Shown one piece after another: positions 1 to 64,000 of a stretch of 64,000 nucleotides of DNA (position 1 is the first letter of the stretch; every line of letters starts with the position of its first letter). The translations under genes were made by a program, and so were the position numbers. The notes under the pieces are model-generated. The model did no database searches. It had not been told where the DNA came from and was given only the letters and a program-made list of their open reading frames with translations. The stretch is taken from positions 1 through 64,000 of the IMG/VR virus record IMGVR_UViG_3300032243_001028. One strand, written 5' to 3'. Source of the stretch: a virus (lineage: Duplodnaviria > Caudoviricetes).

Positions 1-1
1 A

Positions 2-739
2 AACCATATCGGATACCAAACACGCATGAACAAAGGTTCAACGTACGGAGAACTTGTTGGACATCCGAACCGTGATTGGAACGGCAGCTTCATCGACGTG
101 ATCGCACGAACCGTTGGTTTGAACTTGCCATCGCATGTGCAGACGGCTGCAGCTCTGAGCTACTACTTCCAACGAGGGATGACACACGTTCGACCGAAAC
201 CAGGCGACATTGTCTTCTTCAGCTTTTCCAACGGAGAACCTCAGGGTATGCCTCACGTAGGAATCGTCACTGACGTCGACCATTTTTTAAAGCACGGGAT
301 GTTTCAGGTGATCGAAGCTCAAACTTCCAACGGAACTCCAAAAGGCAGCCAGGCCAACGATGGCGTCTACAGACGAAACCGATATGTTTACGAAGTACTC
401 GCCTTCGCGCGGCCAAACTTCTCACGAACATTTCCGAAGAAGCAGGAAGCTGCAGATCCGGATCCAGGTAAACTTCCAACGAAGCCGTTCGTTAAAAGTT
501 CAGTCATCATCCCAGGACTCAAGCACCCGTACGTAACAACCGTTCAACTTGCACTTGGCGTGGCAGTTGGTTTGCGCGGAGCTAAGCAAGGAGAGTGGGA
601 CCACAAGACGACTGCAGCTTTCGCAAACTTCCAACGAAGAATCGGATACATCGGAAGCAGCGTCAACGGCATTCCAGACTTTCCAAGCCTCGAACGTCTC
701 GCTCTAGAAACCGGAAACTTTTTTACAGTAATTCTATAA
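2..739 (+). CDS. CHAP-like amidase with C-terminal peptidoglycan-binding domain (5' partial; catalytic Cys apparently replaced by Asn)
   Basis: Frame is open from base 2. CHAP-like motifs DW(N)GSF, PKPGDIVFF, PHVGIV, IEAQT; C-terminal VTTVQLAL...GEWDHKTTAAFANFQRRIG PG-binding pattern. Confidence 0.7.
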   Translation, partial: NHIGYQTRMNKGSTYGELVGHPNRDWNGSFIDVIARTVGLNLPSHVQTAAALSYYFQRGMTHVRPKPGDIVFFSFSNGEPQGMPHVGIVTDVDHFLKHGMFQVIEAQTSNGTPKGSQANDGVYRRNRYVYEVLAFARPNFSRTFPKKQEAADPDPGKLPTKPFVKSSVIIPGLKHPYVTTVQLALGVAVGLRGAKQGEWDHKTTAAFANFQRRIGYIGSSVNGIPDFPSLERLALETGNFFTVIL

Positions 740-780
740 ATAAACTTGCATTCTTTTATATAAGGTGATAACTTTCTTAT

Positions 781-999
781 ATGGAAGAAAATTTGAAATG
801 CACTCGGTGCCTAGTATGGAAACCGACGTCCACTATATTCACTGAACTAGGCGAGCTAACTGCTTGCATAGACTGCAAAGATACTTGCAGAGACTGTTCA
901 ACCGAAACCCCAGAAGAAATGCTTGAACACGGATTGTGTATGAGTTGTTGCCAAGATCTGGACGAAGAGGCTGACGAGGAAGGCTACTACGATGACTAA
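781..999 (+). CDS. Small Cys-rich (CxxC) hypothetical protein, probably leaderless
   Basis: ORF track; four CxxC pairs; TTGCAT-17-TAACTT with ATG 6 nt downstream. Confidence 0.6.
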   Translation: MEENLKCTRCLVWKPTSTIFTELGELTACIDCKDTCRDCSTETPEEMLEHGLCMSCCQDLDEEADEEGYYDD

Positions 1000-1264
1000 A
1001 GAATGCTACTCCTGCCCCGAGATTATTACCAACATCGGGGATGCGTCAATGTTTATAAGCGGAAACAAACAGTATTACCAATGTTCTGACTGTATGGACG
1101 GTGCAAACTGTTTCACCTGTGAGGGATGTGGAGACGGACTAGCCAGCGAATGCGTTGATTATGCGCCTAGCGGATACAGAGAGTGGTGGTGCATTAGTTG
1201 CGCCGAAGACCACGAAAGCGTTAGACTTGATTTTGAAAACAATTGGATTTTCAAAGAGGAATAG
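992..1264 (+). CDS. Cys-rich zinc-finger-like hypothetical protein
   Basis: Overlaps upstream stop; several CxxC pairs. Confidence 0.6.
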   Translation: MTKECYSCPEIITNIGDASMFISGNKQYYQCSDCMDGANCFTCEGCGDGLASECVDYAPSGYREWWCISCAEDHESVRLDFENNWIFKEE

Positions 1265-1284
1265 CACAGAACTCAAATAAAATT

Positions 1285-1314
1285 TCCCCGCCTAAACAGC
1301 GGGGATTTTTTTTT
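1285..1314 (+). terminator. Intrinsic terminator
   Basis: CCCCGC-ctaaaca-GCGGGG followed by a T run. Confidence 0.8.
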
Positions 1315-1496
1315 GACAAAAATAAAAAATATAAAATAATTATTAGTTCCCAGGTAAAACTTCCAACGAACCTCATTCGAAGTTTTACACGCACGTGCAG
1401 CTCATCTTCGACAAAACTTCCAACGAAACTCATCAGAAGTCAGCCGATGGCAACAACTCCTCTTGACTTTTTCAATTAAACCGATACGATATACAT

Positions 1497-1691
1497 ATGA
1501 GTACTCCCGACATCATTAGAGAAAGTTCAATGGGGTTCAAGTTTGACTTGACCAAGGACTTCGACTGCTTACATCAATTCAGAAGATATCTCCACAAATC
1601 AAGCCTTGAGTGTACCGATAAGTGCGACGCTGACAACGAGGGTTTTTGTCTAGAAAAAATTTGCACTGTCTGTTTAGACAAAGTAAAGTAA
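1497..1691 (+). CDS. Hypothetical protein, probably leaderless
   Basis: TTGACT(1463)-16-TACGAT, ATG 6 nt later. Confidence 0.55.
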   Translation: MSTPDIIRESSMGFKFDLTKDFDCLHQFRRYLHKSSLECTDKCDADNEGFCLEKICTVCLDKVK

Positions 1692-1695
1692 AGCT

Positions 1696-1929
1696 ATGAC
1701 TGATTTTATAAAAGACCCTGAACGCAACTCCGACCTAGCCGACTGGTTAGAGTATGGAAAGAAACAAGGCTGGATAATTCCACAAGTTGTGTGTAACACA
1801 CACGACGGAACACCTATGACTGCAACCGAACAGAACGAGTTTGACGAGGGCGGAGATCCTTGTATTCACGTAATCCGTATCTTTGAAAGTGAAGAAGAAC
1901 AAAAGCAGTGTCTCTCACACTGGGAGTAG
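1696..1929 (+). CDS. Phage hypothetical protein
   Basis: WLEYG..QGWI..VVCNTHDG.P......FDEGGDPCIHVIR pattern resembles small actinophage proteins. Confidence 0.65.
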   Translation: MTDFIKDPERNSDLADWLEYGKKQGWIIPQVVCNTHDGTPMTATEQNEFDEGGDPCIHVIRIFESEEEQKQCLSHWE

Positions 1930-1987
1930 CCAAATCACCTATTAAGAACGTCCCGTAAAATGGCATTAGACCTGAAACGGAGACCAA

Positions 1988-2233
1988 ATGCACCACATAG
2001 AGCTACACGTTATTAACAACGAGGCTGACGCTGTTCAAGCCGAAGAGCTGGGACTTACCACGTTCGGCGTCTTTGAGGTCTGCGAAAACTGCGACGAGCC
2101 GATCGCCTATACACCTAACGGTTTTTATCCCTGCGTAATCGTTTTATCTACCGACGACAGCGACGAGGATATTGAGTTCTTGCTATGCGACGGTTGCGTT
2201 TCACCTGTTCTTTCGCCCGGCTTTGTGGCTTGA
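1988..2233 (+). CDS. Hypothetical CxxC protein
   Basis: GGAG SD; ORF track. Confidence 0.6.
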   Translation: MHHIELHVINNEADAVQAEELGLTTFGVFEVCENCDEPIAYTPNGFYPCVIVLSTDDSDEDIEFLLCDGCVSPVLSPGFVA

Positions 2234-2264
2234 TTTTCTTTTATATAACCTGTACTATTTAGGT

Positions 2265-2477
2265 ATGGATATAGGAAATAGAAATGAAACACCGTCTAGC
2301 TTGGAGTATCACACACTCGTAGCAAACTTTGGATTTGTAAATGGTAGGTGGTGTTATATACACAAGCGCAAACCTCTTTTTGTAATAGAGATCACTATCG
2401 TTGAGGATCCTAATGATGAAGCGCGTTATAGAACTTGGCTAGACGAGTACTGCCGACCTCTATCGGGAAGTTTCTAA
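2265..2477 (+). CDS. Hypothetical protein, paralog 1 of 3 (F/Y-[IV]-N-G-x-W family), probably leaderless
   Basis: Start reassigned to ATG 2265, 6 nt after TACTAT; contains GFVNGRW. Confidence 0.55.
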   Translation: MDIGNRNETPSSLEYHTLVANFGFVNGRWCYIHKRKPLFVIEITIVEDPNDEARYRTWLDEYCRPLSGSF

Positions 2478-2478
2478 A

Positions 2479-2694
2479 ATGATGCGACCACCCATAAGAA
2501 AAGAAACCGAAATAGAACTGGAATACAAAATCCGTCACGGACAGTATGGATTTATCAATGGTGAGTGGCATAGGATCGTAAGAATTAGGGACAGCTATCC
2601 GGTAGAGATAAAACTTTACATCTCACCTGAAAACGACAAAATGTATAAAGAGGCATTAAAAACTCATAATCCGTTAGCCGAGTGGTGGGGCTGA
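2479..2694 (+). CDS. Hypothetical protein, paralog 2 of 3
   Basis: Contains GFINGEW. Confidence 0.6.
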   Translation: MMRPPIRKETEIELEYKIRHGQYGFINGEWHRIVRIRDSYPVEIKLYISPENDKMYKEALKTHNPLAEWWG

Positions 2695-2924
2695 TGACTA
2701 CAAGACGAGCAAAACTAGACATAGACCTAGACCTACTAAACGGATACATCTATGCTGGACAGCTACAATACATAAATGGTGAGTGGCGTTGGGAAAAAGA
2801 TGGATTTGCTAACGACATAGTTTTTATTGAACCGAAATCGAGAGGGTGGTCATCAGGCGTTTCACTCAAACAATACTTACAAAGTCAAGGCGATCTAATT
2901 CACAACTTGACCTATCTTCCCTAA
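2694..2924 (+). CDS. Hypothetical protein, paralog 3 of 3
   Basis: TGATG translational coupling; contains QYINGEW. Confidence 0.6.
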   Translation: MTTRRAKLDIDLDLLNGYIYAGQLQYINGEWRWEKDGFANDIVFIEPKSRGWSSGVSLKQYLQSQGDLIHNLTYLP

Positions 2925-2963
2925 AAGTTATACAATAAAACCACAACGACGAAAGGACACACA

Positions 2964-3497
2964 ATTCACACTTCACAAATAATTCTTGTTGTAGCAAACA
3001 CTCACGAACAGGCAAGAGGAATAGTAGCCGACAAGTTCAGCGACGGAGAACCAAAGTGGTCTGACTGGAACGAAGTTCGATCTAATACAAGTATTAGTTT
3101 CGCTGGTCGCTGGGAAAACGACAATGTATTTGGAGAGAAAGCCGAGCTTGATACACTCCGGTATTCAGACGATCCTGAAACTGCTGAAAAGGCTATTTCT
3201 ATCTACCTAAAACACAGATACGCAGACATAGACAACTACCGACAAAAGCTCTATTCAGAGGGTAAAGAGGACATCTTGTTTAGCCACAACTACGACCACG
3301 AGGCAGAGTGGTCTGTCCCCGACAGTATGCCTCTTTATTACGCTAAGAAATTATCCGAACTTCTAAGTGGCGAGTGGGTATCTGATAGTGCTATTTACGA
3401 TCTGGAAATGTGGGATACCAACTTGTCGGAGTTCCGTAAGCGTATAGACGCTAACCCTGAAAATCAGTTCTTAGTTTTAGTAGATTTTCATTTCTAA
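2964..3497 (+). CDS. Hypothetical protein (177 aa) with probable ATT start
   Basis: Promoter at 2907 and SD GAAAGGA at 2951-2957; ATT at 2964 opens a stop-free frame (IHTSQIILVVAN...FAGRW...) continuous with ORF 3276..3497. Confidence 0.7.
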   Translation: MHTSQIILVVANTHEQARGIVADKFSDGEPKWSDWNEVRSNTSISFAGRWENDNVFGEKAELDTLRYSDDPETAEKAISIYLKHRYADIDNYRQKLYSEGKEDILFSHNYDHEAEWSVPDSMPLYYAKKLSELLSGEWVSDSAIYDLEMWDTNLSEFRKRIDANPENQFLVLVDFHF

Positions 3498-3584
3498 AAA
3501 ACTTTTATAAAAACTTGACAAACTTCTAACGAAAGACATAAACTTTCTAAGTAAGCCGAAATCAACCCTGAAAGGACACAAAAA

Positions 3585-4112
3585 ATGGCTGAAACAAACA
3601 ACGCAAACATCTCAATAGGTTATGCCCTATACACAGAGTTTCGTAAAGACGGACACACGCTACAAGTTATCTACACGCCTGAAAGTATGTCGGTAGATAA
3701 GAACGACAAAATTACCCCTATTTATGTTCCCTCTACTATTTGGCGTAGGCAAGTATCGGCATACTCACCTCGCAGACCTTGGCGAGCTTACTCGCAAGAG
3801 TGGAAAGTTGTAAATGAAAGAAAAGAAACTAGAACTGCTAATGGTGGTTCTGCCGAAGTCCTAGATACTGAACTAGCAACTAAGTATGCTATTGCTGGTC
3901 TTGTCTTTATGGACAGAACTTTTGCTAGTCTTGTTGATCAAAAGTGGGAACTATACAAAGAACCTATTGTTATTGAGTTCTCACAAGAGGACTTAGAGGA
4001 CACTAGGGACTGGAATACCCCTAATGCTCTTATCCGTAGAATTATGCGTTCTCGTAAAGCTCTCGGATTTCCTGACGAATTATTTGACCCGACCCCTACC
4101 CCTGCTGTATAG
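3585..4112 (+). CDS. Hypothetical protein
   Basis: Own promoter and GAAAGGA SD; 175 aa. Confidence 0.75.
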   Translation: MAETNNANISIGYALYTEFRKDGHTLQVIYTPESMSVDKNDKITPIYVPSTIWRRQVSAYSPRRPWRAYSQEWKVVNERKETRTANGGSAEVLDTELATKYAIAGLVFMDRTFASLVDQKWELYKEPIVIEFSQEDLEDTRDWNTPNALIRRIMRSRKALGFPDELFDPTPTPAV

Positions 4113-4145
4113 TCTTATTACAACCCTGAAAGGACACAAAACAAA

Positions 4146-5183
4146 ATGACTATAACTACAACTGCTACATTATCCGAAACTGAAAAAACAGCACTTGATC
4201 GTATAAACGATTTATCAAAGTTGTCGGCTAAGTTGCCTGAACTACTAATTGCTATCGGTTCGCAAGCTGTAAATGCTGACCAAGCCGAAATCATCAAAAA
4301 CAACCTATCCAAATCTGGTGGTCTTACTATGCGTGGGTCTGCTGAAACAACTAAAAAGAAAGTAAAAGAAAAAGTGGCTGAAACTCTATCTGCTGACGAG
4401 GCACTAGCAAGACCTAATGGCGAGCTTTATTACACTCGTAATTGGGGCGAACACAAAGATACTGCTGTTCTAAAACAACTCCGTTCTATCAACCAATTCG
4501 CACTATTTTATGGAAGTCCGGGAACAGGAAAAACTGCTCTTGTTGAGGCTACTTTTGGTGAGGAACTTCACACAGTTCTAGGTTCTGGCGATACCGAAGT
4601 TTCTGACTTGGTAGGTGGCTATGTCCAAACTCCTAGTGGCTCTTTTGAGTGGATAGACGGGGCATTAGTCAAATCTGCTGAACGAGGTGAGGTCTTGTTC
4701 ATTGACGAGATCGGACTTATTGACCCGAAAGTTCTATCAGTTGTCTATGGTCTAATGGACGGCAGACGAGAACTGCCAATTACTCAAAATCCCGAAAGAG
4801 GCACTATCAAAGCCAAAGACGGATTTTATGTTGTCGGGGCTACTAACCCTAATGCTGTTGGTGTTGTTCTATCAGAGGCGTTGCTCTCACGATTTACAGC
4901 ACAGGTGGAAATCACTACTGACTGGGTTCTTGCTAAGAAGTTGGGTGTCCCTGCCATTATCACAACAGCAAGTCAAAATCTAGCTAAGAAGTTTATGTCT
5001 GGCGAAGTTTCTTGGTGTCCTCAAATGCGAGAACTGCTTGCGTTTAGGGACTTGGAAAAGGTGTTCGGAACTAAGTGGGCTGTTAGCAACCTAATCTCGT
5101 CAGCACCCGAATTGGATAGACCTATCGTTGCCGAAGTTCTGTCTAGGGTTTATGGCGAGGAAGTAAAGACTGCCAAAATCTAG
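4146..5183 (+). CDS. MoxR/CbbQ/NirQ-family AAA+ ATPase
   Basis: Walker A GSPGTGKT, Walker B LFIDE, GATNP sensor, LSEALLSRF arginine finger. Confidence 0.9.
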   Translation: MTITTTATLSETEKTALDRINDLSKLSAKLPELLIAIGSQAVNADQAEIIKNNLSKSGGLTMRGSAETTKKKVKEKVAETLSADEALARPNGELYYTRNWGEHKDTAVLKQLRSINQFALFYGSPGTGKTALVEATFGEELHTVLGSGDTEVSDLVGGYVQTPSGSFEWIDGALVKSAERGEVLFIDEIGLIDPKVLSVVYGLMDGRRELPITQNPERGTIKAKDGFYVVGATNPNAVGVVLSEALLSRFTAQVEITTDWVLAKKLGVPAIITTASQNLAKKFMSGEVSWCPQMRELLAFRDLEKVFGTKWAVSNLISSAPELDRPIVAEVLSRVYGEEVKTAKI

Positions 5184-5208
5184 GTATTGTGTCCCCTAGC
5201 TTTTTGGC

Positions 5209-5242
5209 GAGGGTAGGTAGTTATAGTTGGCTACCTACCCTC
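5209..5242 (+). terminator. Stable hairpin/terminator
   Basis: GAGGGTAGGTAG...CTACCTACCCTC 12-bp stem. Confidence 0.6.
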
Positions 5243-5310
5243 AAATCAAAACTTGACAAAAACAAGATCAACTCTATAAAATCAAGATACGACAACTGAA
5301 AGGAAATCTT

Positions 5311-7155
5311 ATGTCGCACTTCGGAACTAACTCAAATGGTGTAAAGGCTACACCGAAAGAGTGGCTACCTATTGGAAAAACTATTGGCGAACTTGCTAAC
5401 AAGTGGTCTGGTAGAACTGACCTAATCGCTTATGTTGGAACAAAACTAGACGCACCTGTTCCTGCTCTATACAACCCTGTTTCATCAGAGATAGAGGTAA
5501 ATACTGAAATTGCTTTCGGCACTATTCCACCAAGTTTTATTCCTGACTTGGCAGACAAAGATAATCAGTATGAGTTTCCAAAGGCTATCGGTGCTATCTA
5601 CCACGAGGCTTGCCACGCTAAGTTCTCTCGCTGGTCATTGGAACAAAGTTCTAAGGACTTGACCCCTAGACAAAACAAAGCTCTCCACTTGTTAGAGGAA
5701 AGTCGCATTGAGGGATTTGGTGCTAAGGCTATTCCAACTAATCGTTATTTTCTAACTTCTTGTGCCTTAGAGATCGTGTTAGGCGAGTGTGATGTTGATA
5801 CGCTTTCCCTAATGTCTGAAACTAGGGCATTGGCTCACTTGGCAGGATTAGTCTTGGCAAGAATAGATGCCGGTATTCTTTACAGAAGTGATGTTGAGGG
5901 TATTGCTGAAATGCTAGAAACAAAACTAAGCATTGACTTTATTGAGAAGTTGAGAGAACTATGGCTAAAAGCACAAGCTCACGATAATCACCACAACGCT
6001 ACTGAACTTTACCCTCTTGCTATTGAGTGGGACAGACTTGTATCTGAACGAGCCAAAGAAAAGGGCGAGGACGATACTCAGGGTGGTTGCGAGTTCCCTA
6101 GTGGTGAGGGCGAGGGCGAGGGCGAGGGCGAGGGCGAGGGCGAGGGCAAGAGCAAGGGTCGCAGTAAGACCATTGAGGAAATGCTGAAAGAAGTTGAGAA
6201 CGCCAAAGAAAACGCTGAAATGACTGCTAACGACAAATTAGCCGATCAGCAAGAGGGCGAACACTCAAAAGAAAAAGCCAAGAGCAAGAGCAACGCCACA
6301 GAGGAAAAGAACAAGCACAAGGCAGTTGGTCAGCGTGTATTCGGTGAGAAAGAAACTGTTGGTTCTAATGGTTCAGGTTCTCGCTTAGAGGACACTCGCA
6401 AGCCTACTTCTGCCGAAAGAGCAAGTGCTGTTCTAATTGCTAAGTTGTTTATGAAAGCTAAATACAGGAACAGAACTGAAATCAAAATGAACTCGGTTAT
6501 GCCACAGGGCAGGTTGCGTTCTAGGGCTATGGTTCAGCGTGAGGCTCTTAGGTCTAAGGGCATTATGTCGCAGGTAGAAACTTGGCGACACAAAACTCGC
6601 AAGCACACCGAAACACCTAACTTGTCTATCGGGATTATGGTAGATGTTTCAGGTTCTATGGGTTCTGCTATGAAACCTATGGCAAGCACAGCTTGGATTT
6701 TGAGTGAGGCAGGTAGGCGTGTTCAGGCTAAGACCGCTATGGTCTATTTCGGTTCAGGCGTGTTTCCAACCTTGCGTGTAGGACAACACTTGGAAGATGT
6801 AAATGTCTATACAGCACCAGACGGAACTGAAAAGTTTGACTTAGGATTTCAGGCACTAAACGGACAACTTGATTTACTTGGTGGAACAAGTGCGAGGTTG
6901 CTAGTAATCGTTTCTGACGCTTGCTACACCAACGAGGAAATCAAAGCGTGTAAGTCTTGGCTACAAAGATGTAAGCAGTCAGGCGTAGGCGTTCTATGGA
7001 TAACTTACGATCAGGGTGTTTATGCCAACGCTGTTATTGAGGGTTCGGACACACAGCTTGTAAAAGTCAAGGGTGCGATTACCGAAGTTGCTGAAATTGT
7101 TGGTAAGGCAGGGGCAGAGGCTCTTACCAAAGCAGGTATGCGAATAGGGCGATAG
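5311..7155 (+). CDS. vWA (CobT-like) partner protein with N-terminal HExxH region
   Basis: YHEACHA...LEESRIE; (GE)n linker at about 6103-6147; MIDAS DVSGS; C-terminal VIVSD; adjacent to the MoxR AAA gene. Confidence 0.85.
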   Translation: MSHFGTNSNGVKATPKEWLPIGKTIGELANKWSGRTDLIAYVGTKLDAPVPALYNPVSSEIEVNTEIAFGTIPPSFIPDLADKDNQYEFPKAIGAIYHEACHAKFSRWSLEQSSKDLTPRQNKALHLLEESRIEGFGAKAIPTNRYFLTSCALEIVLGECDVDTLSLMSETRALAHLAGLVLARIDAGILYRSDVEGIAEMLETKLSIDFIEKLRELWLKAQAHDNHHNATELYPLAIEWDRLVSERAKEKGEDDTQGGCEFPSGEGEGEGEGEGEGEGKSKGRSKTIEEMLKEVENAKENAEMTANDKLADQQEGEHSKEKAKSKSNATEEKNKHKAVGQRVFGEKETVGSNGSGSRLEDTRKPTSAERASAVLIAKLFMKAKYRNRTEIKMNSVMPQGRLRSRAMVQREALRSKGIMSQVETWRHKTRKHTETPNLSIGIMVDVSGSMGSAMKPMASTAWILSEAGRRVQAKTAMVYFGSGVFPTLRVGQHLEDVNVYTAPDGTEKFDLGFQALNGQLDLLGGTSARLLVIVSDACYTNEEIKACKSWLQRCKQSGVGVLWITYDQGVYANAVIEGSDTQLVKVKGAITEVAEIVGKAGAEALTKAGMRIGR

Positions 7156-7304
7156 CACAATTTTCCGAGCAGGTCAAGTTTTTTATTTCCTTTCTCTTGA
7201 CCTGTTTGGAATACCAAAAAAAAAGATTTGGAAAAATACTTGACAAGCTCTTATTAGAGAAAGTAAAGTTGGAACTACAACCGAGAAATGAAAGGAACTA
7301 CCAA

Positions 7305-7631
7305 ATGTGCGATAACCCGACACACGATCACGATAACGAGGACGAGAGCTTATTGTCTGTTATCCAAAATGAAATCAACGAACCACAAGATGTAGCTGCG
7401 ACTGCTATCCAAATCTTTTGTGCGATTTCATCAGCATTAGTTCAGGCTGAAATGCCTAACCCTGCTATTTACAGAGCATTTGAGCCTATGAAACTTCTAG
7501 CTGAAAAGTTAGGTGATCAGGAACTAAACGACATAGTTATCACTTGCGAAATGGAACACCACGAAGTTATTACAAAAATGATTTCTAAAATGCGACACCC
7601 TGCTAGTAAGAGAAAGAAATGGGGTAAGTAA
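7305..7631 (+). CDS. Hypothetical protein
   Basis: Start reassigned to ATG 7305 after promoter 7240 and GAAAGGA SD. Confidence 0.65.
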   Translation: MCDNPTHDHDNEDESLLSVIQNEINEPQDVAATAIQIFCAISSALVQAEMPNPAIYRAFEPMKLLAEKLGDQELNDIVITCEMEHHEVITKMISKMRHPASKRKKWGK

Positions 7632-8434
7632 TGCCTAACTGGGTCTATAACACGCTAACTGTTTCAGGTAAGCCTGACGAGATAAAAGCCTTTACGGAAA
7701 AAGCTGATAAGTCAAGACCGAGAAGTGATGACGAGGGCAAGACCATTGAGTTAGAGGAAACTGACGGACTTTCTTTCTGGAACTTCATAGCACCACCCGA
7801 GGAAAAATACGATCTCTATTTCGCCATTTCTGACGGAACAGCAGACCAAACTTGGGGCTGGTATGGCTGGAACAGCGAGAACTGGGGAACTAAGTGGGAC
7901 GCTAATGATACGAGTATGTCCCCGTCCCCTGACGAGATAACCGAGGACACTGGGACAGTGATCTACTATTTCTCTACTGCTTGGAGTTATCCTGAACCTG
8001 TTGTTAGAGCTATGGCAGAACAACACCCGACACTACACTTTCACTTGCGTTCCGTTGAGGAACAAGGTTGGGGTGCTGAACTATCCGGAACTGACGGACA
8101 AATCTATACCGATACAACTTGGGACATACCGAGTAGTCATAAAGAGTGGGTTGATACCGACCAGGAGGGAAGTTGTGTTTGTGCCAACAACGACGACGAG
8201 GACGACTGGTATAAGGACTGTCCGAGAGATGATCAAGAGTTTATTGTTGTTATTCAAAAGTCTTACCGAGTAAGAACTAACACAGCAGAGAACGCTTACG
8301 AGCTTGCTATGGAACAGGGAAACGACCCTGACGAGCAAATGGAAGTTCTTGACGAAACGACAGCTTGGGTTCTTGACGATCAGGGAGTTAGACAATACCC
8401 GACCCTGAACAGCGAAGTTCCAAAGCTGGACTAA
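7631..8434 (+). CDS. DUF1281/YubB ferredoxin-like domain protein
   Basis: MPNWVYNTL, WYGW..ENWGTKW and FSTAWSYP signature motifs. Confidence 0.8.
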   Translation: MPNWVYNTLTVSGKPDEIKAFTEKADKSRPRSDDEGKTIELEETDGLSFWNFIAPPEEKYDLYFAISDGTADQTWGWYGWNSENWGTKWDANDTSMSPSPDEITEDTGTVIYYFSTAWSYPEPVVRAMAEQHPTLHFHLRSVEEQGWGAELSGTDGQIYTDTTWDIPSSHKEWVDTDQEGSCVCANNDDEDDWYKDCPRDDQEFIVVIQKSYRVRTNTAENAYELAMEQGNDPDEQMEVLDETTAWVLDDQGVRQYPTLNSEVPKLD

Positions 8435-8443
8435 AATAAACTT

Positions 8444-8550
8444 CGGTGAGTTTATGCTTTCTCTCACCGAGAACGGATAGTTATTTCCCCTCTACTATCC
8501 GTTCAGGGACTAGGTAATTTTTTGGTGGTTCTCTTTCTTACCTAGTCCCT
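8444..8550 (+). ncRNA. Three tandem hairpins with pyrimidine-rich loops (candidate sRNA)
   Basis: Stems CGGTGAG/CTCACCG, AACGGATAGT/ACTATCCGTT and AGGGACTAGGTAA/TTACCTAGTCCCT. Confidence 0.5.
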
Positions 8551-8619
8551 CTCTAAAACTTGACAAAACTTGACACAGGGGTATAGGCTAAACAAACCAC
8601 TAAACGAACAGGAAAAGAA

Positions 8620-8904
8620 ATGCTATTTAGACAAGCACTAGGACACATAATCGCTGAACACCGGCAAGACAAAAAGCTCACGCTACGCCAAACAGTAAAT
8701 AGAGGATCAGGGCGTATCTCGCTTACTTACCTATGGGAAATAGAAAAAGCTCGCAAAGAAGTCAGTAGTGAAATGCTGATAGAGGTTGCTCAATGTTTGG
8801 CTATTGAGCCTAGTGATCTGGTAATCAAAATCGGTATGGTTATGTGTGGTGGAGTTCCAAACTACTTGCCGATAGAACTTGACGAACAGCTTGTAAGTCT
8901 ATAA
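8620..8904 (+). CDS. XRE-family HTH regulator resembling actinobacterial ClgR
   Basis: LFRQALG..IAEHRQ....TLRQ......ISLTYLWEIEKARKEVSSEML. Confidence 0.75.
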   Translation: MLFRQALGHIIAEHRQDKKLTLRQTVNRGSGRISLTYLWEIEKARKEVSSEMLIEVAQCLAIEPSDLVIKIGMVMCGGVPNYLPIELDEQLVSL

Positions 8905-8935
8905 ACTGAACTTATCCAACTGAAAGGAAATCAAA

Positions 8936-9361
8936 ATGGATAAAGAAACTGAACCGCAAGCAACAGAAATGAAAATGTCCAACACTTGCTCTTGCGAGGT
9001 TGAGGACGAAACAACAGGCGAAATGACTTGGAGCAACGAATGTTTCGGTTGTTTTGAGGACGATAAGCAATACTTCACAGACGAGTTCCTAATGCCATAC
9101 CTGAACAGCAAGGGTTGGGACGAGGACACGATCATCAGAGTTGTTGGCGAGAAAATGAATTGGGACAACACTAGTGGTTGGACAGAAGTTCCTGCTAAGG
9201 ACTTACTAAAAGCTCTTGCCATAAATGGCGATTACACGCTAAGGGTTGAGATTACGCCTGAAAAGGAAATGGTAATTACCCGATCAAGCCACGATGAATA
9301 CGGAGCTAGTTTTAGATTTGAGTTATCACCCGAACAGGAATACAATTCTTATGAGGAATAA
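8936..9361 (+). CDS. Hypothetical protein
   Basis: GAAAGGA SD; 141 aa, acidic. Confidence 0.7.
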   Translation: MDKETEPQATEMKMSNTCSCEVEDETTGEMTWSNECFGCFEDDKQYFTDEFLMPYLNSKGWDEDTIIRVVGEKMNWDNTSGWTEVPAKDLLKALAINGDYTLRVEITPEKEMVITRSSHDEYGASFRFELSPEQEYNSYEE

Positions 9362-9690
9362 CTAAATAAACTTTTGCTAGGCATACCGAAACCTAAACCT
9401 AGAAGTTTTAGTTTTAGGTGGAGAACCAGAGGTGTCCGTTTAGGAACAATGTTGGTGGTATGGGGATTACTACCCTGAAAACCTAGTGAAATCCGACCAA
9501 TGTATGTCGCTAAACTACGCTTGTTCCTTAGCAAGAGAAAAAACTAAGGGTCTTGACTTCCAGACCTAAAAATTGTAGCCCTATTGGAGTTGATGGTAAT
9601 AACTATCCGGTTTTCTTTTTTTGTATTTTATTCTCTCTCCCTAAAAGAAAAAAATGCTAAACCTGAGTAAGTTGATAAACTGCTCACCTA
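9362..9690 (+). ncRNA. Candidate structured non-coding RNA ending in an anti-SD hairpin and a pseudoknot
   Basis: About 350-nt gap with no credible + strand ORF in a gene-dense region; multiple short stems. Confidence 0.4.
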
Positions 9691-9712
9691 AACTTCTTAG
9701 AAAAGGACAACT

Positions 9713-10012
9713 ATGAAATACGATCTCTACGCAAATGAGGACAACAACTTTATCCCTGATGTAGTCATTACCAAAGTTGAGGGAGCTTGGCTAGTAGATG
9801 CTGGCAGGGAAATCAGTTTTGAGTGGCGAGGAACTGAACAATGGTGTCAAATGGAAATTGACGAGGGCTTTTGGCTAATAACCGAAACTAAATACACTCC
9901 GGATTTTGAGGAGTGGCTTGACGAGAACCTAGACCAATACGACAGCTTAGAGTTTATGTTTGACCTAAACGATCTAGTGCCGAACCACTACAAGATAGAG
10001 CTTGATAAGTGA
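9713..10012 (+). CDS. Hypothetical acidic protein
   Basis: AAAGGA SD; ORF track. Confidence 0.65.
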   Translation: MKYDLYANEDNNFIPDVVITKVEGAWLVDAGREISFEWRGTEQWCQMEIDEGFWLITETKYTPDFEEWLDENLDQYDSLEFMFDLNDLVPNHYKIELDK

Positions 10013-10210
10013 TCAATTGCGAAACCTGTAAAGGCAAACCCCTAGTTTGTAAAATGTATGCTCACGCTAATCGGTGGTATTACTTCTGGTGGTGGCGTGG
10101 AGTTGATAATTTGTTTTGGAAAATCCACGAAAAGTTTTGTAAAGAAACTTGACTTGTATTTGATTAGCTGGTAATTTGGAAACATAACCCGAATGAAAGG
10201 AAAATAAAAA

Positions 10211-10729
10211 ATGGGTATGGATGTTTATGGAAAAAATCCAAAAAGCGAAAAGGGAACTTACTTCCGTAGAAATGTATGGGGCTGGCGACCACTATGGGAC
10301 TACTGCCTAGATCGACACACAGACCTTGCTGGCAAGGTAAAGAACGGACACACTAACGACGGTGATGGACTTGACGCTAACGACAGCGTGGAGCTTGCTC
10401 GCTTGCTTGTAAAAGATTTGTCTGACGGAACAGCAAGTACTTATGTAAAAGCAAGAAACATACACTTATCACTTTTGCCAAGAGAAAATTGCGAGTGGTG
10501 TCAAGGCACAGGTATTAGAACCGACAAGGTTGGCGTTGAGAACAAAATGTCTGATCGTGAATTATCACCGGATTTGGCTATTCTCTTAGGTAGAGAAAAG
10601 GGTTGGTGTAATGGTTGTAATGGCGAGGGCAAGAAAGATAGTTGGGAAACTAACTACGATTTGGAGCTTGATGACATAAAAGAGTTTGCCGAGTTTCTAA
10701 CCGATAGTGGTGGATTTGAGATTTGTTAG
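10211..10729 (+). CDS. Phage protein with DnaJ-like CxxCxGxG insertion
   Basis: MGMDVYG..YFRRNVWGWRPLW...CEWCQGTG...CNGCNGEG...SGGFEIC. Confidence 0.75.
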   Translation: MGMDVYGKNPKSEKGTYFRRNVWGWRPLWDYCLDRHTDLAGKVKNGHTNDGDGLDANDSVELARLLVKDLSDGTASTYVKARNIHLSLLPRENCEWCQGTGIRTDKVGVENKMSDRELSPDLAILLGREKGWCNGCNGEGKKDSWETNYDLELDDIKEFAEFLTDSGGFEIC

Positions 10730-10824
10730 TGAAACCACTAAACTAAGACCATAGGCAAACGCCTAAATACCTAAGCAAGTATCTAAACTGCTTACCAAAA
10801 AACCACCGATAACAAAGGAATAAA

Positions 10825-11232
10825 ATGGAATTTACAACAGCAGGGTTAGTAGCAACAACACCACGCCACATAGTAACGCAAGACGGATTAGAGATTACAA
10901 GTTTCCGTTTAGCAAGTAGTGTCAGGCGTTGGGATAGAACACAAAATCGCTGGGTTGATAGCGACACAAATTGGTTTACCGTTACTTCGTTTAGAACATT
11001 AGCGATAAATGTTGCTGTAAGTGTCAGCAAAGGTGATCGTGTAGTTGTTTCAGGTAAGTTGCGTGTTCGTGATTGGGACAATGGCGATAGAGCAGGAACA
11101 AGCGTTGAGATAGAAGCTGAAACAATTGGACACGACTTGACCTATGGCAACAGCACTTTCAGCAGAACAGCGAAACCTAGTGGCCACATAGAACCACCAG
11201 CCGACACCGTTGAGGATTTGACCAGAGATTAG
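10825..11232 (+). CDS. ssb: Single-stranded DNA-binding protein (actinobacterial type)
   Basis: GLVATTP..ITSFRLAS..RRWD...WVD..TNWFTV...SVSKGDRVVVSGKL.VRDW...VEIEAETIGHDL. Confidence 0.9.
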   Translation: MEFTTAGLVATTPRHIVTQDGLEITSFRLASSVRRWDRTQNRWVDSDTNWFTVTSFRTLAINVAVSVSKGDRVVVSGKLRVRDWDNGDRAGTSVEIEAETIGHDLTYGNSTFSRTAKPSGHIEPPADTVEDLTRD

Positions 11233-11246
11233 GCAACCGAAAAGAA

Positions 11247-11280
11247 TTCGCCAAACTAAAAACTTGGCGAATTTTTTTTT
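11247..11280 (+). terminator. Intrinsic terminator
   Basis: TTCGCCAA/TTGGCGAA stem plus T run. Confidence 0.75.
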
Positions 11281-11347
11281 GCCGACACGCTTGACTTACC
11301 GATACCGATAAGGAACAATAGAACTATCCCGAAACTAAGGAGAAAAA

Positions 11348-11731
11348 ATGGGAGAAATAAAGCAAGCCCTAGTTATCAAGACAGCAGGGGACATACAGGT
11401 TGTAAGCTTTACTGCCGAAACCGAATACGAAGTTATCAAGAAAGCCGTTGGTGGTTATTTAGAGATCGTTAGATTATCGCCAACTATGATTATGTGGACA
11501 AACGAGGAAGGTAAACTAGACAGACTACCTTACAACCACAGAGCAACTGCTATTTGGAATTATTATTTTGGAGCTACGGACATAATCGTTGGTGATGTAA
11601 TCCTTACAGGTGGAACTGATACTGACGGAAACTGCTTAGGACTAAGCTTGGCAGACGGAAACAAAATTCAGGTTTTAGTATCGGCTACTAGACTAGAAAA
11701 AGCCGAGATGAAAAAAGGGGAAACCAAGTGA
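11348..11731 (+). CDS. DUF3846 domain protein
   Basis: AVGGYLEIV...NEEGKL..LPYN.RAT...DIIVGDVILTG. Confidence 0.85.
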   Translation: MGEIKQALVIKTAGDIQVVSFTAETEYEVIKKAVGGYLEIVRLSPTMIMWTNEEGKLDRLPYNHRATAIWNYYFGATDIIVGDVILTGGTDTDGNCLGLSLADGNKIQVLVSATRLEKAEMKKGETK

Positions 11732-11997
11732 AAGTTGATTACGAACTATCAAGAATAGCGATCTGGAAAGTAGAGAACGCTAAGACAAAGTTGGAACTTA
11801 CTTATTCTGCCGAGTATGGAGCAGAGATTAGAGCAAGCCTGACTTACCGAACACTAAACGGAGCTTGGATAAAAACAAAAAAGTATTACAACCGAGCCGA
11901 GTGTCTAATGGATTTCGCTACCCTAACCAACAATAAAAAACTGATCAGGGTAATAGAAAGAACAGAGCAGTATCAAAGCTATTTAGAAAATAGTTAG
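11728..11997 (+). CDS. Hypothetical protein
   Basis: GTGA coupling with the upstream gene. Confidence 0.6.
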   Translation: MKVDYELSRIAIWKVENAKTKLELTYSAEYGAEIRASLTYRTLNGAWIKTKKYYNRAECLMDFATLTNNKKLIRVIERTEQYQSYLENS

Positions 11998-12111
11998 ACA
12001 CACCGAAAAAATAAATGAAAATAAACTTGACTTAGATTAGATAAAAGACTAAGTTAGAAGTATTGGAAGTTCCAATAGCCGAAATCGGCACAGAACTAAG
12101 GAAGTAAATAA

Positions 12112-12414
12112 ATGGAAAATCAAGAACCACAAGAAGTAAAAATCACAAGCAAAAAAGCAAAAGAAGCTTATGCCTTGCTAAAAACTATCAAGCTCCAAAT
12201 GGCAGAACTAGAAACACAAAAGGCACAGGCTACCGAAATCTTGGCACAGGCTCTAAATGGTGCCAAGCGTGGAGTTGTTGCTGGACAGGGTTCGTATGTT
12301 TTACAGGCAGGAAAGAACACGAGTTTTGATCGTGCCTTGATGAAAGAGAAGTTCCCTGTTGCGTTTGACGAGTGCCTAAGAACAACCGAATACGAATACA
12401 TAAAACTCGTATAG
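12112..12414 (+). CDS. Hypothetical coiled-coil protein
   Basis: Promoter at 12027, AAGGA SD. Confidence 0.7.
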   Translation: MENQEPQEVKITSKKAKEAYALLKTIKLQMAELETQKAQATEILAQALNGAKRGVVAGQGSYVLQAGKNTSFDRALMKEKFPVAFDECLRTTEYEYIKLV

Positions 12415-12426
12415 CAAGAAGTAGTG

Positions 12427-12475
12427 ATCCCCTAATAAACCGAACCGAGAGTTTGGATTAGGGGATTTACTTTTT
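12427..12475 (+). terminator. Intrinsic terminator
   Basis: ATCCCCTAAT...ATTAGGGGAT stem plus T-rich tail. Confidence 0.65.
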
Positions 12476-12525
12476 ACCAAGAAAAGTGGTAAGGTAGAAC
12501 TACCACCGAAAATGAAAGTAGAAAA

Positions 12526-12708
12526 ATGACCAAGTATGTAAAACACCTAACCAATGATGAACTACTAGAACGCCTAGCAGACGAGTTAGTTAGAACTCAC
12601 CGAGAGACCGCCATAGACCTAGGCTATTGGGAAACAGCAAGAGAAGTTGTAGAACGCTTTTACAGCGTGGAAGTAAAACTAACTATCAAGAAAGCAAAGA
12701 AAAAATGA
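12526..12708 (+). CDS. Hypothetical protein
   Basis: ORF track; purine-rich leader. Confidence 0.6.
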   Translation: MTKYVKHLTNDELLERLADELVRTHRETAIDLGYWETAREVVERFYSVEVKLTIKKAKKK

Positions 12709-13013
12709 CCGAACAGGAAAAGCCGAAAGGCGATTTTAGTGATCCAAAAAGTTTCTATTTCAATGACTACCTAAGCAACCACATAGGACACAAGCTTGAA
12801 GTTGTTGAGTATTGTTGTGGTGTGTGTGGAAAGACCACCGACTTTATGCTCCGTTGTTTCCAAGATGACATAGATGATACTTGTTCCAACGACCCTGCTG
12901 GTATTGCTAGGGAATGGGTGAAACCGCATTGCGAGTGTAATCACAGCCCTTGGACAGCAGACAAGATTTCTAATCTAAAAGAAAACTTGACAGAAAGTAA
13001 TCAAGCCGAGTAA
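12705..13013 (+). CDS. Cys-rich hypothetical protein
   Basis: Start reassigned to ATG 12705 (ATGA coupling). Confidence 0.6.
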   Translation: MTEQEKPKGDFSDPKSFYFNDYLSNHIGHKLEVVEYCCGVCGKTTDFMLRCFQDDIDDTCSNDPAGIAREWVKPHCECNHSPWTADKISNLKENLTESNQAE

Positions 13014-13046
13014 AGTGGAACTACCACCAAACATTAGGAGCAGAAA

Positions 13047-13295
13047 ATGGAAATGAACGAAGTTGAGCAGAAAGCAGTAAAGGCTATCTACAACGACTAC
13101 TACTCTAAGGAGATTAGTGCCGAACAAGCTTTACACGATCTAGAAATGCTTATCAACAATAATGAAGTTGTTGAGAGATGTCCGTTGTGTAAGGCACAGA
13201 TAGACGAGAATAATCCACTCATTGACGCTGAACGCTATTCTGTAAGCGACAAAATCGGTTATTGCGATAACTGCTATGACCCGACACCAGACTAA
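13047..13295 (+). CDS. Hypothetical protein with C-terminal CxxC..CxxC module (paralog of 18026..18223)
   Basis: CPLC....NPLIDAERY...DKIGYCDNCYDPTP. Confidence 0.7.
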   Translation: MEMNEVEQKAVKAIYNDYYSKEISAEQALHDLEMLINNNEVVERCPLCKAQIDENNPLIDAERYSVSDKIGYCDNCYDPTPD

Positions 13296-13513
13296 AAACA
13301 AGCTTGGCAGTTAGTCCCCCCTAACACTACTGCCAACGAGCAAGGGTTTCTCTCATTTCTCCCTTGCTCCACACCTAAGCAAGTGTATAAAAGGCTTATT
13401 TTTATTTAGGGAACATACCGGAAAATAAGCTTGACTAATCTTAGGTAGTTGTGGTTAGATTAGTTAGCACCAAAAAATAAAAAACGATCGACTAAAAATG
13501 AAAGGCAACAAAA

Positions 13514-13759
13514 ATGGAAGATTTTACCGACTTCACACCAAAGAACTTTTACTTTACAGCAGACGGAAACTATGGCGGTGATGAGATTATTCTTGTTGAT
13601 GTTAGCAAGCTTGCCGATAATCACTTACTAGACAGCGTTGAGAACCTAACTAGCGATAACTCTATGTTGAGTTTCGTAAAGTGGTTTATTGCTAATGACC
13701 ACAAGGAAGTTATTACCGCCATTGGTGAGCCTTGTGAAACTTGTAATGAGAACGCTTAG
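13514..13759 (+). CDS. Hypothetical protein
   Basis: Promoter at 13431, GAAAGG SD; YFTADGNYG motif. Confidence 0.7.
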   Translation: MEDFTDFTPKNFYFTADGNYGGDEIILVDVSKLADNHLLDSVENLTSDNSMLSFVKWFIANDHKEVITAIGEPCETCNENA

Positions 13760-13841
13760 ATAATCTTGCGAAAACCCCTAATCTGTGTTTAGATTAGATA
13801 GCACCAAAAAAATAAACCACCGAAAAAAAGGAAAAACAAAA

Positions 13842-14198
13842 ATGGGCGATAGAGCAACTATCCACATCACAAGCGAGCAGTTTGATACAGCCATAGAACT
13901 TTATGGGCATTGGTCAGGCACAGACAACGCTAAGGCAGTTGGTAATGTATTGGACAGAACGGGCAGAATAGGCGACCCGTCTTATCTAACAGCACAGCTA
14001 TTCTATGAATACGCAAAGTTAGGAAACTACAACGGAGAGTTGAGTTTCGGCATTAGAGCAATAAAGGCAGAGCCTAGCGACACTTTTGACGATAATCCTG
14101 TCGTTGTTGTAAATGCCGATACAGGTTCAGTTCAGTATGACGGAGAAACTTATACTGCCGAGCAGTTTGCGTTAGCGTATGCCGATAAGGTAAGTTAG
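13842..14198 (+). CDS. Phage hypothetical protein (MGDRA...LYGHWSG type)
   Basis: Start reassigned to ATG 13842 after AAAGGA. Confidence 0.75.
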   Translation: MGDRATIHITSEQFDTAIELYGHWSGTDNAKAVGNVLDRTGRIGDPSYLTAQLFYEYAKLGNYNGELSFGIRAIKAEPSDTFDDNPVVVVNADTGSVQYDGETYTAEQFALAYADKVS

Positions 14199-14265
14199 AA
14201 CTACACCGATAAAGGTGGTAATCCAAAAGGGTTATCACCTTTATCACTAACAAGGGAAAATAAAA

Positions 14266-14514
14266 ATGAACGAGCAACTAGAACAACTACAACAGAGATT
14301 ACTAGATCTAAAATCTAGACGAGCAGGGTTATTATCTCTATTGGAAGGCATTACCGAGCAGGTAAAGACAACACCGAATAAAGACTTAGCGTTTCTAGAT
14401 AGTTTGGTATCACAGCTAGAACAGGCAGCAATAAAGTCTAATGAACTAGGGGAGATGATTACCGAAACTAGATTAGACATTGCTAAGTTTAGAAAAGAGT
14501 TTGGCTTAGACTAG
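14266..14514 (+). CDS. Coiled-coil hypothetical protein
   Basis: AAGGGA SD; heptad leucines. Confidence 0.65.
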   Translation: MNEQLEQLQQRLLDLKSRRAGLLSLLEGITEQVKTTPNKDLAFLDSLVSQLEQAAIKSNELGEMITETRLDIAKFRKEFGLD

Positions 14515-14556
14515 CCAAGCTGGTAAAGTTAGAACACAACCAAAAAAGGAGAACTA

Positions 14557-14841
14557 ATGAAAACACTTGCCGAGTTCAAAAGAGTATTAGCCAAGCCTGA
14601 TACAACCCTAACGATTATCAAATGCCTAGACATAAAGACAGGTGAGGAAAAACCTCATAAGTTTCTAGATCAGGTTAGAACGATAGGGAAACTACAAACT
14701 AACAGCGTTGCCCTAAAAGATAGCACCGGCAAACTTTCGTGGTTAGACATAGATAAAGCTCGCAACTGGACATTTACCGATAATGTTGCGACCTATGCTG
14801 ATGAATACATTGCCATTGTTTATTTAGTAAAACACGCCTAA
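14557..14841 (+). CDS. Hypothetical protein
   Basis: AAGGAG SD. Confidence 0.7.
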   Translation: MKTLAEFKRVLAKPDTTLTIIKCLDIKTGEEKPHKFLDQVRTIGKLQTNSVALKDSTGKLSWLDIDKARNWTFTDNVATYADEYIAIVYLVKHA

Positions 14842-14927
14842 AAATAACTTGACTATTCCCGAACAGGTTTAGTAAAGTGAGAATAGTTAGGTAAAGTGCC
14901 TAACCTAAATGAGAGTAAGGAACTCAA

Positions 14928-15401
14928 ATGAACACAACACTTATCGCAGTAATGCCATTGGTTTATCTGGCTATCGTTGCTATTCCCCTAATCACCATAG
15001 ACATTAGAGAACACCGACTACCAAACAAGATTATTCTGCCGTTTATTGCTTTGGGTTTGGTTACGGACTTAGTTGCTAGTTTCGCTGGTGGAGAGTGGTG
15101 GAGATTAGGATTAGCTTTGGCAGTTGCTTTTGGTATCGGTATTGCTGGTATGGTTGCTAACTACTTTGACCTTATCGGTATGGGGGACATCAAACTATTC
15201 TTTGGTAGTTCCCTAGTAATCGGCTGGTTTGTCTGGTGGTTGCCGTTGGTATTGGTTGCCGTAACGCTCATTGTTGGTATTCTCGTAACGCTTTATCTGT
15301 TGGTGTTCCGTAAGGTTAGTGCTGGAACTAGCGTTCCACTAGGACCTTATGCCATTGTTCTATCCCTAGTTATTGGAACTTACGGAGTTATGAGTATCTA
15401 A
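14928..15401 (+). CDS. Type IV prepilin peptidase (peptidase A24, GxGD aspartyl protease)
   Basis: IDIREHRLPNKI, GMGDIKL, VPLGPY; multiple transmembrane helices. Confidence 0.85.
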   Translation: MNTTLIAVMPLVYLAIVAIPLITIDIREHRLPNKIILPFIALGLVTDLVASFAGGEWWRLGLALAVAFGIGIAGMVANYFDLIGMGDIKLFFGSSLVIGWFVWWLPLVLVAVTLIVGILVTLYLLVFRKVSAGTSVPLGPYAIVLSLVIGTYGVMSI

Positions 15402-15579
15402 GGAAGTAAGCCGAACCCCTTAGCCTAAATGGTTAGGGGGTTTAGCTTTGCCCGAAAAAAGACGATCTGGTGAAACCCGACACGCTAAAAAATAGTTGCC
15501 GATAAACTTGACTATTTCTATACGGAGATAGTAATCTTGGAGTAGTTAGGTAAATCGCCTAACAGATACGGAGATAAAA

Positions 15580-15792
15580 ATGAGTGGTTATGACATTGGC
15601 GGTGGCTATGACGGCTGGAAAACTGCTACCCCTTGGGATAATGAACGAGAGATTACTGTTTCGTTTGAGTGTGGCAAGTGTGAAGTTGAGAACGACAGCA
15701 TAGAAGTTGTAGTTGGTGGCAGGTCTGGAGATGTAGATGTTGAGTGTGCCGAGTGTGGTGAGAACAACAGCGTTAGTTTCGGTGATGACTAA
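15580..15792 (+). CDS. Zn-ribbon protein (paralog of 18501..18695)
   Basis: VSFECGKCEVEN...ECAECGENN. Confidence 0.7.
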   Translation: MSGYDIGGGYDGWKTATPWDNEREITVSFECGKCEVENDSIEVVVGGRSGDVDVECAECGENNSVSFGDD

Positions 15793-15900
15793 ATAGACTT
15801 CACTAGGCAAAAATCAAAACTGAGTAATCAAAACTGAGAGCCTAGTGAAACACCTGAGCAAGTGTATAAAAGGCTCACCTAAATCTTTAGAAAGGCAAAA

Positions 15901-16077
15901 GTGAAAGACAGAAAATCTAAGATCGCCTGTTGGTCTTGTGGCAAGCTTACGGAAGTAAAATACATTGGTGAGAACACACATAAACAAGAGTGCCGAGAGT
16001 GTAAAGAGTGGCGAGCAGAACGCTATGCTGTATTACAGGGGAACACCGATAAAGAGAGATTAGATAATGCTGAATAA
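15901..16077 (+). CDS. Small CxxC protein (58 aa, not in ORF track)
   Basis: GAAAGG SD, GTG start, CWSC...CREC. Confidence 0.5.
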   Translation: MKDRKSKIACWSCGKLTEVKYIGENTHKQECRECKEWRAERYAVLQGNTDKERLDNAE

Positions 16078-16269
16078 AATTGCTAGAAGTCTTAGAAGTA
16101 TTAGCGGAGTGCTAATGAATACAGGACACCGACTTAGTTGGTATGCGAGCAAGCTTGATACCAAGTCAAGAGATCGTAGAAACGCTAAAAAATAAAATGC
16201 GGATAAACTTGACAAAGTTTCCAAACAGCAACTAAACTGAATACATCAAGACGAAAAGAGGTGAAAAAA

Positions 16270-16497
16270 ATGGGAAAAAAAGTTGATACTTGGACTTGGT
16301 TCGTTGCTCAATACGAGCAACAGGGATACAAATCTCTAAACCAATTCGCTATCGCAACAGGCTTACAGAAGTCTAGCCTTAGCCGATACTTTCATAATCA
16401 ACGACACATTCCGTCAAATACTTTGGCGGTGCTATGTCGTGAGCTGGAAGTTTCTCCAACTGAATTACTGATCGCAATTGGCGAGAAAGTAAAGTAA
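16270..16497 (+). CDS. XRE/Cro-like HTH protein
   Basis: SLNQFAIATGLQKSSLSRYF....PS..TL..LC..LEVSP. Confidence 0.8.
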   Translation: MGKKVDTWTWFVAQYEQQGYKSLNQFAIATGLQKSSLSRYFHNQRHIPSNTLAVLCRELEVSPTELLIAIGEKVK

Positions 16498-16562
16498 GTG
16501 CCGAACCTGAGCAAGTTCTAAAAAGGCTCAACTAAAAACTAATAGAAAGTTGCGGTGAAGTT

Positions 16563-16754
16563 GTGAAAACATTTTTGGCAGTATTAGGTTTATGGTCTGC
16601 TGGTTGCGGTATCTATTATGGATTTATAGCCGACAATAATCAGCGAGCATTTGAGATTGGATTTACTTTGGCATTTCTGCTATTGTTTGTAGCGTTGCTA
16701 CTAGCAGTTGCCGAGCTTCCTAGATTTATTAGAAAGCGTAATAGGCGTAAATAG
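16563..16754 (+). CDS. Small 2-TM membrane protein
   Basis: Two hydrophobic stretches and a basic C-terminus. Confidence 0.55.
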   Translation: MKTFLAVLGLWSAGCGIYYGFIADNNQRAFEIGFTLAFLLLFVALLLAVAELPRFIRKRNRRK

Positions 16755-16901
16755 ACTTGGGAGAGGGTTTCTTTCATTTCCCCTCTGCCGAACACACCTG
16801 AACAAGTGTCTAAAAGGTTCATTTATTTTTTAGAGATCGGGAATTTTTTATGCCGATTAGAAGTTATTATTTATGTAATGACTAACTACAAAGGAGACAA
16901 A

Positions 16902-17060
16902 ATGAAAAGAACTAAATTCACACCAGAACGCCTTGCTGAGCTGGACAGACTAGACAGATTTAGAACCTATGACTTACTTTATAGGGCTATGCTTGCCGGT
17001 CTAATCCCCTTTGAGCCGAACCTAAGACTAAAGCGTATGGTCAGGGTAAAGAAGTCTTAG
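16902..17060 (+). CDS. Small basic hypothetical protein
   Basis: AAGGAG SD before ATG 16902. Confidence 0.55.
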   Translation: MKRTKFTPERLAELDRLDRFRTYDLLYRAMLAGLIPFEPNLRLKRMVRVKKS

Positions 17061-17171
17061 AGAGATTTCTAGAGATCCAAAAAATAAATACCGACACGCT
17101 TGCTTATTTCCATTTGGAGATGCTAAAGTTGAAGTAGTTAGGTGAAGTGCCTAGCAGTTACGGAGTAAAAA

Positions 17172-17450
17172 ATGGAAAAGAAAGAATACCGAGTTTATTG
17201 GTGGATTGAGATTTACCCTTTCGGCTATGACAGAGATTGCGAACTCAGGAACATTGAACTAATGGGAACTGTTTTTGCCGAAGATGAAGATGATGCTATG
17301 GATCAGGTTAGAGAAGATAACGAGATTATTGGTGATGATTTCATTGGTTACCCTGACCCTGATTATGTTGATAGTCACCCCGACATTGAGATAGTTTGGA
17401 CTGGCGATATGTCTGCCGAGTTAGTTTTGGACTTGACTAAGCAGGACTAA
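17172..17450 (+). CDS. Acidic hypothetical protein
   Basis: Own promoter-hairpin cassette, GGAG SD. Confidence 0.7.
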   Translation: MEKKEYRVYWWIEIYPFGYDRDCELRNIELMGTVFAEDEDDAMDQVREDNEIIGDDFIGYPDPDYVDSHPDIEIVWTGDMSAELVLDLTKQD

Positions 17451-17465
17451 ACCCCGAGAGTAGAA

Positions 17466-17500
17466 AGCCCTTAGCCGAAAGGCTAGGGGTTTTTTATTTT
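17466..17500 (+). terminator. Intrinsic terminator
   Basis: CCCTTAGCC-GAAA-GGCTAGGGG plus T run. Confidence 0.8.
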
Positions 17501-17595
17501 TGGACACGCCAGAATAATCTTGACTAAATGCCGATAAGTGATCTAGGATTTTAGTAGTTAGGTAATCTCCTAATCAAAATAAAGAAAGTAGAAAA

Positions 17596-17874
17596 ATGAA
17601 ACTACAAGTTACGAAGTCAAGCCCAGTCTGGCAAAAGATTATTGCCGATAATAAAGAGTGGTTTTCTAAATCAACACTGGAGTTTTTCAAATCAACTATT
17701 TTTTGGTCAAGCCTGAAAGAAACTGAACAGGGTCTAAAGTTTGTAACTAGCGAATGGAACTACCAGCAGGACACTAAGGTTTTTACTATCAGGCTAGTCA
17801 CCGATACAGGCATAGAAACTATTAGTGAATACGGACAATACCCTAGCCTTGTAGAAGCCTTACGAGCCTTATAG
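17596..17874 (+). CDS. Hypothetical protein
   Basis: Cassette gene; WFSKSTLEFFKS..FVTSE motif. Confidence 0.7.
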   Translation: MKLQVTKSSPVWQKIIADNKEWFSKSTLEFFKSTIFWSSLKETEQGLKFVTSEWNYQQDTKVFTIRLVTDTGIETISEYGQYPSLVEALRAL

Positions 17875-18025
17875 AGATCGTGAAACTGAACCCTTGCCGA
17901 AGCTCAGGCAGGGGTTTAGTTTTATCTAGACACGCCAAAATAAAATACTTAGAAACTTGACGGAATAAAACTTGCGGTGATAGAGTTTTATTAGTTAGGC
18001 AAGTTGCCGAACAGAAATGAGAAAA

Positions 18026-18223
18026 ATGGAAAACTTTCTAGACATCAACAAGGTTGCTAAAATTGTAGGACTGCCAGCAACTAACGAAGTCTGCCCTAGT
18101 TGTGATGAACTTATTACGGCTACTAATCCCCTGATAGATACTGAACGCTATACGGCTAATGATAAGACTGGCTATTGCGATAGTTGTTATGACCCGACCC
18201 CTTACTATCCCAAGATAGATTAG
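18026..18223 (+). CDS. CxxC..CxxC protein (paralog of 13047..13295)
   Basis: CPSC....NPLIDTERY...DKTGYCDSCYDPTP. Confidence 0.7.
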   Translation: MENFLDINKVAKIVGLPATNEVCPSCDELITATNPLIDTERYTANDKTGYCDSCYDPTPYYPKID

Positions 18224-18231
18224 GGGGGATT

Positions 18232-18396
18232 ATGTTTATAGAGAAACCAGCTGACGCTGAACAAGCGGAACAATTCGCATTAGGACTAATCCAAGAACCA
18301 AAAGATTACGGAACATTAGTTTTAGTTCCTTGTAAGCACAAGGTATTCTGCCGAACTCACGGAAGTTTCTGGATCAGGAAAAGATTTAGAAAATAG
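18232..18396 (+). CDS. Small hypothetical protein (54 aa, not in ORF track)
   Basis: GGGGGA SD; MFIEKPADAEQ...RFRK. Confidence 0.45.
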   Translation: MFIEKPADAEQAEQFALGLIQEPKDYGTLVLVPCKHKVFCRTHGSFWIRKRFRK

Positions 18397-18500
18397 AAAC
18401 ACGCAAAAAAAAATTATTTATTTATTTGACTATTTCTATACGGAGATGCTAAAGTTGGATTAGTTAGGCAAACGACCTAACGGAAAATGGAGATGTAAAG

Positions 18501-18695
18501 ATGTGGGAATACGGAGATGATGAAGTTTCTGTTGTTGTGTCTTTCACTTGCGACAAATGCGAGTATGAAAATGAAGACAGCGAGCAAACAATAGGCAGGG
18601 GTGAAGGTCAGCACATAGTAATCTGTGATGAGTGTGATACCGAGAACACGATCATCATTGAGCCACCTGAGCCACCTGAGCCTTGGGAAGACTAA
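18501..18695 (+). CDS. Zn-ribbon protein (paralog of 15580..15792)
   Basis: VSFTCDKCEYEN...ICDECDTEN. Confidence 0.7.
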   Translation: MWEYGDDEVSVVVSFTCDKCEYENEDSEQTIGRGEGQHIVICDECDTENTIIIEPPEPPEPWED

Positions 18696-18818
18696 TCCTA
18701 AACACCTGAGCAAGTGTCTAAACTGCTTATTTTTATTTGCTACATACTTGACTATTTCCAGCTGGAACTGGTAAAGTTTTATTAGTTAGGAAAAATCACC
18801 TAGCGGAAATGAGAAAAA

Positions 18819-18998
18819 ATGTTTTACTTACAGACAACATCAACCCTAGTAAGACTTTCTAATGGAGAAACTTTTACTCAATGTGAAATCTGCGGTAGAT
18901 GTTATGAGAACGAACACTGGGACAGAACCAAGATAACCAGGAACGACTGGGCTTGGACTTGCCACCACAGCGACCAGGATACCGGAATACTAGAATAA
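18819..18998 (+). CDS. Small Cys/His protein (59 aa, not in ORF track)
   Basis: Follows promoter-hairpin at 18748; MFYLQTT...CEICGRC...TGILE. Confidence 0.55.
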   Translation: MFYLQTTSTLVRLSNGETFTQCEICGRCYENEHWDRTKITRNDWAWTCHHSDQDTGILE

Positions 18999-19195
18999 TC
19001 CGGTTGCCGATAATCCCCTGGTAGAGATACCGGGGGTTTATCTTTACCAGGTGCGACCTGGTGCCAGGATCTAAAATCCAGGGACAAGCTTGCCAGGATA
19101 AATTATTAGACACGCCAGGAAAAGATTTGACTTTTCCCGGGTGGAACTGGTAGATTTTTATTAGTCAGGTAAAACCCCCTGGCAGAAAGAAAAAA

Positions 19196-19543
19196 ATGAA
19201 CCAGGAACAGCTAGAACTATTTGAGATGATAGTTGATGATGCCGGTATGTCTATTAACTACTGGGCAAGCACAGCAGAACACAGCACAGAAAAGCAAACT
19301 TACCAGATCACTTTATTACCGGACTGTGTTGATGAAACTGCCGGTGTAGTAGATAAGACAATCTCTTACCAGGATTTATTAGACGCTACCAGGAAGCTTG
19401 CTAGCGGTGAAGTAAGCGTGAACCCGGCCACAAAGTCAGTCTGCCAGGCAATTATTAGCGACCCGGCAGATGTAGATTATGACGCTACTGATACGGACGT
19501 TATTGTCCAGGTTGCTATGTTTGGTGAAATTGTATTCGGCTAG
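19196..19543 (+). CDS. Phage hypothetical protein
   Basis: INYWA...DYDATDTDVIVQVAMFGEIVFG C-terminal motif. Confidence 0.75.
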   Translation: MNQEQLELFEMIVDDAGMSINYWASTAEHSTEKQTYQITLLPDCVDETAGVVDKTISYQDLLDATRKLASGEVSVNPATKSVCQAIISDPADVDYDATDTDVIVQVAMFGEIVFG

Positions 19544-19740
19544 ACAACTAAGAGATGTCCCCCTGGTAGAGATACCTGGGGGATTATTTCTATCCTGGCC
19601 AGGACTGCCAGGGCAAGCTAAACCAGGAACCAGGAACCAGAAACAGTTAGACACATAAGGTTTAGAGTAGAGCCGGACAGGTTGATTATTATATGCTTAG
19701 ATTATTAGAGAACTTTCTCTACTTATACGGAAGGTATAAA

Positions 19741-19962
19741 ATGAAAAAATTTATTATAAGAGCTACCATTGCTTTACTGCTGGCTATTGCCGGTTCCTTA
19801 TCAACACAAATATCCAGGCTTTATTTAGATCAATATATTTTCTTTGATGATAATGCCAGCACTCTTGCTATGTATGCCAGGTGGGAAGTTGTTACCTGGG
19901 TATTTGCCGGGCTATCCTTGATTACCCTGGCCTGGGCTATTATCTCTACCAGAAAAGATTAA
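19741..19962 (+). CDS. 2-TM membrane protein
   Basis: GGAAGG SD; two hydrophobic helices. Confidence 0.6.
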   Translation: MKKFIIRATIALLLAIAGSLSTQISRLYLDQYIFFDDNASTLAMYARWEVVTWVFAGLSLITLAWAIISTRKD

Positions 19963-19969
19963 ACCAGGG

Positions 19970-20662
19970 CTAGTCTTTTTTTACAAAATGATAATCAGCG
20001 TCCGGCCCATTATTACAAAACATTCCGTAGTTCTCAAAGCCGATAGAATCCAGGTACTCAATAATTGTTTCTCTTTCCGGTGATCCAATATTGTACTCAA
20101 CATGCCGAAGCTCAATAATTAAATGCTTACATGATTTAATTACTTCAGTGGCTCCCATAAGAACATCTAGCTCTGCTCCCTGGACATCAATCTTTACCAG
20201 GTCAGGTAGATTGAACTTTTTACTCTTGACTACGGAATCTAAAGTTTCGCTTTGAAGTTTTACAATTTTAGAATCATCATATAGAAAAGTAGCTTCCGGA
20301 TTATATGCCGGGTTCTCTCTATAATATGAGTTACCACCAAAGTCTGTATTGTTTTGGTAGAAATCAATTGTCTTGCCGGACTCGCTACTTAGTAAGCCGA
20401 TGTGATACTTATGGTTGCTTTCTATATACAGTGGTTCAAATATGTCAGTGGCGTCAAATAAAACTATTTCAGATCCTGGCCAGACTTTTTCAGCTTCACT
20501 AGTCCAGTGCAGAACACAGGAGCCGATGTCATATATTACTCCAGGAGTAAATCCATAATGAGTTTTTATAGCAGATAGGTAAGCTGCATGTTGCCTAGGA
20601 ATAGACATACCAGTCCGCACTCGATTTACATGATCTAAGGTTTCTTTATCAAAGTTTTTCAT
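19970..20662 (-). CDS. FkbM-family SAM-dependent methyltransferase
   Basis: IYDIGS, ETLDSV, DLVKIDVQGAELDVLMGA. Confidence 0.85.
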   Translation of the reverse strand: MKNFDKETLDHVNRVRTGMSIPRQHAAYLSAIKTHYGFTPGVIYDIGSCVLHWTSEAEKVWPGSEIVLFDATDIFEPLYIESNHKYHIGLLSSESGKTIDFYQNNTDFGGNSYYRENPAYNPEATFLYDDSKIVKLQSETLDSVVKSKKFNLPDLVKIDVQGAELDVLMGATEVIKSCKHLIIELRHVEYNIGSPERETIIEYLDSIGFENYGMFCNNGPDADYHFVKKD

Positions 20663-20764
20663 AATATAACCTTACTAGAGTGTTGCCTTTGCAAGTCAGA
20701 GTAGACACGCCATATGATCGTTATAAATCTGTTACGGTAGAATGGATTGAGATTGGAGCTTAAC

Positions 20765-20971
20765 ATGAACATACCGAGTCAAAAACTAGATACCGCATAC
20801 CAGGAGTATAAAAAAGGAACTCTTGATCCTAAAGAGCTAACCGTAGAAGAGAACCTGGATCTTCAATATGAATACTTTTTACATCAGAAAGAGATCATGG
20901 ATCCCGATGTAATCAAGTTTGTAAAGCTTCTGATGATAGCTTCCGAGTCTGGAACAGTCACCGAAGAGTAG
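20765..20971 (+). CDS. Hypothetical protein
   Basis: GGAG SD before ATG 20765. Confidence 0.55.
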   Translation: MNIPSQKLDTAYQEYKKGTLDPKELTVEENLDLQYEYFLHQKEIMDPDVIKFVKLLMIASESGTVTEE

Positions 20972-21083
20972 CATTTAGTGCTACAATCTAAAAATACCGT
21001 TTAAAGATGAACGGTTATGGGAGAACCCAACAATAACGACCGAGTACTAACTCACCTCAAAAATCAGGAAAGGTAGGTCGCCA

Positions 21084-21659
21084 ATGAAAAAGTTCGCAAC
21101 ATTACTAATAGCGGTGGTATTAACCATTGCCGGATGCTCAGCTTCTGCAGCTATAGCATCCAAATATCAAGTAGCGAAACCAACAGAAACATCAACATTT
21201 GTTGTAAAGACAAATCCGTTGACTAGCTCGCAGTTGCATTTCATGCAAAAAGCATCTAGCTCGAAAGAGGTTAGAAACTATGCACGAATGTCTCTGCTTG
21301 TGAAGTACCTGAAGTCCCGCGTAGGAAGAACATCATATGTCTTCTCAGGCGATACGACCAGGGGATGGGACTGTTCCGGAATGGTTCGCTGGACTTATAG
21401 ACAGTTCGGTATAACCCTTCCACACTCTGCTAATAAACAAGGTCATCTTGGTAGCCGAGTATCTAACCCTAACGTTGGAGATATCGTTGTGTTTGCATAC
21501 AATGGTAGCTCTAACTTCTATCATGCCGCTATTTATATTGGTGGCAATAAGATCATTAATGCTAACTATGGATCAGGTACAACTATTGTTGAACCACTGA
21601 CTAACTACAAAGGAAGTCAGATCCGTTTCGTTCGTGTTCTTAAGCAGAAGAAAATTTAA
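21084..21659 (+). CDS. Secreted NlpC/P60 cell-wall peptidase
   Basis: Signal peptide; WDCSG, LPHSA, GDIV, HAAIYIG. Confidence 0.9.
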   Translation: MKKFATLLIAVVLTIAGCSASAAIASKYQVAKPTETSTFVVKTNPLTSSQLHFMQKASSSKEVRNYARMSLLVKYLKSRVGRTSYVFSGDTTRGWDCSGMVRWTYRQFGITLPHSANKQGHLGSRVSNPNVGDIVVFAYNGSSNFYHAAIYIGGNKIINANYGSGTTIVEPLTNYKGSQIRFVRVLKQKKI

Positions 21660-21772
21660 GGTGGAACGGCTACAAGCTGCTTAGATTCTAGGGAAGGCCT
21701 CCAGTGTAATGCTGGGGGCCTTCTCACATTTTTGAACACAGTATAGAATTAGTACATACGAAAGGATGATCG

Positions 21773-21919
21773 ATGGATCCCATATATGCATTAGCTATTG
21801 TTGCAACTATTGTTGTAGCCGTAGTGGGTTCGATCACCCTACTAGTACTAGCCGTTATTAGTCTTGTTCTTAACAGGACGGTAGATAATGCCGGCTTTAT
21901 ATCTGATATCGAGGAGTGA
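21773..21919 (+). CDS. Small membrane protein (48 aa, not in ORF track)
   Basis: GAAAGGA SD; one long hydrophobic segment. Confidence 0.5.
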   Translation: MDPIYALAIVATIVVAVVGSITLLVLAVISLVLNRTVDNAGFISDIEE

Positions 21920-21920
21920 C

Positions 21921-22199
21921 ATGGAAACATATATTACCCTAGCTCTACTGGCACTAGCCGTAGGCTTTGTATCTGCTGTACTGTACAATTTTATTTGTCG
22001 TAAGCAGGTAAAGAAGACTAAAACTGTAAGTATAGTCATCGAGACACCTAAGTGTGCTTGCGGTGGCAACTGTGCTTGCGGTGACAAGAAACCTAAAGGC
22101 AAGAAGGTTCAACCTTTGCTTGGTGTAGTTGCACCTAAGCTAGAAGACTCATACGGTCCGATAGTTGCAGCACCTAAGAAAAAGAAAGCGACCAAGTAA
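21921..22199 (+). CDS. Membrane-anchored basic protein with CACGGNCACG motif
   Basis: GAGGAG SD before ATG 21921. Confidence 0.6.
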   Translation: METYITLALLALAVGFVSAVLYNFICRKQVKKTKTVSIVIETPKCACGGNCACGDKKPKGKKVQPLLGVVAPKLEDSYGPIVAAPKKKKATK

Positions 22200-22369
22200 T
22201 GCCAGGGTGGTTGATCAGACTTAGAGATGTTGTTTGGGTCTCAGTCATATCTGTACTGCTTGCAGTAGTCGCTATCGTGCTTGCGGTAGCAAGTATTGGA
22301 TCACCAGTACTTCCCGTTGTATTTGGACTAACTTCGATCTCGATGGCCCTGCTTGCTCAGCGGGTATAA
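22199..22369 (+). CDS. Small 2-TM protein (holin-like size; not in ORF track)
   Basis: TAATG coupling; MPGWLIRLRDVVW...LLAQRV. Confidence 0.5.
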   Translation: MPGWLIRLRDVVWVSVISVLLAVVAIVLAVASIGSPVLPVVFGLTSISMALLAQRV

Positions 22370-22398
22370 TAGAGATCTAATCTTACAAAGGAGGCCTT

Positions 22399-22929
22399 AT
22401 GGCAAAGAAAGAAACAGATGCGGCTGAAGAAGTCGTAGTTGAAGAAGTAGCAGCAGTGGTTGAAGAGCCAGAGAGTGTTGCAGAACTAGTAGTTGAAGAT
22501 GCGGTAGAGCCTACAGTTGAACCTGTAGTTGAAGCTGCAGTAGTTGAACCTGTAGCTGTAGTTGAGGATACTAAGTATGCTGCACCAGTTGCGGTAACTA
22601 GAGAAGACATCGAGAACTACTTGCCTACCCCTGCTGGCCCAGCTGTAGTTGGAACAGGCGTAGTAGATGACGTGGTGCTATCTTCTTGTATCTACAAGAA
22701 TGATGCTAACCGTAGATCACTAACTGTCTATCACGTTCAGCGTAGGCTTATTGAGCTAGAGCTGTTGCAAGATGGCCTAGTTAAAGCCGGTTACTATGGT
22801 GATCTTACTAAGCAAGCAGTGGCTGTATTCCAGGCTAATAACAACATTGTTGGCGATGGACTTATGAATGCAGATACTTTCACTGCACTGTTTGAGGGCG
22901 ACCCAAACGTTCGTGTTTCGCTTGGTTAA
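22399..22929 (+). CDS. Acidic protein with C-terminal peptidoglycan-binding domain
   Basis: VYHVQRRLIEL...GYYGDLTKQAVAVFQ....GDG. Confidence 0.75.
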   Translation: MAKKETDAAEEVVVEEVAAVVEEPESVAELVVEDAVEPTVEPVVEAAVVEPVAVVEDTKYAAPVAVTREDIENYLPTPAGPAVVGTGVVDDVVLSSCIYKNDANRRSLTVYHVQRRLIELELLQDGLVKAGYYGDLTKQAVAVFQANNNIVGDGLMNADTFTALFEGDPNVRVSLG

Positions 22930-22997
22930 GCTACATCCTTTGGAGACGGTCCTGCTAATGCAGGGCCGTTTCTACTATCATGGAGATAGGAGACTAA

Positions 22998-24395
22998 ATG
23001 GCTAAAAGTATCATGGAGCAGATCGCGATGCTCCCCCCTGAAGAACAGGCTAAAGTGCTATCCGGTATGGATGCAGACTCACTCATGTGGGACTGGTCAG
23101 TCTGGGGTAGACCAGAGCAACAAGCACCTGAAGGCGACTGGAACATCTGGGCTTACATTGCTGGTCGTGGTGCTGGTAAGACTAGAACTGCTGCTGAATG
23201 GGTTCGTGAAGAAGCTAAGCACACAACTACAGGACAGAGGCGCTTTGCTTTAGTTGCTCGTACTGCAGCTGACGTGCGAGATGTAATCGTTGAAGGTGAG
23301 TCTGGCATTATGAATGTCACTCCACCTAGTGAGAGACCTTTATATGAACCCTCTAAGAGAAGACTTACTTGGCCTAATGGTAATACGGCTACTTGTTTCA
23401 CTGCTGATGAACCTGACTCTTTGCGTGGTCCTCAGTTTACTCATGCCTGGGGCGATGAGATCGCTGCCTGGAGACAGACTCCTGATGCAGCAGGTATGAC
23501 TGCTTTTGATAACCTTCGTGTTGGTACTCGTCTAGGAGCTCAGCCTAAGATCATAGTAACTACTACACCTAAGCGTGTACCTCTACTCTATAAACTAATT
23601 GAAGAGAGCAAGACCGGTCGTGTAGTGATTACTAGAGGATCTACTCTTGATAACTCAGGTAACCTATCCGGTGCTTATCTTGATGCTATTACAGGAGTCT
23701 ATGCTGGAACCCGCCTTGCTCAGCAAGAGATCTATGGAGAGATGCTCGATGACGTTGAGGGGGCATTGTGGACATCAGAGCTTATCGACTTAGGTAGACA
23801 AGCTGGTATGCCTTTAGGTACTCCTCTAAGAATCATTGGAGTTGACCCTAGCGTTGCTGAAAACCCTAGAGATGAATGCGGTATCGTTGTATGCGCTGCT
23901 AGTTCTGAAAGAGATCTTTATAAGCGTCAAGCTTGGGTACTTGAGGACGCAAGCGTATTAGGCTCACCTACAGTCTGGGCACAGAAGGTCGTTGAGATGG
24001 CTCGCAAGTGGGGCTGCCCTGTTGTTGCTGAGGTGAATCAAGGTGGAGCCTTAGTGAAGAATGCTATTCACACTATTGACCCTAACATTGTAGTTCTTGA
24101 GGTTCATAGCAAATACGGTAAGGCTCTTAGAGCTGAGCCAGTTACTCTTGCCTATGAGCAAGGCAGAGTTCATCATGTTGGATTCTTGGCAGACTTAGAG
24201 AGTCAAATGTATTCTTGGATTCCAGGCGAGGGCAAGTCCCCTGACAGAGTTGATGCTCTTGTTCATGCTATGACTGCCTTACTTATCAAACCACCTTCAG
24301 GCTTTACAGGGGGCAAGATAACTGCTAAGTCCATGGGCAGCCGAAAGATAGATGTAGGCAGCAAGAGTAGCCGATCAATCTTTAGGCTTAGATAA
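22998..24395 (+). CDS. terL: Terminase large subunit
   Basis: Walker A GRGAGKT, LRGPQF..AWGDE Walker B, TTTP motif III, RNase H-like GVDPS and PDRVDA. Confidence 0.93.
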   Translation: MAKSIMEQIAMLPPEEQAKVLSGMDADSLMWDWSVWGRPEQQAPEGDWNIWAYIAGRGAGKTRTAAEWVREEAKHTTTGQRRFALVARTAADVRDVIVEGESGIMNVTPPSERPLYEPSKRRLTWPNGNTATCFTADEPDSLRGPQFTHAWGDEIAAWRQTPDAAGMTAFDNLRVGTRLGAQPKIIVTTTPKRVPLLYKLIEESKTGRVVITRGSTLDNSGNLSGAYLDAITGVYAGTRLAQQEIYGEMLDDVEGALWTSELIDLGRQAGMPLGTPLRIIGVDPSVAENPRDECGIVVCAASSERDLYKRQAWVLEDASVLGSPTVWAQKVVEMARKWGCPVVAEVNQGGALVKNAIHTIDPNIVVLEVHSKYGKALRAEPVTLAYEQGRVHHVGFLADLESQMYSWIPGEGKSPDRVDALVHAMTALLIKPPSGFTGGKITAKSMGSRKIDVGSKSSRSIFRLR

Positions 24396-24396
24396 A

Positions 24397-24433
24397 CTAA
24401 ACCCCCTAGCCTAGTAAGGCTAAGGGGCTTAGT
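24397..24433. terminator. Hairpin terminator between terL and the converging cassette
   Basis: ACTAAACCCCCTAGCCT...AGGCTAAGGGGCTTAGT. Confidence 0.6.
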
Positions 24434-24521
24434 GTCTAAGGATAAATGAAAGTAAAACCTTAGACTTTTGGGGGAGAGATTAGTCCCCCTGCCTATTAGA
24501 GCAAGGGGACTAACCTAACGC

Positions 24522-24743
24522 TTACTTGTCTAGTATTGGAGCTAAGGCAAACACTAGGCTAAACATTCCACCGAATAGCAAGCCGTTGCTAATTATTTCA
24601 TTCATAGTTGATGACTGTCCTGCTCCATAGGCTACTAGCAACCCATAGCCTAAGACATAGGCAATTGCTACAACAGGGGTGATAACTATTCCTGCTAGTA
24701 ATCTTCTAACTACTACAACTGAGGTTCTAACTTCTCTGCTCAT
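24522..24743 (-). CDS. 2-TM membrane protein (reverse cassette 1)
   Basis: Own promoter (TTGACA at 24822), hairpin and AAGGA SD. Confidence 0.7.
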   Translation of the reverse strand: MSREVRTSVVVVRRLLAGIVITPVVAIAYVLGYGLLVAYGAGQSSTMNEIISNGLLFGGMFSLVFALAPILDK

Positions 24744-24949
24744 TTTTTAGTCCTTATCATTTATTTAGTTAGGCACTTTACCTAACTAAGTCAAGACTAA
24801 TCTAATGCGGTGAGCCTGTCAAGCGTGTTTCATAACATTTAGATAACAACCTAGAATTTGGATCTCGCAACTAAGGCAGGGCAAGGCAGGGCAAGGCAGG
24901 GTAAAGAATAACCCCCCTATTGCTAGGGGGGCTATCTATTTATCTAGAC

Positions 24950-25168
24950 TTATCTAAGTCCTAGGCGTTCCTCTGCCTGAGCCTCTAAATAGGTAACTTC
25001 CTCAGCATCATTAGTTCCCTGAGCATTTCCAAATAATTCCCAAGTAAAGAGTTCATTGGTTAGTTCCTGAGTTGCCTTGATAATTTCCTGAGCCTTTTCC
25101 CAACTATGAACTTCATAGACAGGGGCAACGCCATCAGCAGTAGTAATTCTTAGTGAATAGATTTTCAT
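24950..25168 (-). CDS. Hypothetical protein (reverse cassette 2)
   Basis: Promoter at 25249, hairpin, AAAGGA SD, terminator at about 24911-24932. Confidence 0.7.
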   Translation of the reverse strand: MKIYSLRITTADGVAPVYEVHSWEKAQEIIKATQELTNELFTWELFGNAQGTNDAEEVTYLEAQAEERLGLR

Positions 25169-25404
25169 TTTTATTCCTTTTCATTTTTGGATAGTTAGGC
25201 AACTTACCTAACTACTTACTAACTTAGTCCCTATAAGGCAACAAGTCAAGTTTATTTGATAACAATTTGATAACAGAAGCTAACCGGCAATACCGAACCT
25301 AATGCCGAACTAACTAGGCAGGGCAAGGCAGGATAGGGCTAGGCTCACAGGGTAAAGAATAAACCCTGCCTATTACTAGGCAGGGCTTAGACTTAGAGTT
25401 TAGG

Positions 25405-25632
25405 CTATTCGCCAATTTGTTCTTTATACTGACTAGTTGGGATTAGTTCTAGGACAGAGTTTAGGCAGGTGTCGCATAGGGCTAGGATAAAGTCGTGAGT
25501 GGAGTTGTTCAATAGTTCGCTTGTTGCTTTGTTCTGGCAGTTCTCATACTCGCAAGCAAAACCTAAACCCTTACAACCTGTCGCTGTGTATGTGATGTAG
25601 TCCTTGACTACAAATTTTTTGTTGTTGCTCAT
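25405..25632 (-). CDS. Zn-finger protein (reverse cassette 3)
   Basis: CEYENC...CDTC; promoter at 25712. Confidence 0.7.
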   Translation of the reverse strand: MSNNKKFVVKDYITYTATGCKGLGFACEYENCQNKATSELLNNSTHDFILALCDTCLNSVLELIPTSQYKEQIGE

Positions 25633-25775
25633 TTTTTACCTTTTCATTTTTTTGGACATTAGGCAATTACCTAACTACTATCAACATTAGGGCTATGCGG
25701 TTAGTATGTCAAGTTTATTTGATAACTTTTTGGTAAAGCTTTTCGATCAAAACTGCCGAACCTAATGCCGAATTA

Positions 25776-26130
25776 GACAGGCTCAGGAAGACAGGCTCAG
25801 GCTCAGGCTTAGGCTTAGACAGGCTCAGGCTCACAGGCTAGACAGGGTTAGGGCTAATGCGGTTAGGGCTAATGCGGTTAGGGCTAATGCGGTTAGGGCT
25901 AATGCGGACAGGCTCAGGCTCACAGGCTCAGGCTCACAGGCACAGGCTCAGGCTCAGGCTCACAGGCACAGGCTCAGGCTCAGGCTCACAGGCTCAGGCT
26001 TAGGCTCAGGCTTAGGCTCAGGCACAGGCTCACAGGCTCAGGCTTAGGCTCAGGCTTAGGCTCAGGCACAGGCTCACAGGCTCACAGGCTCAGGCTCACA
26101 GGCTTAGGCTCACAGGCTTAGGCTCACAGG
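25776..26130 (+). repeat. Low-complexity tandem repeat tract of AGGCTC/AGGCTT/ACAGGCTC units with 4x GGTTAGGGCTAATGC
   Basis: Read directly; the 15-mer occurs x4 at 25846-25905. Confidence 0.95.
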
Positions 26131-26179
26131 GTAAAGAATAAACCCTGCCTATTACTAGGCAGGGCTTAGACTTAGTTCC

Positions 26180-26362
26180 CTAGCGTGTCTTAGGGAACTG
26201 CTGAGTTTCCCTAGCCTGAGTTTCACACTGCTCACAAGCGAACTGCTCAGGCTCAGGGTAAGAGTTCCACAAGACAGCCTTAGCAGAGTTGGCACAGCCA
26301 AGAGTGTCGCAAGTCTTAGCGTGGTTGTTGTATGAGTTGATGTCTAACTGAGTGATAAGCAT
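26180..26362 (-). CDS. Zn-finger protein (reverse cassette 4; distant paralog of cassette 3)
   Basis: CDTLGC...CEQC; promoter at 26441. Confidence 0.65.
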   Translation of the reverse strand: MLITQLDINSYNNHAKTCDTLGCANSAKAVLWNSYPEPEQFACEQCETQARETQQFPKTR

Positions 26363-26504
26363 TTTTTACCTTTTCATTTTTTTGGACATTAGGCAATTAC
26401 CTAACTATTACTATCTAAGCAACTTTTTTATTTTTTATCAAGTTCATTTAGGCATTTTGATAACCTTTTTTATAACTTTTTTGTTATCAAATTTGATCAA
26501 AATT

Positions 26505-26520
26505 TCGAACACTTGTTCGA
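26505..26520. promoter_or_regulatory. Actinobacterial LexA (SOS) box
   Basis: TCGAAC-ACTT-GTTCGA is a perfect match to TCGAAC-N4-GTTCGA, in a divergent intergenic region. Confidence 0.6.
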
Positions 26521-26651
26521 AGCTTGGAAACGATTTTGGACAAGTCAAAATATACCTACTGCCAGATCGCAGGCCAAAGTCAAAAAAAGTAAAGGTATCA
26601 TTTTTAAATAAAGTACGTAAACTTAAGACGAAAAGATGATACACTAGATCC

Positions 26652-27158
26652 ATGACTAGACGTTTAGCAAGAGATCTACCCCTCCCTCAATCCGAAGTCG
26701 ACCTCCTCAACAAACTGGACCGACGTCGACTACTTTCCAGAGTGCACCAGCTCTATCACGCTGGATGGACTCTCTCGTCCATTGGGAACGCCTTCACGCC
26801 CCCAAAGGGTCGATCGACTGTCAAGGCTTGGGTAGACCAGAACGACACGTTTAACCAGATCGACGTCCCTATTCCAAATCCCGAACACAAGACCCCCAAG
26901 AACGGCTACCAACGTCTGACTCCCGTTTCTCCCGGAGTTCCTCCGATCACCGCTGAGCAGCTACGCCAACTAGCCCCGGTTGCCCAACAGTATCGAGCCC
27001 GTACTCCAAGCGGTTCTAAACCTGCTATTGCAAACGCCCTTATGAATCAGATCATCCGCGATCTACGTTCCATCGACGTCTCTATTGCCGATATTGCTCG
27101 TGCAGCTGGAGTTACTCACCGTGCAATTTCAAAACGTATCTCTAAGCTAGGATTGTAA
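26652..27158 (+). CDS. Double-HTH DNA-binding protein (possible terminase small subunit or regulator), probably leaderless
   Basis: GWTLSSIGNAF...RSTVKAWV and VSIADIARAAGVTHRAISKRI; TACACT 6 nt before ATG. Confidence 0.65.
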   Translation: MTRRLARDLPLPQSEVDLLNKLDRRRLLSRVHQLYHAGWTLSSIGNAFTPPKGRSTVKAWVDQNDTFNQIDVPIPNPEHKTPKNGYQRLTPVSPGVPPITAEQLRQLAPVAQQYRARTPSGSKPAIANALMNQIIRDLRSIDVSIADIARAAGVTHRAISKRISKLGL

Positions 27159-27159
27159 T

Positions 27160-27528
27160 ATGCAAATACTTCACGACGTTTTCCCTGCCCACGTTGCCCT
27201 TGCCGCTCCGAACGTTTTCACCGACGTTCATCAACTCATATCCCACCCAAACAACCTCGGAACCTACTACATTCAAACTGCCCGAGTTATTGTTACCGAC
27301 ACCAACATCACCATTGCAGCCGATGCTCCTGAAGGCCCGCAAATAGTTTTCAACGAACGTTATACGTTCTTTGAGAAGGCAGCATCCCCAGAAATAGACT
27401 CATACGTAATCACTGAATCTGGAAAAATGCTTGCCTACAAGAAAGACGTTAACTGCGGTTGTGGCTCACGTCTACGTTCTTGGAACCCATATAAAACCCT
27501 AACCTCGAATCGAGATCCAATTGCTTAA
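27160..27528 (+). CDS. Hypothetical protein upstream of portal
   Basis: ORF track; C-terminal NCGCGSRL motif. Confidence 0.7.
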   Translation: MQILHDVFPAHVALAAPNVFTDVHQLISHPNNLGTYYIQTARVIVTDTNITIAADAPEGPQIVFNERYTFFEKAASPEIDSYVITESGKMLAYKKDVNCGCGSRLRSWNPYKTLTSNRDPIA

Positions 27529-27808
27529 TGATCCATACCTAACGTTCATCATTCTTGCCCTTGCCACTTTTAGATTTACTCGGCTAGTTACTACCGACGT
27601 CATTTTTGACGCTCCTAGACAGTGGATCTGGAAGAAGTTTCCACCCTCAACTCCACTGGGATACCTACTAACTTGCGACTGGTGCACAAGCGTTTGGGTT
27701 GCATCACTAATCACAATTTCATATACAATAGTACCAACGATAACTTTAATCGGAGCATTACCTTTTGCCCTGTCTGCAGTTGTCGGAATCTTGGCCGCAC
27801 GTGCTTAA
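27521..27808 (+). CDS. DUF1360-family membrane protein
   Basis: LATFRFTRLVTTDVIF..PR...LLTCDWCTSVW. Confidence 0.8.
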   Translation: MLNDPYLTFIILALATFRFTRLVTTDVIFDAPRQWIWKKFPPSTPLGYLLTCDWCTSVWVASLITISYTIVPTITLIGALPFALSAVVGILAARA

Positions 27809-27846
27809 CCATAGCAACGTTCCGCTCTTAATGACAGGAGAAAATT

Positions 27847-29652
27847 TTGGGCATCTTTAGCCGTAACCAGGATGATAAAAATCCTAAACAGTCACGTCCA
27901 GGCATTCGAGCAACCTCTGCCAACCAGCGTGCAACTACCAACCCAACCGGTCTCCCGTCTAACTCAGTTTTTCTAAACCCAAACTACTCCCCTGTTGAGC
28001 CAACTCCTTACTCAGCCATACGTCCACTTACTGCAGCTGCAGTTCAGGTCCCACTTAATGACCGTGGAGAAGCAGAACGCTTCCGTAGTCGCAGAACTTC
28101 AACATCTTCTAGCTGGCAGTCAGACGCTTGGGAGTATTACGATGCAATTGGCGAGATCAAATACGCTTTCAACCTAGTTTCTAGTGTTGTTTCTCGTATC
28201 CGTCTTTATGCAGCTGTTATTCAAGACCCTGCTGAAGCTCCAGTTCCTGTACGTTTGGCAGATAACATCTCAGCAGACCTAGCTTCCGCTGCAGAACGTG
28301 CTCTTGCACGTCTAGATTCAGCCTACGGAGGCCAGGCCGGTCTTCTTCGCGACTGTGCCTTGAACCTTGCAGTTGCCGGAGAGTGCTATTTAGTTCAATC
28401 TCCTGCTCGTGTTGGCTCAAATGTTCCAGAATCTTGGGATATTCGCTCTGTAGACGAGCTTAGCGTTGACGGAAAAGGCAATTATTTGATTGCTGGACGT
28501 AGAGATTACAACCAAGGTAACTCTCCGATGTCTGCTACCAACAAAAATATCATCAAACTTGCTCCAAACGCGTTCGTTGGACGTATTTGGAGGGCTCACC
28601 CACGTTTTTCTGACGAAGCTGACTCCAGTTTAAAGGGAATGCTTGATCTTTGTGCCGAATTGCTACTTCTAAACCGCACATTCCGTGCAACGGCGCGTTC
28701 CCGTCTGAACGCTGGTGCGCTCTATTTACCGGATGGTCTATCTGTAGCCTCTACACCGGACCCGAACTACCCTTACGAGGACGCTGACGGTCTTTATTCG
28801 GATCCAACCCCCGAAGAACTGCAAGATGAGTTCGAGGATCAGCTAATTGACGCGATGACAACCCCAATTCGCGATGAAGATTCAGCAAGCGCAGTTGTTC
28901 CACTGATTATTCGTGGTCCAGCTGATCTTGGTGACAAGATTAAGCAGTTCAAGTTCGAGCGTAGCTTCGATCCAGCCCTTGCAGAGCGTTCAGACCGCGT
29001 TTTGGAGCGTATTTTGCAGGGAATCGACGTCCCTAAGGACATTGTTACTGGTCTAGCCAACGTAAAGTACTCAAATGCGGTTCAAATTGACGAAAGTCTC
29101 TACAAAGCACATATTGAACCTCTAATGTTGCTTATGGCAGACGCTTTTACCGTTGTTTACCTACGTCCTTACCTTCTAGCCAACGGTTACAACCCTGCAG
29201 ACGTTGAAAGAGTAGTAATTTGGTACGACCCAAGTGCTGTAGCGACTCGTAATGACCGTGCAATGGATGCTGACTCTGGTTTTGACAAGATGGCGGTGTC
29301 TTATGACACATGGAGACGTGCACACGGCTTCACTGACCAAGATGCACCTGGCCCAACTGAGCTTGGACTGCGTCTTTTGGTCGAAAAGGGTGTAATTACA
29401 CCAGAATTGACGGAAGCTTTGCTTTCGGCAGTGGCACCAGAGATGATGGCAAAGGCTAGAGAGGCTCAACAGGCCTCCAGCGTTGCTCCAATGCCTCAGG
29501 ATGTCTCTCAAATGCTTCAAGGCGTCCAACCGGGCGCAGAAGCCCCTACAGGGGCACCTGAAGCAGCCCCTGCCGCTCCTGAAGCGGCTCAACCAGCAGA
29601 AGCGGCTCCGCCAATTCAGTTGGCAGAACCAACAACAACCCCTCAACAATAA
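27847..29652 (+). CDS. Portal protein
   Basis: WQSDAWEYYDAIGEIKYA..VSRIRLYAA, RSRLNAG.L..P and SAVVP..IRGP motifs typical of actinophage portals; lies between terL and the protease. Confidence 0.85.
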   Translation: MGIFSRNQDDKNPKQSRPGIRATSANQRATTNPTGLPSNSVFLNPNYSPVEPTPYSAIRPLTAAAVQVPLNDRGEAERFRSRRTSTSSSWQSDAWEYYDAIGEIKYAFNLVSSVVSRIRLYAAVIQDPAEAPVPVRLADNISADLASAAERALARLDSAYGGQAGLLRDCALNLAVAGECYLVQSPARVGSNVPESWDIRSVDELSVDGKGNYLIAGRRDYNQGNSPMSATNKNIIKLAPNAFVGRIWRAHPRFSDEADSSLKGMLDLCAELLLLNRTFRATARSRLNAGALYLPDGLSVASTPDPNYPYEDADGLYSDPTPEELQDEFEDQLIDAMTTPIRDEDSASAVVPLIIRGPADLGDKIKQFKFERSFDPALAERSDRVLERILQGIDVPKDIVTGLANVKYSNAVQIDESLYKAHIEPLMLLMADAFTVVYLRPYLLANGYNPADVERVVIWYDPSAVATRNDRAMDADSGFDKMAVSYDTWRRAHGFTDQDAPGPTELGLRLLVEKGVITPELTEALLSAVAPEMMAKAREAQQASSVAPMPQDVSQMLQGVQPGAEAPTGAPEAAPAAPEAAQPAEAAPPIQLAEPTTTPQQ

Positions 29653-29670
29653 ACTAAGGAGAAAATCCAA

Positions 29671-30828
29671 ATGGATTTAGTAATCAATCAGGAAGGTGCT
29701 CCGAGCAAGCAAGATCTTGCTCAGATGCTAGCAATTTTGCTGGCTGACACAGTAACCTTCAAATTTCTATCACACGGCTATCACTGGAATGTGCGCGGCA
29801 AAGATTTTCCGCAATTTCATAAATTCTTTCTAAAAATTTATGAAGATGCAGATGGTGCAATCGACCCTTTTGCAGAAAATATTCGCAAACTAGGATTCGA
29901 TGCACCATTCTTGCTAAGTGACTACGCATCTCTTACAGGAATTCAAGCAACTCCAGTTTCAGCTGATCCAGTTGACATGTCTGCATCTCTTTACCAAGCA
30001 AATGCTTATATGATTAACATGATCCGCGATGCATTCGACGTTGCAACTGCTCTGCGTGAGCAGGGTATTGCAAACTTCCTTGCAGATCGTGATGACCACC
30101 ACAATTTCTGGAATTGGCAGCTAGGCACAATTATTGGAGCTGATTCAACAGCTCAGGGCGACTTGGGAAAATTTGAGGCTGACCTACCTATAACAGCATC
30201 GCAAGATGTGGTAGATCAGCCTGCAACTCCTGTTTACGTTTCCGCTGCAAAGAATGACAATGCTTACCCAACTAAGAAAGTTACCTTTTCAAATGAAACT
30301 GAAAAACAACTTTCACGTTGGACCAAAGAGCACAATGCTGGGAAAGATTTAGATGATCTTGTCTCAATCGCGACTTTGCGTGCAGTATATAGACGAGGTG
30401 TTCGTGCTTTCACCGCTAGCGGTAAGCCAGACACCGAACTATCTACTTGGGCAGAAGCTAGAGTACAAGCATTCCTATCTCTGGTAGAAAATAAGCGTCC
30501 ATCAAATGCTCGTTATACGCAGGACAATGATTTACTACCTACTACCCACCCTTGCAGCACAATAGACACTAGTCAAGGCCTGACTGCATCTATTGCTGCC
30601 AGTAGAGATCTTGCCATCTCTATTAAATCTGAAATGGACTACAGCAGTCCAGAAGATGCAATCTACTCTCTAGCTGAATATTCAGGTTTAGGGTATGAAG
30701 TAGTTCCAGCAATACGCGCTGTCTGGAAGAGAGCAATCAACGAGTTTGAACCTCCTTTTGATCGTGCAGTAAAGCTAGTTACCGATCTGTATAAAAGCAA
30801 AGATGCAGACCTTTTACCAACTAAGTAG
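29671..30828 (+). CDS. Dps/ferritin domain fused to a head-associated C-terminal domain
   Basis: HGYHWNVRG..F.QFH.FF..IYE....ID..AENIRKLG ferroxidase motifs (aa ~15-155), then LRAVYRRG...WAEARVQAFL...DNDLLP..HP domain. Confidence 0.85.
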   Translation: MDLVINQEGAPSKQDLAQMLAILLADTVTFKFLSHGYHWNVRGKDFPQFHKFFLKIYEDADGAIDPFAENIRKLGFDAPFLLSDYASLTGIQATPVSADPVDMSASLYQANAYMINMIRDAFDVATALREQGIANFLADRDDHHNFWNWQLGTIIGADSTAQGDLGKFEADLPITASQDVVDQPATPVYVSAAKNDNAYPTKKVTFSNETEKQLSRWTKEHNAGKDLDDLVSIATLRAVYRRGVRAFTASGKPDTELSTWAEARVQAFLSLVENKRPSNARYTQDNDLLPTTHPCSTIDTSQGLTASIAASRDLAISIKSEMDYSSPEDAIYSLAEYSGLGYEVVPAIRAVWKRAINEFEPPFDRAVKLVTDLYKSKDADLLPTK

Positions 30829-30845
30829 TAAGAAAGATCTTTCCG

Positions 30846-33800
30846 GTGAGTAAGAAAATTAATCTAATTAAGCAGTTTGATGACCAGCTATCAGTCGAGA
30901 TGCCAGAGGATATCTCTATATCCGAGCTGATCTTTAACTTCACGCTAGAGCAGAACGCTCGAGTTGAAGAGATTCGTAGAGTCACCGAACAGCAATTAGA
31001 AACTGTTGCATTGAGATCACTCACTGCTTCTGCAGCAGAAAACCTTACTACCGACGTACGTTACTTCAACGTTCTTCGTGAGCTTTCGCATTTCCTTAGT
31101 TTGGCTACAGAAGGCCCACGTCCTAACGGTCAAGATCGTAACACTGACCTACTACCTGAATACCACCCAAGTTCTACAGCCGAGTTGTCACTTGACCCAA
31201 TTACGTTTCGTACTCGACGTGGTGCTTGGTACTCAGCAGATCCACGTATTGAAGATGAAGAAGTTCGTTCACTGGTTGCATCTGTCTACAGTGCCCACCC
31301 AATGGACGTACAATTTCAACACGCATACACACGTCTGCTAGCTCTTCCAGCTGGAAGTCTGCCAATTGACGTACTTGTTAGCCCTCTTACAGCCGGTCTC
31401 TTAAGCAAAGTAAAAAGTGTCTACCACTCAGCAATGAATGTTTTCAAAGGTAAGAACTCGAGCTTTTGGCGTTCACTTCGTGCTAAGCGTCAGCTCCGTG
31501 ACTCTAAGGGTCGCTGGATCGAAATGGGTGGCGGTGGAAAAGTAAATGTACGTTTTCCTAAAGGAGACGTTAGAAGCGTTACAGGTAAAGTTGCAGGTTA
31601 CTCCGAAAAGGGTGGCTACATAGACTTTGAAATTACAGATATCCCGGGTTTGAAGAACGGGCTTTATAAAATTCCAGCGTCAGCTTTTGAAGCCGTTGCA
31701 GCTATTCTACCTGCCGAAGCAGTTAAAGATCTTCCAGTTGGAAAAGCGGTTCCAAATGATAACGACATTGTTGATATTAAAGATCTCGTTGTTGCTGATA
31801 TGCCAGAAGGCTGGGTAAAGAGCCCATATACTCCAACCAGTTCAACCTTTACTGGTAATGAACTTCACTCTGATGCAGTCTATGATTCAGCTGATGGCTA
31901 CACCGCTTCTGTAGTAAATAAGCCTAATAAAGTTACTGAAAGTTTTATAGAAAAAGCTAAAGAAGCGTATGGCGATAGCCTAGAAATAGTAGGTACTGAT
32001 GGTACTGAAAACCTAGACATGACTAAGCCAGTTATTACTGTTTGGGGTTCAAAGCGTGCTAAGGGAAATAAAAGCCCTATTGGTTTTGCGCAAGACTGGT
32101 CCGGCGTACAGAAGATTGCTGGAGATGAAGATGATCGTTTCGGAGATAAAGATAACCAGGATCTAACTCCTGAAGAAAAACCTGCTGTAGAAGCAGTTGT
32201 TCCTAGCCAAAACCGCGAAACTCCAGAAGAAGAACCTAAGCCAGAAGTTACTCTACCCGATGCTGACTCTGACCCAGATGGCTCTATGCCAGAGGGCTGG
32301 AACAAAATTGGCGAGCACACCTACCTATCTAAAGATCGTAGATTCCGAGTAACTTACGGATATGGTCAATCAGATGTTGCTTTGGTTTATGACCAGAGAA
32401 CTGGCGATGTTTCATTCCAACCAATTATGTCTAATGGTGTCTACACCTTAACTGAGCGTGACGGCAATGGTGATTTCACTGTTGATACTCAGGTGCCATT
32501 CTTTAACTGGCCGCAAGTAGAAGATCAAATTCATGCTATTAAGCATCTAGAAGCTCTTGATCCGCTATTTAACCCTAATATTGCTAACGTTCCTGAGTAT
32601 CAAAGAGAAATGTACTCTAAGTTAGATCCAGCAGAACGTTTCCAGTACGACTATTTTGGTCCTGGATCAGACATGATCAAAAAAGCTGATGCAATCATTG
32701 CACAGTTCTTACAGGACACTTATCCTGGAGACTTTACCACTCCAAAATTTAATGACAATGGTTACTGGGCAGGGCGTGGTTCAAGATCTGATACTGCTGC
32801 AAGAATTGTTGACTCTGGAGACAATCTGAAAAGCGTTCAAATTGTGACCAAGCTTCTTGGTACAATAAAAACACATCCTATTTTTCCGGGTGAAGATGAG
32901 AATGAAGTTCTTGCTGAGGCTCTTAGAGAGTATTTTCCGGTACCAGATAACCTACATAGATTTAGTTTGTACTCAGAGTTTAAAGACTTTGATATCACTA
33001 ATGGTAGAAGTGCAGCAAAAACTCTAGATGCTGTAGGCGAAATTTTGTACGATATGTACACAAGTTCTAAAGATGAATCAGACAATAAAATTCAAGATGA
33101 CGTTTACTACGTTTCTAGACTACAAAAAGGTCTAATGAACTATGTAAATCGTAGAAACGCAAAAGATACAGACCTAGGTCCTTCTCAGAACAGAGTTAAT
33201 GATGACTACGTTCCAAATGAAGCTCAGATTAGACGTCTAGTTGCAATTCTAAACTCTAGGTACGTTCACGACGAGCCAGATCTCTGGGATAAAGTTCGTG
33301 AAATTAAAAAGAATCCTGAAGAGCACACTGTAAAAGAAGTAAATGATCTTGCAGCATATATTGAAAAAAACTTCCGTGAACTAACCTCACCTGAAAAAGG
33401 CATGGCTTCATGGCTTCAAAAGTCTTACCTTAACTGGGCCCTAGACAATAAGAACTGGAATAAACAAGAAGCAGAAGAGATTAGAAAAAAGATCGATGAT
33501 AACACCCTAACCAGGGCAGAGTACGATCAACTTCACGAGAAAGCTTATAAACTACCTTTTAAACCGCCTCAGGCTCCGGCACCTACTCCAGAAGATATAG
33601 AAGAGCTAGAAAAACTTAGAGCAGCTGATAACACTGTAAACGGTAAACCTGATTACTGGCTAGCAGATCAGCCTACTGAAAGTCCTAAGTACCTTAGCAG
33701 CAACGTTCCTCAAGAAGCTATGGGCCCTAGCGATGGTCAACTTGTTGGTATTGAAAGATTCTTAGAGGATAGAGATATTCCTCAAGATTTAGTCCAAGAG

Positions 33801-36800
33801 TTTATGGACAACTACAAAGACATGAATGCTCGCGAGATCCGTGAATGGTATTACACATTCAAGGAGCATCCATTCAAAGAGCAGTACAAACCTAAGAACA
33901 AGTACGGGCTAGTTGCTAGAGATTTTGACGGTGCATCTGACAGAATGCTTGCCAGTATTGAACGTATCTTTGACAAGGGATTAGCAAGCGACAGAGAAAT
34001 TGCTGCAATTGTCAAAGCTGTCCCTAGAATGAACAAGTACGAGGTAAGTACTCAGATCATGTCCGAGCTTAAAGCTCGTGAAGATGCTCACGATAGTATT
34101 CTAATAAAGAAAGCTATTGAAGGTGGAGCGTCTATTAATGACCTAAACCTGATGGATCTTATTGGTAGACCTAATGCTCCCGAAGGCTGGGAAGACTACA
34201 AGCCAACCGATGAAGCTCGTAAAGAAATTCTTGCTGATGAAAAGGATCAGGAAGAAGTAAAGCAATATGTTGACAAGCAAGCTCGTAAGAATGCTGCTCG
34301 TAGATCTCGCTACGCTCTGACTCGTCTAGCAGCTTTTGTTGCTAATCACAGAGATCTTGTAAATGCTGATGGTAAAAGAATCATCGACGGAGCAGTCGAC
34401 GACATTAGAGACCTTAAGCGTATGCTTGACCTACGTAGAAAGTACGTAATTAAGCCTGCTAAGGTTATGGAACGTCTAGAGACTATTAAGAAGGGTCTAA
34501 CTGACTCAGATAATGCTCACACCTACGGACGTCTTAAGAATAAAAAGCCTAAGACTGTAGAGACTCTTGAAAAACTTGCAGCTGAAGTCGGATCTGTTAT
34601 GGGCAGAGATGGGTACCACAATAGTCCATTTGAAAATGACTACGACCCGTCTCTAGAAGATGAAGTAGATCACAGCACATCAGCAGAGGTATTTGAGCCA
34701 AATCCTGTTGAATCTCCAGAGATTCCAGTTGACACCGATCCAGTTCCTGGAATCATTGACTACTCTAACCACCCAAATAAACCTAGACCTCCTGCAAGAG
34801 TTAAACCTAAGGCTTTCTGGGGCGTTGTTCGCGATTGGATGGCTGGAGCAAAGAACTGGGATGATGTAACTGAAGCTTTAAGAGATAAAGTTCTACACTT
34901 TATTGATTTTGAAACTACCGGCATCTTTGACCCTTTACAGCCTCATGTTAAAAACGATCCAATTCAGATTGCTATATATAAAGTTGTAAACGGAGAAATC
35001 GTTGATAAGTTTATAAGCTACATGAATCCTGGATCTCCTTTAAGTTCATGGTCTATGGCAAATATAAAGGATGACAAAGGCAATCGAGTAACTCCTGAGT
35101 GGATTGCAAGTCTTCCAACTAAGAGTGAAGTTATTGCTAAGGCTTTGGAATTCCTAGGCCCGGACGCAATTCTAGCTGGCCACAACGTTGCTGATTATGA
35201 TTTAGAAGTTCTAAATAGAACTCTTAAAGAAGCCGGACTAGCAGAATATTCTCCTGCTGGAATGATTGACACGCTTGGACTAGCTGATCACATTTACAAT
35301 GTATTTAACAAAAAAACTAACCTTGGTGGTCCATATAAAGTAGGAGACTTTGGTATACATGGTTCTACCGCTCTAGAAGCTTTAGGAAGATACGAAGGTA
35401 TTCCTAGTAATTCATTACATAATGCAGCTAATGATCTAGAACTTAACGTCAAACTTCTAGGGCAGATGCTTAAAAGAGCTAAGTCTGGAACCGATTTGAT
35501 TAAAGATAATATCTTTGATCTCGATGCTTCAGATAATGACTATGACGCAAAACTTGCTAAGTATATTCCAGGCTACGAAGCATTTGTCGAACGTGCTTTA
35601 AAATTTATAGCTGATAGAGCTGTTGAAAGAGCTGCTAGAGGAGACGAGCCAGATCCTAAGGATCTAGAGCAAGAAGCAAGAAATGCTCTTAACTCTACAT
35701 CTCCAGAAGGAACTCCTACAAACGATCGTCCTACTTTCTCAAGCCTGTTCCCTCCAAAGCCAGATGATGGTGAACAACCTCTTACTGAAAGCAACGTTAT
35801 TGATGATCCACTAAATAAGATCAGAAAACCAAGCCCTAAGCAGTTGAAGAGCGTTGAAAGACGTCTATTGGATCCCAGAGACATAGTATCTGCGGAACGT
35901 AGAGAAGAGATCTGGAAGTTGCTTCCAAATGTCAACTCTAACGAAATCGGTGATCTAGTTAAGGAAATGGACGGTCTAGAACTTGACTACGCCATTGCTA
36001 ACAACCTAGACGTTGATGGTTTACGAGTTCCTACTGGATATGACCTAGATAAGTTAAATACTTACCTAGATGAGAAATATCCTGACCGTCACAAGAAGAG
36101 TGGCCCTAGTCAACTTCGTGAAGGCGTGAATCAACAGAGCACTTTGTCTCAGCTATCTTATGCTATGACTAACTTGCAAGATGCTTTAAGCTCTACTAGT
36201 AGTCCAGCAGAAAAGCGTGCTATTAACTCTGCTATTAAGAAACTGGAGCAAGCAGCTCAAGATGTAATAGATAGTCCGTCTCAGAACAGAGAGCGTCCTG
36301 CAGATACTAAGAATAAAGCTGAGCTAGCTACAGGAAAACACGATATCGGATTCTTGGATAAAGAGTACACCGATCAGCAGAAAGACGCTATTGAAGCTGG
36401 TATTCGTGGATGGTCAATTGTCATAAAAGCTTTGGCTGGTACAGGTAAAACCACTACTTTGATTGCTCTTGCAAAAGCAGTACTTCACTACTTCCCTAAG
36501 AAGAGAATTCTTGCTATGGCTTTCAACAAAGCTATCGCAGACGAGAACAGACTTAAGTTCCCGGGAAATACTGAAGTTAGAACTATGGACTCTGTAGCTT
36601 TCAAAGCTCCTGTAAACAGCAAACTTTCTAAAAAGTTTACTGCTATGAAGAAACAATCAGACCCAAAAAATAGACCAATCAATGGCTTTTTAGATATAGC
36701 TGACTACTTTAAGATTCCAAACGAAGTAGAGCTTGCTAATGGACAAAGGATTTCTAAGTTCTTAGCAGTAAAACTTGTACTAAAAGGTCTAAATAACTGG

Positions 36801-39800
36801 ACTATTAGTGCAGATGACGAGATATCTAGAAAGCATTTCGATGAAGTGTTTGGAGATAAAATCGGTGGACCCGAGGCCTATACCCCATTCTTCTTAGATC
36901 TAGCTCAAAAAATCTGGAAAGAAAAACTGCAACCACACGATGAAAGTGTTCGTCAGATTCCTGTAACTTTCAACGATATGATGAAGAACTTTGCTCTTAG
37001 CCACCCTAACCTAAAAGAAGTTAACTCTAAGGGAGAAAGCGTCCACGGTCTCGGTGCGATTCCGGATATCATTTTGATCGATGAGGCTCAGGACGTTAAC
37101 GGGGTGTTCTTTAGACTAATGGATGAGCAAGAAACTTTGCACAACAATGGTATACAACTTGTTGTTGTTGGAGATCCTCACCAATCTATCTATCAGTTCC
37201 GCGGAGCTGTAAACAGCTTGAACATGTTTAGAAGAATGGTAACCCTACCTTTAACCATGATGTTCCGTGCTGGTCAGGATGTTGCTGATTTCGCTAACCA
37301 AGTTTTGGAGATTAAAGATGAGGACGATGAACGTCTAGTTGGAAATCCTAATAAAACTTCAAGTCTTACAACTCCTGGAAGTATGACAGATGCAGACATG
37401 ATCCTAACTACAACCAACGCTGATGCTCTGTCAGAAATTATGAGTATGGTTGGTAGAGGTCAACGTGCCGGAGTTATTCGAGAGTTTAAAGCTGAAATGA
37501 ATAGTTTCTTGGCTACAGCTAAATGGTTATTGTTTGGTGCTAATCCTAAATACCGTCCAGCAAATGCTCACCAGGACTTAGACTCTTATGATAGTTGGAA
37601 GCAGATGCTTGAACTTCATCAAGAAGATTCTGACCCAGCAGTGTCAAGACTACTAAGCATTATGGATCAGACTGAGGCACGACTAGAAGAGCAAAACAGA
37701 GACAGCGATGGTAAGGCAGTGTTTGCTGAGCTAAAGCGAATAGTCGATGGAGCAAGAATCATTGGTATTCAAGGATTCAAAAAGCCTTCGGATGGCAACT
37801 GGGGCGACGAAGGAGATCTTGGAAACTTCATTAGCTACAAGATTGAAAATGGGGCTATCCGTCTCTACAACACTGGTGATGCAAAGCCTTGGACACCTGA
37901 GCTAAAGAATCCAAATAATGGAACTAAAAATAACTCTGACACTTTATCTTCAATGGGATACACATGGGACACAGGTAAGACCTGGGACTGGACCGTCCCT
38001 GTTCAAGGAGATGGGTCTGAGCAACTAAATGCTCTTGTGGATGCTTTGAGTGGTGCAGATGTAGATAGCATTGTTCTAACCGCCCACAGAGCTAAAGGAC
38101 TAGAAGCTAAAAACGTTAAACTCTCGGGAACATGGTTTAAACCTAATCCACAAAAAGATGCTGAAGCTATTGAAAAGGGTAATATGCCTCGATCTCTCAC
38201 TGTGGAAGCACTAAACCTTATGTATGTTGCTGCAACTAGAACTATGGACGAGCTAGACCCTGGAATGCTTGACTGGCTTGATGGTAAAACAGACGAGTTT
38301 AAAGCAAAGCGTAAGGACTATATACGTCAACTAGAGGCTAAGTCTAAGAAAGATCCTAACGAACCTACTCCACAAAAAACCGAGAGTTCGGGTCCTCAGA
38401 TTGTAGAAGTAGACCCTAATACTCTTCAAGTAGGCGATATCGTAGCTACTGCTAAAGGTAATAAGAGAATTAAGATGATAAGTCGTCACGATTCCGATGA
38501 AGTTAGCGTATTCTTTGAAGCTATTGATGGCGGTGGCGGTGCATCATATGTCAATGGCCAGCAGGCTAAAAAGGTTATCGGAGGCCCATCTCAAAACCGT
38601 GAAGGTGCTACCAACCCTGATAGTAAGTATGACTATACTGCTGACTGGAATACCGAATATTTAGGTGGACCTGAAGGAAATGACTACAAGCACACTTGGA
38701 ATTCTCCGGATGGCAAGTATGAAGCTACTATCTCTAATGATGCTATCCAAGTTCGTAAAAACGGAACTACTATTTTCCAAGGGGATAATAGTATAGATGC
38801 TAAGTCAGATCCAGAAAACGTCAAAGAGTCTAGCTTAGATATAGTTGCAAAAGCTATTGAATCAGATTCGGATTCTACTCCTAATAGATCTACTCCTGAG
38901 CAGCCAGTAATGTCTCAGGAAGAGATTAATGCAGCCTATGACGAAGCTATTCAAGCCGAGTACGATTACCAGATGTCTCTTGAGCCTATCTCTAGAGATC
39001 CTCAGTATCCTGGCGGAGAACGCGGTCTAAAGGAGCTTACAGAGGCAGTTCACGCTGCTGAAAGAATGACAGCCGAGATCGAGACTCCTGTTCTTGACCC
39101 TATTCCTAATGGACTAGATCCAGAAGAGTACGTGGCTCAACTCAGATCAGCTCTGCCGAACAAGAGAATAGAACTTTACACTGACGAAAATGGTGACAAG
39201 TTCGTGAAGGTCTCTGAAGTGGCAAATAAATCTGGAATCTTTGGAGCTTCCGAGGCAATCTTTGGTTGGAAAGACCTAGAAGACAACGGTCCTTCTCAAA
39301 ACCGCGAGAATAACAAACCTATAAAGAGCAATAAAGATGCTGTAGATCAGGTTATGGCTCAGATTACCGAAGCTATGGATAAGGGAATTATTCCTTGGAA
39401 GAAGCCTTGGACTGGCGGTGGATCTTACCTACCTACATCAGGCGCTACTGGTAAAAACTACAAGGGTGGGAACCTGATCATTCTAGAAGTTCTAAGTCAA
39501 TTTAGAGGCTACAAAGGTACCCGCTGGTACACAAAGAATGCTATTGCTAAGCTTGGTGGCTACGTCGACGAAAACGATGGTGTGCTTATAACCAAGGTTG
39601 TGAAGAGTAAGTACACTGTAAAGCCAGATGAGACCAAAACTATCATTGACCCAAAGACTGGTGACCAGAAGCCGGATGATGGTTCTAGAACCAAGACCAG
39701 ACTTGACATTGATGTTGTTTACAACGAAGATGTGGTTAAGGGTATTACTATTCCGCCACTTCCTAGAAAAGATCCACCTCCTATGCACGAAGTAGAAGAT

Positions 39801-40550
39801 ATTATTCTAGATTCTTACACAAATGGACCTAATATCAAATACAGCCCTGGAGACTCGGCTTTCTGGGCACCTGATGTTGACACAATCAGTCTTCCTCTAA
39901 GAGAGCAGTTCAACAGCACTGAAGAACACCTAGACACTCTATTCCATGAACTGGTTCACAGTACTGGTGCCTCGGACAGACTAGATCGTAAGGATCTTCT
40001 AGAAAACTACGGCAAGCACAAGGATGTCCGTGCTCGTGAAGAACTTATTGCAGAAATTGGAGCAGCTATTTTAGCTTCTATGTTTGGGATCAACACCAGT
40101 ATTGAAAACGTGGCTGCTTATGTTCAGTCTTGGAAGAGATTCTTGGAAACAGAGCCAAACGCTTTGTTTGAGGCCGCTTCTATGGCAAGCAAGGCAGTTG
40201 ACTACATCCTAGCTGGCTACTATGAAGATAACCCAGATGAAGAGTATGATCCAACTAATCAGCCTGGAGCTACCTCCATGCCAATTGAGCCAGTAACTGG
40301 TGAAGATGGATCTTCTGGAGGTCTTGGAGGCGGTGTCAACTATCGAATCGAAGGTAATAGAATCTTCCTGATGGGTGATACTATGGCTGCTAAAGATCTA
40401 ATCAAGAGTGTCTCACTAATCCCTAAAGATAAGAAGATCCCATTCTCATTCTTCTGGGATAGAAAAGCAAATAATTGGAGCATTAGCCTAGGTGATCCTG
40501 AGGATAGAGTAAATATTCTTAACCAACTTAAAGCACTTCTTGGTGGTTAA
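30846..40550 (+). CDS. Giant polyvalent protein 1 (3234 aa): N-terminal shared domain, DEDDh 3'-5' exonuclease, UvrD/Rep SF1 helicase, ArdC ssDNA-binding domain plus zincin
   Basis: IDFETTG/HNVADYD/HNAANDLE (~34900-35450); ALAGTGKT, IDEAQD, VGDPHQSIYQFRGA, TAHRAKGLE, YVAATR (~36350-38280); IPWKKPW..TGKNYKGGN and FHELVH..REELIAE (~39330-40220). Confidence 0.85.
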   Translation: MSKKINLIKQFDDQLSVEMPEDISISELIFNFTLEQNARVEEIRRVTEQQLETVALRSLTASAAENLTTDVRYFNVLRELSHFLSLATEGPRPNGQDRNTDLLPEYHPSSTAELSLDPITFRTRRGAWYSADPRIEDEEVRSLVASVYSAHPMDVQFQHAYTRLLALPAGSLPIDVLVSPLTAGLLSKVKSVYHSAMNVFKGKNSSFWRSLRAKRQLRDSKGRWIEMGGGGKVNVRFPKGDVRSVTGKVAGYSEKGGYIDFEITDIPGLKNGLYKIPASAFEAVAAILPAEAVKDLPVGKAVPNDNDIVDIKDLVVADMPEGWVKSPYTPTSSTFTGNELHSDAVYDSADGYTASVVNKPNKVTESFIEKAKEAYGDSLEIVGTDGTENLDMTKPVITVWGSKRAKGNKSPIGFAQDWSGVQKIAGDEDDRFGDKDNQDLTPEEKPAVEAVVPSQNRETPEEEPKPEVTLPDADSDPDGSMPEGWNKIGEHTYLSKDRRFRVTYGYGQSDVALVYDQRTGDVSFQPIMSNGVYTLTERDGNGDFTVDTQVPFFNWPQVEDQIHAIKHLEALDPLFNPNIANVPEYQREMYSKLDPAERFQYDYFGPGSDMIKKADAIIAQFLQDTYPGDFTTPKFNDNGYWAGRGSRSDTAARIVDSGDNLKSVQIVTKLLGTIKTHPIFPGEDENEVLAEALREYFPVPDNLHRFSLYSEFKDFDITNGRSAAKTLDAVGEILYDMYTSSKDESDNKIQDDVYYVSRLQKGLMNYVNRRNAKDTDLGPSQNRVNDDYVPNEAQIRRLVAILNSRYVHDEPDLWDKVREIKKNPEEHTVKEVNDLAAYIEKNFRELTSPEKGMASWLQKSYLNWALDNKNWNKQEAEEIRKKIDDNTLTRAEYDQLHEKAYKLPFKPPQAPAPTPEDIEELEKLRAADNTVNGKPDYWLADQPTESPKYLSSNVPQEAMGPSDGQLVGIERFLEDRDIPQDLVQEFMDNYKDMNAREIREWYYTFKEHPFKEQYKPKNKYGLVARDFDGASDRMLASIERIFDKGLASDREIAAIVKAVPRMNKYEVSTQIMSELKAREDAHDSILIKKAIEGGASINDLNLMDLIGRPNAPEGWEDYKPTDEARKEILADEKDQEEVKQYVDKQARKNAARRSRYALTRLAAFVANHRDLVNADGKRIIDGAVDDIRDLKRMLDLRRKYVIKPAKVMERLETIKKGLTDSDNAHTYGRLKNKKPKTVETLEKLAAEVGSVMGRDGYHNSPFENDYDPSLEDEVDHSTSAEVFEPNPVESPEIPVDTDPVPGIIDYSNHPNKPRPPARVKPKAFWGVVRDWMAGAKNWDDVTEALRDKVLHFIDFETTGIFDPLQPHVKNDPIQIAIYKVVNGEIVDKFISYMNPGSPLSSWSMANIKDDKGNRVTPEWIASLPTKSEVIAKALEFLGPDAILAGHNVADYDLEVLNRTLKEAGLAEYSPAGMIDTLGLADHIYNVFNKKTNLGGPYKVGDFGIHGSTALEALGRYEGIPSNSLHNAANDLELNVKLLGQMLKRAKSGTDLIKDNIFDLDASDNDYDAKLAKYIPGYEAFVERALKFIADRAVERAARGDEPDPKDLEQEARNALNSTSPEGTPTNDRPTFSSLFPPKPDDGEQPLTESNVIDDPLNKIRKPSPKQLKSVERRLLDPRDIVSAERREEIWKLLPNVNSNEIGDLVKEMDGLELDYAIANNLDVDGLRVPTGYDLDKLNTYLDEKYPDRHKKSGPSQLREGVNQQSTLSQLSYAMTNLQDALSSTSSPAEKRAINSAIKKLEQAAQDVIDSPSQNRERPADTKNKAELATGKHDIGFLDKEYTDQQKDAIEAGIRGWSIVIKALAGTGKTTTLIALAKAVLHYFPKKRILAMAFNKAIADENRLKFPGNTEVRTMDSVAFKAPVNSKLSKKFTAMKKQSDPKNRPINGFLDIADYFKIPNEVELANGQRISKFLAVKLVLKGLNNWTISADDEISRKHFDEVFGDKIGGPEAYTPFFLDLAQKIWKEKLQPHDESVRQIPVTFNDMMKNFALSHPNLKEVNSKGESVHGLGAIPDIILIDEAQDVNGVFFRLMDEQETLHNNGIQLVVVGDPHQSIYQFRGAVNSLNMFRRMVTLPLTMMFRAGQDVADFANQVLEIKDEDDERLVGNPNKTSSLTTPGSMTDADMILTTTNADALSEIMSMVGRGQRAGVIREFKAEMNSFLATAKWLLFGANPKYRPANAHQDLDSYDSWKQMLELHQEDSDPAVSRLLSIMDQTEARLEEQNRDSDGKAVFAELKRIVDGARIIGIQGFKKPSDGNWGDEGDLGNFISYKIENGAIRLYNTGDAKPWTPELKNPNNGTKNNSDTLSSMGYTWDTGKTWDWTVPVQGDGSEQLNALVDALSGADVDSIVLTAHRAKGLEAKNVKLSGTWFKPNPQKDAEAIEKGNMPRSLTVEALNLMYVAATRTMDELDPGMLDWLDGKTDEFKAKRKDYIRQLEAKSKKDPNEPTPQKTESSGPQIVEVDPNTLQVGDIVATAKGNKRIKMISRHDSDEVSVFFEAIDGGGGASYVNGQQAKKVIGGPSQNREGATNPDSKYDYTADWNTEYLGGPEGNDYKHTWNSPDGKYEATISNDAIQVRKNGTTIFQGDNSIDAKSDPENVKESSLDIVAKAIESDSDSTPNRSTPEQPVMSQEEINAAYDEAIQAEYDYQMSLEPISRDPQYPGGERGLKELTEAVHAAERMTAEIETPVLDPIPNGLDPEEYVAQLRSALPNKRIELYTDENGDKFVKVSEVANKSGIFGASEAIFGWKDLEDNGPSQNRENNKPIKSNKDAVDQVMAQITEAMDKGIIPWKKPWTGGGSYLPTSGATGKNYKGGNLIILEVLSQFRGYKGTRWYTKNAIAKLGGYVDENDGVLITKVVKSKYTVKPDETKTIIDPKTGDQKPDDGSRTKTRLDIDVVYNEDVVKGITIPPLPRKDPPPMHEVEDIILDSYTNGPNIKYSPGDSAFWAPDVDTISLPLREQFNSTEEHLDTLFHELVHSTGASDRLDRKDLLENYGKHKDVRAREELIAEIGAAILASMFGINTSIENVAAYVQSWKRFLETEPNALFEAASMASKAVDYILAGYYEDNPDEEYDPTNQPGATSMPIEPVTGEDGSSGGLGGGVNYRIEGNRIFLMGDTMAAKDLIKSVSLIPKDKKIPFSFFWDRKANNWSISLGDPEDRVNILNQLKALLGG

Positions 40551-40618
40551 TTAAATCTTTATCCAGATACTTTGGTATACTATTTAAAGACTTATTAACC
40601 ATTTCAAGGAGTATTTAC

Positions 40619-40765
40619 ATGGAAAATTATTTGAACCCCGACCACTATACTCCTGAAGATGAAGAGTATTGGACTGCTATCTCTTTTCCAAACCCAGATC
40701 CAGATTTCCTATATGATAATGAAGGCACAGAAGATACTGAGCTAAAAAACACACCTTCAGAGTAG
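40619..40765 (+). CDS. Small acidic protein (48 aa, not in ORF track)
   Basis: AAGGAG SD; MENYLNPDHYTPEDEEYW... Confidence 0.5.
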   Translation: MENYLNPDHYTPEDEEYWTAISFPNPDPDFLYDNEGTEDTELKNTPSE

Positions 40766-40782
40766 AGACATAGGATATATAA

Positions 40783-40986
40783 ATGGACGAAAATAAAAAG
40801 TCTGAGGCCGAGCCTATGCTTACCATAGAGTCTTACAGAAATGATGAGCACATTGTTAAGAAAGTGCCGTACTCATCTCTATCGATTGAGCAATTAGTAA
40901 ATCTAACTTTAGAAGGCTCTAAAGCCGCCAACGAAGAGTTGCAACGCTTAATCGGAGTAGACATCCTTAAGGATGGCGGAGAATAG
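40783..40986 (+). CDS. Small hypothetical protein
   Basis: AGGA SD; stop overlaps the start of giant 2. Confidence 0.6.
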   Translation: MDENKKSEAEPMLTIESYRNDEHIVKKVPYSSLSIEQLVNLTLEGSKAANEELQRLIGVDILKDGGE

Positions 40987-43900
40987 TGGATTTTGACTAC
41001 CTAAAACCTATAGTAGCTGACGGCTTCGGAGACGGAGATGGTGAGTATACCTCTGCCGAACGCCGTGCCGAGGTTCTAACTCAGTTTCGTGATAAGTACG
41101 GCCGCTGGGTTGAAATGGGCCGCGGCATTAAAGCTAAGGTTCGTCTAGGTAAAAATAGAGGAAATGATGCAGGTAGAACTGCTCGCGTTATCGGTAAATT
41201 TATTGGTGCAACTCCAGATGGTAAATTTGCAAGAGTTTTAGTTGATCCTAGCGATCCTAATTTTGCTGGCAAAGTTCTATACATTAAATACAATAATGCT
41301 GAAGAAGTACTTGCAACACTAGATCCTGAATATCTTAAAAAGCGTGGAATTCAACTAGGAAAAAACACTGAAGGATATGAAGTTGGCGATGAGGGTATTC
41401 AGGATGAAGACACTCTTAAGATAGAAGATCCGACCCCACAGGATCTTAAGGATGCCGAAGCCGATCTTCCAGATCCAGAAAACTACAAAGAAGAAGCTGC
41501 CAAGAAAACTGCAACCGCGCTTACTGGTAAAGATCTAGCTGCTGGAAATATTGTTTACGATCAAGGTTCTGATCAGTATGGAAAAATTACCAATGTTAAG
41601 ACTTTAGCTGACGGCACTAAGCAAATATTTATTCAGTTCCAAAATGGACGTCGTGCAATTATGAACGTCCCTGCTGATCACCCTATTCAAGCATGGATCG
41701 GCAAAAATGAAGCTAAACCTACTCCTGAAGCTGCGCCTGCTCAAAATAAAGAAGGATCTTCAATTGCTGATTTGGGAATTGATCTGCAATCAGCAACTAT
41801 GGATGCTAACGGTGCACGCCTACCTACCCCCGGTGCTTTCACTGGAGTTTTGCAAAAAATTCTTGCTGGCGCAAAAAACTGGAAACAAATTGCAGAACGT
41901 CTAAAGTCTCAGACTATAACTTATTTTGACTTTGAAACCACAGGTATTTCTGATTATGATGGTCAGGGGATTAAAAATGACCCTATTCAACTTGGAGCAG
42001 TTCAAGTTAAGAATGGAAAAGTTTTAAAACGTTTTAACGTCTACATTAATCCTGGAAGTAAATTATCTCAGTGGTCATCTGAACATCTAAAAAGAGATGT
42101 TATAGATGATAATGGCAATATTGTCAGGGATGAAAATGGTAAACCTGTAAGCACTCTTGTAACTGCAGAGTGGCTTCAGGATCAAATGAGCCCTGAAGAA
42201 GCGCTTAGACAATTTTTAGAGTTTGTAGGTCCTAACCCTATTCTTGGTGGACAGAACGTTCCGTTTGATCTAGAGATCTTACAACGTATGGCTGATGCAG
42301 CTGGAGTTAAGCTAGATATTGCTGGAACGGTAGACTCAAAAGATTTGGGATCTCTTCTTCCTACCTATGATCCTGAAAAGGGTGTTGACGGGCCTAAGCA
42401 ACTTAATACAGCTACAGGTAAATACCGTGCTAGTTCAAGCTTAGGTCCTCTTGCAAACTTTTTAGGTTTTGAACCTGCTAACTGGCACTCAGCTGATGGA
42501 GACGCTGAAGACTCATTTAATCTTGTCAATGCAATTCTTGATCACGCAATTAAAAATGACAATAATGATATGCGTCTAATGAATTTTCCTGAGATGCAAA
42601 AACTATATCAAGAACGTATGGCTGCGTTTAAAAATGCTATTTCTGGAAACAATCCTGTAACTGAAAAACAGCTAGAAGCTCTTCATGGTCTTGCTGAATC
42701 GGACAATCAAGAGATTGCTGCCGAAGCTAAAAAAGCTATAGACGAAGCAACTACCAGAGGTAAAGCTGCAGAGGTTCTAGCTCGACTAAATACTAATAAA
42801 GATAGAACTAACAACACTCCTAACCAGTTTAGAATCGGTGGCGGCGGTGGCGGTGAGCTAGGTGAAGGCAATGGTGTACCTAATAAAAAAGAATTAGAAT
42901 TTTTAGCTAAACTTAAATCTGGAGGGTACTTTTTAAAGAAAAAGTTTACAAAAAAGCCTAAGCAATATATTCCGGTTGGCTACGATCGTATCGATTCTTG
43001 GGAGAGATACCCTTCCTGGTATAAAGATATGTACGAGTCTGCTGGGAACTTAGACGATTTTGTAAAACTATTTTGGAAAGCTCTTAGAGAGTCTCGTAAA
43101 GGTACACGTCTTGAAGATCCAGAAGGCAGAACCGATATAAATGAAAAAGAATATGCTATTGCGGCTGCTACTTATAAGAATTTACAGGGTATTGGTGAAA
43201 AAGTTATACTTCGCTATGGCGAGTTTACTATTGAATTTGACAAGCAGTCTGACATAAATGGTCAACTTCTAGATGAACTTAAAGGATACCTAGATACTGC
43301 AAGAAAGCTTGGATTTAAACTCCCTGTAAGAATTAAAATTGCTAAGCAAGGAGATCCAGCTTTTACTCCGGGTGAAGTCATTGGTTTTGATAAGGATCAC
43401 CCTGAGCTTGGATGCTTAACCGGGGAGGCTCACACCGAACCTGATGGTACTATGCACTTGATTCTTTGGGATCAATTGCATAATCTGGATAAAGCTGACA
43501 AAAGAAGACTCTTCAAAGGGATAAATGAGCAGGGGCAAGAAGAATATTACGGTCAAAATCCTGGAGGATTTGTTCCTGCACTTCAGCACGTATTCTTTCA
43601 CGAGCTAGGTCACCTCTGGAATAGAGAAAAGCATGGAAAAATGGTTAACTCTCCTCTTTGGGGAGACCTTAAAAAGATGTTCTGGGGTACAGATGCTAAA
43701 CCATTCAAGAGATTTGCAGTTACCCCAAATGCAGATTTAGATCCAAAAATAAATCCTAATGCATTTGATGAAAGAATGGCTGAATTATTTGCAGCAGCTC
43801 TTATTGCATTTCACAATAGAGAGCACCCTGTTTTAGCGAATATCGGCCAGTTCTGGAAAGTCGCCATCGAGCCTTACATTAAGGGAGAACCAATCCATTG

Positions 43901-46900
43901 GACTGCAAACTCTGAAAGAGTCAATCCTCCTAAAAAAGAAGGAAAAGGTAAGGGTAAAATCCCCACTACTACTCCACGAGGCGGAAAAGCTAGAACTCCA
44001 GACGTAAAAAAGCCTGAAGATGTTAAACCTGGAGATATTGTTTATGACAAAGACGGAAATCTTCACGGTAAAGTTGTAGTAATACGTCAGGATAGACATG
44101 GTAACTGGCATTACTGGGTAGAGGGTAAAGACTACAAACCTGGAGATGTATTCCCTGTAGGTTTAGACGAGTATGTTGTACATAAAAATGGAATAATTTA
44201 TGTTACTAAAGCAGGAGCTAACTTTGTACCTGATGAAGGCCCGGACTTTATTTATCCTTTGCCAGAGAAACTTGACTCTTCTAATTCTGATGGTGTAAAG
44301 GCTGAAGATCTTAAACCTGGAATGGTTTACGAAAGTCCGGATGGCCCAGCTAACGTTGTAAACGTTTTTGAGCATGGCATCGGCGTTCCTGATGTTAAAA
44401 AGTCTAGTGATCGAGTTGTTGTTTATGTAGGCAAAGATGGTGAAGTTAAACACGAAGTTGTTCCAGTTGGAACTTTCAAAAAAGTACTAACTTCTTCTAA
44501 GTCAAACGTTCCTGCACCTACACCTGAAAATGAGAATCAGGGTGGAGAAGGTAATGGCAATGGTAATGGTAATGACAGAGGCGGAGAAGGTAACGGCGGC
44601 GGTAGAGGTGGACGCGGCGGTAACGCTCCAGAACCTGTATCTGAAGAACCTGAATCTAGATCAGGAGCAAGTAAATCTGATATTGAAAATTTAAAAGCAG
44701 TACTTGAACAAGCAATTGGTATTGGTAAAAGATTTGGTCCCGACGAGGATTTAGAGCAAAGAGCTCAGATGATCTCCGATGAAGCAGATGAACTTGTAAA
44801 AGAAATTATAAAGCTAGACATTAAAGATTATCCAGGACTAATTAAGCACCTAAAAGATAATCTACCTGTAATATCTGAAGGAATGTATTCAGATAAAACA
44901 AAGCAAGTTTTAGATGAAGTAAAAGAATTCTTAGACCCAGGGTACAGGAAAAGACAGTACGATGCTCTTGATCGCATAAAAGAACTTTTAAAAGAAAGAA
45001 TTGAAGCTGTAGATACACGTGGTGAAAAAACTGACGTAGTAAGGGGCCTTATAGATGATATTTTACGTCCATACCTTAATGATAAAGCAGGTCTTAATTA
45101 CGAAGAACTTCTAGATCTTCTAGATAAAAATCTAAAACCTGGTGAAATCAAACATGTTCAAAAACGTGAAGGAATTAGTTTTAGAGGAAACTGGGATGAA
45201 GTTGTTAAAGCTGTACAAGACATTATTGACGCCAATCTTGGTAAAAAAGAATCTGCTAAACCTACCAAGCAAAAAGAATATTTAGACGCCAATGGAAAAC
45301 CTATTAAAGTTGGAGATCTTGTAGATGTAATTGATGAATATGGCCAAAAAAAGACTATCAGAATCTATAAAAAAACTACCTACGGGACTGAGTATGTTGG
45401 CGGAAAGAGAAGACACCCTACAGAATACTCTGAGGGGTATGTAATTGAAGGTGGTGATATTGTAAATGTTGTAACAGGCAAACGATATCGAATTAATGAT
45501 TCGGTACTAAGCCCTAAAAATGGATCTGCAGAAGATAAAAAGTTTAGAGAAAAAGTAAGAGATGAAATACTTGACTCTGTACTAAGTAAAATGTTTAGCG
45601 ATTTCTTTAAAAAGCATCGTAAAGAAAATCCTAATATGGATAAAGAAGACGTGAGAAAACTTGCTAAAAAAGATGTTGCTACTGCTGTAGAAGAATTTAA
45701 AAAACTTGGTATATATGATTACGATATTTTTAATGGCGAACTTAATGATTTTACAAGTCACATGTTTTGGACTAAAGCCGAGGATGGTAGCTACACTGGC
45801 GTTAGAGAATATAACAATGTAGAAGATGCTGTAGCTGCGGCAAAAGAGTACATCGATCAAAAGAATGCTCGACCTACCGAAGAAAAAGAAAAAGAATCTA
45901 CCAAATCCCCAGAACCAGAAGTAACAAGAGAAGACCCTATCGGCAAGGGAAAGATTGACCCTAAGGGTTATGCAGAAAAAGGCTATGTGCCAATGGTACA
46001 TCCTAAGCCAGAATTCCCTGCCGAAACCGATGAGAAAAAGCTTATTGAAAAAGGCTTTGAAATTGAAGAGCAAGATAACCGCGACAAGCCTTCTCAAAAC
46101 CGCGAAGAGGATAGCGAAGAAGGAGAAGAAGGTGCTCTGCCTCCTGAAGATACTTCAAAATTTGCTGCTGGTAAAAAAGTAGTTATTCTTTGGCACAACA
46201 AGGATTTCAGTGCCCCGGGTGCTCGTATAAAAATTACTTTCACAAGAAAAGCTGACGGATCTTTAGATAAAAGATTTACCCAGATCCAATGGAAACACTG
46301 GGATGGAACTCTATCAGGAGATGAATACGGTCCTTCAGAAGTATTGAATATAGGAGATTCTGAATCAGAAATTTTTAGAATGGAGTTTAAACACACTGTA
46401 GGAGCTCTTGCAAGAAGAAATGAAGAATATAACGATGGAGAATTACCCGGAACAGTTCCTCATTACTTTAAAAAAGTAGGAGATGACTACATTTGGAGAG
46501 CTGTAAAAGATCCTAAGACCGGAAAATGGAAAGCAGCTAGAGATCAAAAAATAGATCTAGAAAAGAAGCCTCCATTTGGAGCTGTCATATCTAACAAGGA
46601 TGGTAAGTGGACCGCCACCATTCTAGATCCAAAGGGTAACGTAGTTGCAACTTTTGAAGTTGATGGCGATGAAAATGACAAGTCAGCTCTAGAGAATCTT
46701 ATAAATCAGTCGTACGTTGAACTTGCTAAGAGATATAGAAGCATCAATGCTCCAGCTGCCGCACCTACTCAAACTGCAAGACCTGCCGGTAGAGCAACAG
46801 ACGAGCATAACTTCCCTCTACCGGATGACGTAAAGATTTGGAGAATTAGAGACGACAGCATGACCAGATATGCCATAGGTTTTGAAGAGGGTGTAGATGA

Positions 46901-49900
46901 GCTTGGAGAGCATTACATTAGAATGCCTAAAGATTCGAGGTTTGCTGCAACACTTTCATATATTGAAGGTCAAGGCCATTGGTACGTTAAACTACACGAT
47001 GTAAATCGTTTTTCTGATGACGAAAGAGGTATAAAAATTATACCTCTCCCTGAAACATACAAAACTATTAAAGGTGACATAAATGATCCTAAAGCGTGGG
47101 AAGAAGCTTTAAAAGAAGCTAGAAAATTTATATCTGATGCAATAGCCCGCAATGGCGGTAAAAATGTTCGTTATGGATATGAGCACCGTCCAATAGAATC
47201 TTTAGATGATGTTAGGGTAAATGACTATATAATTTTTAGAACTAGCTATCCGCCTTCCATAAACTATGCTGATACCGATCATCCAGAAGAAAATATTTCA
47301 GGAATTATAGGTAAAGTACTATCTATTGGTAAAGATAAAGATGGCAACCGTGTCTTCAAAATTCAAAAAAGAGACGGTAAGATTAAAAATATTAAAGATA
47401 AAGACCTAGACTATGTCGGCGGTGCAGTAAGATTCTCTGACGATGATCCAAATATTAATGTATCTACAACTGAGATCGTTAAAAAACGACTTGCAAAACG
47501 TCAAATGAGAGAATTACGTTTTTCTATTGGAATGGATATAGAAGAAGATCCTAATAACTCTGAAGATTCTTTGGAAAGAATTTATAAAGCTATAGAAGAT
47601 AAAATTGGACCAGATCTTATTGAAAATCATAAATTTATACCAGGTTTGTCTAAAGCTCTTTCCAAAAAAATGTATGATAAGTCAAATACTAAAGGCTACC
47701 TCACCGAAGAAGAAATCTATGATATAACCGATAACTTTATAAAAAATTATTCTGATGAAAATAAATCTAAAGCAACCCCAGTTCAACCTACTGAAAATCA
47801 GCAGCCTGCTACGGAAGAAACCACTCCTACAACCGAATCAAAAGAAATAACTGGCGAGCATAACTTCCCTCTACCGGATGATGTTCAAATGTTCCCTGCA
47901 GGTGTGGGAGAACCTTACGCTAAATATGTAATAAATGGAGAAGGATTTCAGCACGAAGCCGACTATCCTGACGTTCGTGTAAAAGATGGACTTCGCTATG
48001 GAGTAGAGATTTATTATGAAGAAGCAATTGAGCCTAATAGCTACAACAAAAAGGGAAGAGTTGCTGGTTGGAGAGTAAGCTTATTAAATAACAAATGGCG
48101 AGAAGATATGTCTAGAAGTAGACTTATCGACTATAGAATTTCTGAGATTCCAGGAAATATTAATGATCCAGAAGCTTGGAAGAAAGCTGTAGAAGAAGCC
48201 AGAAAAATGTTGGCTAATGCAATAGCTGAAAATGGTGGAAATAATAATCCTTACACATCCGAATACATTCCTTTAGAATCTTTGGATCAAATTCAATCTG
48301 GCGACTACCTAATGTATGGCGGCCACTTCCCTCCAAATACTAGATGGAAGGGAACTAAGAGCGAAGAAACCAGTCCTAACTTCTATGCACAAGTTGTATC
48401 CGTTAAGACCGATGAAAACGGAAATAGAATTTTTGAAATTAAAGAACCTAACCGTGCACAGGGTGGGTATTACGATAATGTCTTTGTTAATGATGAAGAA
48501 TTTTTAGATAAATTTGGTGGAATAACCGGCCTAGCTCGCTACTCTGACGAGAACTCGAACGTTAAGCCTGCTGCTGAACCTGTAGCCGAAACTAAGGTAG
48601 AAGAAGAACCTAAAGAACTTACCGAGGAAGAACGTCAGGCTAATATAGATGCTTGGACTGAAGTTGGCCAGCTTTACAGAAAGTATCTAGCCGCTAAACG
48701 AGGCAAGAACATGAAGCGCGAAGCTAAGCGTTTGAAGCAAGAGCTTAGCCCGTATCCTGCTGTAATGCTGCATGAAAAACTTAGCGATTATAAAGATATT
48801 TTAAACAACACTAGAAACTCTTCAACAGATGAAAATGAGAAAAAAGCTATTGCTAAGAGAATAGCTGAACTTGTCGACGCAATGAAGCAGCTAAACATAT
48901 TAGTTAATAAGGGTGTAAAAGAAGGTGCCGGCAAACCAACAGATCCTCTAGACTTCAACTTTGACAACCTCTTTAGGGATATAGAAGTAGAAGATGGCAT
49001 CTCTGAGTCTGACGTTGAAGAAGCTGCAGAAGAGCCAGAAGTTGTAGAAGAACCAGCAGCCGAACCTACAGAAGAACCTAAGAAAAACGTCATTGAGACT
49101 GCTGGCGGAGTTCTAGACTTTGAGGGTTTATCTCCAATGCAACTAGGAAAAATTAAAGCCCACCTAGATAAAAAAGTTCGCTGGAATGGCGAAGTAATGA
49201 CCTACCGTGAACTTTATACTAAATTTGCTATCGGTAGACATAAGAGTCAAAACCTTAAAGATGTTAACTATGTAAAGGGCGAGTCAGTTAAGTCTTGGGG
49301 GCCTATTAAGTATTTCCTTTTTGTAGATGAAAATGGTGGCATGATCGATGTCCCTAAAATGATCTATGATGCTTTCAAACCAAATAGCGATGATCCAAAA
49401 TTAGATTCAGATGCCACTGCTCCAGTTCAAGAAGCTAAAATGGCTGAAAGACAAAAAAAGTGGGATGAGGAAGATAAGGCAAAAGCAGAAGCTGAAGCTG
49501 CTAAACCTATTGAAGAAAAGCCAGAGGAACCTGTTGAAGCCGAGCCAGAAAAACCTGCTGCAGTTCCTATTACTCCAGTAGAAACTCCTAAAGATCTTGG
49601 ACCTACTCAAATAACCAAAGATACAGGTAAGCAGTACTTAGCTGAAAAAATTGATGTTGGCTGGACTTTGTATGGTCCAGATGGTTATGCTCTTGGAGTT
49701 GTAGTTAAGAAAGATACTCTAGGTAGAGTTGTTCAGCTAACCGTAAGAGGTCCTAACGGAAAAGAATCTACATATAACTTCAACATGCTTACTAAGCTTT
49801 ACGCTTTTAGTCCTAAAGATAAAAAGGATATCGAGAAAGCTAATAAGACTAAGCCAGCTACTGAACCGGAAGCTAAAGAAAAATCTGAAGAGCAACCTAA

Positions 49901-52900
49901 ATCTGAGCCAGAGGTTGAGGAGCAGCCTGGAGAAGAACTTCCAGATAAAATCTCCCGTGAAGACGGCTACAGACTATTTGAAGCTCTTAAAAAAGTTTAT
50001 GATTTCATTCACAGAAGTAAAAAAACTGAAGACCCTGATGCTGCTAAAAAAGATGCAAATGATAAGGTTAATCAACTAGCAAAGATTCTAAACCCTGAAG
50101 ATGTAGATGATTTTATTCGCTATGTAGATCTAGAAACAGCTTTTAGAAAGATAATGTCTAGTAGAGATTTTCTAGATAATTTTGAAGAATATATAAATAA
50201 TTATTCTTCAGGTAATGGTGCTGAGGTTAACCCTATACACAGGGGTGCCGATGGTAAAATAATCAACAAGGGAGATGATCTAGTTGTTGTTGATAAGGAT
50301 GGAAATCTTAAAAAGATAAGGCTACAAATATTTAAAAAGCCTAACCCTAGGGCTCTAAGCGATAAAACAGATTTTATTGAGTGGGGATATCAACTCAGGC
50401 TTGATGGAAATAAAAATCCTGAAATTGTAAACATCAACGACTCTAAAGAGTCATATTCCTTGGATAATGTATTCCACACTCAGGATGAGTCTGAGATCAG
50501 AAAGATTATTTCTAATAGGGATAAAGTTTCACCTGAAGCTCCGACAGCCCCTGAAGCTGTAGAAAATGCTGCTTACAATGGAAATCTAGAAGATGATCTA
50601 AGTGCTTTTAAAAATGTTCTAGAGAATGCAATTGAAAACTTTAGAAATCAGCCTGGCGCAGACAAGAATGTCTACAAAGCTGCAGCTAAAGAACTTTACA
50701 ATGAACTTAAGAAGCTAAACTCACTTTACGAAGATTCCGCTACAAGTGGCAATGATCTAGAGCAAATCCGTAACGTTTACGACGACAAGATCCGCGATCT
50801 AGGGGACATTCAATCAGCTAAAGAAAAGTCTAATCCTAATCAGAATAGAGAAAACTTTGTAAAAGATCTAAGAGGTCTGCAAGAGGGACTTATAGATGAT
50901 TTTGAAGCCGAGAGAGATCTTGGAATTATGGGAAGCTACTCTCCATACAATGTACTCAGCTATAGTGATGAAGACAAAGCAATTCTGCTTAAGAAAGCTA
51001 CCGCTGCCAGACTTCTTCAATACATGCCAGATGTTAGTTTTGAAGGCCTATTTGATTCAGTAGTGGCAAATTACACTAGAAAAATTTTTCCTTTTGGTGG
51101 TTGTGAAGCAGCTATACATGTTAAGAGTACTGTATACACTAATAACGCTCCATATATAGGTGGAGAGGGGTTGGCGTATAAATTTGACGGCACTGAAGTT
51201 AAAAATAGTGCCGATATGGTCAGACTTTTGGATACAGATATGTCTAATTTGGTAGAGGGTAGCCGAATTATAGGATCATATATTAGATTTTCCTCGGAGC
51301 TACCTGAGGTAGTTGTAACAACTATTACAAAAGAATTATTAGATAGAGTAAAAAATGTTAAAGGATCTAATTCTTCAAGTAATATTTTAGATTTTATGAA
51401 AAATGAAATGAATTTTAAAGTCTACTCCAGCTCCTCTAATCAAGACATGGATGATCTTAAAGAGATATTAATTGCTCACTTGATAAGAAGTTGGGCTATT
51501 ACATCAAATGATAGTGGTTATAAGTCTCACGCATTACAGAGACTTGCTGCAAGAATGTTTGCTATGGATAGCAGTAAAACTGCTGGTTGGCTGTATGCTG
51601 CTGGCCATGATCAAATTGATATTGATAGCCATATTCTTAAAGGAAATATTCCAGCCGATATAAATACTGTAGATAAGCTCGAGCAGTATGCATCTGATCT
51701 TGTGGATGAAGAGATTAGCAGACATTTTGATATCTACTCAAAATTTATAATGGGTATGTACAACTCTACTCAAGACCTGCTAAAAGACATAGGAATTGAT
51801 GGGGTAGTTGTATATAGAGGCTCTCAGGATCAAGAGCTTATCGCTCCAGATGGAACTCCTATAAAGAGGAACACTAGAGTAAATAATCTAATGAGTGCTA
51901 GGGCAAAGCAGCGTCCTATGTCTTCATGGTCTACATCTATTAGAACAGCATCTCAGTTTGCTGGAGGTCTATCTCCTATTATTATGGGTAAAATAGTACC
52001 TGCTGAAAAAGTTATAGCTATGCCTGGTACTGGTTTTGGATGTTTTGAAGAGAATGAGGTAGTACTACTAGGGGGGGATCTAGATGAAGTACTTTATGGT
52101 GTACCAGGAAATATAGATCTAAACGCATTTAAAAATAGCAGTGCTATGAATCCTCCTAAGCAGATTCAAGCCCTAGACCCTTCTACTGGACTTGCCGGTA
52201 TTTTACCGCCAAAGCCAACCTTCCCTACGTCTCAAAATAGGGAACGCGATCTACCAATTGTTGAGGTAGATAACAGCGAAGAGAACTCAGATTGGATTAA
52301 ACAGAGCGGCTGGGATCTTACTACCAACGTTGATGATTTCCTAAAAATGTTTACCAGCAGAGATCAACTTTCAGACTTTATGACTAAGCCTACTGCTCAA
52401 GGTATGCCTGAAGAAATGCTACGTAATCTATGGCCAGCTGCTGACAAGCACTTTGAGAAAATAGAGTCTGCTCCTAAGGAAGAAGAGTCTAAGTACCTTC
52501 CAGAGCCTTTTGATCCTAGAGATAAAAAAGCGGATTTAGATGAGTATTACAATTATGACTATACTAAGATGCCTGATGGCACTCCTTTTAATAGTGACCA
52601 GCAGCAGCAGATGGATGCAATAGCTAAAAGATTAGAGAACATTCTTAAAAATAATGATGAAGATGCTAACTCTTTTGCTGTAAAGAATTTAAAAAACTTT
52701 AGAAGAACTTTATATCAGCAAATAATTGCTAAGCCTACCAAAGGCTCTTCTACTACAAGAGATAGCATTCTTAAACAGGTAGAGTTTAGCGATAAACCAG
52801 CTGTAAAGTATTTTGATGAAGCTCGTGGACTAACTTACACAAGATATGTGGATAAGTTTACCGATAAATATGGTAGAAAATACTACATAGTTACTAACAT

Positions 52901-55900
52901 AGACGAAAGCTCTGGACGTCAGACTGTAGTAGCCTACGACCAAAAAAACTTTGAAGGTATGCCTCTACCTGAAGATTATGTAAGAAAAGACCAGCCTGTG
53001 TCTGGAATTAATGATGTCGGAGGACTCGATTCCTACATATTTAGAGATCCATCTGTGTCTGAAATCCAAAGTGTAATGGTTACTGATAGATACCAAAGAA
53101 GAGGTATAGCAACAGCCCTCGTTGCTGTTCTAGAGAAGAGATTAGGACTTCCGGTAGTTCACTCAGATAACTTATCAAGCATGGGATTTGCTTTCTCTAA
53201 CAGCATGGACCCTGGAAAGCCTGACCTTCACACCAATGAAAAGTCTATTGAACTTCAGAGTGACAATGCACCATCTCAAAACCGTGAAGGATTCTTCAAG
53301 AGAAACAAAGCCAAGAAAGAACCTTTTGATCCTACAGATCCTACCATCGATCTAGAAAAGTTCTATAACTACGACTACACTCAGATGCCCGATGGTACCC
53401 CATTCAATATTTATCAGCAGCAGCAAATGGATATTCTTAAAGATGCGATTGACAATGAACCTGATGATTTTGAAAGAAAACTGCGTATTGCTGAAAGAAG
53501 ACGTATCTATCAGGGATACACCGCTAAACCAAACTTAAAGTCTGGCACTAATCTTGAAAGTATTAAAGATCAGGTGAGACTTCTAGATGACAATACTTCT
53601 AGAATGAACTACAGCGGTGCTGGTAAACCTTATGCAGATCTACCATCAGAGTACAAGCAGAGTACTCAGTATATTGATGAGTTTACTGACAAGTACGGCA
53701 GACAGTACTGGGTAGTTACCAAGGTAGTAAACGGCCTAGGCATGTCAAACGTAAAGCTTTACGATAAGAGTAAGAACTCCCTACAAGATCTTCAAGATAA
53801 TTCAGAAGATAGAACTCCTGTGTCTTCATTAGATGTCTTTAATAACAAAATTAGCATGGTCTACACTTCAGATAGATATGTAAGAAGAGGTCTAGCTACT
53901 GCAGCTCTTCACTTAGCAAGAGAGCGTTCTGGAAAAGAAGTTCAACACTCAGAAATGTTAACCTCTTTTGGTAGAGCATTCTCCCTTTCAGTTGACCCTA
54001 ATCCTGATCTTCATAGAAATGATGAATCAAAAGTTACTCTGTCTAACAATCAACCTTCTCAGAACCGTGAGAACCAGTATCCGCCTGAGCCTTTTGATCC
54101 TAATGATCGTACTCTCGATCTAGATACTATCTATAACTATGATTACACCAAGCTTCCTGACGGAACTCCGTTCAATGCTAAGCAACAAAAAGCAATGGAT
54201 CACGAGAATAAAATTCTTGAAGAAGCCATAGCTTCTGGGGACGAAGCAAAAATACGTGCAGCTAAAATTGCTAGAAGATATACATATAATACATTTATAA
54301 CTGTAGCTAACCCCGACTCCAAAACAACCACTGAAACTATAGCCGATCAGATTACTCCTGGTAAAGCTAAACCTAAAAAGTTTACTGGGTTTGTTCGTTA
54401 CACAGATAACTTTACAGATAAATACGGTAGAAAATACGTGATTTTCACTGATATAAGAACTGATGATAAGGGGGACAATTCTGCAATGGTAACAGTGCAT
54501 GATATGAAGAGTATGTTCCTTGAGAAAATTTTTGTCCCTGAGGGTATGGAAAATGTTGATCAATTTGGAGGAAAAAGTCTTCACATAGCTTCATTAAAAG
54601 TTAACGATGATGATAGAAAAGATCCAAATGCTGCTGCTTATATTGGTATGGTACTTACTGATGATGCGTATAGACGCCGTGGTCTTGCAACAGCAATGCT
54701 GTACTTAGCTCGTAAACATTACAGCAAGCCTGTTAACCACTCAAGCACTCTTACCATGTACGGTAAAGCTTTTTCTAACTCTGTAGATGCTGGAAAACCA
54801 GACGTACACGATTCTCTAGAATCTAAGCAACTACAGATTGATCTCCTTAAAGAGAAGGGTCTTCCTGTAAAAGAGTCTGAACTTGATGGCGATGAAATTG
54901 ACTATGGACCTAATCAAAATAGAGAAAATATTGAAGAGCCTACTATTCTTAATGAATATCGTGAAGTAATTCCTCTTAATAATTCCTATAGAGATAAGAA
55001 TGACCCAGATCTTGACCTTACACAGTGGGTGACTGGGGGCACTAAAATATATGGAATAGGTAATGGCGGTAACCCACTGGGATACGTCAGAACTGAAAAG
55101 CTTGCCACAATGAAAGGCAATCTTGCAGATATGGAGAGCAGTACATCTTCTATAGCCCATGACCTCGAAGACGGAACTGGCTACTTAGAGCCGGTACTAG
55201 TTTGGTACAACCCTCTTACTGGAAGAGCTTTTATTGCAGAAGGAAATCATAGGGTTGAAGCTGCACGTATAGCTGGAAGAGAGTATGTGCCTGTTGTAGT
55301 TGGCGTTAGCACTGTGGACTTTAAAAATCCAACTACAATGGAAAGATCCGGAGGAGTCGGAGATGTAGTTTTAAATAAGGATGGAAGTCTAGAAAACTTC
55401 AAGAATGCTAAAGATGGATCACTTATAAATCCATACCACCTATTTAATGACGAGGATCTTTTATACCCTAGAATCAATTTGGATCCAAAAGATGTACCTG
55501 GATTTACAGACGTACTTAAAATACAGTCTGATCTTTTAAATGAGCTTATGGCTGAGAATGAAGAGACTGGACTTAATGAGATTGCTACGTGGTACGATCC
55601 GGATGCTTTTGACATAGATAGTTCAATTGGACATATGGGCGGAGCCTCTGAGCAATTAAAAGAGATTACCGCTAAAAATATAGGTAGTAATATGTTATCT
55701 TCTCCTAAAGATATTTTGGGAGCATTAGATCATGCCATATCTATCAGTCAGGTAGTCAGATCTAGGTTGAGTTATCTAGATAGTCAAAAGATGGCTCTAA
55801 AAGCTTTAGATAGTAAATCGGATAATTTAAATGAAAATTCTATTATATTATTTATTGATGACTCTGAGCACTCTCCATATGAAGGATTACATATAGAAAC

Positions 55901-58900
55901 TCTAAGAGAAGTACTAGATTCCATGGATCCTTACGATGAAGAACTGTACGGAAACCCTTACGATGAAGAAACTATTGACTATAAAACTCTTTTTGACGAT
56001 TACTATGCAAATAAAAATAAAAAACCAATTTTCTTTGACAATCCGGAAGACATAGAGGCATTTAAAGAAAAAGCCGCTTCAATACTTGTTGCGCAGTGGG
56101 CAGAGACATCTAATGGTAGTGATATGCTATCTCACGCTTTACAGATTGCTGCTGCTGAGACATTTAAAATGCCTGCTGGTTCGTGGTCACCGTGGAAAGT
56201 TCAAAGTAAAAACGCCCAATATACAAAAGATATTTTAGAAAATGCAGAATACTACTATGGAATTCACAGTTCTGTTCTTAAAGATTTCTTAAAAACTATG
56301 TACGATCTTACCCAGGATCGATTTAAAAATTATGGAATAAAATACTTAACTCTTTACAGAGGTACTGGAGTAGACGAAGAAGCTTTAAAAATAGACACCG
56401 GTATTGAATACAATGGCATAGGAGATGTTGAAATATTGCAAAGACCTATGTCAGCTTGGGCTTGGCTTCACGGTGATGCTTTCAACTTTGCTACTAGTAG
56501 GTTGCAAGAAAGAGCCGGAATGTTTATGGGAACTATTATTCCTGTTGAGCAGGTACTTTCTATTCCCGGCACAGGTTTTGGTTGCTTTGAAGAAGCTGAA
56601 GTAGTTCTACTGGCAGGAAAAAATAGACTAGTAAGGGCTGTTACTAGTGATTTTTCTAACCCTACTCTTGATCAAAAAACTTTTATTGCTGAGAATGCAA
56701 GTAAAGTAATTTCTTACTTACTGGACCAGCTCCCTAAAGATAAAAACGCTTTTGATAATCTTATTGAATTTAACAAGGGTACTCCTAATACTGCTGGCCC
56801 ATCACAAAATAGAGAGATTCCGTCTATCAACGTCGATGATAGCGTAGAAAACTCTGACTGGGTTATCTCCGAGTTTGCAAAAAAGAAAAAACTAGATGCT
56901 AAAGAAAATGAACTTCCTGAAGGATCTGGTCAAACTAATCCAGTTGAGGAACCTATTTCCTTAAATGAGCTACACAGAACATTTATTACAGCACTTCTAG
57001 CTGGTGCCGGAGATCAGAGAACTAGACCCCTTCCTGATGCAAAGCCAGAGTGGTTGGCAGCAGATGTAGAAACTGATAATTTAACAATGGCTGAAAAAAA
57101 TGCTATTTATACGTGGTACATGAACGTTGTTAAGGGAGATGGAGCTAGTAGTGACAATCTATCTATTAATGCTCAGGTATATCTTACTAAGCATATAATT
57201 CCTTTAATTAATAGACATGCTGAGGATGATATGTTGCTTCCTCACCACGATATCTATATAAATAAAGATAATAATGTGACTATTAAAGTTGTTAGATTTA
57301 TAATTAATCCAACTAAGAAAAATGGTAAAACAAATGTAAATACCGAATACAGAGCTGCTACAGCTGCTGGAGTGGCTAAATTTGCAAATAAACTTTCGGA
57401 TGTATTATCTAGAGTTAAATTTAAGTTCCCTGTAAAAGAGCTTCAAGTAATTATTAGTCACCCTAGTATAGAAGATTACTTCAAGCCATTTACTAGAGAT
57501 GATGGTACTCGTGGCCGAAACTTAGCTGGGTTGTCTTTCCCTCACATGTTTGTTAATGGTCAAATTTTGAACGAAGAAGATGTTAAGCCTAATCCTAAAC
57601 TCACTGAAAATCCTAGGGCAGATGCTACAGAACTAGAGTCTACAATTGCTCACGAAATAGGCCACGTTCTTCAACAAAAAGGCATCATTAATTTTAACGA
57701 TCAGGCTACAAAAGATACGCTTCGTAGATTTATGACTGAATATCCTCTAAGTGACTATGCAGCTACTGATGAAGCAGAATATCTAGCGGAAGCATATGCT
57801 GGAATGATGATATCCGAAGATGGTATTGGAAGGCATAAAGAAGTTGCTGACTGGATCAATGATCAAATTGCTACTGTTGATGAAAGAAAAGAAAAAGCTG
57901 CCATTGATCTTCTAAAGGGTATGCTAGAAAAACTTGGTATTCCAAATAATAGTAAACCTAGCCAAAACAGGGAAGGTTCTAGAGAACAGATTATTGCATC
58001 TGCGGCTAAGGACATTGCTTCTAGCGGTATCGGATTTACTCCTGGAAAAATTAAAAATGACATAAGCATAGCAATTGATGGTCCTGTAGTACAGATTGAA
58101 GGATTTCCTAAAAAAGATGCAGTAGCCCCATCTGATCAGGCTACCGCCATTAAAAATGAAATAATCGGCCTAGGACATATGATTCTAGATGATGCTAGAA
58201 CTATCTCAGATGAGCAAGCTAGAGCTGAGGGTCTTATTCCTGAAGGATTTGATGCTGAAGAATATAGAAAAAAACTAGAAAATGATGCTAGAGCTTTAGA
58301 ATTAGAAATATCTAAAGGAGATAGTAAATTTAGAGCTATGGCCCAAGACCTTATGAGGAATGCTTTTAACAGGCTTTCTTATGAAGATAAAGAAGAGGTA
58401 TTCCAAAGTTTAAAACAAGAGGCTGCTAAAGAATTATCTGGTAAAGATGTAAATGTTTTTAGTGCAGAAGAAACTTTCAATATGCTTCTAGTTGAGTACG
58501 GGGATGACCTTTCCCATAAACTTGCTTATGATTATGCTACCCCACATTCAGAGTTTATTTTTGATACTGGTAAAACTGTGCTACAAAGAGTTAGAAGTAA
58601 AAAAACTTTAAGATTAACTAAAGATGTAGAAGAAGTAAGAGCTTTAATAGATGTTACGGGAGCACACGAGGGCGGAGAAACTATCCTAAGTCTGCTTACC
58701 AAATGGGCTATTCGAACAGGTAAAATTGACACATCAGACCTTGCTAAGAAAGCAGCTGAAATAAAGGAAGTAAGAGATCGGCTTAGAGCTTCTCCAAAAG
58801 CAGAAGATTTTACTAATAAATATCATTCTATAATTGGTAAAAATATTAAATCTCAGATGGAAAAGTCTGGAGTTGAATTTGACTCGATTCCTGCACATCA

Positions 58901-59741
58901 GTTCTTTAATCAGTATAAAGACTACAAATATGTTAATAGTAATGAAAAATTTCAGGATATTAGAATAGATAGAAATAAGAAACTTATTAAAAATCTAGAA
59001 GAAACTCTTAGTTTTGTTCCTAAGGATATTATTCTAGCTGGAATGGAATATCTAGCTCATACTGGTGGAAAACTTGGAGTTCAAATTTCCGATGCACGTG
59101 CGCAATTTAAACAACACTGGAAAAATAAAAATTTAATAAATTCATTGAGATGGAAAAAAGAGCAGGGTGACGGAGGATTCTTCCGTGGAGACTCGACTGA
59201 TGACTACTTACACGAAGTTTGGCATTTCTTCCAGATGATCAACCATGACATTGCAGCTTTAGAACACGCTTTTTCTTATGACAGAATAAAAACAGCTGAT
59301 AGCAGCAACATTATTCCTTCAATGGAAGTTTATGAAAATTGGATGGAAGAATCTTTTTCTGGAGCAAAAGTGGCAGATCCTTATACTGTGAAAGTATACC
59401 CTCGTGCTACCAGTAAGTTTGCTACTTTTAGTCCTAATAACCACAGTGCTGAAGTTATAACTACTACGATGCAAGATCTATTTACCGATCCCGGTAGATT
59501 CTCTACTCCAAATGGTGTAACCGTGAAAACTGGAAAAGGCAAAAAAACTACTAGATTCAGCGATGCTCGCATGGACATAGCAACTGGCGTTTGGTACACT
59601 GATGCCACTATGACAACTAAAATTGATCCTAAGCTGATCACTGGAATTGAAGGACTAGATCCTTCCAATGACACCGACTGGGATCTAAAAGCTTTTGGAA
59701 TCGGTCTGCTGATGTCACTATTGAACTGGGAGAATAAATAA
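40986..59741 (+). CDS. Giant polyvalent protein 2 (6251 aa): DEDDh exonuclease, three HExxH zincin-like domains, KOW/SH3-like repeats, two ADP-ribosyltransferase-like domains, three GNAT acetyltransferases, ParB/Srx domain
   Basis: YFDFETTG..HSADGDAE (~41920-42520); FHELGH (~43600), AHEIGH (~57650), LHEVWH (~59210); YRG..S[SA]W..GFGCFEE.EVVLL x2 (~51810-52070, ~56350-56610); RRG[IL]ATA x3 (~53100, 53890, 54680); EGNHRVEAA (~55240). Confidence 0.85.
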   Translation: MDFDYLKPIVADGFGDGDGEYTSAERRAEVLTQFRDKYGRWVEMGRGIKAKVRLGKNRGNDAGRTARVIGKFIGATPDGKFARVLVDPSDPNFAGKVLYIKYNNAEEVLATLDPEYLKKRGIQLGKNTEGYEVGDEGIQDEDTLKIEDPTPQDLKDAEADLPDPENYKEEAAKKTATALTGKDLAAGNIVYDQGSDQYGKITNVKTLADGTKQIFIQFQNGRRAIMNVPADHPIQAWIGKNEAKPTPEAAPAQNKEGSSIADLGIDLQSATMDANGARLPTPGAFTGVLQKILAGAKNWKQIAERLKSQTITYFDFETTGISDYDGQGIKNDPIQLGAVQVKNGKVLKRFNVYINPGSKLSQWSSEHLKRDVIDDNGNIVRDENGKPVSTLVTAEWLQDQMSPEEALRQFLEFVGPNPILGGQNVPFDLEILQRMADAAGVKLDIAGTVDSKDLGSLLPTYDPEKGVDGPKQLNTATGKYRASSSLGPLANFLGFEPANWHSADGDAEDSFNLVNAILDHAIKNDNNDMRLMNFPEMQKLYQERMAAFKNAISGNNPVTEKQLEALHGLAESDNQEIAAEAKKAIDEATTRGKAAEVLARLNTNKDRTNNTPNQFRIGGGGGGELGEGNGVPNKKELEFLAKLKSGGYFLKKKFTKKPKQYIPVGYDRIDSWERYPSWYKDMYESAGNLDDFVKLFWKALRESRKGTRLEDPEGRTDINEKEYAIAAATYKNLQGIGEKVILRYGEFTIEFDKQSDINGQLLDELKGYLDTARKLGFKLPVRIKIAKQGDPAFTPGEVIGFDKDHPELGCLTGEAHTEPDGTMHLILWDQLHNLDKADKRRLFKGINEQGQEEYYGQNPGGFVPALQHVFFHELGHLWNREKHGKMVNSPLWGDLKKMFWGTDAKPFKRFAVTPNADLDPKINPNAFDERMAELFAAALIAFHNREHPVLANIGQFWKVAIEPYIKGEPIHWTANSERVNPPKKEGKGKGKIPTTTPRGGKARTPDVKKPEDVKPGDIVYDKDGNLHGKVVVIRQDRHGNWHYWVEGKDYKPGDVFPVGLDEYVVHKNGIIYVTKAGANFVPDEGPDFIYPLPEKLDSSNSDGVKAEDLKPGMVYESPDGPANVVNVFEHGIGVPDVKKSSDRVVVYVGKDGEVKHEVVPVGTFKKVLTSSKSNVPAPTPENENQGGEGNGNGNGNDRGGEGNGGGRGGRGGNAPEPVSEEPESRSGASKSDIENLKAVLEQAIGIGKRFGPDEDLEQRAQMISDEADELVKEIIKLDIKDYPGLIKHLKDNLPVISEGMYSDKTKQVLDEVKEFLDPGYRKRQYDALDRIKELLKERIEAVDTRGEKTDVVRGLIDDILRPYLNDKAGLNYEELLDLLDKNLKPGEIKHVQKREGISFRGNWDEVVKAVQDIIDANLGKKESAKPTKQKEYLDANGKPIKVGDLVDVIDEYGQKKTIRIYKKTTYGTEYVGGKRRHPTEYSEGYVIEGGDIVNVVTGKRYRINDSVLSPKNGSAEDKKFREKVRDEILDSVLSKMFSDFFKKHRKENPNMDKEDVRKLAKKDVATAVEEFKKLGIYDYDIFNGELNDFTSHMFWTKAEDGSYTGVREYNNVEDAVAAAKEYIDQKNARPTEEKEKESTKSPEPEVTREDPIGKGKIDPKGYAEKGYVPMVHPKPEFPAETDEKKLIEKGFEIEEQDNRDKPSQNREEDSEEGEEGALPPEDTSKFAAGKKVVILWHNKDFSAPGARIKITFTRKADGSLDKRFTQIQWKHWDGTLSGDEYGPSEVLNIGDSESEIFRMEFKHTVGALARRNEEYNDGELPGTVPHYFKKVGDDYIWRAVKDPKTGKWKAARDQKIDLEKKPPFGAVISNKDGKWTATILDPKGNVVATFEVDGDENDKSALENLINQSYVELAKRYRSINAPAAAPTQTARPAGRATDEHNFPLPDDVKIWRIRDDSMTRYAIGFEEGVDELGEHYIRMPKDSRFAATLSYIEGQGHWYVKLHDVNRFSDDERGIKIIPLPETYKTIKGDINDPKAWEEALKEARKFISDAIARNGGKNVRYGYEHRPIESLDDVRVNDYIIFRTSYPPSINYADTDHPEENISGIIGKVLSIGKDKDGNRVFKIQKRDGKIKNIKDKDLDYVGGAVRFSDDDPNINVSTTEIVKKRLAKRQMRELRFSIGMDIEEDPNNSEDSLERIYKAIEDKIGPDLIENHKFIPGLSKALSKKMYDKSNTKGYLTEEEIYDITDNFIKNYSDENKSKATPVQPTENQQPATEETTPTTESKEITGEHNFPLPDDVQMFPAGVGEPYAKYVINGEGFQHEADYPDVRVKDGLRYGVEIYYEEAIEPNSYNKKGRVAGWRVSLLNNKWREDMSRSRLIDYRISEIPGNINDPEAWKKAVEEARKMLANAIAENGGNNNPYTSEYIPLESLDQIQSGDYLMYGGHFPPNTRWKGTKSEETSPNFYAQVVSVKTDENGNRIFEIKEPNRAQGGYYDNVFVNDEEFLDKFGGITGLARYSDENSNVKPAAEPVAETKVEEEPKELTEEERQANIDAWTEVGQLYRKYLAAKRGKNMKREAKRLKQELSPYPAVMLHEKLSDYKDILNNTRNSSTDENEKKAIAKRIAELVDAMKQLNILVNKGVKEGAGKPTDPLDFNFDNLFRDIEVEDGISESDVEEAAEEPEVVEEPAAEPTEEPKKNVIETAGGVLDFEGLSPMQLGKIKAHLDKKVRWNGEVMTYRELYTKFAIGRHKSQNLKDVNYVKGESVKSWGPIKYFLFVDENGGMIDVPKMIYDAFKPNSDDPKLDSDATAPVQEAKMAERQKKWDEEDKAKAEAEAAKPIEEKPEEPVEAEPEKPAAVPITPVETPKDLGPTQITKDTGKQYLAEKIDVGWTLYGPDGYALGVVVKKDTLGRVVQLTVRGPNGKESTYNFNMLTKLYAFSPKDKKDIEKANKTKPATEPEAKEKSEEQPKSEPEVEEQPGEELPDKISREDGYRLFEALKKVYDFIHRSKKTEDPDAAKKDANDKVNQLAKILNPEDVDDFIRYVDLETAFRKIMSSRDFLDNFEEYINNYSSGNGAEVNPIHRGADGKIINKGDDLVVVDKDGNLKKIRLQIFKKPNPRALSDKTDFIEWGYQLRLDGNKNPEIVNINDSKESYSLDNVFHTQDESEIRKIISNRDKVSPEAPTAPEAVENAAYNGNLEDDLSAFKNVLENAIENFRNQPGADKNVYKAAAKELYNELKKLNSLYEDSATSGNDLEQIRNVYDDKIRDLGDIQSAKEKSNPNQNRENFVKDLRGLQEGLIDDFEAERDLGIMGSYSPYNVLSYSDEDKAILLKKATAARLLQYMPDVSFEGLFDSVVANYTRKIFPFGGCEAAIHVKSTVYTNNAPYIGGEGLAYKFDGTEVKNSADMVRLLDTDMSNLVEGSRIIGSYIRFSSELPEVVVTTITKELLDRVKNVKGSNSSSNILDFMKNEMNFKVYSSSSNQDMDDLKEILIAHLIRSWAITSNDSGYKSHALQRLAARMFAMDSSKTAGWLYAAGHDQIDIDSHILKGNIPADINTVDKLEQYASDLVDEEISRHFDIYSKFIMGMYNSTQDLLKDIGIDGVVVYRGSQDQELIAPDGTPIKRNTRVNNLMSARAKQRPMSSWSTSIRTASQFAGGLSPIIMGKIVPAEKVIAMPGTGFGCFEENEVVLLGGDLDEVLYGVPGNIDLNAFKNSSAMNPPKQIQALDPSTGLAGILPPKPTFPTSQNRERDLPIVEVDNSEENSDWIKQSGWDLTTNVDDFLKMFTSRDQLSDFMTKPTAQGMPEEMLRNLWPAADKHFEKIESAPKEEESKYLPEPFDPRDKKADLDEYYNYDYTKMPDGTPFNSDQQQQMDAIAKRLENILKNNDEDANSFAVKNLKNFRRTLYQQIIAKPTKGSSTTRDSILKQVEFSDKPAVKYFDEARGLTYTRYVDKFTDKYGRKYYIVTNIDESSGRQTVVAYDQKNFEGMPLPEDYVRKDQPVSGINDVGGLDSYIFRDPSVSEIQSVMVTDRYQRRGIATALVAVLEKRLGLPVVHSDNLSSMGFAFSNSMDPGKPDLHTNEKSIELQSDNAPSQNREGFFKRNKAKKEPFDPTDPTIDLEKFYNYDYTQMPDGTPFNIYQQQQMDILKDAIDNEPDDFERKLRIAERRRIYQGYTAKPNLKSGTNLESIKDQVRLLDDNTSRMNYSGAGKPYADLPSEYKQSTQYIDEFTDKYGRQYWVVTKVVNGLGMSNVKLYDKSKNSLQDLQDNSEDRTPVSSLDVFNNKISMVYTSDRYVRRGLATAALHLARERSGKEVQHSEMLTSFGRAFSLSVDPNPDLHRNDESKVTLSNNQPSQNRENQYPPEPFDPNDRTLDLDTIYNYDYTKLPDGTPFNAKQQKAMDHENKILEEAIASGDEAKIRAAKIARRYTYNTFITVANPDSKTTTETIADQITPGKAKPKKFTGFVRYTDNFTDKYGRKYVIFTDIRTDDKGDNSAMVTVHDMKSMFLEKIFVPEGMENVDQFGGKSLHIASLKVNDDDRKDPNAAAYIGMVLTDDAYRRRGLATAMLYLARKHYSKPVNHSSTLTMYGKAFSNSVDAGKPDVHDSLESKQLQIDLLKEKGLPVKESELDGDEIDYGPNQNRENIEEPTILNEYREVIPLNNSYRDKNDPDLDLTQWVTGGTKIYGIGNGGNPLGYVRTEKLATMKGNLADMESSTSSIAHDLEDGTGYLEPVLVWYNPLTGRAFIAEGNHRVEAARIAGREYVPVVVGVSTVDFKNPTTMERSGGVGDVVLNKDGSLENFKNAKDGSLINPYHLFNDEDLLYPRINLDPKDVPGFTDVLKIQSDLLNELMAENEETGLNEIATWYDPDAFDIDSSIGHMGGASEQLKEITAKNIGSNMLSSPKDILGALDHAISISQVVRSRLSYLDSQKMALKALDSKSDNLNENSIILFIDDSEHSPYEGLHIETLREVLDSMDPYDEELYGNPYDEETIDYKTLFDDYYANKNKKPIFFDNPEDIEAFKEKAASILVAQWAETSNGSDMLSHALQIAAAETFKMPAGSWSPWKVQSKNAQYTKDILENAEYYYGIHSSVLKDFLKTMYDLTQDRFKNYGIKYLTLYRGTGVDEEALKIDTGIEYNGIGDVEILQRPMSAWAWLHGDAFNFATSRLQERAGMFMGTIIPVEQVLSIPGTGFGCFEEAEVVLLAGKNRLVRAVTSDFSNPTLDQKTFIAENASKVISYLLDQLPKDKNAFDNLIEFNKGTPNTAGPSQNREIPSINVDDSVENSDWVISEFAKKKKLDAKENELPEGSGQTNPVEEPISLNELHRTFITALLAGAGDQRTRPLPDAKPEWLAADVETDNLTMAEKNAIYTWYMNVVKGDGASSDNLSINAQVYLTKHIIPLINRHAEDDMLLPHHDIYINKDNNVTIKVVRFIINPTKKNGKTNVNTEYRAATAAGVAKFANKLSDVLSRVKFKFPVKELQVIISHPSIEDYFKPFTRDDGTRGRNLAGLSFPHMFVNGQILNEEDVKPNPKLTENPRADATELESTIAHEIGHVLQQKGIINFNDQATKDTLRRFMTEYPLSDYAATDEAEYLAEAYAGMMISEDGIGRHKEVADWINDQIATVDERKEKAAIDLLKGMLEKLGIPNNSKPSQNREGSREQIIASAAKDIASSGIGFTPGKIKNDISIAIDGPVVQIEGFPKKDAVAPSDQATAIKNEIIGLGHMILDDARTISDEQARAEGLIPEGFDAEEYRKKLENDARALELEISKGDSKFRAMAQDLMRNAFNRLSYEDKEEVFQSLKQEAAKELSGKDVNVFSAEETFNMLLVEYGDDLSHKLAYDYATPHSEFIFDTGKTVLQRVRSKKTLRLTKDVEEVRALIDVTGAHEGGETILSLLTKWAIRTGKIDTSDLAKKAAEIKEVRDRLRASPKAEDFTNKYHSIIGKNIKSQMEKSGVEFDSIPAHQFFNQYKDYKYVNSNEKFQDIRIDRNKKLIKNLEETLSFVPKDIILAGMEYLAHTGGKLGVQISDARAQFKQHWKNKNLINSLRWKKEQGDGGFFRGDSTDDYLHEVWHFFQMINHDIAALEHAFSYDRIKTADSSNIIPSMEVYENWMEESFSGAKVADPYTVKVYPRATSKFATFSPNNHSAEVITTTMQDLFTDPGRFSTPNGVTVKTGKGKKTTRFSDARMDIATGVWYTDATMTTKIDPKLITGIEGLDPSNDTDWDLKAFGIGLLMSLLNWENK

Positions 59742-59743
59742 TA

Positions 59744-60118
59744 ATGGATGAAGAACTAGAATATCCGTATGATGACTGGTCTGAGATTTGGAATTTTATT
59801 ATAGAAGGAGTAGAACTTACTTGGATTCCTAGATCTCCCTACCTTAAAGGGGATGGGTCAGATGATGGGTATCACATAATTTCTCAAATAGAGCAGTTTA
59901 TAGACTCTATAAGATCTAAGCCAGATGGAACTTTTCTTATTCCCCCCTCCGGACCAGCCTTACTTAAAAGTATAAGTTCAGCTTACACAGTTCTTTTTGC
60001 TATAGCTTCTATATATGGATTAGATCCAAAAATAGTATCTTTTTCTGATAATGCCCCTAAGTGGTCGGATCTAGATCCAAAAGATAGTGAAGATGAAAAA
60101 GACTCTTCAGTCAATTAA
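59744..60118 (+). CDS. Acidic hypothetical protein (immunity-like position)
   Basis: 124 aa, starts 2 nt after the giant 2 stop. Confidence 0.65.
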   Translation: MDEELEYPYDDWSEIWNFIIEGVELTWIPRSPYLKGDGSDDGYHIISQIEQFIDSIRSKPDGTFLIPPSGPALLKSISSAYTVLFAIASIYGLDPKIVSFSDNAPKWSDLDPKDSEDEKDSSVN

Positions 60119-60153
60119 TAGATTATAATAATATTTGGAATAGAAGGTAACTA

Positions 60154-60348
60154 ATGAGTATTGATAATATTGTGCAGATATCTGTGGATACATTTGATCC
60201 TAAAGATAAACCTAAGACTATCTACATCAATTTAAATACGGCAACCCTAGAGGAGCTTAAGCCTTACATTGGGATAGATGATCGAATTAGAGATGCTTAT
60301 GGCAAAAAGTTCATTGAAGAAATGAACAGGAAAAAAGACACTAAATAA
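60154..60348 (+). CDS. Small hypothetical protein
   Basis: GAAGG SD. Confidence 0.6.
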   Translation: MSIDNIVQISVDTFDPKDKPKTIYINLNTATLEELKPYIGIDDRIRDAYGKKFIEEMNRKKDTK

Positions 60349-60431
60349 TAGTACTGATAGAATAGTACTGCGTATAAGCGTTATATTTGCCTACGCTGAC
60401 GTTACCATCCATTATGGAGGATTTTACTTAG

Positions 60432-63400
60432 ATGTTTGAATCGGAAAACACCCCCACATTCTCTGGTAGGGACGGGTCATTGGCTCTATTTACCTACGAG
60501 AACCGCGGTGTTGTAATTGATACAGATGTCAATCTCGTAGTACAAACTGGCTCCTCGGATAGCATTTCATCTTTTAAAGACTGGCAGCTATCTTCTGAAG
60601 AATTTTCTTCAAATGTCCTAGAGCTAGTGAGCGGAGCTTTTTCTGATCTTAATATGAAGATCTTGGCTTCTGCTAACAGACTTTATACTATCCCTAAAGG
60701 TGCTCAGGCTGAAGCTAAAAAAGCTCTTGACTGGCATAAAGAACATCACCGTGGCGGAACTCCAGTTGGTTTAAATACTGCTCGAATCCTAGCTAGAGGT
60801 GGACAGATAGGCCTACATAAGGTTCGTCATATTGCAAAATACTTTCCCCGTCACGAAGTGGATAAAAGGGGTAAAGGCTGGAAGCCAGGCGAAGATAACT
60901 TTCCAAGCAACGGAAGAATTGCGTGGGCCCTGTGGGGTGGAGACACTGCTTGGAGCTGGGCACGAGCTATTGTTGAGCGTGAAAATAAAGCCTTAACTGC
61001 TGATGGCTACACCGAGTCTGAATATACTTCATATCTTCCAGAACGTGATTATGACGCAGATCTAGAAGATTTTACTAAATCAGTTTATCTAGATCCATCT
61101 ACAGCTCCAGACTTTATTGCCAGAGTTCGAATGGATGGCTCGGGAATTGATCGTTTGTATAAGATTGACTCTAATGGAGATGTCTATGTCTGGGATGATG
61201 GCCAATGGGATGATCTTGGAAATGTAAATGGACTTATCTGGGACTACGATGCAGAACTTGATGCTGATTATGATGAAACAAGTAAAACCCACATCTCTAT
61301 TGACCCCGACTCAGCTATTATTATATCAGCTAGATTGCAGCAAAATCCATATAAATGCGTATCTGTCTCTGACATTGATGCCGATGAAGCAATGCTTGCA
61401 TCAGAGGCTTACCAAGAACTTGATTTAGTTACAATTGACAGATCTCTAACGGCTGCCGGTGAAGATCCTATTGGATCTGATGGGTATACTCCAGACGAAC
61501 GTGCCCAAAATGCCGAACGTCAATCCAGAGATTATGGAGGCAAATTTGCTCCTCAGGGAGGAAATGCTCCAACCGCAACTGCCCAGGGAGCTAAGGCTAT
61601 TGCAGATAGAGGTAAATACAAAACTCCACCTCTAGGAGATTTTTCTCATCCTCTAGATACTTCAGGTATTCTTGGACGTCCACGCTCGCCAATCGATAAG
61701 CCTCAAGCTCACATCAAGGGTGATCTTCCTGCAATGACCTCTAATGATTTACACAATCTACTCTACGATTGGTCTGGCTGGGTGGACTCTCAGCGTGCTG
61801 CAGCTGGCGAAGGCCCTGCTCACGGTATTCAAAGCTCTGCTGCCGAGCCAGAAGAGACTAGTGATGTAGAGTCTTATGATCACCCACTTCTACAAAAGTG
61901 GATTAAATCTGTAAATGAACCTAAAAAAACTCAATCGGAAAACGAAGATAATTCCTGGGCTAAACCTGTAGTTGCTGCTACTGAAGTTGCACCTAAGGAA
62001 AAAGGCGTAGAGATGACTCCAAAGACATCTGACGTCAAGCCTATTTATCTTGCTGTAGTAGCTCAGGATGACCCGCGTGCAGTTTTAAATCTAGTAGCTA
62101 TTGTTCCAGAAAGCTCTACATCACCTAAGCCTATGACTTACATTCGTAAAGAAGGTAAATGGGTTCGTGATCCTAGTGTTCTAAATGATTTTAAATCAGC
62201 AACTCCTCCTCCTGTAGTTCCTTTAGACAAGTCAACTTTAAATGATGTCTTACTTCAAGTAGATGAATCATCTAAACCAGTGACTGCTTCACTACTTTTT
62301 GATGTTGATCTCCTACTTACTGTTCTTTGGGGACCTAACCCTATAGTATCTGCTGGTGGACTAGATCGTAATAAAGGCAAAGCTGAAGAGCTTCGTCACT
62401 ATTGGACCCGCGGTAAAGGCGGTCTAAAAATTCGCTGGGGTACAGCAGGAGACTGGACTCGTTGCGTACGTCATTTAGGTAAGTATCTAGGTCCACGTGC
62501 TAAAGGTTATTGCGCTCTACGTCACAAGGAAATGACCGGCATGTGGACAGGCGATAAAAAGCATCGTCAAATGTACGGTCATAAGCGTGGCGGAAGAAAC
62601 GTTTTTAGTACAGAACTTATTGAATCTACTGACAATATTATTGTTAAATCGGAAGTTGCAGCTAGAGCAGCTGATGCAAAGTTTAGGGTTGGACTTGTTG
62701 CCGCTTCCGGACTCATTACCGAAGGTTTTAAGTTTAAGATTCCTCTAGTTATTCCAGAGGAGCTTGAGTCTGGCGATGGTAGATGCTTTGTTAAAGGTGC
62801 TTTGACTATTCGTGAACTACCTCTCCCACTATTATGGCAAATGAAAACCGCTGAAGGTCACATGGGGTCCGTAGTTGTTGGTCGTATCGATCACATGGAA
62901 CGTACCTCTCAAGGTATTGGAAATGCCTATGGTGTTTTTGATACTGGTGAGTTTGGTAAAGAAGCTCAAAGGCTTGTTGAAAATGGATTTATAAAAGGTG
63001 TATCAGCTGATCTAGATCAGTTTGAAGCAAAAGAGATCAAACCTGAAGCCTCTGAAGGTGAAGAAGATCTAGGAAAGAGCAAACTTTCTATAAATAAAGC
63101 ACGCGTAATGGCTGTTACAATTGTACCTAAGCCAGCATTTCAAGAATGCAAAATACTCGTTGAAACCCCAACAAACATCCAACAGGAGGATACTATGATT
63201 GCCGACGGCATCTATCAGGATGACTCGGACGCTGCAAATGTTCAAGCACTAATTGCTTGCGGCATTATTGCCGGTGCGATCCCAGTCGTTCCGCCTACTG
63301 AATGGTTTAACAACCCGAATCTAACTAAGGCTACTCCTATTACTGTTGATGACAATGGTAGAGTGTTTGGCCATATTGCGGCTTGGAATGTTGATCACAT

Positions 63401-64000
63401 CGGTCTGGCATTTGGAACAAAACCACCCCGCAGCAAGAGTGGATATGCTTACTTCCACACTGGAGTAGTCAGAACCGATTCAGGCAAAGATGTTCCAGTT
63501 GGACAGCTTACCCTTGCTGGCGGACATGCTTCTCTAGAAGCAAGTGCATCTGAAGCAGTTAAACACTATGACGATACCGCATCTGCAATCGCAGATGTAC
63601 ACGCTGGCGAAGATGCTTATGGCATCTGGGTAGCTGGTGGGTTACGTCCTAGCGCACAGCCAGAACAGATTCGTGCACTTCGTGCTTCAGCTCCTTCAGG
63701 TGACTGGAGACCTATTCGTGGTGCCCTAGAGCTTGTTGCTGTTTGTCAAGTAAACGTACCGGGATTCCCTATTGCTCGTGCTCGTGTAGCTTCCGGTGCT
63801 GTTATGGCTTTGGTTGCAGCAGGTGCTTTGCCTTTGGCTAGAATGAAAGCAGATCCAACTGCTGACCTTAGTGCTCGCATCGAGAGACTACAGAATCTAA
63901 ACTTCATTCAATCAACTAAATCAGCGTCTACTTCTAATGAAGATTTTGCAGCAAAGATTGCAGAACTTTCAGCTAGAGTTCGTGATGGTGAGCTAACCTA
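60432..64000 (+). CDS. Capsid maturation (prohead) protease polyprotein, 3' partial (>1189 aa; absent from ORF track because there is no stop in the window)
   Basis: GGAGG SD and ATG 60432, frame open to the window end; GRIAWALWGG domain; LRHYW..GKGG.KIRWGT.GDWTRC domain; HK97-type protease (ESGDGR, LPLPL, GH, GVSADLD ~62750-63150); second protease-like domain (GRVFGHIA.W, GGHA, SGDWR, VNVPGFP). Confidence 0.85.
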   Translation, partial: MFESENTPTFSGRDGSLALFTYENRGVVIDTDVNLVVQTGSSDSISSFKDWQLSSEEFSSNVLELVSGAFSDLNMKILASANRLYTIPKGAQAEAKKALDWHKEHHRGGTPVGLNTARILARGGQIGLHKVRHIAKYFPRHEVDKRGKGWKPGEDNFPSNGRIAWALWGGDTAWSWARAIVERENKALTADGYTESEYTSYLPERDYDADLEDFTKSVYLDPSTAPDFIARVRMDGSGIDRLYKIDSNGDVYVWDDGQWDDLGNVNGLIWDYDAELDADYDETSKTHISIDPDSAIIISARLQQNPYKCVSVSDIDADEAMLASEAYQELDLVTIDRSLTAAGEDPIGSDGYTPDERAQNAERQSRDYGGKFAPQGGNAPTATAQGAKAIADRGKYKTPPLGDFSHPLDTSGILGRPRSPIDKPQAHIKGDLPAMTSNDLHNLLYDWSGWVDSQRAAAGEGPAHGIQSSAAEPEETSDVESYDHPLLQKWIKSVNEPKKTQSENEDNSWAKPVVAATEVAPKEKGVEMTPKTSDVKPIYLAVVAQDDPRAVLNLVAIVPESSTSPKPMTYIRKEGKWVRDPSVLNDFKSATPPPVVPLDKSTLNDVLLQVDESSKPVTASLLFDVDLLLTVLWGPNPIVSAGGLDRNKGKAEELRHYWTRGKGGLKIRWGTAGDWTRCVRHLGKYLGPRAKGYCALRHKEMTGMWTGDKKHRQMYGHKRGGRNVFSTELIESTDNIIVKSEVAARAADAKFRVGLVAASGLITEGFKFKIPLVIPEELESGDGRCFVKGALTIRELPLPLLWQMKTAEGHMGSVVVGRIDHMERTSQGIGNAYGVFDTGEFGKEAQRLVENGFIKGVSADLDQFEAKEIKPEASEGEEDLGKSKLSINKARVMAVTIVPKPAFQECKILVETPTNIQQEDTMIADGIYQDDSDAANVQALIACGIIAGAIPVVPPTEWFNNPNLTKATPITVDDNGRVFGHIAAWNVDHIGLAFGTKPPRSKSGYAYFHTGVVRTDSGKDVPVGQLTLAGGHASLEASASEAVKHYDDTASAIADVHAGEDAYGIWVAGGLRPSAQPEQIRALRASAPSGDWRPIRGALELVAVCQVNVPGFPIARARVASGAVMALVAAGALPLARMKADPTADLSARIERLQNLNFIQSTKSASTSNEDFAAKIAELSARVRDGELT

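Follow-up and report, generated by a model that had tools for sequence, protein, structure and literature searches.

Phages commonly lose restriction sites, and the response described for EcoRII-type enzymes, whose activity rises with site density, is that sites disappear or thin out. CCWGG, CCGG and CCSGG are classic targets of Type II enzymes and of Dcm. GATC clusters form the P1 pac site (seven Dam hexamers) and underlie SeqA sequestration at oriC. In T7, heptamer arrays (SRL and SRR) flank the terminal repeat, and their function is unsettled. CsrB is an RNA sponge for an RNA-binding protein.

According to the passages cited here from PMC10644984, T5-like phages are resistant to restriction unless sites are present in the first-entering region. 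Since restriction acts only on sites there, the T5 early region must be site-free. As outlined in the cited part of bioRxiv 10.1101/866236, this region terminates at an injection-stop region rich in repeats. The cited sections of PMC12315714 describe terminal Chi clusters: the lambdoid phage LLS has 23 Chi sites at the terminase-side end, 20 of them in the active orientation, and in Pseudomonas phage MD8 the two orientations number 32 and 0.

The island and its surroundings

The window, that is, the whole analysed stretch of 64,000 nucleotides, comprises positions 1-64000 of a phage genome represented by one contig of 135,096 bp with a 123-bp end overlap. The phage is a large freshwater one. 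The following features were delineated in and beside the island.

3078..19253, plus strand: early region nearly free of ten 4-bp palindromes and of CCWGG, CCSGG, GGWCC and GGSCC (the zone)
18819..18998, plus strand: ORF59, small zinc-ribbon-like protein, CxxC...CxH
19015..19046, plus strand: intrinsic terminator 1, stem CCCCTGGTA/TACCGGGGG followed by a T tract
19047..19126, plus strand: intergenic array 1, six CCWGG, including the hairpin ACCAGGT-GCG-ACCTGGT
19127..19192, plus strand: early-type promoter TTGACT-18-TAGATT with TG, and downstream of it the 5' hairpin TCAGG...CCTGG
19196..19543, plus strand: ORF115, phrog_2355, function unknown; five CCWGG and five CCGG through codon choice
19557..19592, plus strand: terminator-like hairpin 2, CCCCCTGGTA/TACCTGGGGG, with CCTGG in each arm
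19593..19640, plus strand: intergenic array 2, five CCWGG in the palindrome CCTGGCCAGG and AACCAGG heptamers
19741..19962, plus strand: ORF89, 73 aa from the ATG at 19741; five CCWGG and two CCGG
19970..20662, minus strand: FkbM-family methyltransferase gene, lying as a variable insert between ORF89 and ORF74; five CCWGG
20765..20971, plus strand: ORF74, two CCWGG (five in the L010 homologue), the tail of raised density

The zone contains 5 sites of the ten 4-bp palindromes against about 594 expected, one CCWGG against 17, and one CCSGG against 12. Few cases known to us show palindromes purged so completely. The remaining 108 kb of the genome contain 127 CCWGG, 108 being expected.

The island occupies the right, distal edge of the zone. 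Between 18937 and 19967 (GC content 0.438) we count 28 CCWGG, with starts from 18937 to 19964, and 12 CCGG, which reproduces the numbers of the first-pass annotation. Its expectation of about one CCWGG agrees with the background from 27001 to the genome end, 1.21 CCWGG and 1.68 CCGG per 1031 bp; at these rates the Poisson probabilities of the island are 2e-28 and 2e-7, respectively. In 2000 dinucleotide-preserving shuffles of the island, CCWGG had a mean of 2.63 and a maximum of 9, and CCGG a mean of 2.22 and a maximum of 7; this test scored 27 CCWGG, the last site extending one base beyond 19967. The whole genome has 174 CCWGG, and in a sliding count on the circular genome the runner-up 1031-bp interval holds seven, so the island is unique. 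Both orientations are enriched on the plus strand (CCAGG, 19 against 0.7 expected; CCTGG, 9 against 0.6), as are CCGG (12 against 2.4) and CCSGG (6 against 1.0). All these motifs match known Type II or Dcm specificities. Spacings of 7, 14 and 21 dominate among the CCWGG, reflecting a 7-bp tandem period, and helical phasing at 10-11 bp gave no signal.

As the first-pass annotation had reported, the sites are spread over intergenic DNA, terminators, a promoter hairpin and three coding sequences. The 28 CCWGG fall into the 3' end of ORF59 (2), terminator 1 (1), array 1 (6), the 5'-UTR hairpin (1), ORF115 (5), hairpin 2 (2), array 2 (5), ORF89 (5) and a position just past the ORF89 stop (1). Coding sequence (the ORF59 3' end, ORF115 and ORF89) makes up over half of the island, and the last 62 nt of ORF59 hold the first two CCWGG of the island and one CCGG. 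The promoter spacer contains CCCGGG, its L004 counterpart CCCAGG. Terminator 1 has a predicted fold of -17.9 kcal/mol (z -2.9); hairpin 2 folds at -19.0 kcal/mol and was not listed by the terminator scan. ORF89, as read from its sequence, is a candidate small two-helix membrane protein.

The sole CCWGG within 1351-18936 is at 8161, which confirms that the preceding 16 kb hold a single site, and 18937-19690 is still palindrome-poor (4 sites of the ten 4-bp palindromes). Thus one genome shows selection both against and for one motif a few bases apart. On the right, density stays raised to about 20860, as first noted, with seven more CCWGG at 20050-20854. Downstream of the island lies the lysis-terminase block of NlpC/P60, membrane-protein, PG-binding and TerL genes, TerL being on the same strand 3 kb away.

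Profile searches covered 20 zone proteins (Pfam), 10 proteins in or next to the island (Pfam and PHROGs) and 8-10 around zone 2. Matches were to AAA_5, SSB, DUF3846, Cro/C1 HTH, peptidase A24 and DUF7447. In none of these sets did a nuclease, a methyltransferase or a DNA binder of the restriction type emerge, and for ORF115 and ORF59 the ESM Atlas returned nothing but unnamed clusters.

Conservation and selection

The island is present at the orthologous place in all ten related IMG/VR contigs of the clade, with 19-38 CCWGG per 1031 bp, and each time adjoins a palindrome-poor upstream stretch. This recurrence rules out an assembly chimera. Assemblies from other samples break at the island, a sign of micro-diversity. 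Sister clades do without it: in four contigs of two such clades (L012/13 and L014/15) there is no island, the ORF115 homologue sits inside the site-free zone, and the terminator-to-promoter spacers carry arrays of TGATCA and AGCTCA (L014) or of TGCGGG, GTGTGT and GTTTTT (L013). When 18500-21000 was compared by blastn with 50,697 phage records, nothing matched. The nearest named phage is Actinomycetia phage DSL-LC01 (TerL 76.6%), whose first 65 kb contain no zone and no island.

Another CCWGG cluster, a weaker one, was found on the left flank of the early region, with nine sites from -610 to +512 and 11 in the same place in G006. Paired flanking clusters were considered and rejected, as amino-acid content accounts for most of this one: in gene 26-739, four CCWGG compare with 2.79 expected (P 0.12).

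Within the clade, individual sites turn over and density is kept. Array 1 is replaced in L010 by six copies of CCAGGTT; array 2 has grown to about ten CCAGGAA in L006 and is represented by four GCCAGGA in L004 and L007. In L008, ACC-AGG is lost and two sites are gained nearby, and CCGG and CCWGG exchange at homologous positions when relatives are compared. ORF89 is missing from L003, L008, L010 and a variant contig of run X2. L020 has no ORF115, yet holds 19 CCWGG in about 650 bp.

The coding sequences are bent towards the motif. In codon resampling, five CCWGG were reached in none of 2000 trials for ORF115 (0.62 expected), ORF89 (0.33) or the FkbM gene (1.78), whereas TerL and NlpC showed no enrichment. 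ORF115 and the FkbM gene rank first and second among 86 ORFs for CCWGG excess. The conserved residues YQD and VQV are encoded with CAG and GTC in the island clade and with CAA or GTT in sister clades. In the island ORFs CAG makes up 8 of 12 codons against 0.40 genome-wide, AGG 4 of 9 against 0.07, and proline is CCG in three cases of three. Some amino-acid replacements also create sites, e.g. Q at residue 3 and an Arg encoded by the rare codon AGG.

Taken together, turnover with kept density, bent codons, both orientations, and swaps between CCGG and CCWGG demonstrate that the CC(W)GG density of the duplex is under selection, at synonymous and non-synonymous positions alike. The first-pass annotation spoke of a deliberately built array; the conserved density, the codon-resampling excess and the skewed codons bear this out in the sense of an array kept by selection. 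Enrichment of both orientations, of CCGG and of CCSGG, with exchanges among sites, fits recognition of the duplex by a symmetric reader.

The same observations bear on the possibility that the island has no function and arose by microsatellite expansion, hitch-hiking or biased mismatch repair of CTWGG/CCWAG to CCWGG. The heptamer arrays do expand and contract, the fragmentation of other-sample assemblies is in line with this, and the one-step neighbours CCWAG and CTWGG number just 1 over the 1 kb of the island, against 87 over 15.8 kb of the zone. However, no such drive is seen in the other 108 kb, and expansion would not account for the codon-resampling excess in three coding sequences, including the inserted FkbM gene, for the site-creating replacements, or for density kept in ten of ten contigs despite turnover. 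We consider an origin of this kind very unlikely.

An RNA element, whose CCAGGA-rich transcripts would soak up an RNA-binding protein in the manner of CsrB, appears most improbable. Eleven CCAGGA lie on the plus strand, which is the transcribed strand of ORF59, ORF115 and ORF89. However, CCTGG is enriched too, the minus-strand FkbM gene mixes CCAGG and CCTGG, terminators divide the region into separate transcripts, and no Rfam family was found within 18.9-20 kb at E <= 1.

Candidate readers of the island

No phage-encoded C5 or N4/N6 DNA methyltransferase was found with PF00145 and PF01555 (no matches; positive controls were detected), and there was no match to Vsr in the phage. Any methylation would then be host-derived. 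The FkbM gene (PF05050, 1e-14) was a candidate for acting on the island, which it adjoins. It was found in one of ten related island-bearing contigs (L003), and Logan contigs from runs X2 and X4 carry it too; co-occurrence thus fails, and a link based on the adjacency noted in the first-pass annotation is given up in favour of a variable insert.

The island could be a decoy, i.e. a sacrificial stretch for a host EcoRII/Dcm-type enzyme reading CCWGG, or a switch read through methylation. Its motifs are those of Type II enzymes and Dcm, and the depletion of CCWGG and CCSGG in the adjacent 16 kb, purged of other palindromes as well, makes it very likely that hosts restrict such sites. The avoidance spectra vary between clades, as host-driven selection predicts. 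The island genes are dispensable, given the losses of ORF115 in L020 and of ORF89 in L003, L008 and L010, and the unrelated phages L103 and L133 have, outside a CCWGG-rich stretch of their own, 4 CCWGG against about 20 expected, both orientations summed. On the other hand, under every restriction mechanism familiar to us extra sites mean extra cleavage, and a 1-kb sink protects little of a genome that otherwise keeps CCWGG at expectation. The phage is without a DNA methyltransferase, the GATC and AGCT arrays of L014 consist of motifs that its zone does not avoid, and no cis-acting DNA decoy was found among the titles and abstracts of our literature search. A decoy or switch is, in our estimate, unlikely.

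We assign a similarly low probability to the broader idea of a cis-acting DNA anti-restriction device at the junction of unprotected site-free DNA and the site-bearing remainder. Such a device could be a sacrificial "lightning rod", which keeps the host enzyme that reads CCWGG busy on DNA the phage can spare, or a loading pad for a protective protein that goes on to cover the genome as it enters. If so, related islands found in other phages ahead of their terminase genes would follow one principle in variant form.

The position relative to TerL and the strand asymmetry raise the possibility of a Chi-like barrier, in which approximately RCCAGGA on the plus strand would be the signal that turns off a host exonuclease of the RecBCD/AddAB/AdnAB type, shielding the early region from degradation that sets in at a DNA end on its right. 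On the TerL-sense strand CCAGG exceeds CCTGG about twofold (19:9 in the window, 17:9 to 30:13 in six of seven relatives, 11:9 in L020). Six of the nine CCTGG sit in hairpins or palindromes and could be structural partners of CCAGG. The terminal clusters of LLS and MD8, as described in the cited sections of PMC12315714, provide a precedent. However, the minority orientation is itself enriched about 15-fold, three CCTGG lie within the coding sequence of ORF89, and many CCTGG of L010 are outside hairpins. A single-strand reader should not allow CCGG and CCSGG to be co-enriched and interchangeable, and the bases flanking the island sites are conserved loosely. We consider a barrier of this type unlikely.

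CCWGG-rich stretches were also observed near TerL in unrelated phages, "group 2", which have no site-free zone. The enrichment ends at most 0.5 kb upstream of TerL in all four TerL-holding loci and is orientation-biased, with CCTGG up 9-19 fold and CCAGG 2-4 fold. The commonest 8-mers, CCTGGTGC and CCTGGCGC, are close to the proteobacterial Chi sequences given in the cited sections of PMC12315714; both the bias and the 8-mers would suit a Chi-like role. That phages without a zone have a rich stretch at TerL suggests that such stretches go with the packaging module rather than with the zone. Gordonia phage Sixama was tried as a guide to genome ends, but no inference was drawn, as it encodes its small genes on the opposite strand.

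A packaging-start site or a replication origin in which short sites are clustered and may be gated by methylation, as in P1 pac and oriC, would be consistent with the location of the island upstream of TerL on the same strand and with heptamer arrays adjoining AT-rich stretches. In addition, arrays of short repeats immediately precede the HTH-portal module in other clades of the family, and in group 2 and Phage DSL-LC04 arrays of GC-rich palindromes separate a terminator from the TerL promoter, which is AT-rich. However, the sister clades represented by L013 and L014 also package and replicate, yet have no island; half of the sites are in coding sequence, over 1 kb; and the phage is without a methyltransferase. 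No small terminase family was found among 18 proteins scanned around the island, and GC skew has no origin-like switch at the island beyond the effect of gene orientation. We regard this explanation as quite unlikely.

Our preferred reading, which is tentative and itself has a probability well short of even, is that of a boundary element at which protein binds and which divides early from late DNA, much like the T5 injection-stop region. The island would be a cis-acting DNA element selected for the sheer density of CC(W)GG on the duplex. A dimeric protein reading CC..GG half-sites could coat about 1 kb and form a nucleoprotein block at the point where the site-free early region meets the first ordinary late genes, the lysis cassette and the large terminase. 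Together with the two internal hairpin terminators, built of the same motif, the block would halt traffic arriving from the early side: early transcription and, if DNA entry is stepwise or driven by transcription, DNA entry as well, as at the T5 injection-stop. The binder may be a host protein of the restriction-modification type or an early protein of the phage. We infer the protein binding, the identity of the binder and what is blocked. The sister clades that do without CCWGG, and the group 2 stretches beside TerL in phages that have no zone, speak against this reading.

The sole candidate binder that can be named is the clade-specific zinc-ribbon ORF59. It occurs in 12 of 12 island loci and in none of 8 other loci; these loci represent one clade, so the co-occurrence counts as one evolutionary event. 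ORF59 has no Pfam or PHROG family, its AlphaFold model folds poorly (pLDDT 67.6), and Foldseek gave no match in the PDB at E <= 0.001.

Opposite selection on one motif in one genome makes the island reader a handle on several open questions: the staging of DNA entry in large lytic phages, the separation of early and late expression, and the protection of the bulk genome, which in the cited T5 sources is unresolved for T5 too. The CCWGG-rich stretches upstream of TerL in the unrelated group suggest that DNA signals encoded by density form a broader class, whose members simple counting can reveal in metagenomes and cloned fragments can put to the test.

Comparison with described systems

EcoRII-type restriction involves the same motif, and the zone next to the island has the expected avoidance. 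The island is the opposite of restriction-site avoidance, a 25-fold local gain of sites that overrides codons and amino acids; at the level of listings and abstracts, no description of such a gain was found.

As in oriC and P1 pac, where density and methylation state are read, short palindromic methyltransferase targets are packed into a small region. Those systems occupy 0.15-0.25 kb, are non-coding or lie in one gene, use the 4-bp GATC and have a known cognate methyltransferase, whereas the island extends over 1 kb and three genes in a phage without a methyltransferase. With T7 SRL and SRR it shares tandem 7-bp repeats in non-coding spacers that border a genome segment; unlike them, it contains restriction-type palindromes and spreads into coding sequence.

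The Chi clusters of LLS and MD8, in the cited sections of PMC12315714, are likewise local, selected clusters of a short motif at the terminase end of the map. They consist of a host 8-mer in nearly one orientation (20:3 and 32:0), whereas the island has a ratio of about 2:1 with strong enrichment of either orientation, is rich in CCGG as well and has loose flanks.

The T5 injection-stop region differs in several respects. It is non-coding, whereas the island is largely coding and dominated by one 5-bp motif. It is proposed (by Davison) to contain paired DnaA boxes; the DnaA box TTWTNCACA does not occur in the island and occurs once in the window, at 52847. It lies inside a 10-kb terminal repeat, of which the contig depths here give no sign: rough Logan depths are 9.67 in the zone and 9.85 beyond it in run X2, with no doubling, and 14.4-18 and 17.9-28.9 in run X4, so a long terminal repeat spanning the zone has no support from them. 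Two-step DNA entry as in T5 is hypothetical for the present phage. On the other hand, repeats and hairpins are common to both, and, as in T5, a palindrome-free early region, here of 16 kb, ends in a conserved motif-dense stretch of 1 kb whose genes are variable.

Site density and layout of the island

The genome of the window is a single viral contig of 135,096 bp with a 123-bp overlap of its ends and a GC content of 41%, the window being its first 64 kb. The large terminase (22998-24395) shares 76.6% identity with its counterpart in the metagenome-assembled Actinomycetia phage DSL-LC01 and 46-62% with terminases of Microbacterium, Gordonia and Arthrobacter phages.

The island at 18937-19967 contains 28 CCWGG sites (19 CCAGG and 9 CCTGG on the plus strand) and 12 CCGG sites, the same numbers as in the first-pass annotation. 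The genome has 174 CCWGG sites in total; beyond 27 kb the background per 1031 bp is 1.21 for CCWGG and 1.68 for CCGG (Poisson P for the island 2e-28 and 2e-7, respectively). Shuffling of the island with dinucleotides preserved (n=2000) yielded 2.63 CCWGG on average and 9 at most. In the genome-wide count that the annotation had proposed, the island is unique, the second-densest window on the circular genome containing 7 CCWGG. One CCWGG, at 8161, is found in 1351-18936, and seven more lie in 20050-20854, in agreement with the single site reported for the preceding 16 kb and the raised density reported up to about 20860. The earlier description of the island is correct in detail. CCSGG is also frequent (6 vs 1.0 expected), and both orientations of CCWGG are enriched (19 vs 0.7 and 9 vs 0.6 expected). 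Since the flanks differ between sites, with only a loose preference for RCCAGGA, the common element is CCWGG itself. The island consists of several different parts in series, and not of one repeat.

Parts of the island (18937-19967) in order, with the gene that follows it
ORF59, 3' end: final 62 nt of a zinc-ribbon-like ORF of 59 aa; 2 CCWGG
Intrinsic terminator 1: strong; stem CCCCTGGTA/TACCGGGGG; -17.9 kcal/mol
Spacer 1: 80 bp; 6 CCWGG
Early-type promoter: TTGACT-18-TAGATT with CCCGGG within its spacer, then a 5' hairpin TCAGG...CCTGG
ORF115 (phrog_2355): 5 CCWGG, 5 CCGG
Terminator-like hairpin 2: CCTGG in each arm; -19.0 kcal/mol
Spacer 2: 50 bp; 5 sites, among them the palindrome CCTGGCCAGG and AACCAGG heptamers
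ORF89: small membrane-protein ORF; 5 sites
FkbM-family gene, after the island: minus strand; PF05050, 1e-14

The FkbM gene is followed by ORF74 and the genes of an NlpC/P60 lipoprotein, small membrane proteins, a PG-binding protein and the large terminase. A packaging boundary was among the functions first proposed; we consider a packaging or origin site quite unlikely. No Rfam family matched in the island, structure prediction and search gave no informative fold for ORF59, and an Atlas search found no named relatives. The suggested link between the island and the FkbM gene is wrong: this gene is missing from nine of the ten related contigs and is a variable insert, carried by the window, by L003 (74% identity) and by Logan contigs of runs X2 and X4. 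The phage genome lacks DNA methyltransferases of the C5 and N4/N6 types and also lacks Vsr, with profile controls responding. In one X2 contig, 19545-19967 (array 2 and ORF89; 423 bp) is replaced by 78 other letters, followed by the FkbM gene; contigs of other runs fragment within the island, which indicates variation between strains.

To the left of the island lies a 16-kb run of plus-strand genes driven by recurring copies of the promoter TTGACT-N18-TAAAGT with TG ahead of it, each copy followed by a GTTAGG...CCTAAC hairpin. In 15487-19196 promoter and hairpin are followed by a ribosome-binding site, and a second repeated element, ACCTGAGCAAGTGT.TAAA, occurs at gene ends (repeat-scan families D3-D9). 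Ten of the sixteen 4-bp palindromes (CATG, TTAA, CGCG, GGCC, ATAT, TGCA, GCGC, GTAC, ACGT, TCGA) are purged from 3078-19253, with 5 occurrences in total vs about 594 expected from base composition. Also purged are CCWGG (1 observed, 17 expected), CCSGG (1/12), GGWCC (1/17) and GGSCC (0/12), and many 6-bp palindromes are nearly missing; GATC, AGCT and CTAG are tolerated. The ten words are still scarce in most of the island (4 sites in 18937-19690). Thus CC(W)GG was added on top of the purge, and not just tolerated after its end.

A second purged stretch of 2 kb lies past the terminase gene, at 24.4-26.5 kb; it contains four small minus-strand genes with zone-type promoter-hairpin units (24400-26500). 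Long CAGGCT-type tandem arrays are found at 25763-26140, with four copies of GGTTAGGGCTAATGC at 25846-25905. The first gene past the arrays in every clade, before the portal gene, encodes a conserved protein of 168 aa whose C-terminal part contains a helix-turn-helix (HTH; 26652-27158). It had no family match and could be a small terminase. After the portal gene, a 3234-aa ORF (30846-40550) seems, by eye, to have nuclease- and helicase-like motifs and, near the C-terminus, a zincin motif, and so to be reminiscent of antirestriction proteins that are carried along with DNA. Nine CCWGG in 1.1 kb form a weak cluster that spans genome positions 134363-134973 and window positions 200-512, within late genes immediately ahead of the early region, and recurs in the relative G006 (11 sites, 26208-27330). 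It is mostly accounted for by amino-acid content.

Conservation and codon choice in relatives

Relatives were collected as 13 IMG/VR loci with ORF115 homologues and one extra island-clade contig, L020, from a search with the HTH gene. In the comparison of orthologous regions that the first-pass annotation had proposed, the island was found at the corresponding location in all ten contigs of the close clade (ten different datasets, judged by names), with 19-38 CCWGG per 1031 bp. Upstream of it, each contig has a stretch nearly without CCWGG and the ten palindromes. ORF115 is 83-92% identical in this clade and missing in L020. Two sister clades (four contigs; ORF115 71% and 58% identical) have no island, and their ORF115 lies inside the purged zone. 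The HTH gene search gave 80 loci, 48 with usable upstream flank in the table taken on and 44 long enough; at least 19 CCWGG per kb were observed in three, which are the island-clade loci with enough flank, and the next best has 10. The region is also covered, in fragments, by Logan contigs from another three runs.

In an alignment of seven islands, density is maintained and individual sites turn over. Spacer 1 of L010 is six copies of CCAGGTT; spacer 2 has about ten CCAGGAA in L006 and four GCCAGGA in L004 and L007. In L008 an ACC-AGG site is lost and two sites are gained 15 bp off. Even without ORF115, L020 retains 19 sites over about 650 bp. CCGG and CCWGG stand in for each other at matching positions within the promoter spacer and the terminator arm and past the ORF59 stop. 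This exchange, together with the enrichment of both orientations, speaks for a reader that recognises duplex DNA symmetrically and against a strand-specific signal; for the same reasons an element acting at the RNA level is extremely improbable.

The ORF115 codons of the island clade create sites (TAC-CAG-GAT, GTC-CAG-GTT), whereas sister clades encode the same residues by TAC-CAA-GAC and by GTT-CAG-GTT or GTC-CAA-GTT. Residue 3 is Q (AAC-CAG-GAA) in the island clade only, and one site uses the rare Arg codon AGG. CCWGG counts exceed codon resampling in ORF115 (5 vs 0.62 expected), ORF89 (5 vs 0.33) and FkbM (5 vs 1.78), each observed value being reached in 0 of 2000 resamplings; the terminase and NlpC genes have no such enrichment. 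Among 86 ORFs of at least 100 aa, ORF115 ranks first and FkbM second by CCWGG excess. In the three island ORFs, Gln is written CAG at 8 of 12 positions, compared with a fraction of 0.40 elsewhere; Arg is AGG at 4 of 9, compared with 0.07, and Pro is CCG at 3 of 3. The array is 'built', as first proposed, in the sense that its sites are kept by selection, given turnover at held density and the excess over resampling; a by-product without function is very unlikely. The island is a real, unique, conserved and positively selected cluster of restriction-type sites.

Arrays in other clades and in an unrelated phage group

Other clades of the family have different short-repeat arrays in a like place, namely where the purged zone ends, in the spacer that separates a terminator from the promoter after it. 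In L014, about 450 bp of TGATCA units and then about 400 bp of AGCTCA units directly follow the ORF115 terminator (10400-11260; about 47 GATC and 59 AGCT per kb in the respective arrays). Additional GATC/CCGG arrays occur within its zone, one of them in a spacer, and the PG-binding gene contains a coding repeat (DPIVDQ) full of GATC (3880-4010, 6724-6960). The arrays are TGCGGG, GTTTTT and GTGTGT in L013, GGGCTT and GGCT in L029, and GCCAGGT heptamers in L104. The island clade alone extends the array motif into adjoining coding sequence while excluding it from the neighbouring zone.

The purge spectrum is clade-dependent. L013 (1-16900) has lost GATC (0 observed, 63 expected) and AGCT (9/63) and kept TTAA (61/96); L014 (1500-10350) keeps CCGG, GGCC and CCWGG and has GATC three-fold above expectation. 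Spectra of this kind would be expected from restriction pressure that differs between hosts. A restriction decoy, as proposed earlier, or a sacrificial stretch seems an unlikely role for the island.

Scanning IMG/VR for four CCAGG spaced 7 bp apart yielded 69 stretches, 68 of which were ranked by CCWGG density, and proteins of the 17 densest and of the window were compared all-against-all. A separate group of eight or nine contigs emerged (L102, L103, L105, L115, L133, L158, L162, L164, partly L106), whose large terminases (TerL) share 60-63% identity with the TerL of phage 023Pt_psg01, Pelagibacter phage HTVC027P and Phage DSL-LC04. Complete relatives have a length of about 60 kb. The CCWGG-rich stretches are 1.3-5.5 kb long and end less than 0.5 kb upstream of TerL in all four TerL-containing contigs. 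The layout of terminator, array and AT-rich promoter is as at the island; no palindrome-free zone was found beside these stretches. On the TerL-sense strand CCTGG is up 9-19 fold and CCAGG 2-4 fold, and in L103 and L133 both are nearly missing outside the rich stretch. In DSL-LC04 the corresponding place is occupied by a stretch rich in GGCC, CCGG and CCWGG (10150-11700). The commonest 8-mers, CCTGGTGC and CCTGGCGC, resemble proteobacterial Chi sequences, and terminal Chi clusters are newly described, in passages of PMC12315714, for lambdoid phage LLS and Pseudomonas phage MD8. The stretches of this group are likeliest terminal Chi clusters. A Chi-like exonuclease barrier fits the island less well, because there even the less frequent orientation exceeds expectation about 15-fold and CCGG is selected along with CCWGG; for the island it is an unlikely reading.

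Candidate function and the T5 parallel

For the function of the island there are candidate readings only, the best of them tentative, and the residual probability belongs to something not yet thought of. Three features of the T5 injection-stop region were compared with the island. That region is non-coding, unlike the island; it is proposed to have DnaA boxes, none of which were found in the island; and T5 has a terminal repeat, of which there is no sign here (X2 contig depths 9.67 vs 9.85, contig depth being a rough measure). With these features differing or unclear, the island was not assigned to the T5 injection-stop family. T5 is nevertheless the nearest worked-out parallel to the palindrome-purged zone. 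According to passages of PMC10644984, its first-entering DNA must be free of restriction sites, sites elsewhere being harmless, and excerpts of the Davison preprint (bioRxiv 10.1101/866236) describe this DNA as ending in a conserved, repeat-dense injection-stop region. We therefore adopt, as a tentative reading, that the island may be a density-coded binding platform, which would form a block at the early/late junction, assisted by the terminators built from the same CCWGG motif.

What the first reader, a model, noticed from the sequence alone, without database searches (positions are those of the whole stretch)
32202..57974. PSQNRE: a recurring peptide that partitions two giant head-module proteins into effector units (candidate polyprotein processing system)
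Seen: exact PSQNRE at 32202, 36276, 38586 and 39291 (giant 1) and 46089, 53271, 54054, 56799 and 57957 (giant 2). Variants are PSQNRV 33180, PSQLRE 36105, PAQNKE 41736, PNQNRE 50835 and 54909, and TSQNRE 52227 (weak: PNQFR 42819). Codons differ between copies (CCT/CCG/CCA, TCT/AGC/TCA, CGC/CGT/AGA/AGG), so the peptide rather than the DNA is conserved. Copies lie in polar linkers at domain boundaries: before and after UvrD, before ArdC, before the giant 2 DEDDh, around ART1, between the GNATs, around ParB+ART2, and before the C-terminal domain. I did not see the motif in other proteins of the window. Known: phage polyvalent proteins combine ArdC, zincin, ART, GNAT, helicase and nuclease domains and are thought to be delivered with the DNA; these two genes sit between portal and protease. 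Inference: about 9500 aa of effectors are made and packaged as polyproteins, then cut at PSQNRE (by one of the two protease-like domains, an internal zincin or a host protease) into separate enzymes small enough to eject. Alternatively the motif is a repeated docking signal.
Basis: partly seen in the sequence, partly recalled or inferred. Interest (0 to 1): 0.95.

Follow-up and report, generated by a model that had tools for sequence, protein, structure and literature searches.

The report
Clade-specific junction peptide in phage polyproteins
Two giant proteins that this uncultured phage encodes between its portal and capsid genes are divided into enzyme-sized modules by the peptide Gly-Pro-Ser-Gln-Asn-Arg-Glu, and related phages carry a different peptide at the same joints, which fits cutting sites for a phage-specific protease, although no cutting has been shown.

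Summary
PSQNRE occurs 9 times exactly, with 5 one-residue variants and 2 weaker copies. All lie in the two giant ORFs (3234 and 6251 aa) and nowhere else in any frame of the 135-kb genome; 0.0002 exact copies are expected.

The key new result is comparative. At 15 orthologous positions, relatives whose flanks are about 70-90% identical carry G-PSPKEE instead. Others carry PSQSKK or PS[QP]K[EQ]E, and a more distant clade carries G-FAQxPG. Both giants of one genome always share one code. Codons differ between copies. Flanks are polar and indel-rich. Cassette swaps and a unit deletion break exactly at the motif.

A reader encoded by the phage is the simplest explanation.

The giant 1 zincin and the prohead protease do not co-vary with the code. 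The M78-like module is absent from the PSPKEE clade.

This scan has noted similar junction peptides in other phage genomes. My three literature searches found no description.

The parts
30846..40550 (+). Giant 1, 3234 aa polyvalent protein: DEDDh exonuclease, UvrD-like helicase, ArdC-N plus MPTase-PolyVal zincin. Six motif sites divide it into units of 452, 326, 975, 57, 770, 235 and 419 aa.
   Evidence: ORF; Pfam PF00929, PF00580, PF08401, PF18818; sites
40986..59741 (+). Giant 2, 6251 aa: DEDDh exonuclease, three HExxH regions (aa 872, 5556, 6076) and GNAT modules. Ten sites plus one decayed site give units of 250, 361, 1090, 1582, 464, 348, 261, 285, 630, 386 and 594 aa.
32202..32219 (+). 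Motif copy PSQNRE (giant 1 aa 453)
   Evidence: the orthologous column holds GPSPKEE in P0004-6
33180..33197 (+). Motif copy G-PSQNRV (giant 1 aa 779)
36105..36122 (+). Motif copy G-PSQLRE (giant 1 aa 1754). It opens a 57-aa unit that is deleted as a whole in P0009.
36276..36293 (+). Motif copy PSQNRE (giant 1 aa 1811), 31 aa before the UvrD domain
38586..38603 (+). Motif copy G-PSQNRE (giant 1 aa 2581)
39291..39308 (+). Motif copy G-PSQNRE (giant 1 aa 2816), 14 aa before ArdC-N
41736..41753 (+). Motif copy PAQNKE (giant 2 aa 251); PAQNRE or PSQSRE in close relatives and GPSPKEE in class B
42819..42836 (+). Decayed copy PNQFRI (giant 2 aa 612); GPSPKEER or GPSPKQER at the same column in class B
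46089..46106 (+). Motif copy PSQNRE (giant 2 aa 1702)
50835..50852 (+). Motif copy PNQNRE (giant 2 aa 3284). Identity to P0027 and P0029 falls from 90-95% to 9-30% right after it, so it is a cassette boundary.
52227..52244 (+). Motif copy TSQNRE (giant 2 aa 3748), the other boundary of the swapped cassette
   Evidence: lies in a coil segment with pLDDT under 50 in model m5456ee9bc4f9
53271..53288 (+). Motif copy PSQNRE (giant 2 aa 4096), between GNAT-type modules
   Evidence: model residues 367-372 lie in the coil segment 365-390 with pLDDT under 50
54054..54071 (+). Motif copy PSQNRE (giant 2 aa 4357), between GNAT-type modules
   Evidence: model residues 628-633 lie in the low-pLDDT segment 627-648
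54909..54926 (+). Motif copy G-PNQNRE (giant 2 aa 4642)
56799..56816 (+). Motif copy G-PSQNRE (giant 2 aa 5272), before the M78-like module that class B lacks
57957..57974 (+). Motif copy PSQNRE (giant 2 aa 5658), before the C-terminal domain
43263..44015 (+). Giant 2 aa 760-1010: HELGHLWNREKH domain, a zincin-like candidate reader. It is 78-92% identical within class A and 51% and 36% identical to two class B genomes. It is not found in 4 near-complete relatives without the motif.
   Evidence: (feature look-alikes at 0.88-0.90, a lead only)
57975..59741 (+). Giant 2 C-terminal domain with invariant HExxH...EH, a candidate reader. It is 85-97% identical within class A and 34-36% between classes. 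Its fold is unresolved.
39828..40181 (+). Giant 1 MPTase-PolyVal zincin (HELVH). It is highly conserved and its few differences do not follow motif class.
57591..57731 (+). M78/IrrE-like HEIGH stretch in giant 2. The module holding it is absent in class B.
31020..31034 (+). LTASA at giant 1 aa 59-63: an assemblin-type site shared with the portal, protease ORF and capsid protein, and conserved in giant 1 homologs that lack the junction motif.
27847..29652 (+). Portal protein
   Evidence: phrog_776, E 1e-100
60432..64000 (+). ORF of 1511 aa that runs on to genome position 64967 and holds the prohead protease (aa about 776-1184). It carries no junction motif.

Best explanation
G-P-S-Q-N-R-E is the window clade's version of a junction signal. 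It marks every module boundary in two virion-associated cargo polyproteins, about 9500 aa in total. Most likely it is the cleavage site of a sequence-specific endopeptidase encoded by the phage. That enzyme would cut the giants into about 18 separate proteins: exonucleases, a helicase, an ArdC-type unit, acetyltransferases, ART-like units and zincins. Cutting could happen inside the capsid or after ejection. Enzyme and sites would co-evolve, as in viral polyproteins whose protease reads a 6-7 residue site. Shown: the motif, its restriction to the giants, its orthologous and concerted switching, its linker context, and its coincidence with exchange breakpoints. Inferred: packaging of the giants, cleavage, and the enzyme. 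The leading candidates are the two clade-restricted HExxH domains of giant 2, at aa 872 and aa 6076.
For: (1) Chance is excluded: 9 exact copies against 0.0002 expected, and none outside the giants in six frames of 135 kb.
(2) Selection acts on the peptide: codons differ in the window, in class B and in the GFAQxPG clade.
(3) Concerted switching: 6 of 6 giant 1 sites and 9 of 10 giant 2 sites align with G-PSPKEE in class B, inside flanks that are about 72-90% identical. The tenth site lies in a module that class B lacks. P0007 has PSQSKK. P0008 and L011 hold mixed PSQKEE and PSPKEE.
(4) One code per genome: P0005 and P0031 share one contig, as do P0006 and P0032. L085, L087 and L089 each hold both giants with the same code.
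(5) In relatives too, all copies lie in the giants; none is in the portal, ferritin-like protein, protease ORF or capsid gene.
(6) Modules behave as units bounded by the motif. Extra modules in class B each bring a copy. The ART-like cassette 3284-3747 is swapped exactly at the motif. The 57-aa unit 1754-1810 is deleted whole in P0009.
(7) Linker context: flanks are polar and poor in hydrophobic residues and rich in indels. In a low-confidence model, 4 of 4 sites lie in segments with pLDDT under 50 and no helix or strand of 4 or more residues.
(8) The giants look like head-internal substrates. Giant 1 carries the assemblin-type site LTASA at aa 59, as the portal does at aa 61. That code occurs 8 times in the head module against 1.3 expected from shuffles.
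(9) Proteolytic processing of polyvalent proteins has been proposed before, without a defined site (PMC5512222, passages read).
Against: No cleavage product has been observed and no proteome exists for this uncultured phage. No protease is identified. The giant 1 MPTase and the prohead protease domain do not co-vary with the code. The two giant 2 HExxH domains diverge with class, but so do several other segments. The C-terminal domain is also only 43-52% identical among class B genomes that share nearly one code. Its fold could not be resolved. Pro directly after the conserved Gly would be an unusual P1' residue if the cut is G|P. One unit would be only 57 aa. 69 of 80 related loci, and 14 of 24 giant 1 homologs with similar architecture, show no recurrent peptide, so such sites are not a general requirement. 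Both structure models are of low confidence (mean pLDDT 55 and 50).
Confidence: 0.5

Rival explanations
1. The motif is a repeated docking peptide, a short linear motif. A capsid-interior, scaffold or portal-associated partner binds it, stapling the long chains inside the procapsid or ordering their exit. The chains are not cut.
For: A co-evolving binding partner explains concerted clade-specific switching as well as a protease does. Short linear motifs also sit in disordered linkers. A 382-aa protein encoded after the capsid gene has two alleles that follow motif class: 78-94% and 75-86% identity within classes and 42-48% between them.
Against: Both giants and the protease ORF already share a single N-terminal RDxxG[RK][WF] element, and giant 1 has a propeptide-type site, which look like the packaging address. 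A docking signal need not flank every module, nor travel with each inserted module, nor mark exchange breakpoints. The divergence in the 382-aa protein is concentrated in what look like insertion segments, while its N- and C-terminal parts stay conserved, as expected for a surface-exposed protein.
Confidence: 0.22
2. The prohead (assemblin-like) protease itself cuts at the motif, as T4 gp21 and the phiKZ/SPN3US proteases cut internal and ejection proteins.
For: The giants lie in the head module, and giant 1 carries a prohead-type N-terminal site. Most versions of the motif end in Glu (QNRE, PKEE, PKQE, FAQE-PG). T4-type and phiKZ-type proteases cut after Glu; the SPN3US motif is discussed in PMC10052503 (passages read), and the T4 and phiKZ motifs are recalled.
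Against: The motif is absent from the capsid protein, portal and protease ORF. These carry a different enriched code, [LIV][TVI]A[SA][AGS], for example ALVASG at capsid aa 340 and ALVAAG after the protease domain. The protease domain has only a few conservative differences fixed between motif classes. P0007's PSQSKK has no Glu.
Confidence: 0.1
3. The motif is read by something other than a phage protease or docking partner. It could be a site of post-translational modification (the invariant Ser), a host factor acting after injection, or a hinge that keeps modules independent.
For: Gly-Pro-Ser is invariant across the GPS clades while the tail varies. The giants carry GNAT and ART-like domains that could modify proteins.
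Against: A plain hinge would not keep 7 residues identical in 9-13 copies, nor switch them in concert. A conserved host factor predicts a conserved motif. The more distant clade uses G-FAQxPG, which has no Ser.
Confidence: 0.1

Closest known systems
Polyvalent proteins of phages and conjugative elements (Iyer, Burroughs, Anand, de Souza, Aravind 2017, PMC5512222; passages read)
   Same: Giant multidomain proteins that combine ArdC-N, an MPTase zincin, helicase, nuclease, GNAT and ART-type domains. They are thought to enter the host with the DNA, and processing by embedded zincins has been proposed.
   Different: The passages I read define no cleavage or junction sequence. Here a discrete 6-7 residue code marks every joint and switches between clades. 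The MPTase hub domain does not co-vary with it.
Prohead-protease maturation of head and ejection proteins (T4 gp21, phiKZ gp175, SPN3US gp245; PMC10052503 passages read, T4 and phiKZ recalled)
   Same: A short motif shared by many head-internal proteins directs cutting inside the capsid. Ejection proteins are among the substrates.
   Different: Those motifs are 3-residue, loosely defined, shared with the capsid protein and portal, and mostly remove N-terminal propeptides. This motif is 6-7 residues, confined to the giants, internal and multi-copy. A separate assemblin-like code exists in the same phage.
Polyprotein processing in RNA viruses with clade-specific 6-7 residue sites, such as potyvirus NIa or picornavirus 3C (recalled, not from a call)
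   Same: One long translation product, a site at each mature-protein boundary, a protease embedded in the polyprotein, and sites that co-evolve with the enzyme.
   Different: This is a dsDNA tailed phage, the products would be virion cargo rather than a replicase, and both the protease and the cutting are unproven.
Junction motifs of polymorphic toxins (VENN and similar pre-toxin motifs; recalled)
   Same: A short conserved peptide marks the point where variable cassettes are exchanged. The ART-like cassette here is swapped exactly at the motif.
   Different: There are many junctions per protein rather than one before a C-terminal toxin. Codons differ between copies, so the DNA offers little homology for recombination.
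Targeting peptides of capsid or encapsulin cargo (T4 capsid targeting sequence, encapsulin cargo-loading peptides; recalled)
   Same: A short peptide on cargo that a shell-associated partner recognises. A ferritin-like protein is encoded next to the giants.
   Different: Those signals are terminal and usually single. This one is internal, in 6-13 copies, and lies at every module joint.

Membership tests
Phage polyvalent proteins (Iyer et al. 2017) | A single polypeptide joining several unrelated effector domains, including hub domains such as ArdC-N and the MPTase zincin | tested here: met
   Giant 1 has PF00929, PF00580, PF08401 and PF18818, all above the gathering score. Giant 2 has PF00929 and PF00583.
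Phage polyvalent proteins (Iyer et al. 2017) | Encoded by a phage or conjugative element, in phages typically with the head genes | tested here: met
   The order is terminase, portal, ferritin-like protein, giants, protease ORF, major head protein.
Phage polyvalent proteins (Iyer et al. 2017) | Delivered into the host with the DNA | not testable with these tools
   There is only indirect support: a prohead-type site at giant 1 aa 59.
Prohead-protease (assemblin-like) cleavage sites | The same motif is present in the capsid or scaffold protein, the portal and the protease's own maturation sites | tested here: not met
   There is no xxQNRE outside the giants in the whole genome. Those proteins carry [LIV][TVI]A[SA][AGS] instead.
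Prohead-protease (assemblin-like) cleavage sites | The specificity change is mirrored by change in the protease domain | tested here: not met
   Only a few conservative differences are fixed between classes in aa 776-1134.
Viral polyprotein cleavage sites | A site at each boundary between mature units | tested here: met
   16 sites plus 1 decayed site bound units of 57-1582 aa. Pfam domains never span a site. Exchange and deletion breakpoints fall at sites.
Viral polyprotein cleavage sites | Sites co-evolve with a cognate protease encoded in the same genome | tested here: inconclusive
   The sites switch in concert. The two giant 2 HExxH domains diverge with class, but the association is not specific.
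Viral polyprotein cleavage sites | Cleavage is demonstrated | not testable with these tools
   The phage is uncultured and no proteome is available.
Cargo-targeting or docking peptides | The peptide binds a shell, scaffold or portal partner | not testable with these tools
   The only partner candidate comes from co-variation: the 382-aa ORF after the capsid gene.
Polymorphic-toxin junction motifs | The junction is conserved at the DNA level and serves homologous recombination | tested here: not met
   Copies differ at synonymous positions, including Ser AGC against TCN and Arg CGN against AGR.

The most novel reading that the evidence does not exclude
Tailed dsDNA phages of this group run a true polyprotein system. 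A dedicated high-specificity endopeptidase carried within the cargo reads a 7-residue junction code and releases about 18 anti-defence and takeover enzymes from two chains of about 0.35 and 0.7 MDa. The code is rewritten clade by clade (QNRE, PKEE, QSKK, FAQxPG, and LSSG elsewhere). Modules can therefore be swapped as cassettes within a code group, while cargo from a co-infecting relative with another code stays unprocessed.
Probability: 0.3. Interest if true: 0.85.

Novelty: new variant of a known kind. Interest (0 to 1): 0.74.

Why it matters
Polyvalent proteins are the largest and least understood phage weapons, and it is unknown how a chain of 3000-6000 residues becomes a set of working enzymes in the host. 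A defined junction peptide that changes clade by clade makes this directly testable. It predicts the exact ends of the mature products. It offers a reporter assay to find the enzyme. It gives natural specificity swaps (QNRE, PKEE, QSKK) with which to map recognition. It also gives an annotation rule for splitting such giants into functional units. If cleavage is confirmed, a specific protease and site pair could serve as a tool. The same pattern, with other peptides, appears in other uncultured phages noted by this scan, so the principle may be general.

Tried and rejected
- Cultured relatives. The giants of Actinomycetia phage DSL-LC01 and Microbacterium phage Pumpernickel have no PSQNRE-like or other recurrent peptide, so no published proteome helps.
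- Gene splits at motif sites. I mapped ORF ends of 80 related loci onto the window giants. The ends map to the giants' own N- and C-termini, not to motif sites. The one split found, in L019, comes from a 127-bp out-of-frame deletion that begins inside the motif DNA. It is an anecdote and may be an assembly variant.
The prohead protease ORF and the giant 1 MPTase show no class pattern. The M78-like module is absent in class B. The giant 2 HELGH and C-terminal domains diverge with class but not exclusively. Both are absent from 4 near-complete genomes without the motif; the positive control matched in 4 of 4 GPS-clade records. The whole of giant 2 may be clade-specific, so this pattern does not discriminate.
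- Fold of the giant 2 C-terminal domain. The AlphaFold2 model had mean pLDDT 54.6. Foldseek against the PDB gave no match at E 0.001 or better. A profile search against PDB sequences gave only an Enkurin coiled-coil match, which I regard as spurious. Atlas look-alikes scored 0.80 or less. The zincin label for this domain rests only on invariant HExxH...EH.
- Complex prediction with the HELGH domain (A4, residues 1-220) and a 40-aa motif peptide (P0033). The verdict was no answer, score 0.02. It counts neither for nor against binding.
- Literature. The motif strings PSQNRE, PSPKEE, GPSPKE and PSQSKK gave 1 unrelated proteomics paper. 'polyprotein/bacteriophage/prohead protease/cleavage motif' and 'DSL-LC01/actinophage/polyvalent protein/largest gene' gave no paper describing junction peptides. 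Supplements were closed and may hold cleavage tables that I could not see.
- A 2A-like ribosomal skip, a DNA- or RNA-level element, and a recombination site were considered and rejected. The sequence upstream of the Gly is not conserved, and the copies differ in codons.

Full report
What the window is. The window is the first 64 kb of a single-contig virus record of 135,096 bp. Around the finding the genes run, all on the + strand, in this order:
- large terminase, 22998-24395 (PF03237/PF17289);
- portal, 27847-29652 (phrog_776, E 1e-100);
- a ferritin-like/DUF5824 protein, 29671-30828;
- giant 1, 30846-40550, 3234 aa;
- giant 2, 40986-59741, 6251 aa;
- a 1511-aa ORF from 60432 that holds the head maturation protease (phrog_18402 and phrog_3244; weak Pfam S78);
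- the major head protein (phrog_777), a 382-aa ORF, the major tail protein and a head-tail adaptor.

The nearest cultured relatives by DNA are Actinomycetia phage DSL-LC01 and Microbacterium, Arthrobacter and Gordonia phages, at 63-71% identity over the terminase and portal genes. An actinobacterial host is therefore an inference. Giant 1 is a textbook polyvalent protein, with DEDDh exonuclease, UvrD-like helicase, ArdC-N and MPTase-PolyVal zincin. Giant 2 has a DEDDh exonuclease, GNAT hits, a weak M78-like hit and three HExxH sites.

Composition predicts 0.0002 exact copies in 9485 aa, and there are 9. No unrelated 6-mer occurs more than 3 times. A one-mismatch scan of all six frames finds 14 hits in the window and the same 14 in the whole genome, all in the giants. 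With PAQNKE at aa 251 and the decayed PNQFRI at aa 612 of giant 2, there are 6 sites in giant 1 and 10 plus 1 in giant 2. They bound units of 57 to 1582 aa.

The decisive evidence is comparative. A search with giant 1 returned 24 proteins.
- P0002 and P0003 (85-88% identical) keep PSQNRE.
- P0004-P0006 (68%) have G-PSPKEE six times.
- P0007 has G-PSQSKK.
- P0008 has G-PS[QPA]K[EQY]E.
- P0009 has G-PSPK[EQ]E.
- The other 14 of the 24 have no recurrent peptide, apart from P0021, which has [RK]LSSG[RK] five times.

In an alignment of P0001-P0009, the six window sites fall in the same columns as the other clades' motifs, within well conserved flanks. An example is ...FGWKDLEDNG-PSQNRE-NNKPIKSNKDAVDQV against ...FGWKDLEDTG-PSPKEE-SPKKPIKSNKDAVDQV. 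Exceptions are few. P0007 has a degenerate ASPSVKR at site 453. P0006 has PSPLVES at site 1754. P0009 lacks site 1754 because the whole 57-aa unit between 1754 and 1811 is deleted.

A search with giant 2 returned 8 proteins, counting the window's own. Six carry PSQNRE. Two carry GPSPKEE, 13 and 10 times. Loci L085, L087 and L089 each show both giants of one genome with the same code. Of 15 motif columns in the giant 2 alignment, 9 are shared by both classes. Five are class B only and lie inside extra modules, each of which brings its own copy. One is class A only and lies in a module that class B lacks. So 15 orthologous sites changed from QNRE to PKEE in place. Codons differ among copies in every clade examined. 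Gene conversion or a DNA-level element is therefore not the cause, and the peptide is what is selected. Mixed genomes look like intermediates: L011 has PSQKEE three times and PSPKEE four times, and P0008 is also mixed. The shared core is Gly-Pro-Ser.

How far the phenomenon reaches. Using the protease ORF as bait, I fetched 80 related IMG/VR loci, each with about 10 kb upstream. I scanned the upstream ORFs for any 6-mer recurring with one mismatch allowed.
- Eight loci, with protease ORFs 81-94% identical to the window's, have GPS-type motifs in 7-9 copies.
- Three loci (57% identical) have G-FAQxPG, with 9 loose matches over two ORFs.
- The other 69 have at most 3 copies of anything, which is the level shuffled sequences reach. 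One of these (L010) has no upstream sequence.
- One G-FAQKPG copy lies about 76 aa before a sequence stretch belonging to ArdC-N, in the same general position as the window's site 2816.

In relatives as well, every copy lies in the giants. This scan has noted similar junction peptides, with other sequences, in other phage genomes. Those are unchecked notes and I do not count them as evidence.

The motif marks functional and evolutionary module borders. No Pfam domain spans a site. The flanks are more polar and less hydrophobic than random positions: 0.0005 of 2000 random sets reach the observed values, using 14 sites with 251 and 612 left out. Indels cluster beside many sites. Per-unit identity between class A and class B is mostly 72-86% but changes abruptly from unit to unit. 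For the ART-like unit 3284-3747, identity to P0027 and P0029 drops from 90-95% to 9-30% immediately after PNQNRE, and it recovers within about 30 residues after the next motif. An AlphaFold2 model of giant 2 aa 3730-4900 is of low confidence (mean pLDDT 49.6). Within it, all 4 motif copies lie in segments with pLDDT under 50 that contain no helix or strand of 4 or more residues, and three of them sit between three similarly folded alpha/beta modules. Because 49% of that model is below pLDDT 50, this is weak support.

A second, different code points to the prohead protease. [LIV][TVI]A[SA][AGS] occurs 8 times in the 12,788 aa from the portal to the capsid protein. Shuffles give 1.3 on average, with a maximum of 5 in 300. 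The other 24,109 aa of the proteome hold 4. The copies are at portal aa 61, giant 1 aa 59, giant 2 aa 5669, four places in the protease ORF including ALVAAG just after the protease domain, and ALVASG at aa 340 of the 682-aa capsid protein. The capsid site is where a scaffold-like N-terminal half would be removed. The giant 1 site is conserved even in homologs that lack the junction motif. The pattern resembles the Ala|Ser sites of assemblin-type proteases; that comparison is recalled. It suggests that giant 1 is a prohead-protease substrate and hence a head-internal protein. It also suggests that the prohead protease does not read PSQNRE. In line with this, the protease domain shows only a few conservative differences between motif classes.

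Who reads the motif. This remains open.
- The giant 1 MPTase is nearly invariant, and its few differences cut across motif classes.
- The M78-like module of giant 2 is missing in class B.
- The HELGHLWNREKH domain of giant 2 (aa about 760-1010) is 78-92% identical within class A, and 51% and 36% identical to two class B genomes. Its feature look-alikes are zincin peptidase clusters at 0.88-0.90, which is a lead only.
- The C-terminal domain of giant 2 (aa 5658-6251) has invariant HExxH...EH. It is 85-97% identical within class A and 34-36% between classes.
- Both of these domains are absent from four near-complete genomes without the motif, with a working positive control. The whole of giant 2 may be clade-specific, however. 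The C-terminal domain is also only 43-52% identical among class B genomes that share nearly one code.
- The 382-aa ORF after the capsid gene has two alleles that track the class cleanly. Its divergence lies in apparent insertion segments, which may reflect surface exposure.

Mechanism I commit to. The giants are made as polyproteins. They are addressed to the procapsid by their N-terminal parts: both share an RDxxGRW element with the protease ORF, and giant 1 has a propeptide-type site. They are later cut at or beside G-PSQNRE by a specific endopeptidase encoded by the phage, most likely one of giant 2's own HExxH domains. The motif, the switching and the linker context are shown. Packaging, cutting and the enzyme are inferred. 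I put this at about 0.5, the docking reading at about 0.2, and the prohead protease and other readers at about 0.1 each.

Novelty. Processing of polyvalent proteins by embedded zincins was proposed in 2017 without a site (PMC5512222, passages read). Prohead-protease motifs on ejection proteins are established in T4-like and phiKZ-like phages (PMC10052503, passages read). I found no description of a discrete junction peptide that switches between clades in phage polyvalent proteins, in three full-text searches. Supplements could not be read. I class it as a new variant of a known kind.

Noticed in passing
window 28027-28041 (portal aa 61), 31020-31034 (giant 1 aa 59), 57990-58004 (giant 2 aa 5669), 61446-64241 (four copies in the protease ORF, the last beyond the window end); genome 66128-66142 (capsid aa 340): A second short code, [LIV][TVI]A[SA][AGS], is enriched in head-module proteins: 8 observed against 1.3 expected from shuffles. 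It includes ALVASG in the middle of the 682-aa capsid protein and ALVAAG after the protease domain. It is probably the prohead protease's own site.
   Followed up: partly
window 31497-31517 (giant 1 aa 218), 41088-41108 (giant 2 aa 35), 61527-61547 and genome 64485-64505 (protease ORF aa 366 and 1352): An RDxxG[RK][WF] element, followed in the giants by xEMGxGxK..VR, is shared by the N-terminal parts of both giants and by the protease ORF. It also appears in the N-termini of distant giant homologs P0019 and P0022. It may be a head-targeting module.
   Followed up: partly
window 29671-30828: A protein with a ferritin-like domain and DUF5824 is encoded between the portal and the giants and is conserved in relatives (70-88% identical). 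This is an unusual head-module gene and recalls ferritin-like encapsulin cargo.
   Followed up: no
genome 67235-68383 (L083:7235-8380): A 382-aa ORF after the capsid gene matches no family. It has two alleles that follow the junction-motif class (42-48% identity between classes, 75-94% within). Its ends are conserved and its inner segments are variable.
   Followed up: partly
window 50835-52244 (giant 2 aa 3284-3748): The ART-like unit exists as two alleles only about 37% identical among otherwise close class A phages. It is exchanged exactly between two motif copies.
   Followed up: yes
L017:590-8733 and L019:6900-7250: A more distant clade uses G-FAQxPG as its recurrent peptide in two adjacent giants. 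In L019 a 127-bp deletion that starts inside one motif's DNA splits the ORF.
   Followed up: partly
P0021 (a distant giant 1 homolog, 2948 aa): It carries [RK]LSSG[RK] five times. This is another recurrent peptide, like one noted by this scan in another genome.
   Followed up: no
window 40619-40765 and 40783-40986: The 435-nt gap between the giants, of similar length in class B locus L085, holds two small + strand ORFs of 48 and 67 aa. The second ends at the start codon of giant 2.
   Followed up: no
window 40545-40550: Giant 1 ends in ...ALLGG. It thus ends in Gly, the residue that precedes most motif copies. This would match processed C-termini if the cut is G|P.
   Followed up: no
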